DNA of 54,014 bases, the filler included, from Sluysia triapertura (taxonomy: Eukaryota): the NCBI GenBank assembly GCA_046118255.1. It is 4 parts of 4 records of this genome, joined end to end, with 100 filler letters (N's around TTAATTAATTAA, not from the genome) between each part and the next. Parts side by side here need not be neighbours in the genome. Positions count along the whole stretch, not along the records: positions 1 to 12,872 come from JBJNIA010076050.1; positions 12,973 to 28,746 come from JBJNIA010219692.1; positions 28,847 to 41,175 come from JBJNIA010118973.1; positions 41,276 to 54,014 come from JBJNIA010084918.1. One strand, given 5' to 3'. Below the pieces are notes generated by a model. That model saw nothing but the letters and a program-made list of their open reading frames with translations. It was not told the DNA's origin and ran no database searches. A program made the position numbers and the translations under genes. This document shows positions 1 through 54,014 of this stretch, piece by piece (within the stretch, counting starts at the first letter, position 1; each line of letters begins with the position of its first letter).

Positions 1-325
1 ATTCTATTTAGATTAAATTTTATTTGAATTTTTAAATAATAATTTTTGGGAAACGCCCCTCGCAATTTTTTTATATAAATTTTAATACTGAATTTAAATA
101 AATTTAAATAAACTGCCCAATTTATTTTTAAAGAGTTTTGAAATAAATAATTGATTTTTCAGGTAAATAAAATATAGTTTTAGAGAGAACACTCTGCCCA
201 ATTTATTTTTAAGAGATTTTAGAGACAACATTTTGCCCAATTTATTTTTTAAGAATATTTTTGCTTAAGATTACCATTTTAAACTTTCTGATATACAATT
301 CTTTTTGCTTGTTGCGTCACCCCTG
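1..325 (-). mobile_element. hAT-like DNA transposon end with subterminal repeats (partial)
   Basis: 311-325 is the reverse complement of CAGGGGTGACGCAAC; a near-identical CAGGGGTGGCGCAAC lies at 20252-20266. Three copies of TGCCCAATTTATTTTT lie inside (about 114, 195, 234). CAGGGGT-type termini are typical of hAT elements. Confidence 0.5.
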
Positions 326-1223
326 GTTGTTTTGTTTTAATTGGATTGTAGTGTTCTTTAATTTTATCATAAACATTATTGTCATTTTTATCATTTTAGT
401 GATTGTCAGCATTTAATAACGATTTTCGTTAATAATAAATTGTGTTACGAATTTTTGTTTAATATTATATTATCGACTTAGTTTTGATTTTTATTGTCAA
501 GTACTTAAATTTTGGGAATAATAGTTAGCGATACCATAAGAGAACATTACTGAAAAAATATATTTGATAAATTGACTATTTAAATTATCGATATTCCTTT
601 AAGCTAACCAAGTCAATATTGAGTCGTAAAAGCCAGTAATTTTTAAAGACGCAACAGTGGAACAAACAGAAAATTTTTTGAAAATGAAACTCAAACCGCT
701 AAAATGAGAGAAACCATCATAAATACACATGTTCAGGACTTAGCCCAAATACGGTTTACAATATAGGAGTATTGGATTAATATAATAAAGCAATTATCTA
801 GGACCTTTTATATTACACACATCTCTTCTCATTAAAATTTAAAAAAGGCTTAGCATTACAACCGTGAGTTATTTTAAGTTGAGCAACGATGAATCACTTA
901 ATTATTTTAATGAATAATGTTTATAGATATAAATAAACAAAACTATGACACTTTCTTATCCAACAGAGTAGATAAACTTCATGAAGAAAGAAAAGTAATA
1001 TTATCAATTAAACCATACAAGCAAAATCATTCTGCCATTATTAGACAATGTAGTAATTCAAAATATTTTAGTGGGAAAATTTTAGAAAGAAGACACCAGA
1101 AATTAGGAGTCAAATACGCATCAATAAAGGTGTGTTCAGAATGGACTAAAAAAGTTGTGATCGCTTGACTATTTACCAAAAATAATAAAAATAAACATTT
1201 CTGTTTAATATATCGAATAGCGC

Positions 1224-1257
<34 letters not shown>

Positions 1258-2203
1258 TAAATAATAATAATAAATAATAATTAATAATGTAATAATAATA
1301 ATATATTATATTCAAATAATATTGAAAAATGTAAATCATTTTTATTTTTTATTTCTTCTAACTGGTATTTTCAACAAAGCCGTCACTTAATGGACGATTA
1401 AAAGAAGATTAACATATATACTGTAATTACAAAAAATTGAAATATGATCTGGAAATTTAATATTGTATTTTTGATTATAAGAATCTATTGAATATAATTG
1501 TGTGAATAATGAATATTCTTTTGTGATTAAGTTTTAAAATCATTTAATATTTAGAATTAATTAATGAATTTTCTCAACTGACTCTAGTAAATGTACAAAT
1601 TTTCAGTTTATCTATGCTGATATACTCATACCAGTAATCATACCACTCATATTGACTAAGGTTTTCAGTAATCTTTCTTTTATAGAGTATGATAGAGTAT
1701 AAAAGTAAGCATTTTACTGTTAATTAATGTTAACCGAGCATGTTAAGAGTATTTAGATTTCTTATAAACTAAATCTAAAGATAGGTCTTAGAAGTGTTGA
1801 ATGGATCATGCAATATCTACCACATAGTTTTAGTAAAATTTGGTCTAATAATATCGCCATATTTGTGAAACAAAGAAGCTATTTCGCCATTTGGTATACA
1901 GCAACACAATCGCACTGGTGCAAAATGATTATAGTGGTATTGGATTGCTCTTCGCCGGAAATTCTGTCAAATTTCAATTTTTTAAATCAAGAAGATTAAA
2001 TCATGTCCCGCGTCTACGATTAGAGGGAACGATTTTCAACAACACAATTAATTTTCAAGAAGAAATATTTATCCAGTTTTCATATTTGTTAATTAGTCGT
2101 AAGTTTAATTTACATAGGTTTTTAACTTTCTTAAGAGTGATAAATTACACTTAAAATATCCTTTTTCATTAATGCCAATCACAAAATCTATTTTAACATA
2201 TAG

Positions 2204-2220
2204 TTGGCCCTTAAGGTTAA
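2204..2220 (+). other. CTTAA-loop hairpin, degenerate copy (TTGGCC-CTTAA-GGTTAA)
   Basis: 6-bp stem with two G-T pairs and the same CTTAA loop and C-G closing pair as the four canonical copies; lies 50 nt after the + ORF ending at 2154. Confidence 0.4.
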
Positions 2221-3155
2221 TGATAAAATAAATTTTGTAGGGTAGAGTCTTCTGGGCTAGACCCTTACTATACTTCAATTTTTATTGTTATTATAATTTT
2301 ATCATTTTTGATATTTTATATTATTGATACTAATTTTGCTGTATTTTTGTATATTTGAATTAATTTTATCATAATTGAGTGTAATAAAAATATCGAGGCT
2401 TTAGTATTCTTTTTATTTGAATTAAATATATAATTAATCTATCTTTTTTAAGTGATTTAAAGTTAACTAGAATTTTAACCCAGAATATCTTAATTGCAAT
2501 ATAATTTTATTAAACTTAAAAACTTTTTCGGTCATCATATTTAGACTTAAAAATATAACAGACAACGCATTTCTACACTCTCATTATCCACGTAAAATTC
2601 TTGTAATAATTCAATTATCTTTTAAACTAACGTTGGTCTTAATTAGTTAATTAGTTTTTTAAGTTATTTGTTGTTAATTGACATAGACGACGATTTTTGC
2701 CCATTATTGTTAAGTTAAGGCGAAGCATCTTTTTGTACGATTAATTTTGACAATTGCTTTCACGTAATTTTTCACAGGTACGCCATTAGTAAGTCGTATA
2801 CTGTAAACGGACTCATAATAATTAGTTATTGTGCTATAGGTTAGGTTTTTAGGTTACGAAAACACCCAGCAACTCTGTTTCTAGCAAGGTCCTTTGGTAG
2901 ATAATTCGATTTAACGAATTACTTCTGCTTCTGTAACCTTAACACTAGGTATTTTTGATAAATTAATATAATCATTATCATCAAGATTCCACATACCGGC
3001 GATTGACACTTCAAAATCACAAAAACATTCACTTCAACATTTTTAAAAAATACTTATTTGCAATTTACGTTCTTACCTGTTTCTTTATATTTTTTGCTAA
3101 TTACACATGAAAATTGATATTATGTATATACTTTATATTCAAATATTTGAATTAA

Positions 3156-3362
3156 CCCCTTAATGCACAATTTTTTAAAAATAAACCGACCAAAAAAATC
3201 AATTTTTTATTTAAGAAAATACATCTTTGAATGTTTTCCTTGGTTTTTATTAACTTATTTTTAATGCCCGGATATATTCGAATCTGAACATTTTAGCGAC
3301 GGGTCTGCACATTTTGGCAGGTTTTGCACGCCCGTGTTAATACGTTTCTGTGCGTTAATGGG
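3156..3362. mobile_element. piggyBac-type MITE (207 bp)
   Basis: TTAA on both sides (3152-3155, 3363-3366); terminal inverted repeats CCCCTTAATGCACA / TGTGCGTTAATGGG match 12/14; CCC...GGG ends. Confidence 0.85.
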
Positions 3363-4625
3363 TTAAAATTAATCAGTTATTTACAAAAGAAATTAATTAA
3401 ACATGACAGTAATAAATAATTTAAGTGAGATAAATATAGAACGACAATATAAACAATAATATGCAAAGTGAAATAAATAAATAAATAGAATGCTTTAGGC
3501 ACTCAAAAGTAGTTGTAGAAGATTATGATAATATATAAACAAAGGTAGTATAACAAAACTTACGAAAGAACTCGAATAATTTTAAAATAAAATAAATTTG
3601 AAGATTCAATTAAAATGTTACAAAAGAATTATTAACTAAAACAGATATGTATGTACATGTATACATAATCGTCGATTAATAATTACTGTCATTAATTGTT
3701 TTAACACAATCAAAGTCTATTGCATATTATTCGGTCAAACTTGTTTACATCAATTTGTAAATTAATAATTCAAAAAATTCTAGGGGATAACATGATCATT
3801 TGTTATCTGATGTCGCTAAAAATAAAATCAGGAGAGAAGTTATTTAATAAGTTTTAATATCTGAATGAAAAATTATTTCTATTACAAAATGAGATCAAAA
3901 TTGATAAATACAAATTATAAATTAAAATTAATATATTTTTGGAAAGAATTATTTACAAATTATACAATATTGACAAAATGGACCATAACAATTTAAAATA
4001 TATTTTCACTACAATGATAATAGTAATAACAATGATCGTACTGAAGGTGCTATAGGTTATGGTATAGTATTTTAAAAAGTTTTCGTTACAGAAAGAACAT
4101 ATACTATAAAAACGTATCGAATTTTTTGCAGTTAGATAAAATATTTGAAAAGTGAGAAAGATGTTATGTTATAGTGGATGTTTAATATATTTTTATGTTT
4201 TTATGAGTAATGGTTTGGGCCGCCACAAATGATTCAAAAATTACCATACAAAATTTCATTTTTAATAGTTTTATGCCATATTTCACTCATATTTGTACTA
4301 AAATGAAGTTTTGAAATTCTTTATTTTTCTCATAAAAACCAGTAACCAATGGGTTGATTTTTATTACTAATTTCATAGTTTCCATAAATTTTATATTTAT
4401 GTTTTATTAATTTAATTTCTGAATTAATTTTTAATTTAATTTTTATTATTAATTTAATTTTAGTTCCAGACCTAACAGAGGATTGAATCTGTAAGTCCTT
4501 GTAAATCAACAACAAAACTCGAAGGAGTTTTTATTTTCATTTTTATCTAAGTACCCTAATAGGCGTTTGCATTAAAACTTGCTAATTCACTGTCGAGGGC
4601 ATTACATTGTTTAACCTTTTAAAAT

Positions 4626-5705
4626 TTAATTTATTTTATTTTTACTTGTTTTATCAATTACTCTTAATAAGAGAATCAATTCTAACTTAAAACAATTTGA
4701 ATTAAATTTATTTATATTTGCAAACAAGGGCTTAAGGCCCGTAACAATTAAAAAACAACAAATTATTAAATGATTTATTAACACGGCTGGACCTATCAAC
4801 ATTATAATATTTATAACATAGTGTGATAAATATAAGATATTTAACAAAAATAAAATAACCAGTGAACACGGAAAACACCAAAATATATGATCAGAAATAA
4901 AAGTTTTAGTCATTAAATAAAAAGTTAGCAGCACAGCAAAAATAACCACGTTTTCATCGTAATAAATTCCAGTTGTACTTCGACTTGGATAAACAAGAGC
5001 GACTGCTATGATAGAGACAGTAAAACAAACAGCATCATTATTCCACATTTCTTTAATTAATAAAATTGTTAACAAAACCGCAAAAGAACTAAAAATGGGT
5101 CTCATTAACATGAAGACTTCTCTGATATGAACTAATATTGATAACATGTCAAGAACGTAATGTACCAGTCCAGACGTTAACATTAATACAGGACAAATTG
5201 TCCCTCGTTCAATTCTTCTTAGCAGATACCAAACTTTATCATCGAACCAATTGATAAATTCATAAAAAGCTTCATGAACTAATTTAAGTGTTGAACGATA
5301 CTTGAAACATGGATCAGATTCATGAATAATATTTTCGTAAGGAATGACAGAAAACCATCTTGAATAAAAACTAATTGTACATGCTACTACCAAAATTAAA
5401 GTTGTAGATATACTATGACTGATATAACATTCAAATATTCCATGTGGTTTTGATATACAAACCATAATGAGTGAAATTAAAACGATCATTTCGGATACAT
5501 GGAGACTGTTTTTAACTCTTTTAACATTACTATAAATCAAATTTTCATTTACATGGTCGTATTTGAGTAAAAAATAATGGCAAGCATATTCGCTAATGGA
5601 TATTAAAGCTAATGCCGTAATGAAATAAGCTCTATTTGCTTTGTTAATTTCTTTAATTGTAGCATTTCTAGATATTTCCAATATTTCATAGTAATTCAAA
5701 CCCAT
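4626..5705 (-). CDS. Chimeric 359-aa ORF: DNAJB13 exon 1 + unknown membrane-protein segment + degenerate STT3 fragment + AT-rich tail containing the hairpin
   Basis: Uninterrupted frame. aa1-23 are a J-domain start, aa~97-284 are STT3-like, and GLKP is encoded by the hairpin at 4728-4740. Expression unknown. Confidence 0.6.
   Translation of the reverse strand: MGLNYYEILEISRNATIKEINKANRAYFITALALISISEYACHYFLLKYDHVNENLIYSNVKRVKNSLHVSEMIVLISLIMVCISKPHGIFECYISHSISTTLILVVACTISFYSRWFSVIPYENIIHESDPCFKYRSTLKLVHEAFYEFINWFDDKVWYLLRRIERGTICPVLMLTSGLVHYVLDMLSILVHIREVFMLMRPIFSSFAVLLTILLIKEMWNNDAVCFTVSIIAVALVYPSRSTTGIYYDENVVIFAVLLTFYLMTKTFISDHIFWCFPCSLVILFLLNILYLSHYVINIIMLIGPAVLINHLIICCFLIVTGLKPLFANINKFNSNCFKLELILLLRVIDKTSKNKIN
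4728..4740 (-). other. CTTAA-loop hairpin (GGGC-CTTAA-GCCC)
   Basis: Perfect 4-bp stem inside the 3' end of ORF 5705-4626, read as G-L-K-P. Confidence 0.75.
4854..5417 (-). pseudogene. STT3: Degenerate N-terminal fragment of oligosaccharyltransferase catalytic subunit STT3
   Basis: SRWFSVIPYENIIHESDPCFKYRST...FYEFINWFDDKVWY...HIREV...SRSTTGIYYDENVVIFA follows the STT3 pattern SRLF.VI.FESIIHEFDPWFNYR...NWFD.R.WYPLGR...SRSVAGSYDNE.IAI. The EFDPW and DNE motifs are altered, and the C-terminal WWDYG domain is absent. Confidence 0.9.
5638..5705 (-). pseudogene. DNAJB13: DNAJB13-like first coding exon (68 nt)
   Basis: MGLNYYEILEISRNATIKEINKA; homology stops after 68 coding nt (GC of Ala23), the position of intron 1 in human DNAJB13 (c.68). 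No GT follows. Confidence 0.8.
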
Positions 5706-5927
5706 ATTTAAATTTATTTTTAGTACTCAGTTAGTCAATAAATCATTATTTATTATTAAATTCATATATATTGCCATCAAATATTGTTTCACATAAATCA
5801 TAAACATAAATAAATACAAATCGCATAAATTGTGCTTTTATTTACATAAAATATGATTAAAATAATTTATGTTATCATAAAACGTGATTATTAAAATGAT
5901 TCAAGCTATAAAAATGATTTGAGTGTT

Positions 5928-6380
5928 TTATTTAATTACAAAATAAACTTCTTCTAATGTTAACATTAAATTTCTTTCTATAGGCGGATCTTGAATTTTT
6001 CGACCACGACCATATAAACCACCAAAATTGAAATGCAAATCTCCGTCAATGTGATCAAAGAATTCTTGGAAGGGATTATCAGAACTGTAAAATTCCATAA
6101 ATGTTCTTAAAGGATTTCCATGATAAGTATATCCATCAATCCATGCATTTTCACTAATTGCGTTTTTTGGTACTCCAGTTTCCAAGCCTTCTTCACCGAA
6201 TTGATCATAAATACCTCTTTTTCGTGCATCAGACAAAACATCGTAAGCTTCGGAAATCATTAAAAATTGATCTTGAGCACAATCTGAATATGGATTTCTT
6301 TCTGGATGATAGCGTAACGACAACTTTCGATATCGATGAACACAAATAGTGGGTGGTTCGGATAATTTATGATTCTCCAT
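5928..6380 (-). pseudogene. DNAJB13: Chimeric ORF: foreign 47-nt 5' segment (6380-6334) + DNAJB13-like exons 2-4 (6333-~5940), truncated
   Basis: YRKLSLRYHPERN...EAYDVLSDARKRGIYDQFGEEGLETGVP...GYTYHGNP...DNPF...QDPPIERNLMLTLEEVYF is DNAJB13-like (HPx variant of HPD, no G/F-zinc region). No AG acceptor precedes it, and the C-terminal half is missing. Confidence 0.85.
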
Positions 6381-6859
6381 ATTGATTAAATATGTTTTGT
6401 CGTAAAAAAAATAAAACAAACGGAGAGATAGATTGATAATAAGAATAAAAAGGAAATAATACTAATGATAACAATTATGTAGTTATTATGTTTATTAATA
6501 CGGAATTGTTGAAATTTATTATGACAATTATTATAAAAGTTATTATTTGGTATTTATTATACAACAATAATGATTATAATTTTTTTACACATGTTTTAAT
6601 ATGATATGAATCGTAATAATAATAGCGATAGCTGATGATAGTTAGATGTGATGGTCATGTTTATTTTTAAATGAGTTTAGTAGTTTGTTTAATAGTTTGT
6701 GTATATTTGGAGTGTTTTTATGCGATGAATTGTGATGAATTTTATGTGATGAATTCCCTACAATGACCAAGGAATCTATACTGAAAAATAAGATGGAAAA
6801 TTATTCTTATCGACAAAAAATTATGGTTACATGTTGCATGAGGTACTTTTATTAAATTG

Positions 6860-7352
6860 TTGAATAGTACATCTTACAAATGAAGTTGTTTTCGAAATTG
6901 TAAGTGAAACGGAATCGAACTACATATTTGGAATAGATTCTTTGACAAATTATAAATGGATCACATGTTTATAAAATAATACATATTTTGATGAAAATAC
7001 AAATGGTTTGGAAAATACTTTGTAAATGTTAAATAAAATTTTCTTCATCACTGAATATAAACCAATAATGTTGAATCAAAGAAAACAATCACTTCGCTAT
7101 GAATATCAAATAAGTAAACGATTCTTAAATTCCAACGCCAGACTGAAATCATTTATTTGTTATCCTCGAATCTTGATATCATCAAATTAAATGAAGTAGA
7201 TGATTTATAAACAAAATAAATTTAAAGGATTACTAATTGTAAACAATTACTAAATATCATTGTTTGCATTGCTGATATTCTTATTTAAGCTAAAATAAAT
7301 GTCGCAGAGGCTGACATTCGTAGGCCATGCCATATTCTCTGAAGGAATAAAA
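6860..7352 (+). mobile_element. Decayed Ty3/gypsy pol remnant
   Basis: VFEIVSETESNYIFGIDSLTNYKW (retropepsin ILG.D.L end), IVCIADILI (YIDDILI-like RT motif) and LTFVGHAIFSEGIK (RT FLGH motif), with stops and deletions. Confidence 0.55.
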
Positions 7353-8066
7353 ATAATGAATCAACAAAGAGTAGTAATATAAATTAAATTAATCCTACAA
7401 ATAAAAATTAACCATTGAATTGATAATTTCTCTACAACTAATTAATTTGTTCTATAAAACTTATTTCTTTTACAAAATAGATTATGTTAAAGTTATTTAA
7501 AATATTTAAAAAATACAATATTTTATCAATATTTAATATAATTTACAAATTGATACAAACTATTTAACTTTATTTACATTAATACAATATTGTACATTAA
7601 TACAATATTATAACTTTATTTACACTTTAAAAGGTTTAAGTTTTAAAGCTAACATTTTAGTAGTATGCGAGCTTGACATGTACGATTGTTGGTTTAATTA
7701 TGAAAAACGATGTCAAAATATAGAATTAATCGAACATCCCCTATACTGACAATGTTTATCATTAAAAGATAGTGCAAATCGTAATACATTAACTAAAGTT
7801 AATTATATATTGAATGATGCTACAGTTTATTTAATATAGATATTTATTTGATATAGATATTTTAAATTTTATGTAATTGAATTTGAAAAGAACCAATTTC
7901 AGTGAACCTGAAATCATAGAATGACAAATTAAAAATTATATATTAATCAATTATTACACGGTAATTTACTAAATAAAAATATCAAAAAATCCAAAATCAG
8001 AAAACGTCGAATAGAAATGATTTCAGTACATGGATAAAAGAATAATTTAATGCTTTTAGTTTTTCA

Positions 8067-9296
8067 TTGTGCGTCGTTGAAAATTTCTACAATGAAAATA
8101 CATCTAAATACAATGTCAATAATTTAAAGTTAGCTCTTAAATTTATAATTCTTGTCAGTTTTGCAGTATTATCGACAAATAGGAGATGTGTAGCAGACGA
8201 TAACTTTGATTTAACTGTAAGATTTATATTTCATTTTTCAATTATAGTTTCGTACCTTTACACTCCATTTACGAATGAAATAATCGAATATAGACATTTA
8301 GTAGGACTTCATCATGTTGTATTATTATCTATTTTATTATATGTTCTATCGAAAATGATTAATGTTTCAGTTTATGATTACAAATTTTTGCCATTATTTC
8401 AAGTAAACTTTGTTTTGTTTTGTATCAGAAGTCTTAGTTTCAATTTACTAATAAGTATTTTTCTCATATCATATGGATTCGTTTTATTCTCTGCACGTTT
8501 ATTATGGCTACAGACATATTTATCCGATAAACTACAAATAGAATATTATTGTTTTTGTAAATTGCAATTTATTGAAAACGATTGTTTTTATAGAAATCCA
8601 ATTTATCCAAATTATATTATATTTCAAAATCATTCTTCTAAAGATGATGATTCGATTAAAACATACGAAAATGTAGAATTTATTTTATCATTAAATTATA
8701 CAGATTTATTTCTCACTCGATCAATAACTATACGTGAGCGAACATTTTCTGGCAGCTATAATTGTGATACGCTTATTAATTATAATAAACATAAATTTTA
8801 CCACGGCAATTTTGGTGATGTTGATGTTATACATACAGATGTACATCGTGAATCGTATAGATTACGAAGAATTAATAGTGAGATAAAAACTGATAGTTTT
8901 TGTATGTCAAAAGAATCATTCTTAGCTCGCAATCATATGTTAAATTTGAAATGTTTAATAGGTGTTGAAAATCCATTATTCGAGAAAATAAATTCTAAAA
9001 GTATAGTTAATAAACATTTAATAACATTAATTATTAGCATTATTTATATTTTAACAATTTTTATGCTCAAAATAAAATTCAACCTTGTTTATTTGTTTAA
9101 TTTGTTGTTTACTAAAGGCCTTAAGCCTACTTTATTAATTGTTCACGAGTTCTATTTAAATTATTTTTCGTTAATTAGAATTTTTAACTTTTCTAATAAC
9201 AATTTTAAAACACAAAAACAAAGTTTAATATTTTTAATAATTGTTATAATTTTAAAAAGAAAAAGCTCTCTCAACATACACCTCTCACAATATTAA
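8067..9296 (+). CDS. 409-aa ORF of unknown, probably chimeric product (multi-TM N-part, possible decayed kinase N-lobe, tail with hairpin)
   Basis: Longest ORF in the window (TTG start in the track; first ATG is internal). HGNFGDV...RLRRI...E...H.LNL..LIG weakly resembles kinase subdomains I-IV. GLKP is encoded by the hairpin at 9116-9128. Confidence 0.45.
   Translation: MCVVENFYNENTSKYNVNNLKLALKFIILVSFAVLSTNRRCVADDNFDLTVRFIFHFSIIVSYLYTPFTNEIIEYRHLVGLHHVVLLSILLYVLSKMINVSVYDYKFLPLFQVNFVLFCIRSLSFNLLISIFLISYGFVLFSARLLWLQTYLSDKLQIEYYCFCKLQFIENDCFYRNPIYPNYIIFQNHSSKDDDSIKTYENVEFILSLNYTDLFLTRSITIRERTFSGSYNCDTLINYNKHKFYHGNFGDVDVIHTDVHRESYRLRRINSEIKTDSFCMSKESFLARNHMLNLKCLIGVENPLFEKINSKSIVNKHLITLIISIIYILTIFMLKIKFNLVYLFNLLFTKGLKPTLLIVHEFYLNYFSLIRIFNFSNNNFKTQKQSLIFLIIVIILKRKSSLNIHLSQY
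9116..9128 (+). other. CTTAA-loop hairpin (AGGC-CTTAA-GCCT)
   Basis: Perfect 4-bp stem inside the 3' end of ORF 8067-9296, read as G-L-K-P. Confidence 0.75.
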
Positions 9297-10188
9297 AAAG
9301 CAACATTCTTTGTAATTTCACAAATAATATAGATATTTCTAAAATAATTTGATAAAAAGTTTTTGCTCTTACAAAATTGTTCAATACAAAATGAACAATA
9401 CATTCATCATTTATATTAAAAATTGTTCCAACGATAACTTATATATACCAAAAATTAAAAATTATCAAATATTATTTAATAAAAATATATAAATTCAAAT
9501 TGTAAGAATACACACAAACAAATACGTAAACGACGCAAACAACAAATTTGTAAATGATTAAAATTATTATTAGAAAAATATATTTATTTAATTAAATCTT
9601 TTGTTACGACTTAAATCAATCATAACAATAATCCATTATTACTTTATTTAACTTAAATAAAATCTTAAATAATATCACAAGTTTTCTTATTTCGATAATG
9701 ATGTTGGGATTGCCCTACTGTGTATCAGAAAATGCCTGAGAAACATAATACTATAAAATGAAGAAAGAACTGATACAAGTGATAGATTGAGCTTTGTAGA
9801 CAACGTTGAAATGAGAGTCGTAAAAATTGAAGCATTTATGGTAATTTGAACAGCTAAAGAATACTTTGACATTACAAAGACATATATATATATAAGGTGT
9901 CGAAACATTGTGGAGGCTTGAAGAGGACTTGAAAAACCTTTGAAGGTGTTAATTTTCAGATCATCTAAGACTCAGTTAACCTTTAAGTATTCTGGGAACC
10001 TTGATAAGCATCAAAGATCTTCGAGTAAATATTATAAAGAGTATAAAATCTTCAAAATGTTTGAGAAATAAAATCTTTGTTCAAAATAATAAAGATAAGT
10101 TTAATGTGGTAATAATGAACGTGAAGAAGTAGAAAAAGGAATCAGAGAGGTGAGATGAAAACATCTAGAGCCTCCTGAATGACTGATA

Positions 10189-11350
10189 TGTAGTGGCAAA
10201 CACCCATAATTTAAAATTCACTAAGACATTACAACACTCAAATCACAATCACATTCAACATTACCAAATCACAACAACTAGTTCATAAAAAACATAACAT
10301 CTAAATCAATCACATTCTATACTATCGAATTATATTAACTGATTAATCATAAACAATATTCGACATTTATAAGACCTCAACAACATATACTTCTCAAACA
10401 ATTTGTTTTATAGTCTCAAATTTTCACCTCACACTATACTTTGTTAATTAATACCGAATGATCCATATCACTCACTCAATAATTATGCTCCCAAACCAAA
10501 TCACAACCACAACACATAATATTCAAGTCACAAATACATTAACACCATATAACAACATTAATAAACACATAAAACATAGAAAAATTCGAATCAATTATAC
10601 TAATTTAAAACCATTGCATCTGCACATAACCATTATCAACATTCTATAACAACATTATAAATATGCTAAGATTTGTTTGGTAATTGTCTTGTAAATTTAA
10701 TAAACCACAACCTTTTAACAAACTTCTTAAACCATTATATTCAGTGCATAAATTTTATTTTAAACCATAAACTCTAAATAAATCTCAAGAATTTATTCTA
10801 ACATTCTTTATTTCACTTACAACTTAAATCATTCCTTTTATCTTCAAAAATAAATTTAAAACAGCTTTAAAGAATTCATTTCTTTTGTGAAGGCAGCAAC
10901 GATAACTTAAGCACGATATACCACGTTACCGTTGTTCCTTTACAGTATACCAAATGTTTTATTTTTTCATTTTTATGTAAGAAATAAAGATAGCCTAAGA
11001 AAAGATCATGTAATTCAAGCAAGGTTTATGCGGTTTTTTAGTAATAATAATAACAACACTATTATTGTTGATATTGTTATTATTATTATTATCAAATTAT
11101 TAAATTATTAAAATATAAAATAAATGAAGTTCAACCTGGTTGTTACCATCACCAGTGTTGACACTAAATGTTACATTTTTCATTAACGTGCCAACACTGA
11201 TGATGGTCAATCATCAGTTGTATCGATCTTCATTTCACGTCAATAGTTTTTGTACACCATCCAAACAGAGTTCATACTATTAATTGTTATTGCTAAGACT
11301 CTGATTGGATGAGCTGAACAGTAGAATGGTTAAAACTAAAAATATCATTT
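10189..11350 (+). repeat. ~1.15-kb dispersed repeat, copy 1 (TGTAGTGG start, C/A-rich arm, (ATT)n tract, two stem-loops)
   Basis: Colinear similarity to 25018-26155 along its length (e.g. tatcgaa, taagattt, ttctaacattctt, gaattcatt, accagtgttgaca, ctgattgg). Confidence 0.8.
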
Positions 11351-11419
11351 TTATGATTAGCAGAAATTTGTATGCATCTTTTTTGAAATTTTAAATCTTA
11401 CTAAAGCGATCCGATTTTT

Positions 11420-11842
11420 ATGTATAACAAATCGTTGGCGAAAAAATTGATAAAGGTTTCAATGCTACCGAAATCCAATGAGTTTGATGAAATCCTTCTA
11501 TATCAAAAACAAAAAACCGAACAAGTTTCAAATGGTTACGCGATAATACCTTTTTGTAATCGCAAAAAAGATCAGATCAAAACACCTGTCGTTTATAATG
11601 TTCCCAATCATGATCCAAGTAATCTTAAGAGTATTTTACAGAGTCAACACATCTCAGGTGAAAACCATCTTTACGCCGAAACATTTTGGATAGACGATAA
11701 AGAAAAAGATGAAACTGAAAGTTGTAATAAGACACTAACTATAAGTTGCTGTAAAATTGATAAATCTCATAGACCAAGTCAAAAAGTTAATACTGATTCA
11801 ATTTCTAACCAGAATAGACTAAAATTTATAAAGAATAATTAA
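11420..11842 (+). CDS. 140-aa ORF, unidentified gene fragment immediately after repeat copy 1
   Basis: ATG-initiated frame with protein-like composition; no family recognised. Confidence 0.3.
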   Translation: MYNKSLAKKLIKVSMLPKSNEFDEILLYQKQKTEQVSNGYAIIPFCNRKKDQIKTPVVYNVPNHDPSNLKSILQSQHISGENHLYAETFWIDDKEKDETESCNKTLTISCCKIDKSHRPSQKVNTDSISNQNRLKFIKNN

Positions 11843-25017: not shown

Positions 25018-26155
25018 TGTAGTGGCCAACACTCACAACCTAAAATTTATTAAAACATTACATCCAACATTCATAACTCAAAATTTCACTAAAATATAAT
25101 TTCCAAAACAATCACACTTCTTACTATCGAACTACACCAACTCAATCACCATAAACACTACTACACATTCATAACATCTTAACAACTCATATTTAACAAT
25201 AACTCGATTAACACTTTCAATCATTCACTCCACACATTACTTAGATAATTAATCTCGAATAATTCACAACATTCACTCAAAAGCTATCTCTTCAAACAAA
25301 CCACAACCACAATATATAATACACAAATCATAAACACAATAACACCATTCAACAACGTTAACAAATACCTCAGAAATAGAAAACATTTACATTAAAATCA
25401 TTAACCAACGACACCAAGCTAAATCTACTTTATTTATACATGTTTATCATCAACATTTATTCTTAGCAACATCATAAATACATTAAGATTTATTTTGTAA
25501 TTATCTTTTAAAACTAAAATAATTTCAACCTTTCATTAAGCATAAATCTTATTTTTAAGTCCAATTCTTAATAAATTTTAGTAAATTATTCTAACATTCT
25601 TTGTTCAAAAACAACTAATCATTTCTTTTATCTTTATAAATAAACTTAATAAAACTTTAAGGAATTCATTGTCTTAATATGAAACATCAACGACAACCGA
25701 GACGTAGTACAGCATGTCATCAGTTTTGTTCTTTTTTATCATTTCGTATGTAAGAAAAATTAAAGAATTCTAAAAGAAAGATCTTGTAGGTTATTAAAAG
25801 AAAGTTTTACGCTTTTTCTTTAATAATAATAGTAATAATCTTAATGTTGTTATTATTGTTATTAGTTTTATTATTATTGTTATTATTATTATTATTATTA
25901 TTTATGTTAATAAATAATTAAAAATAAAAGTGCTTACCTTTTGACGATTAATCTGGTTACCGCCACCACCAGTGTTGACAGTCTATGTCACATTTTTCAT
26001 TAGACTGTCAGTCATCAGTATTTTTCTTTTTAATCTTCATCACTAAACACCTACATACTGCCCAATCAGACTAATGACTACTAATCTCACTGCTTGTAGT
26101 CTGATTGGGCAGATTAAAATAGAATACGAGAAAATGACGAATTAAATAATATTTT
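25018..26155 (+). repeat. ~1.15-kb dispersed repeat, copy 2
   Basis: Colinear with 10189-11350; perfect 16-bp inverted repeat at 26058-26073 / 26097-26112. Confidence 0.8.
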
Positions 26156-26286
26156 ATAAAAATTATGCCTTTTAAAAATTAGACAGAACAATAATTAGAA
26201 TTATATATAATTTTTAACGAGGTTTCGCAGTTAAAGAATTTTCAGCTCAATCATTATAATTTTTATGTTTTCAAAACAAGCCTAAG

Positions 26287-27285
26287 GTGTCACTGTTCAT
26301 TTATCAAGAAGTTATGAAAATATCCGAACCCAAATTGGATAAACAGTATGTACATGATAAAATGCTTAATTCTTTTGCGAACGATGTTACAATGTTTCGT
26401 ACTCCAGATAATGAAAAAGTAACTATTTCAGTATATGAACTAAAAAATGTTGCTAGCGGTTCATTTTGTGTAGTTTTCGAAGGTTTTATCGATGATAATG
26501 AACATAATACTTTTAAAAAAATTTTGGAAGATAAATGCGATAAAAACAGATAATTAAACTTCATGAAATCTTTGTCAAACAATCACATTACTACATTACC
26601 GTATCACCATTATTCATACGATAAAGAGAAAGATCAAAGTTATTTGAAATCAATTATGAACAGTGCTTCTCAGAATTTAACACGAATTTTACAATTTTAT
26701 ATTCGAAATAATTCATTTATGTCGATCAATCGTACCAATCAAATCGCTACCAATACTAATGTGAAATATGAATTTATGTCAATAGATATTCCTTTGTTTC
26801 CTGGAATTCATTCTCAATTTATTATTACTAATCTATCTAAAGCAAAACTACTAAAATCATTTAAGAAAAATAAAGTTTTATTTAGTAATCATAAAGAAAT
26901 TATTTTAATTGATGAGTACAATATTTTACCGGTTCCAGATAATATCCATGTTGATCGTTCCTCGAATACTATCACTAGTGATAACAATATAAATAACAGT
27001 GATGATACTGACAATAATAATACAATTGATGAAAGTTTAAATGGCAGCCCAAGGCAAAATTTCGAGAATTGTTTAGTAAAATATAAATTACATCATGATG
27101 TAAATCACAATGTTCCTGACAATAATTTATCAGAAAGCTATGAATATGTCAAACCAATTATTACGAACCTGAGTACAAAAGCTAAAAAAGAAACGAAAGA
27201 TTTGTTTAGAAATTTAATCTATTCAGAAGTATGTAAATTGATACATAACGAAATTACTGGTAAAATCGACACATTGATCATTTAA
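26287..27285 (+). pseudogene. GSK3: Chimeric frame with a GSK3-like kinase N-lobe fragment (about 26419-26727) fused to unrelated sequence; one internal stop
   Basis: SGSFCVVFEG...FKKILEDKCDKNR*LNFMKSL...YSYDKEKDQSYL...RILQFY aligns by eye with GSK3 GNGSFGVVYQA...[21 protein letters not shown]...YSSGEKKDEVYL...RVARHY. The TAA at 26551 replaces the alphaC Glu codon; no C-lobe. Confidence 0.75.
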
Positions 27286-27290
27286 AAGCA

Positions 27291-27594
27291 ATGTTTTCAA
27301 CAGCAAAAAACATTCAGTATGATTATTTGGACAAAACTTCATCAACGAGTTATGGTGATTATCAAATGGAATTAGACAGCGAAACACGCTCGTTAGATGT
27401 AGAAAAACCAGATGAAGATAATATAACGAACCTACTTGGCAAGGAAGATCATACAGCTTTTAAGAAGAACGATATCATTAACATGAAAAGTAACCTTGTA
27501 AGTGTCAAATTTATGTGTCATTTAAATTTTGATTTAGTTTACAAGTACATCAAGTGGATCCGCGGAGTACAGCAGAAATCTTTGTGGAAAATAG
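27291..27594 (+). pseudogene. Unidentified gene fragment with a putative 40-nt intron (27498-27537)
   Basis: GTAAGT...TTTAG; splicing gives ...MKSNL/FTSTSSGSAEYSRNLCGK*. Confidence 0.35.
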
Positions 27595-28151
27595 GGGCCC
27601 AGTACGAAAGGACAAAATCAATAATTCAAATTTTTATAATTAACAATTCAAATTTTAAATTTATAAAAGTTCATTATTTAATACAATTTTGCCTTTATGT
27701 TCTAAAAATGTTATTTAGTTATGTCGAAAATAAAACATAGTGTACATTTTCCTTTAAAGAGACTAAAGATAAATCTATTGTTGAGCTAGAATTTAGAACA
27801 ATTAAACTGGTGTATAAATGTATTCAAACCCAAAACTTAAACGACAAGTATAAGGCAAATAAACTTAATCACAGTAAAACTCATAAAGAAAGAATTTGGA
27901 ATTACAATATGAGTCCATATATAGGTCGAGTTAGTAATATCACGGCAGAAATAAATTACGAAGTGATAGGTCATCCTTTAAAACTCTATCCAAATAATCG
28001 TAAGAAGACTTTTACTAAACTTTTAGATAAAAATAAACTTATCAAAATAGTTTTAAATTTAAATTTATATAACAATTATAAGCCCTCCAAACCAACACAA
28101 GCTCCAAATATTAAACTTAAAATGTATTAAAATATTTATCTTTATAAAGGT

Positions 28152-28164
28152 GGACTTAAGGTCC
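28152..28164 (-). other. CTTAA-loop hairpin (GGAC-CTTAA-GTCC)
   Basis: Perfect 4-bp stem inside minus ORF 28361-28065, read as D-L-K-S. Confidence 0.7.
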
Positions 28165-28746
28165 TTGATGAATATGAAAAATATGAAAACTGAATATGAA
28201 AAATATAAAAAATTTCCATATATTATGCGAATTGTAAAAATAACAGCAATAGAACGAAAATTATAGATAAAATAACAATGTCCATTTGATAATATAAAAG
28301 ACCACGTACAATTTGAAAAGTCATGCCTCTGAAATCGACAACGTCTCGCGCAACACGGCATACAGGTTCCAATATATTCTCCGAGCGATCAACCTGTCTC
28401 ATAAATAATCTAGTTACAAACTTATTTTTTGATTAAAGCAAACCTCTATCGTTATAATGAAACTTTACTGGGGCACCGGAATTTATATTGTCTTTATTTC
28501 AAAATATTGAAAGTTAACTAAACAATTACATTAACACGTTATCTCGATATATTTTAAATATAATAGAAATAACAAATTACCAACTGTTCTTTAAAAATAA
28601 TATATAAATTCAAAATTACAAATCACTATATGCATATGATTGATCACTAAAATTATATCAGAGTGACACAACAAGATAAATGTTGACGCCCGTATTAAAA
28701 ATTAAGAAAATAATAAAATACGTGATTGACTAACCGCAATCATAAT

Positions 28747-28846
28747 NNNNNNNNNNNNNNNNNNNNNNNNNNNNNNNNNNNNNNNNNNNNTTAATTAATT
28801 AANNNNNNNNNNNNNNNNNNNNNNNNNNNNNNNNNNNNNNNNNNNN
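28747..28846. other. Artificial spacer / assembly gap
   Basis: N44-TTAATTAATTAA-N44. Confidence 0.95.
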
Positions 28847-29487
28847 TTCTAATCTATTTTTAGAAGCTTATTTTCTATTTTCGAAATTTTATTTTCTTTT
28901 TTGGAAAAAATAATTTCTTTTTTGGAAAATAAATTTCTTTTTTGGAAAATAAATGTTTTTTAATTAATTTTAATTGATATTATAATATTTTTTATGATTT
29001 TAAATAATCTTAAGTAATTTTAAGGTGTTGTTATGCTGTTTTAGGATTATTTTGTAGGGTTGTGATGGCAACCTAACAATGATTTTAATGTTAAAAAGTT
29101 GAGAATTTAAAATGTTTTAAATGTGAAAAGGTTTTAATAGATCTGAGAAAGTAGAATGTAAAATGTTAATGAATGTGATATTTTATGTAAAATATTGATT
29201 TTTAATTTTGAATGAAAAGGTTGCCCACCACAACCCTTAAAACAATTTGGAGAATAGTCATATGAAGGTTATATCAAAAATTGAATTAGAAATAAACTAT
29301 AAATTAAAAAATTGAATGATAAATTTAAATAGTTATTTCTACTTTACTTTTAAATTTAATTTAAAAATTAATACATCAAATTCATTCTTTTCCTCTTTAT
29401 TATTTTACTTATAAAATATATAACAAAAATTTAAACAACGCCTCATTGATTTAATTGTAACAATGTTATATAATTAACATTATAACA

Positions 29488-29506
29488 AAAAAATCATTAC
29501 CTAGAA

Positions 29507-29576
<70 letters not shown>

Positions 29577-29606
29577 TCATAATTTCATTTTCTTGGTAAT
29601 GATTTT

Positions 29607-29641
<35 letters not shown>

Positions 29642-29670
29642 TATTATTATTATTATTATTATTATTATTG
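29488..29670. repeat. Foldback with (AAT)n(ATT)n palindromic microsatellites
   Basis: AAAAATCATTACCTAGAAAAT (about 29489-29509) is inverted at about 29587-29607 around (AAT)n(ATT)n; a second (AAT)n(ATT)n palindrome follows. Confidence 0.8.
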
Positions 29671-30259
29671 TAAGTATCATTAATAAAATATTCTTCTTAA
29701 TCTATTAACCAATTAGACCTAAATAATGAAATTTGATAATGAATTAAATTTATTTAATTAATTTTTTCTTAATTTTTTACTAAAACTTTTTTGAATTTTG
29801 AAAATAAATAAAATGTACCGAAAAAAAAATTAAAACGAAAAATCTGCTTTTTTTGATTTCGCAACATTTATCAATAATATTTAATTCTGATGTATTTTAT
29901 AATCTTCAAACAATGTAAGTTAAAGTTTGAGAAGAAAAATAATTAAAACAAATTGTGTTAATATTTTGATAAAAACTTCAAATATTTTGTAAAACGTTTA
30001 AATTAATTTTTAAATATTCTTAGTAACAGACATAACATTATTCTTTTTTCAACTGTTTTGATATTTTATTTTGCTTACTGTTGCGAATGATAAACGTTAC
30101 AAAAAAACTAATGAGTTGTTTAATTAATTATTTTAATGCACATGGTTGCTCAGAAATAACCTTATCAAAAATAAGCAGAAAAATTTATTCGAATCATTTT
30201 TATAAGCCAATCAAAAGATTTCCTTAATTCTTTATTTTAAGACTCATAATTTAGCTTTA

Positions 30260-30580
30260 AATAGTACCTTATTATTTTTGGGTGAAAATGAGAAATTAAA
30301 AAAGAGGAACAGTTAAATGACCTTACCACTGAATTACGCCAATAAAGTACACTAAAAAACGAGCAAACAAAACTCAAGATATTTCACATTTACGACAACT
30401 AATAACTGAAGAATTCCAGAGATTAAACAACGATAAAAAATTTTCCAGAGCTTGAAGAGATGTCAAAATATTCATTTTTCAAGGTTAATTGTTGTTTGTT
30501 AATTTTAGGTAAGATTTTAGTAAGTAAATTTATACATATTCATTTGATGAATAAATAAGACTTATCAAATACCACTGTCC
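30260..30580 (+). mobile_element. Possible Tc1/mariner transposase C-terminal remnant
   Basis: YFWV...KVH...KTQDISHLRQLITEEFQRLN...RRCQ resembles the W..LK..VY......L...I..E pattern; heavily decayed. Confidence 0.3.
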
Positions 30581-33500
30581 TTGAAAATACAAGCTTTTTT
30601 AAAAATTGTTTGAGATAAAGCTTCAAATTGTGTCTTTTACAATTACATACATTTTGTGTATAATTACGACTTAGTATTTCAAATTTTATGCATATTACAC
30701 ATTTATTAGATACAACTTCAATAACTCTTGGATAATTAATTAATTAATAATTTTAGCATATGAAATGAAATTAACGTGAACTTAAAATTTTCATTTATAA
30801 CTGAATACCTATATTTTATATTCTTTATTCTATAGTTGACTTATCTCAGTTAAATTCTTAATTGACTTCTATCTTTCATAATACCAAAACGTTGATAATT
30901 GACCTTATTTATACATTTTTTCTGTCATAATTGTAAAGTTAAGCATTTAAAACTACTTATTATAAAATATAAATTTCTACTTTCACATTGTAATAGAACC
31001 TTTTGACATAATAATATTAATAATATATCTTAGCTATTCATCTCTTTATTCATTCATTGAACATGGTTTAAAAGTATAAAATTCGTGCATTTTTATATGA
31101 ACATATAAAGTTAATAAAATATTTGAAATTAAATTTGATTTGAAAATAATACTACATTTAAATTACTAGTATGATAATTTCATAAAATTATAAAATAAAT
31201 ATGAATTTTGCAAATTATGTGTACATTTAATTCATCATAGTTGTTTTGATATTTAACAACGATAATTATTTGCTTATATTTTCCAATTTTGATAAATATT
31301 TCTGTTTTACATTGAATGTTTACCATTTTTATTCCAATATATATAAATATATATATATATATATATGCATGCAATACAAAAATGCAAGAAAGAAGTTAAA
31401 GTTTTAAATAATGCAGTACGAAAGGATAAATAAATTTTATTTACCGATTTTCTATTGAAAAACAAACATTATTTTAAAATTCTAATCTCAAAATTTTATA
31501 AAAACTTAACACAAATTTATATGAACCAACTTTTTTCAGTATTGCTAAATAGATCTAATTAAAATGATGACTCGATATGTTTTTAAAAGAGAAATGAAAA
31601 CAAAGGAATTAAATATGAAATAATTTGACTTTCTTTAACAAAAGAAAATAATTTTATTAATAAAGTCATTATAAATTTCGTTTTGAAATTTGAAGAAAAT
31701 AATAAGAATGAAAGAAATTGTTTAACCAGGAGAAATAAAAAATGCAAACAAATATTTATTATATTTATAATTTAATTTATTTCATATGTTTTTTTAATAC
31801 AATTAGCTTGATTGTTGTTGTATTAATTATCAATGTATTGTCCAATTTAAATTAATTCTGTCGCAATAGATCTAAATTTTCTCAAAGAATTGTCAGTATA
31901 ATTTAATATATAATATTAAATTGAATAAGTTACAATTAAACTTAACTTTAATATGCAGTAAAAATAGTCTAATATAATACAAAATACTACTTATTATTAA
32001 TAAATACACAAAAATGAAGAAGTAAAAATAAATTTGATAAATTTTTCAGAGCTTTCACTAAAAAAACTTTATCATCAATTGTTAATGTAAATAAATACAA
32101 ATATCAAATTCAGAATTTCAAATTATTGCGAAATGAGATGTAACTATTTTATTGCAATAAAAATAATTAAATAATTAAAATTAAGTATTAACTATGAATT
32201 CATACAATGTATCACCACAATTGATATATGTTAATAATGAAATATTTTAAAGTCGAATAATAAAATACTAATTAAAATAAATTGTATAATTGATTGTAAT
32301 GAAAATAAATTGTCGAACAGTGAGTGCTTGTGATTAATAATATAAATTATTATTATTATTACTAGTAAAAAGGCTTCATAAAACTTTATTAAAAATTTCA
32401 AACCTAGTAATAATTACGTTTTTTGTGAATAATTGAAAAGTTAATTATGCATTTACATTTTAAAAACTATTTTGATTAGTTTAGGGTGTATGTAGACAAA
32501 ATATTTTGTTTTATTTTTTAAAGGTTGTTTTTTAAAAAAAATTTAATAAGTATTATAATATAACTTGTAAAATAATTTCGTTTACATTTTTATTATAAAT
32601 TTCTAAAAAGGAAAAATAAATTTTAAAAATGGTTTATTAATTAAAATTAAATTAAATACCATTATCGATCTGTATTTTTAATCTGCAAAAGCTGCTACAC
32701 GTGAAAAATGATATGCTTAAATGTTATCGGAAAAAGCAATTTATACGGTCTGCTAGTTTAATAGTTTAATAGTTGTACGTGTTTGAGACTTATCTCAGAT
32801 ATATTACAATCAAAAAATACATTGATTTAATCGAAAAATGTTTAAAACCAATAGTAATTTACTTATTTCAGCAGTTTACTTGCAGACTTAATATTTCCCA
32901 AGCTTTGTATGGATGTTTTGAAATTTTCGGCATTAATATATTAAAATAGTTTAAAGTGATGCAATATAACAATAATAGTAATAATGATAATTATGTATAT
33001 GCTAGGTTATCATCAGAATCTCGATATATTCTCCAATACTACCACAAGATTACAACAAATATTCTTTATAATAATAGCAATACAAATTATTCTGTAGTAA
33101 TAAATCGTCTTTGTTTACAAACTTCAAATTATAAATCTTTTAATATTAACAAATCACAACCAGAGGTGACAACTTATCTAAGATAGATTTTGACGTCCGT
33201 ATTAATACAAAATATTATCAGTAACAAATACATCACTAACCCTTATTCCTATATCCCTATAATGTTTTTTATTTTAACTGATTGCTAAAGAGTACGGTAT
33301 CCACTGAGAAATTGAAAGTATTTGTCTTCTTTTTGTTTTCTTGACTCTATTTGTTTTTATGTCTAAATATTTGCAAAAATACGACTGCCTATGTAGCAGC
33401 TTTATGATGATTTAGGAAATGAACAAGACGGAAATTAAAGCTATCTATTTTTATTTAGTCTACGATCAGCCGATCAATTTTACTGATTAAAATTTCAACA

Positions 33501-33824
33501 GTAATTTCCGTCTGTGTCCAATTTCATTATCTTTTTAATTATCTAAAGATAATGGGATTTATGATAAACAATCCCATTATCTTTTCAATATCATTAAATT
33601 AAATTTAATATCATTACTATATTGTTATTGTATCGATAACGCAATGTATTAGCTTAATTTGAGGATAAAATTAATAGAAAAATAAATTTATTTTTCTGTG
33701 GGAATCTTTTGTATAACACGTTTTGTGTCAACCTTACGTCGCACGTCAAGTTCAAAAACATATCTGGATTAGTATCTTTATAAACATCAATTTGATATAT
33801 ACTTTATTAATACTTAGACATTAA

Positions 33825-34200
33825 AACATATTTATTCTTTAATTTTAAATTACAAAATTAATTAAAATAACTAATTTTTACTTTATATACATCGACGTGC
33901 TTCATAATACTTTAACATTAAAAATACTAATAAAACTCATAATTATAAACTCAATCTAATATTATTATATCATGAACAAACATTTTTATTGACTTATCAA
34001 ATTAAACAAATTTTAATTAAGTTAATTAACAAATGTACTCACTTTTAATATTTTAACAAATAAAACTTCACTAATGGTTATTTCCTTGTACTTCTCATTC
34101 TTTTGTTTTAATTTAAGTATTTTGTACACTTATTTTTCCATTACAATTCATCATAATATCCTATCTTAATTCTTCAATGATGTTTATTTTATTTTATTTC
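33825..34200 (-). repeat. Reverse copy of the 13.5-14.1 kb repeat
   Basis: For example, cgacgtgcttcataatacttt and aacaaattttaattaagttaattaacaaatgtact are reverse complements of sequence at 13945-14040. Confidence 0.7.
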
Positions 34201-36271
34201 TCATTATTCTTCAGTATTCCCAACAATAATAATTTTAATAATATTTAACTAATAAAATTATTACAAATTAATAAAAATAAAAATAAAAATAATCATAATA
34301 ATATACCATATAAAGTATAAATAAATAATAATTAATATAAAAATGATAACAAATAATTATAAAATTATTAATACTGGAGAGAAAAAACATTTATCTATAC
34401 TACATTAGATATGGTTCCCTTGGCAGAGACATTGGATAGTTAAAATTTATCAGAATTCGAATAATAATATTGCCAATTTTACAACTACTATGTTTATTTG
34501 TTTAAAGATTGTTTGAACACTATTTATACTGTTGTTTTTATTATTCTTAACAAAGGTCAGAATAAATTTTAGCAACATCCGGTTACATTACATGGCTTAA
34601 AAAGTAAAATATTTGGATGGTTGAAATCGTTAATGTTAATCGTACATATACTTTCAGATGGGTTTCGTATTTTCGAGGTAGTTCTGAAACGTTTTAAATT
34701 ATTCTAACACATAAAAGAATAATAAGAAAACCTAACAAATTTTTGTAATAATAAAATCTGTATTAAATGAAAAATAAAATAATAAATTTTGTTCTTAGTA
34801 AAATTTATAATAAAACAGTCATAAAGTCTAAAATAAAATAATAATAAATGAATAATTTGAAGCCATTTTACAGAGAGCATTTGCATATATATATATTAAT
34901 TTACAACATAAAAACAACTCAAACAAAATATAAAGATAACAAAACGTGTCACGATTGCAATTCTTCGAGTTCAACGAGACATTTATTGAGGAAAATTAAT
35001 AACCAAATATTGTCGCAGAAAAGAGTCATGTCGAAACATTTTTAATAGAAAATTATCACTATTCCGATTTGGTAGCATTATATTACTTCTGCTGAACTTT
35101 ACCAAACGATTACATAAGGTTTTCTCTTTATTTAATCAGATTAAAGAAGTTACCAATTATAAAATAATTTTTTGTTAAATTGTTAAACCTTACCACAAAA
35201 AAGTTGCTAGATTAGACAACCGAAGAATTAACGAGAAAAATATGATTGAAATAAATTCATAGCTAGAAGAAATCATTAATATCGATTGACTGTAAGTTAG
35301 ACCCTATCTAATACTAGAGCTAAGAATTAGAAATATATCCTCTACGAACGTCTTTTATGTGGTGATTCTAACCTATCATTTAAAATTTCATCCAAAACAA
35401 ATAAACAAAACACCGAAATTATCATTCAAAATATTAAACATATATACATTTTGACAAATGAGTGACTGTTGATATAGATAATGTTACCAGTGAGCCATTA
35501 CAAAATGTTCGAAGACCTTTAAAGAATGCTGGTTTTATGGAAATGGTTCTTTATCTTTGTGGAAATGTTGAAATTACAATTACGAATGAAGATTACGAAA
35601 ACTATTCAAATTTTTATTCTTTAAAAATAAAATTACAAAAAGTATCAAATAATGATAAAATTAGTGACAGAAAGATGATAAATAATAAAATTTTAATATT
35701 AAAATTCTAATATTAAATAGTTATAAATGATAAGTTACGTTGATATTACCCCTCAATATATCGGGGAACCTTATGAATTAGATTTCTAACAAAAATGTAA
35801 TTTTAGTAGATTTTAAAATATTAAACTTAATAAAAACAAATTACTTTGCGCATGGACTTGTAACAAAATTTTCAAATTCCTTGATGCTGTAATCAATTTT
35901 CCAACAAATATCGAAAGATCCGAATGAGATTAAATTACCAAGATTGAAAATTCGAATAGAATTGATCGACTAATTGTAAAAATTGTACTGATTGCTAAAA
36001 TGGCGGTTAAAATGTCTGCTAACAAAAATATAATTTTTAAAATGGCGATTTTCATTGTCAGATGCTAGCTTATATACTAGTCCTCCACCAATGAAAATCG
36101 ATAGAATGTTCTAGAACATTAATTCTAGAAAATAATTTTTTTTTTGACTAATTTTTAATTAATTTTGTGATATTTTTATAATTTTAAATGATTATTTATT
36201 GATTTTAATTAATTTTAACGTGTTATTATTTTGTCCTAAAGTTATTTTGTAGGGTTGTGATGACAACCTAA

Positions 36272-36321
<50 letters not shown>

Positions 36322-39300
36322 CCGAAATTATTAAATATTATAACCGAAAATAAAATTTTAAAACCGAAAAAAATAATTTGTCTTTACATAATTAAAAATA
36401 ATTCTTCATCTATATCATTTTCAAGCTTACTAGAATGTTAATATAAATATAAGCTTAAAATATGCAATAATCACACTTAATTTTAATCGTTTAAACGTTA
36501 TTAATGTTTTTTCGTGAAAAAATTTTGTCATTTGGAACCAATCCATACTCTCTTGTTGGAATTAATTAATGTACAGCACCGTTGGATCTCTGCTCATATT
36601 AAGGATTTTCTATGTTGCTTTTATTCTTCATTAATTCGTTAGTTTAATTCATTTAAGTGTAGTCTTTTTTAATTTAAGATTGTAATATCTTACTCAAAAT
36701 CATTATTTAAATTTGAACAACCCTTTTTAATAGGCGCTGTTAATTATAGTTAAATTTCATATTAACGATTATATATTAATCATTAATTTGTATTATTTTT
36801 ATGTTCATATATTATTGTTTTTTAATATATTTGTAATTTGTCATATTTTCACTCGTCATATATAAAGGCCACCGATTTTATTGAATTGTAAAAAATCTTA
36901 GTTAAATTGTAAAAGATTGTTAAGGTTACTGTTTTTTCAATACGGTAGTAAAATATTACTTAACGTATAATTGTTGATTTAGAGAAAAAGAAAATAAAAT
37001 ATCAATTTTGTTTTCAAAAATATTTGTTGCATAAAATGTTCTTAAGCAATTTTTATTAGCAAGAAAGTGCACTTTTATTGTATTATACCTCCGCATAAGT
37101 TCTTCTAAATTACTGATTACAACTTAGCCCTTAAGTGAGTAAGACTAAGATTGTAAGGAATTCACAGCATAAACAAAGTAAACAATTCAGCGAAAAATAT
37201 AGTATACTTTTGTCAAACTTCGTTAAGTACAAATCACAAAAATTTAGTTAATGATTAACTATTATTTTTCTGTACTTTACTCGATCTTTTCTAATTAAGT
37301 TACTTCACAAATTAAAATAACAATTTTTGTTATTAACATCATAGTTAAAAATAATGATTTTAATTAATATTTAGTTATTATACTGGTTTTCATTCCTAGT
37401 TCTATGTTTATCTTTTGCATTTGAACTTACTCTAACGTTTGTATTATTCGACAAAATCGACAGCTTTAATTTCCGTCTCATTCGATTTCTGATTTTTAAT
37501 TTCACTAATTGCCATAAAACTGCTATAATCGGATACGTTTCTGCAGTTAAAACAGAAGCAAAGTGACATTAAATTGAAGTAAAGAATAATCGAATTAACT
37601 TTTCAACCGCAGGGAAGCTGCTTTAGTTTATTTGTGGATAACGGTGATACTAAAGTTATTTCTTTAGTAATTGACTAAAATAAACTATTCTCTCTTTAGG
37701 GCAAGGGTTAGTAACATATTTCTTACTGTTTATATTTTGCATTGATACGGGTGCTAAAGTTTAAATAAGTTGTGTCACCTCTTGTTGTAATTTGTCTTTA
37801 AAGAATAGTTTACCTTTTTATAAAGAGTAATTTTTATTGTCAGTTATAAAGAATAATTTGTATTGTCATAATTTATATATATTCTAGTTGTAGCTTTGTG
37901 ATAATGTAACGAATATATCGAGATTTTGAATTTATTTAGTTATTAATTTTTGATTTAATAATTTGGGAAAATAAAAGTTTTAAAAGACACAACATATTCT
38001 TAATTTCACTTTTGTATGCTTGGTGTTTGCATATTCCACATTCACATGTTGCGTACTTACCTTTACTTTTAATTTGGATTTTATATTGACAATTAATCTT
38101 GATTTTACGCCTAATTTGGTATTCATATTAAACTAATCACTTATTTCCGCTTTTATACCGATAGCGATTTTAATTTAAATTTCTACTTCAACTCGATTTA
38201 GGTCTTAATTCAATCTTTGATCCTAATTTGAAATTTAATTGTAGTTGATTTCTTAATTTTAATTTCCTATTTATATCTACTATGTCTAACTTCAGATTTA
38301 ACGCTAACGTTAAATTAGCTTTTAATTTCAAATTGAATCATATCTTGATATTCAATAAGTAAAAGAACACACATTTTATTGCATAAACAAAAACGTAATA
38401 TTCAACAACTTGTTACAAGACACAATTTGCAATTTTCCATCAGTAACAGCTTTAGTATCTCTTGATCCATTCGCTCCGATCCTTCATTATTTTGCAATGT
38501 CCTTTAATTGAGATTAAATTAATTTATCAATATAAAAATCACGTTCGCTATTATTATCAGCATAATCATTAATATTTTGAGTAACATTTACATCTCCTAG
38601 CGCGTTTAGATCCAAGGCGTTTAATTTTAAATATTGTACTTATTAAGCCTTAGCATTAATTATTACCAAATGTATGGCTGACTGATTATTTATCATTTAT
38701 TTTTCATTTGTCAATTATAAATACGTTAGTATCTTTTTTTAATGTATCAAAAATTGAACTGCTTCGTCATTATTTTCCAGTATTGCTTTATGTAAAATAT
38801 TATAGTTCATCTCTTGTGGGCGCTGAAACAAAATCAATAAAATTTACACAGCAATTTTAAAATATTAAATTTGCTACATTCTATCGCATAATTAAGAAAA
38901 TTATTATCTAGATTATCCCACAAACCATTATTGAACAAATGACTAATAAACGAATCAATATTAAACTCATTATTAAAAGTATTTGATGAGCAGAATTTTT
39001 TAAATGTATTTCCAGCAAAAAATGTTTTTCTATTATATTAGCAGCTTTAACATGTTCTTTGAGTATTGAATTATGTAAAGGAGTATCATCAGTACTATCC
39101 TTTAAAATAAATATAATGGATAATTTATTTATTAATGTTTCAAAATGTCATTTTTATTATGTCAGAAATTAGCCACTTCTTTTATTATTGATTCATTTGC
39201 TATCTTATACATTTTTAATAAGTAATTTGCATCGATATTCTCACCAACAACTCCTTCCTATTAGTATCATCATCAGAAGTAGTATTCTCTTCATTGTGTT

Positions 39301-39539
39301 CAACTTTCTTTATCATGAATAAATTAACAAACATTCCATCATCATTTTCTTCTTCCTTTTTTCATAATTGATTTTCTGTCATTTTAATTGAATTGATAAC
39401 TCTAACTTTTTCCTTAAAATGCTTATTTTCTTCAGTCAGTCTGTGCATTCACATCACATGAATAAAAAGCTGGTATTTTGTCTTATTTATATTAGTTTTT
39501 GATCATTTCACCTGTTAACCGGATTAGTTTGATTAGTTT

Positions 39540-40300
39540 ATTTTAATTTGCAATACCTTGGTATGTGTTCTTTTTTAATGCAATAGTAATATATAATCTC
39601 ATCATTAAATTGAACCGTTTTTCTAGAGTTACTGAATCTACTATCAAGATAATTATTTCAATTTGTGGAGTCAATGATTTTTAGATTTCTCATTAAAATT
39701 TCTAATACCGCTACCAAAACGATCTCCACTCCGATGTCTGAAAAATTGTTCAATTAAATTAAAGACGTTAAATTAAATGTTTTAACCTCATGTTGTTCTA
39801 CTTGTCCAATATTGAATAACATAAAACTGGCTTTACAAGGAATAATAGACAATCTAGATTCCATTTATGTGGCATGTGATTGGATATTTTCTAAAGTTAT
39901 AGAATCAGAAATAAGCAACTCCTTGCATGTACCCAAAATCTTGTATGTACTATCAGATCTTTTCTTTGATCTTTTTTTCTGGTCATAACTGAAATTGGAA
40001 AAAGTTTTTAAAGCCAATTGCTTCAAGTCAATTATATAGTAATTCATTGTATTTTTTCTTTTTCTTGTTCTGAAATTATCTGCCATTTGTAAATTGTATA
40101 TCCTTAGTAACTAAGTGGTTTTCAAATCTCTTAATTAAGCTCCATATATTTTTCTTATGTTATATCGAGATAGGCATTCAAAGTTCTTACGCATAAATGT
40201 AATGAGAATCTGTTTCATTGTTAGACTTCATTCCAACCATAAATTTGCAGCTTATCTGATTGTAATTTATGAATTGTGACAAACTATGCGGGTTTGCATC
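39540..40300 (-). mobile_element. Decayed LTR-retrotransposon gag
   Basis: YGWNE..NRFSLHL near the start, YIIDLKQLA, and zinc-knuckle remnant YYCIKKEHIPRYC at about 39590-39550. Confidence 0.45.
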
Positions 40301-40695
40301 ATAAGACCCAACAGAAGTACGTGTGACTATATTCGTGGTAATGTCAGTTGCTAACTTTGTACGTCCATCTTTTTGTTAAATTAAAATTAGTTTATATAAA
40401 AGTATATTTTCTCGTAAAAGAAAATAATCCTGTAAAATCAGCAATTTATTACTGCAGCAAAAAAATCACTTTAATGAAAACCTCAAAAAGTATCAATAAT
40501 ATTATTAAATTAACAACCAAGGCAAAAAAATATTGTATTTTTGTATAAAAATCAAAATAGCTTTGTATATGACTATGTAAAAATAGTCCTCAAATATTAA
40601 TTTGCTGCAAAATTCTCATAAACAATTGTTAAAATGATAAAACACTCAAAAATTATCAATATAATTATTAATTATGCTAATGAAGATTGCAAATT

Positions 40696-40770
40696 TGTTC
40701 GACTACTACCCACTTATAGTCAATATTACTTTTATAATTCTACATGGCACTTTAGGCCTTTGTCCCAACA
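40696..40770 (-). mobile_element. 75-bp TGTTGGG...GTCGAACA element lacking the tRNA module
   Basis: TGTTGGGACAAAGGCCTAAAGTGCCA start matches copies 1-3; end GTCGAACA resembles GTCTAACA; no clear TSD. Confidence 0.55.
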
Positions 40771-41175
40771 ATATTATACCTTTCTAAAAAAGTTAAATAA
40801 ATAATACAACTCGAAGCACCGATAGTTATGTTAAGTATTATATCTAGCTTCAGTTAGTCTATAACTCTTAACCTCCACTTCCTTAATTTATTACGATTAG
40901 TGTTAAAGACCAACACAAATTATTTTAAAAAAATAACAAAATGTAACTAAATTTTATTTTTATTTAAAGTTAATTCTTCAAAATCAAATTATAAATAAAA
41001 AATTAATAATAACAATGATAAAATTTTCGAGAACTAAGTTTAGATTGGATCTTTGTAAAACTCCTTTTTTGCAATAACATTAGCCAAAATAAAACTAGCG
41101 AGAGAATTTTCCTCTTAGCTGCTAGCTAAAAATGAGTTAAAAGGAGTTACATCCCCGACAATTTAAAAGATATTG

Positions 41176-41275
41176 NNNNNNNNNNNNNNNNNNNNNNNNN
41201 NNNNNNNNNNNNNNNNNNNTTAATTAATTAANNNNNNNNNNNNNNNNNNNNNNNNNNNNNNNNNNNNNNNNNNNN
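41176..41275. other. Artificial spacer / assembly gap
   Basis: N44-TTAATTAATTAA-N44. Confidence 0.95.
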
Positions 41276-42016
41276 ACACTCATTGAATCTTTTTCTTCAG
41301 TAATAATACTAAAATAAGGATAAGATTACGTGGTTAGTAGAGAGCTAGGATTTATTTTATTTTTATTATTTTATATTTTATATGTGGTAACAGCATTTAT
41401 GTTGTGTAACCCCTGTGATTTTTAAAAAATTAGAAAATAATTTATTAAAGAATTTGATTTAAAGAATTAAAAAGTTTGATATAAAGAAGTTGATTTATAG
41501 AAATATATTTGTCATATAGAGATTTGATTTGTATAACTGTTATATAAAAAATATATTGAGATTCAGTTTTATTTGATTTTTAGTTATTAAAGAGGGATAT
41601 TAATAAACGAAGAGACAACAATACTGATAAATGTGTAGTAAGTTTTATAAATAATACTCTTGGGCTGTAATAATTGATTTCACATTTATAATAATAACAA
41701 TATGATTTTGATTTGTTTTGATCATTAATATTGGGTTAATTATTATTATTTGATTTTAATATTATTAATGTTAATATTATTATTGGATATTATATTTAAA
41801 TAGTATAATAATAATAATTATACAAATATCACATAAAATAATGATAAATAAAGATAAATAAAAGTATTAATTAAATTAGTTGATTCTAAATATCTAAAAT
41901 AAATTTTTATTTTAATTTAATATTTTGTTTCATTAAATCAAAATATCAATAAAAAAATGGAAGCTTAGATTTAACTATTTAAAACAAATTTTTTATAGTA
42001 AAATCAGAAGTAAAAA

Positions 42017-42173
42017 TGTTGGGGTAAAAAGGCCTAAGGTTCCATAAGGTAAAATTGACAATAATAAAATAAAACTGTTAGACGGGGCTGATAGCTCAGT
42101 GGCAGAGCATCGAACTGCGCAACTAAAGGTTCCGGGTTCGAACCCCTGTCAGTCCATTTTACGAAGTCTAACA
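42017..42173 (+). mobile_element. TGTT...AACA tRNA-carrying element, copy 3 (157 bp)
   Basis: Full length; AAAA on both flanks; internal inverted pair TGTTAGAC (42076-42083) / GTCTAACA (42166-42173). Confidence 0.85.
42085..42156 (+). ncRNA. tRNA-derived pseudo-tRNA (72 nt)
   Basis: 7-bp acceptor stem GGGCTGA/TCAGTCC, D arm GCTC/GAGC, T loop TTCGAAC, TTTT terminator; anticodon stem TCGAA/ACTAA does not pair. Confidence 0.7.
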
Positions 42174-44282
42174 AAAACTAGGAATTGAAAATTAAAGATT
42201 ACTAGGACAAGCAGCAGAAAAAATATAATTGAAGAAAAATTCTACGAAGACAATTAAGTCCATGAGTCAAAAGTAATTAAAACTTACAGTTTTTTCCAAA
42301 ATCCTAACTTTAAACAAATAGGATTAATTAATATATACTTAAAATTTTATTTTCATTTCCTAGACCGTAAAAAGGCTAGGTTAATTTGTAATTTAAAATC
42401 TAATTTTGATCTCCCAAGCCTTATGCTTAGGGAAGTAAACTCATTATTCTTATATTTTAAGCTTGAATAGAATTTTTTACGATTTATATAATAAAGTTTT
42501 TGTAGTACTTATTTATTATTCATTATTAAAATCATTTACAATTTAATCATACCGTAAAACGGCTGATTCAAACTTTAAATTACTTTAATATTTGAGAGAC
42601 CGTAAAACGGATGTCTTAATTTTTTCAATTTTCATTTTATTTAGATTTTAAAGTATTTAATATATTAAAAATTGAATTGAAGTGTTAAAACAAAATTATA
42701 AGCACAACCTAAAAAACTATTTATGATAATAGGTTAAATATTACTCGTGACACATCATTTTAAAATTTGTATTACAAAAAGGTGTATTATTACGATGGGC
42801 CATAAATTACATTTAAATAATAAAATATTTAACTTAATTATTGTTACATTCACATTAAGATGTTTTAATACAATTTCATTATTTTATTAGATGTAAACTG
42901 TTACTTATTAAGAAACATTTTTTAATACAAGGAAGTGTTCAATATATTAAAAGTAATAATTCATTTAAAATAAATTATTAAATATCATATTTTGTAATTT
43001 TGTTTTACTTATTTAAAATGGTATAAATTTGACTTATTTAATTTAAAACAGTAAATAATGTACAATAAACTTATCTTTGTTTTTAATAATTTTTTGTTTT
43101 CTTATTTTGACTATTTTTTGCATCAAATTTGGTTGTTATATAAATAGTATGCATTGTTTTATCACAGCCAATTTTGATGAGATTAAGTAGTCATTAAACA
43201 ACAAGAAAATACTGAAACGTAATTAATTCTTAGAAATGTCATGTTACTATGATTATATCACATTGGAGATCGTTTCATGCACAGCGGTTTGTCTTATGAA
43301 GTTTTTATTGATTTATTGTATCTCATTTTGTGGTTTTGATGTTACAGTCATGAAAATTTTATTGTCTACAAAAGCAGAAGTAATAATTAATATACTATTT
43401 TGTATAAAATACATAAATAAATTTTAATTTCTATTTAGTGTAGATTAATTGCACCTGAATATGTTTTAATATAATGGGTTTTAGTTTATTTGATCGATGG
43501 TTGTTAATTAAATGGGTTTCACATTCATATAATTTGCAGATTCTAGATATATTGTGCTTTTGTAATGAGACACTATGTAATTAAAATGTTGGATTACATT
43601 TTAAACCTTTTTTTAGTATTTTTGTAATTTATCCTAATTCATTTTTCATTGCATATTAATCCTAAATAGCATTAAAATTTTATTTTCCAATAATTAAAGT
43701 GTGATCTATAATATTTTTAAGTGCTTTTGTGAGTTTAATTTAAAGATAAATGTGTAAATGGATATCAATGTAAAGAACTTAATTTAATTGGTACGCGCTA
43801 TATAAATCCTTAAAACATAAAATTTAATCATAAATAACAATATAACATTACAATGAAATTTCTAAAAAAGTAAATCGAGTTTTTTCATTTTTTTCTCTAG
43901 AAGTCTTTCATGTACAACTAAAGATCTCTTTCGTTTTACATTGACTTTCTAAATTATATTTTGAAGCTAGATGCAAACTGGATAAACAATTGTTTATTTT
44001 ACTTGAGTTTAAAGAAGAGGACAAAACCTATTCACTTAAAACTTACTATTTAACGGAAAAAGTTATAAATGTGCTAAATCCAAAATCCTCGTGGTATATA
44101 ATCTTAGCTCCAATTAACATCCTTGATTTTTGTGTAATCTCCTCTTGATACTTACGATGTTTATTCTCTGTGGTCTCTAAAAATCATCTCTTTGTCCTTT
44201 TCAAAATTAGTAATCGTGTTATTGTGGTATGCAGACTTCTTTAAGGTTTATATATGTGAATGTTGAGGGTCCTTTTATATAG

Positions 44283-44441
44283 AATTATTAAATTACTACT
44301 TTCAATACAAATTAATGCAATATTTAATAATGTAAGGAACATATTGTACACATTGTAATGAACATACATTATTAATTTGTGACAATTTAACAAATTATTG
44401 ATTTTCTAGTAACTTCACAATTTATTGATTTATAATTTTTG
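44283..44441 (+). repeat. Left arm of a long imperfect inverted repeat
   Basis: aacatacatt..tttgtgacaatttaa..ttcacaatttattgatttataatttttg is the reverse complement of sequence at 48434-48538, and acaaattaatgcaata matches about 48644-48665. Confidence 0.7.
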
Positions 44442-44449
44442 TTAAGTCA

Positions 44450-47092
44450 ATGGGTTTTCTATGCATTGGGGTTGGGATTATTGTTTCATCATCATTAGCT
44501 TTATTTTTCCTAGGTCTACTTGGTCTTTTAAAAGCATTTGTTTTTTTATCTTCAGTTTCTACATGTGGCTTTTTGTTTAAGTCTACTATATAATCCGGTT
44601 TGTCTTCATCATTATCATTAGTAATGTCTATAACTTCATTTTAATTATAATTATCTTCCATTAATTCTCTTAGTAATGAACGTGGGTTCGTTCTATCCAA
44701 ATCAACATCATTATCTTCATTTATTAATCCATCTAATTTTCGTAAATCATCTGAAGGCTTAGTATATGCCATTATAACTGCGGAAGTCATTGACGCTTTC
44801 TCATGGTTTCCATTCATTGATGGATAACCGTAATCATTTATATAATTATTAGGTAATAATTTTCTATCATAAAAATATAAATCAACATCAGTTATAGCAG
44901 AGTCATTTGACTTAAGTAATTCTATAATATCTTATGCAATTGAAGTTACTGAAAGTTCCATGGTAATATTTAAGGCATTGTTAATAATTATACATATTTT
45001 CATTAATTCTTTAGGGTTACCTTTTCTTTCTTTTTGTCCTATTTTCCTTAATAATTTTCTTGCTTTACTCTTGTATAAACTATCTTCCTTACTTAGAATA
45101 GCTAATACTAATTTAATATCATATCCATTTTGTATACTTAATTCTAAATTCAATAAGTCATTTAACTTTTCATTTAAGTCCTTGCCATTTGTCATATTTG
45201 ATAAAAATTCCTCAACCTTTTGGTTAATTTCTTTAATTCTTATTTCTGGGGTATCTATCTTTTCATTAGCTGATATTATTATTACTGATTCCATTTCTTC
45301 TGTGGCACTGTAATACGCACCTTTTTCATCTGTCTCCATTTCTTATGTTTGTAATTTTTCATCATCAGTTTCTTTATTATTAATAATATTTTCTATATCT
45401 TTTTCTACTTCTTGATCATCACTTAGTTCATTATTTGGTTGTTTTTCTTCTTGATTTGATTCTTCTTCTGTTGAACTTGATTCTGAATTCGATTTTTTTC
45501 TTTCCTTCCCATTTGTCAATTATTACCTGAATTCTTTTTATTTTATCTTCATTTGAAATCATTTCTTTTATCTCTTTTATTTGTTCAATACTTTGGTTGA
45601 ATTGTTAATCTATTTTCTTCTTTTTCTTGTTGTTCCCTTCTCTGTTTATACTTCTGAAATTCCAAATATCTATCATGCATATAACTCATAAAGATTTCTT
45701 CTTGTTTATTCTTAAATCTATTTTTATCACAATCTTATCCAGTGATATAGAATTCTCGTAGCATGGCATTCTTTTCTTCGTCGATAATTAACTTAAAGTA
45801 TTTATCATCTTCTTCATCGCTACTCATTTCCCTTCTTCTAGGTTGTCTTCTACTTCTATTTCTTTCTTGATGTTGATATTCATCTTCATCTTCGTACTAG
45901 TTCCTGTTATTTCCATAATCTTTTAGACTTCTATAGTCACAATTTACCTGTCCTTTATTATTCTTATTGTTATCATTATCATTAAACATTACTTTCCTAT
46001 TAGGGCTTTGGTATCTTTGTTGATATTGGCCCTTTACCTTAGTAAAATCTTAAGTAAATACATTTTGTCTTAATTTCCTGCAATCTCTTGCGTAATGTCT
46101 TTTTTATTACAGTTATCACAGATTATTTCTCCATCTATATTAGTTTGAGTCTTATTATTGTTTTCATAACTTATTGGACTCTTACTCCTATTCCTGTTAA
46201 AGTTAGAACTCGGTGGCCATCTTGGTGTTGGTCTTTGTTCATATATAGAAGCACCATAATTATTTGTTCTATTGCTTTGGAATCCTCTATCTCTATTATT
46301 ATTTCCTCTATAATAATTATTTGAGTTACCCGTGTGATTGCTGAATTATTTCTGGAATTATATGAGTTGCTTCTATAATTGTTTGAATAACCTCTATAAT
46401 TATTTGAATTTGAATTACCATTGCCACTATCTGGGCTATTGTAGTTAAGCCATTATATCTTTCATAATTCTAAAAATTAAATTTATTATCATAATTATTT
46501 GTATTTCTTCTTAATTTCGGACTTTTATCTCCTTTGTCTTCATTGTCACTTATATAATCAATATTATTCTTATTCTTTATATACTTATAGGAACGTTCTA
46601 TGCTTCTTATTTTCTTAATATCTTCTTTAAAAGGTTTTCTTTCTATTAAGGTGACACATGTTATTAATTCTGGTCATAATCCAGTTTTTAGTTTATCTGT
46701 TAATGCTATTTCTTTTTTATCTTCAGAGATTTTAGCTCTAGCAACAAGGCTTTTAAGAGCACAAGCGATTAATATGCAGATTCATTTGGCTTTTGAATCC
46801 TAGAGTTTAACGTCATCAAGTGCTATTTCTTCAGTAAATTCATTCCAAGTTTGTTTATTATTATTACTTATTTCCTTATAGGTCTGGATAGTCACGAATA
46901 ATTTTGGATTCGTTTTATTTTTTCGGCTTCATTGCAGCCGTTTGCTTCAGCTATGCTTTCATATTCGAATAAGAAATCACAGATATCTTTCTCTGATCCG
47001 TCAAATTTTTTAATTTCGGGTAATGCCATCATTGGGCACATTTCTCTGCCTAATTGAGCCATATATTCCTTAAAATCATTAGGTAGAGCCAT
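44450..47092 (-). mobile_element. Decayed gag with a long charged C-terminal region; no pol or env recognised
   Basis: MALP...EIKKFDGSEKDICDFLFEYESIAEANGCNEAEK (gypsy gag F.G....D.FL..YE..A..NGW pattern); segments homologous to the gag at 21040-22090. Confidence 0.7.
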
Positions 47093-47341
47093 ATAATTTC
47101 TTAATTTTGATCTGTAATCGTCATATAGTACAATTTGTTTATCTATTTTTCTTAAACTTACTTAATCTATTAATAATCAACTTAGGGAATAATAATTTTC
47201 CTAAAATTTAACTTATTCTTAATGAAATCGTAATCAAATTCTAACACTATTATTCTAAAGCTTCTTCTTAAATGCTTAAGTGCTTAAATCTTAATACTGG
47301 TTCTCAAATTCTTCTTTAATTTTATATTATGTCAATATTGG

Positions 47342-47359
47342 TCCTTACTCCGGGCACCA
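47342..47359 (-). promoter_or_regulatory. Primer-binding-site-like sequence TGGTGCCCGGAGTAAGGA
   Basis: TGG-starting GC-rich 18-mer about 250 nt upstream of the gag ATG, shortly after ...CACACA; primer tRNA not identified. Confidence 0.45.
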
Positions 47360-48433
47360 GTTTATTCTGTGTGAAAATTCTTAGAATAAAGTATGATTTT
47401 AACGTGAGTCCACCAACGTACTAGGCTTACCAGTTAAGGCTAGCCATTGGATTTACAAATAAAAGATTTTGAAGTAAAGGTTAGAATGACTTTCCAAAAC
47501 GTGTGTGGTTTTACTAGGTTATTTTTGGCCTAATATCTTTACTGTTAATTTCAAATTTGGTAAATCTGGCTGAATTGTGGAGGTATTTTTAATAGATAAA
47601 AGTTAATGCAAGGTGTCACTAGTATTAAAATTATGGGCAACTAAGGTAAATGTTTCATTAACTGAAAAAATATTAATAGAAACAGTTTACAAAGCAATTT
47701 ACGAGGATCCTATGAAAAGGATCTATGAAAAGTGATTTTATGTTATTAGAATTAAATTCTAATAGATGAAAGCTTTACTCCACTGGGAATTTTATAATTA
47801 AAACCATAAAATTTAATAATGAAAAAATGAATTCTTATAAATTTTTATTATACGCTTGATAAATTAAACAAGATTATAAATGTAATTAAATAAATAAGTT
47901 ACGTGGAATTAATCAAATCTAATTCTCTAATTGATGATATTTTAGCAATGATTTTACGAAAAATCTATTATAAGATTTTTTGGAAATAATTACAAAAATG
48001 GTTTTAAGTCGATTTTGCGAGGATATATATCGTATATCCGTAACTTAATATAATAAACTAACGTATTTATCAAAAAACCGGAATTTGGTGAAAATTTTTC
48101 TTAGCAGGAATCCTTTAATCAAATTTGCTTTCTCTTGCCATTTCGTTGAGAAAAGGTTTATAAACTTTAACAAATTCTGGTTAAAATTTATGTCTCTCAA
48201 AAATGTGCTAACAAAATTGTGTGCTGTTTTTGCAACTATTTATAGTCGATTTAGCTGGCCTTGGCCAGATTAAAACAAAATATTTTATTTAATTTATTAA
48301 AACAAGATTTTTAAAGATATTAAAATAATTTAAAATTTTACGTATAATTAATATAACTGCTTACGTTAGTTTATTTTAAAAATAATAATCCAAAATTAAT
48401 TAGATAAATTAATGCGACCAAAAATATAAAAAT

Positions 48434-48690
48434 CAAAAATTATAAATCAATAAATTGTGAATAATCAATAAATAGTTTTACAATGTGAATAATATGTAAG
48501 TATTAATAAATAATTTAAATTGTCACAAAATGTATGTTTTATTTATTCATTATATATAACTATTATATATTAATGTGTTTTATATAAATTTAAAATTTCG
48601 AAATTTTGACTGATAGAGTCGGAAAATATTTTAATTATTTTTATATTGCAAAATTAATTTGTTTTTTAAAGTAAGTATTTTAATTTTTAT
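48434..48690 (-). repeat. Right arm of the long imperfect inverted repeat
   Basis: Inverted match to 44283-44441, with insertions. Confidence 0.7.
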
Positions 48691-51600
48691 TATTTTAATG
48701 ATTATATAGTTACATATTATCTTACAATAAATTGTTTGATACTTTAAAATTAATTAATAAAAGGATTGAATTTAAATATTTAAAAAGTAATTATAAATTA
48801 TTACTATGACAACAGATTATATAATTTTCTGTAATATCAATTAAAACTTTTATGAAAAAGTTGTATCAATTCGTATATGTGCATAAAATAAAATTATAAT
48901 TGTAATATATAAAAAGTGTGAACCTATGAAAACTTAGATTGAGTATCATCAAAAATTATTTTAAGTTAAAATTAATGTTCGTTAAATTTATTTTAATTTG
49001 TTATATCTAAGCTTTTATTATTTATTGATTTTTCGTAATAGTGTAATATAATTATAAAAACTTTAAAAGTAATTGAGTTACTTTGTTACTGTTTTTTATG
49101 CATTATATTATTTCTCATAATAATGATAATATAATTATAGTAATAATAATAAAAACGAATTTCCTGATCATCAAATAAACGCATTCATGAAAGCTTTAAT
49201 TAATAAATAATATAATAAAAGAACTTTTTATTATTTACATTACTAAATTGAAATTGCATTAATTATTTTAATATCAAATATTTTATTTTAAATTTTATTT
49301 ATAATATGATCATATGTTTAAAAATATTAAATTAATATTTTAGATTACAGTTTAAAACCTTCGAAAATGAAGAAAGCTTATCAGACAATGATTTTTCTAC
49401 AAAATACACAATTATCCAAATAAATAAACAGATAATTAAAGAAATAAGTTAGGGTATCTGAACTTTAAGATAGTATATGCAATGGATATGTAAGATATGG
49501 AGCATTCGTCATATGAAAATCAGTAGCAAATAAGTAATCAAATATCAGTGTTAATTATTTTAACTAAATATGAGAATAAATTAAATTAATATTAAATATT
49601 GCAAATCAATTATGTATGAAAACTAAAATATATTAATTATAAATGATTTTTTTAATTTATGAGAATTAAAATATGCTTTACAAAATTGTTATCAGATAAA
49701 TAGCTAATTATCGTGTGAATAATAATTATATGTAAATCAAAAGACCGTAAAAGAACTGCAAATGTTCGAAAAATTAATTAGACTAGGCCAATTAACAATG
49801 AAGCTAAAATATATTTAAGCTACTGCTCTTATCAGAAGAATGTCTGTAAGAGAGATAAATACTTAAATAAATATGTTAAACCAGTTCTTGTGGAATAAAA
49901 TATCTTATTCTACATTGCATTATTTGGCAGCTTTGGAAACAATTTATTATTCTTCATCTGTATTTTAGTTCCGTAAGTTTATTATTTTAAGATTTCTCTT
50001 CATTATGAGAAGAGATAAATTCAAACACAAATTTCACATTTGTTGCTTTCTAGCTTAAGCTAGATACAAAATCATTTTTTTTTAAACTTTAAGAATCTAA
50101 GTAGTAAGAATGCTTATATATTATAGTAACACAGTGAATTTAGTTTTAATAAAAGAATCTGAGATATATTACTTAATTTAAATCGGTTAAGAAAAACGTT
50201 ACATAATGCATTAAGAAATAAAATCTTAATTTTTCTAAATCTACCAAGTCGTTCAATAGTTAATTAAAAAAAGTAAGAAAGTAAATCTTTATAGTCAAAA
50301 GATTCTAAATTTTGCCATAAGGTAGAGACCATTGCATAAGATTTTAAAAAATTCCTATAAATACGTCTCTCGTATTAAAATAAATCGTATATAATAGACT
50401 CGAACTTAGTTGAAGGATAAACTAATTTTGCAAGTTTATATGTTTAAGAACGAATTAGGTTATTAAGTACTCAAAGGTAAAAGTTAAAAATGCTCGATAG
50501 ATAAATTTAAGAATTTAAAAAACAAAAGATTTAAAAATTGCAAATACGTTCTCTTGTTGTATAATTAAAGAATGAACTAAAAATAAAACAGAATCATAAT
50601 TAAGTCATTCTTAACTATGAGAATCATATTGCAAAATATTTAAAATCGTTTCTATTTAAAAATTTGACATTTATATTTTCAGATACAATATCTGAGAAAT
50701 GCTTTTTTAGTTAGAACTACCTCTAAAAAAATACTATTTAAAAAAACAATAACAAATTTGCATAAACTTTATAAGCACGTGAAACAAATATTTTGGAGTA
50801 TTTTGTATTTAATTTATTAATTGATTAACGTTTTAAGTTTCAAAACTAAGAATAATTAATTATCCACGATGTATAATAAAGTTAAGAAAAATAAATTAAA
50901 TATTAAAAAACAGACCCTCGTTTAAGATTATTTTAACAGTTTTAAGATTAAGGAAAGCTTAACCGTAGAATTTGACTAATGTAAACCGTTGATTTCAGGC
51001 GAACCTATATTTTTAATTATATTTATTAGATTCAAGAATAAATCGCAGCAATATATCAAATCCGATTTTTATTTATCCTTTGAAATATGACCGTAATTTT
51101 TTAAATAATGATATAAAAAATTGAAAAACTTTACAAAAGAAACATTTTGTTGTATTAATGATGTTTCAACAATACCTTTATGAAAGTTAAACAAATAAAT
51201 TATCAAAATTTATAACAAACATGTAACTAATAAAATATTTAATAACTTAATCAAAATTTGAAATTATTAATTTTTATTTATTTAAATATTCAATATTACT
51301 AGATTTTATTATGTTTTGTTGAACATCAAAAAGTGCTTTGACAGAAATTGAACTTTGTACATTTGGATTTAAATTAGCTTATATATTTTCAGAAAAGTAT
51401 AAAGGTATCGATGATTTAATGATAATTGTTTATTGGTATAAAACCTCGAATATCGAAAAATTAAAGAAATCGACGACTTCGTAACGTAATCAATATAGTA
51501 ATATTATATTTTATTATTTCAAATATTTAAAATAACATAATTTATAAGTATGTTAATTATAAAGTATTTGAATAATTATATAATTTTATTTATATATTGC

Positions 51601-52180
51601 TTCTTAATACATTGTATTATTTTTAATTTAAATCATAATGTAGTAAATTTATTTGTTACGGTGACAATTAATTAATGTACAAAATTTAAATTTTATCATA
51701 GAAAAATTTTAAATTTATTTTTTTGAAATTTATATATTATGTAAGTAATTAATTTTAATTAAATTGCAAATTTAGTATAGCTGTTTCATATTGCGACACA
51801 ATTAAAAAATTAAGATCAGAATTAATTTTTCCCAGTTGGAGGATTAATTTTGTCATTTTTTAAATTAATTTATTTTTATACTCTTAAAATGAAACGTTTT
51901 TTTAGAGCAAGGTAGAAGTACAGTTTTAAATGGATCTATTTAAACACTAAAAGCAGTAAGAAGATTAAAATTTTTACATTTATTTAAATATTTTATTAAA
52001 ATCTCAGTGCAAGGTTTATTTAGAACAATGATATAATTTTGTTTGTGATATTCTTGTCACGTGAATATACTACATATGAAGGTGTATAATGCTAATATTT
52101 ATCAGATCGGTGAATTAAAATTTACAATCAAAATCATAATTCAAAACTACTATATTTGAGATACAGTTCTGTGATTTTAA

Positions 52181-53200
52181 CCCTTTCGCCGCCGCTGGAA
52201 CCAATTGGTCCCATACGTATTTCTGCAAGTTTCTCTCAGGCTTAAGCAGGTCATGATTTATATTGTTTTAGAGGATTAAATAAGGACAATGTTTGCATAA
52301 TCGTTTCTGCTTTTAAAGTGTGTGCACAAAGTTATTTCAGTAATATATCACCAATTTGTGAGAAAAATATTTGAATCAAATATAATATGTGAAAATATTA
52401 TAAAGTCTAAAGTTATTATTACTTTTGTTAGAAGATGGCAAAGGCTAATGATTACGATGAGTTTATGGCTGATAATATGTCAAACTACGATAGTGACGAA
52501 GATACTGATGTCGAAGAGAATATTGACTCAGATTTATTGAATGATACATGGACGTGGTAAAATACGCACTTTCAACCAAATTTTCATAATTATACATGCC
52601 AGGCAAAACCAAATATTTCGAATATTTTTTTGATAACGACTTCATGACTGCTACTGTAAACGAGACCAACAATTATCAATTTCAAAATCCAGTTGGTGAA
52701 CGTGAAATATTGGTTAAAGTGACTGTTGCTTATTTGTGGATTTTCTTCGGATTAGTTTTACTCGCAATGAAAATGATTTGGAACAATGTTGGGCCGTAGA
52801 TAGTCTCATTTCAACAGATATTTTTGGACGAATAATGTCAAGAAATAGATCAGAGATATAATGCGTTGTCTTCAATTCAAAAACAATACAATTCCTTCTC
52901 ATGATCGACTGTGCAAAATAAAGAACGTTGTGCATTGTCCCGTTTCAAAACTTGTGTTTCGACGAGAACCTTCTTCTTTGAAAAGGACGGCTTACATGCA
53001 AGCAGTAAATACCATCTGGTCTGAAAATGTTTTTACTAGTTGTTCTTGACATAATTATTTACACTGGAAGTACAACAGAAATCAGAACTGTTCTAGACCT
53101 TGGTTTTAGTGGTTCAATTGTTATGACGCTGATGAAGAAAAATACGCTTTATGTCGATAATTGGTATACGAGTCCCAAACTATTTGTGTAATGGCCGGCT
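52181..53200 (+). mobile_element. piggyBac element: 5' end and transposase pseudogene, 3' truncated
   Basis: TTAA-CCCTTT end; acidic N-terminus from ATG 52435; EYFFDND..TVNETNNY, IMSRNR, DRLCKIK, IIYTG, GSIVMTLM and YVDNWYTSPKLF motifs with frameshifts. Confidence 0.9.
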
Positions 53201-53253
53201 TATATCGACAATTAATTTAAAATTCAGATTTAAAATTAACTTTAATGGGAAAT

Positions 53254-53268
53254 AAGACTTAAGGTCTT
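53254..53268 (-). other. CTTAA-loop hairpin (AAGAC-CTTAA-GTCTT)
   Basis: Perfect 5-bp stem inside the 3' end of the RPAP3-containing ORF, read as D-L-K-S. Confidence 0.75.
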
Positions 53269-53589
53269 TTGAATTATTATCATTTCTAAAATTGCTTTTA
53301 TTAAAAAAAAGAAATCTGGAATAACAACGAGAATTAATATATTTAACAAAAAATTTAGTAGGCGTAACAAAAGTCATACACAAGACATCATATAATATAG
53401 AGTTCATTTTAAAATGCAGTTCAATAACTGTCAGTAATTGAATATCACTAAGAATTTCAAAGTTATGAACAATAAATATAAAAAGTGAATGTTCTAACGA
53501 ATTAAAGAGGAAAGTTGGAAACGCTAGCTGCACGTCTTGATTGACAAAAAAAAACTCGAACCGAACATACCAGAGAAGTGCATTCTTTT

Positions 53590-54014
53590 TCTTTTCTTCT
53601 TTTACTGGGACCTCAGTACTTTCCAGTTTATCAGGATTTACTTCTACAATAGAAACTGAATGCATTGGACCATCATAACCTCTACTAGGCAGAGGTTTAT
53701 CGAATATTGGTTTAACGACACCTCGCGGACTTAGTTCTTCAAGCATTAATTTTGCAGCTTTATTTTCGGGTTCAAATTTTAATACGATTTTAAAATCATC
53801 AATAGCTTCATCAAACATTGAAAGATTTTTTTCGCATAGAGCTCGTCTGAAAAATGCCTTAACGTTTAAACTATCATATTCTATAACTTTATTGCAATCT
53901 TTAAAACCATTTTGAAAATCATTTAATTTAATATAAGCCATAGCACGATTACAATATAGAGTTGCATTTTTTGAATCTAACTCAAGGCCTTTACTGTATT
54001 CTTTAATGGTTTCA
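53590..54014 (-). CDS. RPAP3: RPAP3-like TPR co-chaperone segment (runs off the window edge); the frame stays open to 53180 through unrelated sequence
   Basis: TPR clamp (LYCNRAMAYIKL, VKAFFRRA, FEPENKAA) followed by VKPIFDKP...PMHSVSIVEV, resembling the RPAP3 post-TPR segment. The RPAP3 C-terminal domain is not seen. Confidence 0.7.

Follow-up and report, generated by a model that had tools for sequence, protein, structure and literature searches.

A 54,014-nucleotide window (the whole stretch of Sluysia triapertura DNA analysed here) contains highly repeated composites that carry pieces of host genes in mosaic open frames and have no protein machinery of their own. We consider it about an even call that these composites arose through LTR retroelements that copied and joined pieces of spliced host mRNA, in the manner of maize Bs1 and animal retrocopies, and that the CTTAA near-palindrome found in them is a motif just inside the LTR 5' end. 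The sequence-only reading had assigned the stem-CTTAA-stem hairpins to an element family carrying host exons, and their location in highly repeated sequence with host gene pieces in mosaic open frames was supported. The host is an invertebrate with an AT-rich genome. The window comprises four contigs of 12-16 kb with a very high repeat load, joined by N44-TTAATTAATTAA-N44 linkers.

Hairpin motif and LTR-type ends

The following hairpins were located:

4728..4740, minus strand: H1, GGGC-CTTAA-GCCC, perfect stem
9116..9128, plus strand: H2, AGGC-CTTAA-GCCT, perfect stem
53254..53268, minus strand: H3, AAGAC-CTTAA-GTCTT, perfect stem
28152..28164, minus strand: H4, GGAC-CTTAA-GTCC, perfect stem; becomes GGAC-TTAAG-GTCC when read along its unit's likely sense
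2177..2240, strand unassigned: H5, G-T-paired copy around 2209-2215, capping an imperfect palindrome with ~30 bp per arm

The four perfect stems and the G-T-paired fifth copy proposed earlier were real, and the hairpins were indeed distributed over three of the four contigs, at a density of ~1 per 11 kb of window. H5 was highly repeated and lay outside any long ORF. Both strands together gave seven CCTTAAG readings, four of which had at least three further perfect pairs, whereas 300 local dinucleotide shuffles yielded a mean of 0.083 such sites and a maximum of 2; when any 5-nt loop was allowed, none of 60 shuffles gave four copies of one loop. The stems covaried as claimed, but the statement that their flanks differ stood only in part, since AATTTGTTGTTT was common to H1 and H2 just upstream. 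The joint pattern, picked post hoc, matched twice in the window and never in 100 shuffles. The reported agreement in reading frame was seen in 4/4 cases but is weak alone, with a chance probability of ~1/8, because TAA blocks one of three frames. The loop-to-stop distances were 103, 169, 76, and 88 nt.

The repeat units associated with the motif were as follows:

4753..4764, minus strand: start of E1, AATT followed by TGTTGTTT, LTR-type and common to E2; H1 sits behind this 12-mer
9103..9544, plus strand: E2, 442-bp unit with 8/8 inverted ends TGTTGTTT/AAACAACA and AATT on both sides
28122..28673, plus strand: E4, likely LTR-type unit ending in CACAACA, start uncertain
42017..42173, plus strand: cargo-free 157-bp TG...CA unit with AAAA on both sides, a tRNA-like core, and GGCCTAAG 13 nt from its start
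22928..23082, minus strand: cargo-free 155-bp homologue with TAAT on both sides
12722..12872, plus strand: third homologue with a tRNA-like core, interrupted by the contig end

LTR ends follow the consensus TGTTRNR...YNYAACA (PMC3601003). The hairpin had been proposed as a cis element specific to the cargo, in a family lacking known termini; we found instead that H1 and H2 lie inside LTR-type ends that start with TG, at 20 and 13 nt, and that TG...CA repeats free of cargo have a looser form of the motif at this position, the motif being positioned 6-20 nt inside the TG starts. Among GGC[CT]T?TAA[AG] sites, 5 of 11 had TGTT[AG] within 26 nt upstream, against a background of 6.4% (p = 3.6e-4, post hoc). 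Most likely, then, LTR-type ends supply the hairpin as one of their motifs, and it is not a new gene-packing signal.

E2 was the only unit with 8/8 TG...CA ends and an exact 4-bp duplication among the candidates listed (14 plus-strand, 19 minus-strand). Random sites yield such an end pair 0.05-0.125% of the time, or ~1% across the 10 site-orientations tested. The unit contains AATAAA at 9478 and TATATAA at 9486. LTR-type ends with short inverted repeats were strong at E2, limited to the start at E1, and weak at E3 and E4; the far end of E1 was not found, and past the first 36 nt its likeness to E2 was that of random AT-rich windows. E4 matched E2 co-linearly on the plus strand over 61 nt (80%, E = 1e-10), and a decayed long plus-strand ORF (26260-28130) stops at the start of E4. 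Neither H3 nor H4 had a TGTT start in the ORF orientation.

Two homologous tRNA-bearing units shared common ends and had different 4-bp duplications, and the cargo-free 155-157-bp units were solo only within the window. Decayed gag-like, aspartyl-protease, and env-like pieces were present at 21000-24900, and their ends were not linked to the E units. Scans of 71, 116, and 19 fragments, in which short fragments were covered in part, revealed no reverse transcriptase or integrase.

Host gene pieces in open frames

The open frames and their gene pieces were as follows:

4626..5705, minus strand: ORF1, DNAJB13 codons 1-23, a 76-codon linker, an STT3B fragment, and a 56-codon tail through H1
5638..5705, minus strand: DNAJB13 c.1-68, stopping at the human intron-1 position with no GT next
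4797..5408, minus strand: N-terminal membrane fragment of STT3B, uninterrupted by gap or stop over 204 codons, about 42% identity to human STT3B, highly repeated
5940..6333, minus strand: intron-less DNAJB13 piece beginning at c.69 (residues about 24-153), located upstream of c.1-68, no AG in front
5928..6461, minus strand: ORF-A, a second in-frame chimera with ATG at 6380, followed by 15 unassigned codons and by DNAJB13 from c.69 onward
8046..9296, plus strand: ORF2, a hydrophobic module, a P0121-like piece (about 8592-9026), and a tail through H2
53180..54013, minus strand: ORF3, a SPAG1/RPAP3-type TPR exon followed by 131 stop-free codons through H3
28065..28388, minus strand: ORF4, 107 codons

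The three longest stop-free frames were, as first described, ORF2 (416 codons), ORF1 (366), and ORF3 (277, 5' open). Segments of several genes shared a single open frame in ORF1 (DNAJB13 and STT3B), and ORF2 joined two modules. The STT3 assignment in ORF1 was confirmed and narrowed to STT3B; homology reached codon 303, so the AT-rich tail comprises 56 codons.

The order of DNAJB13 was circularly permuted, with the c.69-onward piece upstream of c.1-68. Both cuts fell at c.68/69, both in phase 2 and without residual GT or AG; human DNAJB13 has a splice donor at c.68+1G (PMC12984594), and the intron-1 position was taken from human, with its conservation in this lineage assumed. These splice-exact permuted joins suggest a spliced RNA template. 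The intron-less stretches extended over 204 codons of STT3B and about 130 codons of DNAJB13. Intron absence is weak evidence without the parent genes, because the resident PEPCK gene has long exons. The suggested parallel to Pack-MULEs and Helitrons was not borne out, as the cargo resembles spliced mRNA and not genomic exons with introns.

The open frames exceeded chance through non-cargo sequence: the probability of a stop-free stretch was about 0.002 for the ORF1 linker, 0.003 for the ORF1 tail, 2e-6 for the ORF2 TM module, and 7e-4 for the ORF2 tail. Codons 1-182 of ORF2 formed the hydrophobic module, which was very highly repeated, and residues 176-314 matched one unnamed protein, P0121, at 33%; the kinase-like label was dropped, as no Pfam family matched.

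ORF1 and ORF2 run through H1 and H2 in the proposed exit geometry, but ORF4 departs from it, and perhaps ORF3 as well. The similarity of ORF3 to RPAP3 was real (E = 5e-25), but SPAG1 was the better solved match (E = 1e-36). ORF3 has a donor-like GTATGT at 53570 and its 3' end at a piggyBac-like remnant, and it may be a resident exon. ORF4 is antisense to the unit of H4 because that unit is co-linear with that of H2 on the plus strand; no homologue of ORF4 was found, stop-free stretches of at least its length cover 8% of strand positions, and it is probably an incidental antisense frame.

The STT3B module and the TM module are both highly repeated. Summed contig depth, a guide to abundance and not to copy number, drawn from a contig set (X1) that may be the same sample as the window, was 12-20 for unique pieces, 3,200-9,900 across the STT3B piece, 6,200 adjoining H1, and 10,000-15,000 across the ORF2 TM module; the repeated sequence ran on beyond H1. 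A single contig of depth 153 covered 6037-6334, in the DNAJB13 c.69 piece. The many variant contigs, with depth far above that of unique pieces, indicate secondary amplification but do not give a copy count.

Origin of the composites

If LTR retroelements built the composites, an element transcript would gain host exons through splicing and template switching in reverse transcription, and the hybrid ORF would continue into U3 of the downstream LTR; the last ORFs of LTR elements often extend into U3. The permuted DNAJB13 could derive from a circle, or from a tandem duplication of short length, across intron 1 that was transcribed, spliced at both intron-1 sites, and reverse-transcribed. Lineages with open frames would likely have amplified more, perhaps since translated RNA evades decay, and selection for translatability is plausible. 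The palindrome may act as DNA, serving as a protein site within the promoter or close to the end used by integrase, or else as a stem-loop in the RNA.

The window, with its short contigs, contained no second copy of E1, E2, E3, or E4, including upstream of the cargo. No purine tract preceded E1 or E2 (in the 18 nt before them, purines made up 50% and 28% and G occurred 0 and 2 times), and none of the ends was followed by a TGG primer site (PBS). The composites are not classed as Bs1-like members because the search for a second LTR, a PPT, and a PBS found none of them. A 3' LTR would not have a target duplication at both of its ends, as E2 does; a solo LTR insertion would. These observations, the fit of H3 and H4 to the reverse orientation, and the motif in cargo-free units favour the alternative that solo LTRs bearing the motif inserted by chance within or next to retro-fragment mosaics amplified otherwise, with the hairpin unrelated to cargo and U3 intrinsically open in that frame. 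That course of events is nevertheless unlikely: it needs the correct orientation and frame twice (about 1/36) as well as U3 sequences that, though unrelated, stay open for 44 and 63 codons. As weaker evidence, depth was of similar size on either side of the E1 and E2 starts, with no loose end there among the 6 of 3,043 listed.

A wider form of the retroelement explanation, in which a genome-wide class depends for its copying on translation in one unbroken hydrophobic frame through the CTTAA stem-loop, recruits host exons by phase-matched and even permuted splicing, and produces in-frame fusions by the hundreds whose proteins need not work, with no canonical PPT, PBS, or second LTR, strikes us as decidedly improbable.

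We give a low probability, lower again, to a selected host membrane-protein family built by retro-shuffling, with the LTR piece as a domesticated 3' end. The 7 (ORF1) and 5 (ORF2) predicted hydrophobic segments, the heavily altered STT3B piece without stop or gap, and an expected nonsense share of ~5% of substitutions are consistent with it. However, of the 8 listed differences between this ORF1 copy and the contigs, 7 are amino-acid replacements, and four of these move away from what STT3B has at the site, a pattern of relaxed sequence; the DXE motif of STT3B aligns to YDE; ORF2 has its first ATG at codon 104; and the ORF3 tail has no predicted hydrophobic segment.

Penelope-like elements offer a precedent for palindromes beside captured host sequence, as rotifer pLTRs, in partial text of PMC3846280, frame host genes and carry 5' palindromes of 18 and 38 bp, and H5 sits at a palindrome tip. 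The rotifer insertions retain introns and have 8-10-bp duplications (same partial text), whereas 4-bp duplications, TG...CA ends, splice-exact joins, and intron-less cargo were found here and hammerheads were absent among 3 Rfam matches; pseudo-LTRs of this kind are a still slimmer prospect.

Capture of DNA in the Helitron or Pack manner, in which the hairpin would signal rolling-circle replication or an element terminus, has very little probability. Pack-MULEs carry long TIRs and an ~9-bp duplication around the cargo, and the termini of both systems were absent, as first noted. The gene-fragment mosaics and short hairpin recall Pack-MULEs and Helitrons HLE1/HLE2 (partial text of PMC11417382); the hairpin is covarying and GC-rich, the mosaic modules differ in abundance, and one 15-nt inverted repeat lies near H5. 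Here, however, the hairpin is internal to a repeat that continues past H1, and the cargo is intron-less. CTRR occurred within 30 nt past the stem at 0/5 sites forward and 2/5 reverse (18 and 25 nt), unlike an HLE1 end; the 11-17-nt subterminal inverted repeats of HLE2/Helentrons were missing at H1, H2, and H4, with one distant match each at H3 and H5; and 0/25 of the longest inverted repeats framed a cargo ORF. Kolobok and piggyBac, which target TTAA (Kolobok features, PMC9587614), were rejected, as no 12-nt partner end lay within 8 kb at any of the five sites.

Assembly chimeras of collapsed repeats are as improbable as Helitron- or Pack-type capture: the contigs are short and repeat-laden and none of 8 listed pieces (of 24,692) bridged an internal cargo junction, but low-depth contigs matched 7751-8125 and 9243-9566 with zero differences, and misjoins would be unlikely to fall twice at a splice position or in frame at seven junctions.

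Known systems and implications

Maize Bs1, in partial texts of PMC13317346 and PMC5131818, is a re-amplified LTR element whose one hybrid ORF fuses segments of several host genes, a membrane-protein gene among them, as here. Unlike Bs1, which is LTR-flanked with 1-5 copies in those texts, the modules here are hundreds-fold by depth with one LTR-like end seen per ORF, and several unrelated mosaics, one with a circularly permuted piece, lie within 54 kb. Partial mRNAs, multi-gene chimeras, and secondary amplification are hallmarks of animal LTR-mediated retroposition in partial text of PMC5131818, where switch points are sometimes near exon junctions. The model in that text requires both LTRs and microsimilarity, whereas one LTR-like end was seen per ORF here; older retrocopies there mostly lose frame (14/21), whereas the diverged pieces here stay open.

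With their TG...CA ends, 4-bp duplications, and tRNA-like core, the cargo-free 155-157-bp units resemble Helenus TRIMs, animal elements whose LTRs contain tRNA-like sequence and which have 4-bp duplications (partial text of PMC10886601); only solo units were seen here, Helenus is free of cargo, and the text covered by the search names neither a palindrome nor a hairpin nor a TTAA motif. Ginger shares TGTNR ends and 4-bp duplications but has TIRs of 40-270 bp in partial text of PMC2836005; it was rejected, with 5-8 bp here (8 bp at E2) and cargo outside the unit.

If solo LTRs landed by chance, the hairpin would be an ordinary LTR motif. If the composites do stem from LTR retroelements that copied spliced mRNA of the host, the window would document animal exon shuffling of the Bs1 type at high copy, with diverged cargo keeping frame, and the splice-exact circular permutation would be a record of how capture happened. 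Whether open frames in cargo-carrying retroelements serve protein or RNA survival would then be testable; the hundreds of STT3B-module copies (by depth) permit a direct count of nonsense and frameshift rates against copy success. The same explanation would call for caution in gene annotation in this lineage, where long ORFs with good STT3 or DnaJ matches can be repeats.

LTR-type ends and the CTTAA hairpins

The composite ORFs of the window are repeated and mosaic, with in-frame joins, cuts at an intron position, and LTR-type ends at E1 and E2 (the units at hairpins H1 and H2). We give about an even chance to an origin by LTR-retroelement capture of spliced mRNA, in which hybrid ORFs end in U3. 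The captured cargo, namely the host-gene pieces in the ORFs, would have had an RNA template, and its pieces would have been joined through template switches. The permuted order of two DNAJB13 pieces may stem from a circle or from a tandem duplication, and selection would keep the frame open.

The four perfect stem-CTTAA-stem hairpins (H1 to H4, in ORF1 to ORF4) and a G-T-paired copy (H5) were re-located where the sequence-only reading had placed them. Three or more further pairs occurred at four sites, against a mean of 0.083 over 300 local shuffles; with any loop allowed, none of 60 shuffles gave one loop in four copies. The common ORF frame claimed for the hairpins carries little weight by itself because TAA closes one of three frames. 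RNA folding of 81-nt contexts revealed that H1–H4 folded no better than shuffles (z -1.5 to 0.4), and the H5 context had a z of about -2. Outside the core, the flanks of the five sites had no significant homology (lowest p in 20 tests, about 0.05), and an Rfam scan returned three matches (two tRNA-like and one mir-2), none at any hairpin.

Three other readings of the motif were rejected. A U12 branch point or 3' splice site leaves the stems unexplained, and the donor-to-motif distance in ORF3 (313 nt) is not divisible by 3; after a +1 frameshift at CUU AAG, the alternative frames are shut within a few codons; and a meeting point of two TTAA-type transposon ends was dropped. No report of a CTTAA hairpin in cargo-carrying elements was found in titles and abstract openings, the scope of our literature search; the motif might appear in published supplementary LTR sequences, those of Helenus among them. 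Another GC-rich hairpin with a different loop (CTGGC-CAAG-GCCAG) lies at 48249-48262.

H2 is placed 13 nt within E2, a 442-bp unit (9103-9544) that has the ends TGTTGTTT/AAACAACA and AATT at both flanks; such ends with a duplication occur at 0.05-0.125% of random sites. The published LTR end consensus is TGTTRNR...YNYAACA (PMC3601003). AATTTGTTGTTT also precedes H1; it occurs exactly three times in the window, at both E2 ends and at the E1 start (0.2 expected). The likeness between E1 and E2 is confined to 36 nt. Three cargo-free tRNA-core repeats are homologous and all start with TGTTGGG:

42017-42173 (+), cargo-free tRNA-core repeat
22928-23082 (-), cargo-free tRNA-core repeat
12722-12872 (+), cargo-free tRNA-core repeat

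These repeats carry GGCCTAAG, GGCTTAAA or GCCTAAG about 12 nt from the start, and two of the three are complete 155-157-bp TG...CA units with differing 4-bp duplications. They probably represent solo LTRs from a TRIM family resembling Helenus, and they fit the animal Helenus LTRs described in the accessible text of PMC10886601. A fourth TGTTGGG-type start (-40770) has only its first 25 nt in common with them. The stems of the cargo-free units are imperfect or absent, so the motif is broader than the perfect hairpin, which is one of its states. Judging from the tRNA orientation, this motif lies where U3 begins, at its 5' end; ORF1 and ORF2 therefore enter the LTR-like unit in sense, continuing 44 and 63 codons into it. 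That solo LTRs simply lie next to mosaics amplified independently is, in our judgment, unlikely. TGTTAGG starts followed by ACCCTACAAAAT form another family at 21002 (+), 29078 (-), 36273 (-), and 2243 (-); H5, 27 nt past a motif of this family, may belong to it.

Open frames and host-gene cargo

Several segments without known coding origin are free of stops.

Stop-free segments, chosen after the fact, with P given composition
ORF1 linker, 76 codons: P about 0.002
ORF1 tail, 56 codons: P 0.003
ORF2 hydrophobic module, 182 codons: P 2e-6
ORF2 tail, 95 codons: P 7e-4
ORF3 tail, 131 codons: P 1e-4
ORF4, 107 codons: P 1e-3

ORF4 has little weight because stretches of its length or more cover 8% of strand positions. 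The frame is kept at seven module junctions, five of which are set solely by the homology end. It is distinctly unlikely that the copying of composites depends on translation of the element RNA through the CTTAA stem-loop in an unbroken frame. At 28223-28399 (-), an ATG-initiated frame of 59 codons whose end is hydrophobic overlaps ORF4 out of frame with it.

The first 182 codons of ORF2 are hydrophobic. The single-sequence model of this module was poor (pLDDT 57), and its predicted fold matched generic helical bundles only, with no family. A search of 1.84 billion representatives gave ORF2 a single match, an unnamed protein that is 33% identical over residues 176-314. An Atlas search with ORF2 and the ORF at 26554 gave no usable match, and the kinase-like identity once suggested for ORF2 was discarded. 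We see only a slim chance that the ORFs represent a selected membrane-protein family. ORF3 opens with a TPR block that looks intact and is most like SPAG1, with RPAP3 second. A donor-like GTATGT comes next, at 53570, and ORF3 may be a resident exon; no later RPAP3/SPAG1 exon occurred in the 58 contig-4 minus-strand fragments of at least 28 aa that were scanned, of 86 listed. No relatives were found among metagenome and viral contigs.

Human STT3B aligned without gaps to ORF1 codons 100-303 (E 1e-46), with about 85 of 204 residues identical by our own count from the alignment. The DXE motif has a role in STT3-type transferases. Because the lumenal domain is absent and this motif is aligned to YDE, the piece likely encodes no working transferase. 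We found no protein relatives of ORF1 at near length or of the STT3 piece at longer length; since Pfam and PDB do match STT3B, these blanks reflect the limits of the search.

The opening 68 nt of ORF1 encode the beginning of a DnaJ domain, and the DNAJB13 continuation (residues about 24-153, E 3e-43) sits upstream at 6333-5940. One piece stops at c.68 and the other starts at c.69, with no GT and no AG left; the accessible text of PMC12984594 places a splice donor of human DNAJB13 at c.68+1. Both junctions are in phase 2, the permuted block measures 696 nt (232 codons), and the permutation, which the sequence-only reading did not notice, makes both ORF1 and an ORF starting at ATG 6380 in-frame chimeras. 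Penelope-like pseudo-LTRs carry 5' palindromes, but their insertions retain introns, according to the accessible text of PMC3846280, and we regard them as a very improbable source.

Repetition and genomic setting

The modules are highly repeated, and abundance differs between them. Depth was obtained by placing contigs of one public run at 80% likeness on 1400-12760. This run contains 59% of sampled words, and it is possibly the sample from which the window derives.

Summed depth, which does not equal copy number and is used only for high repetition and unequal module abundance
Unique pieces: 12-20
Four STT3B sites: 3,200-9,900
Ten bases beyond H1: 6,200
ORF1 linker and DNAJB13 block: about 300
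ORF2 hydrophobic module: 10,000-15,000
ORF2 piece resembling the unnamed protein: 200-900
Beside H5: 16,000
Repeats at 2537-2915, 6545-6760, and 9738-10500: above 175,000

Among the 40 of 983 rows listed, eight ORF1 variants appeared in the contigs; seven alter a residue and four restore an STT3B residue, so this ORF1 copy has drifted from a family nearer the host gene. None of the eight contig pieces among the matches listed bridged an internal cargo junction; misassembly, which would make the mosaics artificial, is nevertheless highly improbable. The segment 10189-11185 resembles 25018-26002 (66%).

The four contigs of 12-16 kb have 25% GC and no CpG depletion, and they hold the following features:

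18219-19408 (+), apparently intact exons of a GTP-type PEPCK, interrupted by a GT-AG intron
43116-43186 (+), mir-2-like precursor (Rfam, 42.3 bits; cut-off 45.5)
21000-24900 (+), decayed retroelement remains with a gag-like region, fusion glycoprotein pieces, and an aspartyl-protease piece
52180-53190, presumed remnant of a piggyBac-like transposase (DDE_Tnp_1_7 matched weakly, E 0.035; TTAA-CCCT end)
3160-3365, presumed MITE-like short repeat, TTAA-flanked

The last two assignments draw partly on characteristic motifs. PEPCK had no relative above 65%, the best being 58-65% identical among the animal matches listed. mir-2 is not known outside protostomes. The PEPCK distances and the mir-2-like precursor point to an invertebrate, likely a protostome, that lacks close relatives in the searched databases. 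The gag-like region recurs at 45400-46700 (-), the glycoprotein pieces are Monjiviricetes-type (best E 8e-11), and the remains are interrupted by stops and a tRNA-bearing unit. Helitron or Pack capture is as improbable as misassembly; the hairpins and their units, checked for the defining features of Helitrons, Helentrons, Pack-MULEs, Kolobok, and Ginger elements, did not fit any of these types.

Misfits and known capture systems

Some observations fit LTR-retroelement capture poorly. A second LTR, a PPT, and a PBS for the cargo units were looked for in the window, and none was found. The H4 unit is co-linear with E2 on the plus strand (61-nt match, E 1e-10; common ACAACA end), which makes ORF4 antisense. 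H3 is similar to H4, and by this likeness the 131 open codons of ORF3 would be antisense too. The H4-unit start is also where a decayed ORF (26260-28130, +) ends; it spans about 620 codons, is broken by two stops and one frameshift, and gave no family or relative in the searches. It shows a 24-aa likeness to the ORF 1852-2154 beside H5.

The composites work like maize Bs1 and like the LTR-flanked retrocopies of animals in the accessible text of PMC5131818, but the second flanking LTR and the PBS and PPT by which those are recognized were not found here. In that text, 14 of 21 older retrocopies are without function, whereas the diverged cargo here stays open. Relative to these systems, what is new is the abundance, the diverged yet open cargo, and the splice-exact permutation.

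What the first reader, a model, noticed from the sequence alone, without database searches (positions are those of the whole stretch)
5638..6380. Circularly permuted DNAJB13, opened exactly at its conserved intron-1 site
Seen: on the minus strand the order is X (MENHKLSEPPTICVH-CG) | DNAJB13 exons 2-4 | ~230-nt spacer | DNAJB13 exon 1 (68 nt) | Y (A-NRAYFITALAL...). Exon 2 precedes exon 1, both joins are phase 2, and neither has GT or AG. Established: human DNAJB13 intron 1 follows c.68. Removing the whole DNAJB13 block joins X to Y in frame (MENHKLSEPPTICVHRNRAYFITALALISISEYACHYFLL...). Inference: a circular DNAJB13 fragment, opened in intron 1, entered an intron between X and Y. The transcript was then spliced (X to exon 2, exon 1 to Y) and copied back into DNA. 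That would mean a circular intermediate plus an RNA step.
Basis: partly seen in the sequence, partly recalled or inferred. Interest (0 to 1): 0.85.

Follow-up and report, generated by a model that had tools for sequence, protein, structure and literature searches.

The report
Swapped-order processed DNAJB13 pieces between repeats
Two intron-free pieces of the cilia gene DNAJB13 sit in swapped order between a retrotransposon-like repeat and a copy of a huge STT3-like pseudogene family; the joins fall exactly on splice sites, so this looks like a chimeric retrocopy made from spliced RNAs, not a circularised gene.

Summary
On the minus strand the order is: LTR-like repeat holding 'X' (6762-6335), DNAJB13 exon 2 plus 128 nt of exon 3 with no intron (6334-5939), a ~220-nt foreign piece (5938-5720), DNAJB13 exon 1 with ~10 nt of 5'UTR (5719-5638), then an STT3-like copy 'Y' (5637-4588).

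The intron-bearing parent gene lies on other contigs. It is 272/273 identical and has intron 1 after nt 68 (..AAAGC|GTTAGT ... ttaag|ATATCG), as in human. Both DNAJB13 ends fall on that intron site to the nucleotide.

- X and Y are not one gene. X lies in a repeat with more than 1500 candidate copies. Y belongs to a processed STT3-like family with more than 500 candidates and its own start codon.
- The spacer is not parental upstream DNA. It is the start of a low-copy repeat.
- The block ends mid-exon.
- Nothing requires a circle.

Unspliced relatives show GT or AG at each exact join. The best reading is splice-made chimeric RNAs (repeat to exon 2; exon 1 to the STT3-like element) copied into DNA, probably with template switching.

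This is a new variant of known chimeric retrocopies and is moderately interesting.

The parts
6335..6762 (-). Copy of an LTR-like dispersed repeat. It starts TGTAGGG at 6762 and is cut about 60 nt before the usual end. It holds the 'X' start codon (6380-6378).
   Evidence: More than 1500 candidate copies. The 5' boundary is sharp and shared, and most copies read on ..GTGTTCGACAATTA.. to ..GTTAAACA. Two copies then share a stretch resembling the complement of a tRNA 3' end. The window copy is a mosaic: 6500-~6366 is nearly identical to C206023, while the last ~30 nt equal C248326, where GT follows ..CATCG.
6067..6334 (-). DNAJB13 exon 2, processed copy. It starts exactly at the parental acceptor site.
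   Evidence: 6334-6258 is 77/77 identical to C250085, where ..ttaag| precedes it. A paralogous gene has this whole stretch as one exon ending ..NPFQ|gt. PDB DNAJB13 E 1e-42.
5939..6066 (-). First 128 nt of DNAJB13 exon 3, joined to exon 2 without the intron and cut mid-exon after ..GTTTATTTTG.
   Evidence: 128/128 identical to C187742, where ttttag| precedes it and the exon reads on past the cut. A second intronless copy (C230505, 96%) ends at the same nucleotide.
5720..5938 (-). Spacer: the first ~220-230 nt of a low-copy repeat. With the preceding G it reads GTAATT, which is donor-like.
   Evidence: 93% identical to C38745, with six copies in the genome. The family runs at least 900 nt, and its 5' boundary lies 20-40 nt inside, not shown to the nucleotide. 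It does not match DNA upstream of parental exon 1.
5638..5719 (-). DNAJB13 exon 1 (68 nt, ATG 5705) with about 6-14 nt of 5' leader. It ends exactly at the parental donor site.
   Evidence: C20117 matches 5719-5638 with 2 mismatches, one of them in the 68-nt exon, and continues |GTTAGT. There are 4-9 nt of microhomology (AAAT) at the spacer join.
4588..5637 (-). 'Y': a copy of a large processed STT3-like family. It lacks the family's own first 24 coding nt.
   Evidence: Pfam STT3 N-terminal 1e-29. PDB STT3B residues 72-275, 1e-46. 576 first-look candidates, 120 scored. The canonical STT3 gene on C206850 has two ~32-nt GT..AG introns where Y is continuous. dN/dS is 1.15 against the closest copy.
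5928..6380 (-). Open frame of 150 aa: 16 repeat-derived residues followed by DNAJB13 residues 24-153.
4626..5705 (-). Open frame of 359 aa: DNAJB13 residues 1-23 followed by the STT3-like body.

Best explanation
This is a young chimeric retrocopy built from spliced RNAs, not a circularly permuted gene.

Two chimeric transcripts involving DNAJB13 intron 1 are inferred:
1. A transcript starting in an LTR-like repeat and spliced from a donor at ..CATCG| into the exon 2 acceptor. It runs through exon 2 and into exon 3, where a copy of a low-copy repeat had interrupted the exon.
2. A transcript from the DNAJB13 promoter whose exon 1 donor was spliced into an acceptor-like site (..ACAG|) 24 nt inside an STT3-like element.

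Reverse transcriptase copied the exon 1-STT3 RNA to its 5' end. It then switched, at a few bases of microhomology, into the repeat part of the other RNA and continued through exon 3, exon 2 and the LTR exon. A homology-guided switch onto another LTR RNA would supply the rest of the LTR.

Shown directly:
- loss of an intron;
- nucleotide-exact use of the exon 1 donor and exon 2 acceptor;
- near identity to an intron-bearing parent;
- the repeat identity of X, the spacer and Y.

Inferred: the two source transcripts, the order of copying, and the enzyme.
For: - Intron removed, with the parent gene's introns found elsewhere.
- Unspliced relatives carry canonical signals at every exact join:
  - exon 1 ..AAAGC|GTTAGT;
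  - exon 2 ttaag|ATATCG;
  - Y paralogs ..ACATACAG|AAATAGAGC;
  - the only other repeat copy ending ..GTGTTCATCG is followed by GT.
- The start of Y is a recurrent join. C76413 switches to unrelated upstream sequence at the same nucleotide.
- The same exon 3 cut recurs on C230505. There it is joined exactly to the acceptor-side start of an exon found on C232271 (ttacag|GTGGATTCG, 98%). This fits a GTAATT donor created where the low-copy repeat meets exon 3.
- Exon 1 carries only ~10 nt of leader, as expected for an RNA 5' end. There is microhomology at that join.
- The LTR copy is a mosaic next to the join, as expected from homology-guided strand transfer.
- Retroposition is active in this genome: an older 5'-truncated processed DNAJB13 pseudogene exists, and the STT3-like family is processed.
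- Multi-template chimeric retrocopies and LTR-mediated retrocopies are documented (PMC2104539; PMC5470649).
Against: - No source locus was found. No LTR or STT3-like element lies in the 6 kb after parental exon 1 or the 2.3 kb before exon 2.
- No near-identical source for Y (best 93-94%) or for the LTR was found.
- No poly(A) tail, target-site duplication or second LTR was seen in the window.
- The GT after ..CATCG rests on one copy, whose downstream sequence is soon interrupted by another repeat.
- The C230505 copy is 4% diverged while the window copy is 0.4% diverged, yet both share the same 3' end. This is unexplained.
- Read support and expression could not be tested.
Confidence: 0.5

Rival explanations
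1. One transcript from a rearranged DNA locus. A partial tandem duplication or other rearrangement placed [3' part of intron 1 - exon 2 - intron - exon 3' - filler - exon 1 - 5' part of intron 1] between a repeat-borne donor and an STT3-like acceptor. The transcript was spliced and retrocopied as a whole.
For: It explains both exact joins and the retained middle piece with a single RNA. The filler begins with a donor-like GTAATT that is left unspliced here but apparently used in the C230505 copy.
Against: No such locus exists in the assembly. The spacer and exon 1 joins occur only in the window. Exon 1 keeps only ~10 nt of leader, an odd place for a DNA breakpoint but natural for an RNA 5' end. 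The mosaic LTR suggests strand switching.
Confidence: 0.2
2. Circular DNAJB13 DNA or RNA, opened at intron 1 and inserted between X and Y of one gene.
For: The exon order is a circular permutation, and both ends meet at one intron site.
Against: X and Y belong to unrelated repeat families. The closure joint is not parental sequence but ~220 nt of a foreign repeat, and it starts mid-exon. There is no back-splice junction, and exon 1 has no acceptor with which to enter a back-spliced circle.
Confidence: 0.05
3. Assembly artefact: the contig threads reads from several loci (parent, retrocopies, repeats) into an order that does not exist.
For: The assembly is very fragmented (263,945 contigs). Exon pieces of 77-128 nt are identical to the parent. 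LTR copies share 27-57 identical nt just where the LTR mosaic switches. No second contig carries any of the new joins.
Against: The X|exon 2 and exon 1|Y joins share no sequence that could mislead a graph assembler. Random chimeric reads would not hit splice sites to the nucleotide. The spacer is low-copy and lies within read-pair reach of both neighbours. An independent contig (C230505) proves that an intronless copy with the same 3' end exists.
Confidence: 0.1
4. Two-step or DNA-level history: a resident LTR and a resident STT3-like copy already lay here, and a chimeric cDNA was later patched in by recombination or end joining.
For: The DNAJB13 pieces are ~99.6% identical to the parent. Y is only 93-94% identical to its nearest relative (dS 0.06), and most of the LTR is 83-97% identical to other copies. 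The LTR is a mosaic. Ty-type cDNA recombination is known (PMC5470649).
Against: It needs an LTR and a Y copy already adjacent in the right order. None of four Y paralogs has this LTR within ~2 kb upstream. The missing near-identical sources may simply be absent from an incomplete assembly.
Confidence: 0.12

Closest known systems
Chimeric retrocopies made by reverse-transcriptase template switching (bipartite and tripartite LINE chimeras, PMC2104539; LTR-mediated retrocopies after Derr 1991 and Tan 2016 as reviewed in PMC5470649)
   Same: Intronless pieces of several transcripts are fused head to tail. Joins lie at RNA 5' ends and show microhomology. An LTR flanks the cellular cDNA, and more than one switch is possible.
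   Different: Two pieces of the same gene sit in swapped order. Both outer joins lie on the two sides of one intron. Only one truncated LTR is present. No poly(A) tail or target-site duplication was seen.
Retrocopy of an intergenically spliced read-through transcript (PIPSL type; recalled from memory, listed in the references of PMC5470649)
   Same: Exons of different transcription units are joined at their normal splice sites and then copied into DNA.
   Different: The partners here are repeats (an LTR-like element and a processed STT3-like copy), not neighbouring genes. Two such chimeras appear to be combined.
circRNA-derived pseudogenes (Dong et al. 2016; recalled from memory, not retrieved here)
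   Same: Non-colinear exon order is fixed in genomic DNA through an RNA intermediate.
   Different: The defining back-splice junction is absent. Exon 3 is cut mid-exon, a foreign ~220-nt piece intervenes, and exon 1 is included.
Gene-fragment capture by LTR retrotransposons and retroviruses (maize Bs1, Elrouby and Bureau 2010, cited in PMC5470649)
   Same: Spliced cellular exons lie next to an LTR, with a possible 5' join by splicing from the element.
   Different: No internal retroelement sequence, primer-binding site or 3' LTR is present. The LTR is cut inside its last part.
Protein circular permutation by duplication
   Same: The N-terminal segment ends up after the following segment.
   Different: No continuous permuted reading frame exists. 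A stop codon and a non-coding spacer separate the pieces, and each is fused to other sequence.

Membership tests
Processed (retro)copy of DNAJB13 | Lacks introns that the parent gene has | tested here: met
   The parent has ttttag| before the stretch equal to 6066-5939, while the window is continuous across 6067|6066. Intron 1 is also absent at both outer ends.
Processed (retro)copy of DNAJB13 | Intron-bearing parent elsewhere in the same genome | tested here: met
   C20117, C250085 and C187742, 272/273 identical over the exon parts found.
Processed (retro)copy of DNAJB13 | Poly(A) tail and target-site duplication | tested here: inconclusive
   None recognised at 6762 or after 4588. The A+T-rich sequence makes both hard to call.
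DNAJB13 (radial-spoke Hsp40) | Sequence closer to DNAJB13 than to other DnaJ-B proteins | tested here: met
   PDB DNAJB13 chains score E 1e-42 to 5e-40 over residues 24-153, against DNAJB1 at 3e-18. Only residues 1-153 are present, split in two pieces.
circRNA-derived pseudogene | Back-splice junction (downstream donor joined to upstream acceptor) | tested here: not met
   Exon 3 stops mid-exon and is followed by ~220 nt of a foreign repeat before exon 1.
   Only ~14 nt upstream of the ATG match the parent. The rest matches C38745 and four other repeat copies.
Single X-Y host gene with a phase-2 intron | X and Y occur together in other family members | tested here: not met
   Nine LTR copies continue into other sequence. 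Four Y paralogs have their own start codon 24 nt upstream.
LTR-mediated chimeric retrocopy | LTR sequence on both sides of the cellular cDNA | tested here: not met
   One truncated LTR on the 5' side, with no second copy anywhere in the window.
LTR-mediated chimeric retrocopy | Short similarity at switch points and signs of strand transfer | tested here: inconclusive
   1-nt and 4-9-nt overlaps at two joins. The LTR is a mosaic, which could also be a natural recombinant or an assembler jump.
LTR retrotransposon LTR (for the X repeat) | TG..CA ends, many dispersed copies, primer-binding site after the 5' LTR, paired LTRs around gag-pol | tested here: inconclusive
   TGTAGGG.. to ..TAAACA, more than 1500 candidates, and two copies share a tRNA-complement-like stretch after the end. 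No paired LTRs or pol were seen, and contigs are short.
STT3 oligosaccharyltransferase (for Y) | Full-length catalytic subunit including the C-terminal domain | tested here: not met
   Only STT3B residues 72-275 align. The frame ends at 359 aa. dN/dS is 1.15 against the closest copy.

The most novel reading that the evidence does not exclude
This genome may routinely fix intergenic or trans-spliced RNAs back into DNA.

The same splice-type joints recur with different partners:
- The STT3-like body is joined at one nucleotide to at least three different 5' pieces.
- The exon 3 cut is joined to two different partners.

The STT3-like family of more than 500 candidates is processed and mosaic. If general, this would be exon shuffling by splicing plus reverse transcription, observable at scale in an animal genome. 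This locus would be a case where both halves of one intron's exon pair were re-partnered in one event.
Probability: 0.2. Interest if true: 0.7.

Novelty: new variant of a known kind. Interest (0 to 1): 0.5.

Why it matters
The locus shows at nucleotide resolution how splicing and reverse transcription together can re-partner exons. A repeat-borne first exon replaces DNAJB13 exon 1, and DNAJB13 exon 1 becomes the first exon of an STT3-like frame. Both fusions stay in frame because all the joins are phase 2.

This is exon shuffling caught young: the copy is 99.6% identical to its parent. It also corrects an attractive but unsupported idea of a circular intermediate. Finally, it points to a genome with unusually active retrocopying, including a processed STT3-like family with more than 500 candidates.

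Tried and rejected

- The look-up of encoding contigs found neither chimeric frame on record.
- The search for homologous proteins with Y returned nothing in its length range.
- Rfam gave no spliced-leader or other RNA family in the repeat or near the joins.

**Hypotheses tested and dropped**
- Spliced-leader idea. The motif TTTAATCAATA(A)TG is shared by the repeat and the start of the Y family. It occurs 34 times against 10 for the control. Outside the Y family and two repeat pairs it sits in unrelated contexts with no shared upstream sequence, so the idea was rejected.
- The guess that the exon fused to the C230505 copy is CRAL-TRIO-like found no Pfam support.
- I tested whether C248326 (the repeat copy with GT after ..CATCG) adjoins the parental exon 2 contig through the nested repeat. 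No shared repeat was found.
- I tested whether the window itself carries the C232271 exon downstream. It does not.
- C14398 is not a third copy with the same exon 3 cut. It reads on past that point.

- The joined X+Y and exon 1+exon 2 sequences were not built or searched. Frames were judged from the pieces.
- No consensus of the repeat copies was built.

Full report
**Setting**

The window is contig C76050 of a 619-Mb assembly in 263,945 contigs, about 25% G+C. It has a motile-cilia gene and ~32-nt introns, so it is most likely an invertebrate animal. The organism was not given. All features discussed lie on the minus strand.

Reading 6420 down to 5580 gives this order:
- an ATG at 6380 and 16 codons ending ..GTGTTCATCG;
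- directly after it, ATATCGAAAG.., which translates as DNAJB13 residues 24-153;
- a stop, then ~220 nt with no frame;
- ATG at 5705 and the 68 nt that encode DNAJB13 residues 1-23, ending ..AAAGC;
- directly after it, AAATAGAGC.., which continues as a 359-aa frame.

Pfam sees DnaJ positions 20-63 in the first frame, and DnaJ positions 1-23 plus the STT3 N-terminal domain in the second. Against solved structures the middle block is DNAJB13 at E 1e-42, far better than other DnaJ-B proteins.

**The parent gene**

The parent gene with its introns is present on other contigs.
- C20117 carries exon 1 with one mismatch in 68 nt, followed by GTTAGT.
- C250085 carries the start of exon 2, 77/77 identical, preceded by ..ttaag|.
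- C187742 carries the next exon, 128/128 identical to 6066-5939 and preceded by ttttag|. It then reads on in frame as GCVKKLKISKRV.

From this:
- This species has the phase-2 intron after nt 68, as human does (c.68+1G>C).
- The window lacks at least the intron at 6067|6066.
- The window copy stops in the middle of exon 3.

A more distant paralogous gene (C118506/C228718) has the same intron 1 site. It has exon 2 as one piece up to the 6067 equivalent, and no intron at the cut. The parental stretch equal to 6257-6067 is missing from the assembly.

**What X is**

The 428 nt from 6762 to 6335 belong to a dispersed repeat with more than 1500 first-look candidates.
- Copies share a sharp start, TGTAGGG.
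- Most read on past the window's break for another ~60 nt to ..GTTAAACA.
- After that end, two copies continue together through a stretch that resembles the complement of a tRNA 3' end, while a third diverges there.

I read this as an LTR, by inference. None of nine copies examined continues into Y. So 'MENHKLSEPPTICVH' is a frame inside a repeat, not the first exon of a Y gene.

Only one other copy in the genome (C248326) ends ..GTGTTCATCG. There GT follows, but another repeat interrupts it 45 nt later.

The window's LTR is a mosaic. From 6500 to about 6366 it is almost identical to C206023. Its last ~30 nt differ from that copy at 8-9 places and equal C248326.

**What Y is**

Y aligns with STT3B residues 72-275. 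It belongs to a family with 576 first-look candidates, of which 120 were scored.

The canonical STT3 gene on C206850 has two GT..AG introns of ~32 nt where Y and its relatives are continuous. The family is therefore processed. Against its closest relative Y has dS 0.06 and dN/dS 1.15, which is neutral drift.

Four paralogs carry their own start..TTTAATCAATA ATG AAT GCT ATT GCA ACA TAC AG|A AAT AGA GC... The window's Y therefore begins right after an AG. Another copy (C76413) switches to unrelated upstream sequence at the same nucleotide. The start of Y thus behaves as an acceptor site used with several partners.

**What the spacer is**

The stretch 5938-5720 is 93% identical to C38745 and has four weaker relatives. 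The family runs for at least 900 nt, and homology among its other copies starts 20-40 nt inside the window's piece, so the piece lies at or near that repeat's 5' end. With the last G of exon 3 the spacer reads GTAATT, a donor-like hexamer.

**A sister mosaic**

C230505 holds a second intronless copy of the block (96% identical, frameshifted). It ends at the same nucleotide, allowing for a 4-nt ATTA insertion. There it is joined exactly to the acceptor-side start of an exon present on C232271 (ttacag|GTGGATTCG, 98%).

This fits a source copy of DNAJB13 in which the low-copy repeat interrupted exon 3 and created a donor. That donor was used in the C230505 lineage and left unspliced in the window. 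What does not fit is age: C230505 is 4% diverged and the window copy 0.4%. I leave this unexplained.

**Mechanism**

Every nucleotide-exact join has canonical splice signals in the unspliced relatives. The middle joins (exon 3|repeat start, repeat|exon 1 leader) instead look like an element boundary and an RNA 5' end, with 1 and 4-9 nt of overlap.

The simplest account is two splice-made chimeric RNAs around DNAJB13 intron 1: LTR exon -> exon 2-3'-repeat, and exon 1 -> STT3-like element. Reverse transcriptase would have joined them by switching from the 5' end of the second into the first. A homology-guided transfer onto another LTR RNA would explain the mosaic LTR.

Such multi-template and LTR-mediated chimeric retrocopies are known. 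An older 5'-truncated processed DNAJB13 pseudogene shows the machinery acts on this gene.

I give this account 0.5. The alternatives are:
- a single transcript from a rearranged, partly duplicated locus, 0.2;
- patching of a chimeric cDNA into a resident LTR-Y context, about 0.12;
- an assembly artefact, 0.1;
- a true circular intermediate, 0.05.

**Weaknesses**

- No source locus was found.
- No LTR or STT3-like element lies in the 6 kb after parental exon 1 or the 2.3 kb before exon 2.
- No poly(A) tail, target-site duplication or second LTR was seen.
- No read or expression data were available.

Assembly error is unlikely for the exact joins, because the joined sequences share nothing that could mislead an assembler. 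The link between the outer part of the LTR and the rest passes through 27-57 nt shared by many LTR copies and could be a false thread.

The joined X+Y and exon 1+exon 2 models were not built or searched, and frames were judged from the separate pieces.

Noticed in passing
window 4588-5637 (-) and many contigs (e.g. C212444, C59918, C99768): A very large family of intronless STT3-like N-terminal copies: 576 first-look candidates, with many open frames of 300-430 aa. There are at least two N-terminal subfamilies and internal deletions. The canonical intron-bearing STT3 gene is on C206850. dN/dS is 1.15 for the one pair tested.
   Followed up: partly
window 6335-6762 (-): LTR-like repeat of ~525 bp with more than 1500 candidate copies and at least three variants of its last 60-100 nt. 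The window copy is a mosaic of two variants.
   Followed up: partly
L039 = C230505:2285-2879 (-): A second mosaic: intronless DNAJB13 exon 2-3' (96% identical, frameshifted) fused in frame to an exon of an unidentified gene (parent on C232271), at that exon's acceptor boundary.
   Followed up: partly
L006 = C14398:1202-1541 (-) and onward: An older (76%) 5'-truncated processed DNAJB13 pseudogene with stops. It reads through the point where the window copy is cut. The start of an LTR copy lies ~1.1 kb downstream.
   Followed up: partly
window 12792-12863 (+): A tRNA-like sequence (Rfam tRNA 44 bits; ARAGORN could not assign the anticodon). Neighbouring sequence at 12743-12872 recurs several times on C228718, so it may be part of a tRNA-derived repeat.
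   Followed up: no
window 8067-9296 (+): A 409-aa open frame that looks membrane-rich, with no Pfam match. This is remarkable in DNA where random frames average about 11 codons.
   Followed up: no
window 2086-2874 and C20117:4558-5332: A ~800-nt repeat (70% identity) and a 124-nt repeat (89.5%) are shared between the window and the contig that holds parental DNAJB13 exon 1.
   Followed up: no
window ~5612 (-): The window's Y lacks 12 nt (four codons, QSIL) present in all five compared paralogs. The deletion is in frame.
   Followed up: no
L093 = C206850 (canonical STT3) and L041 = C118506: Introns of only ~32-50 nt with GT..AG ends, a very short intron class in this genome.
   Followed up: no
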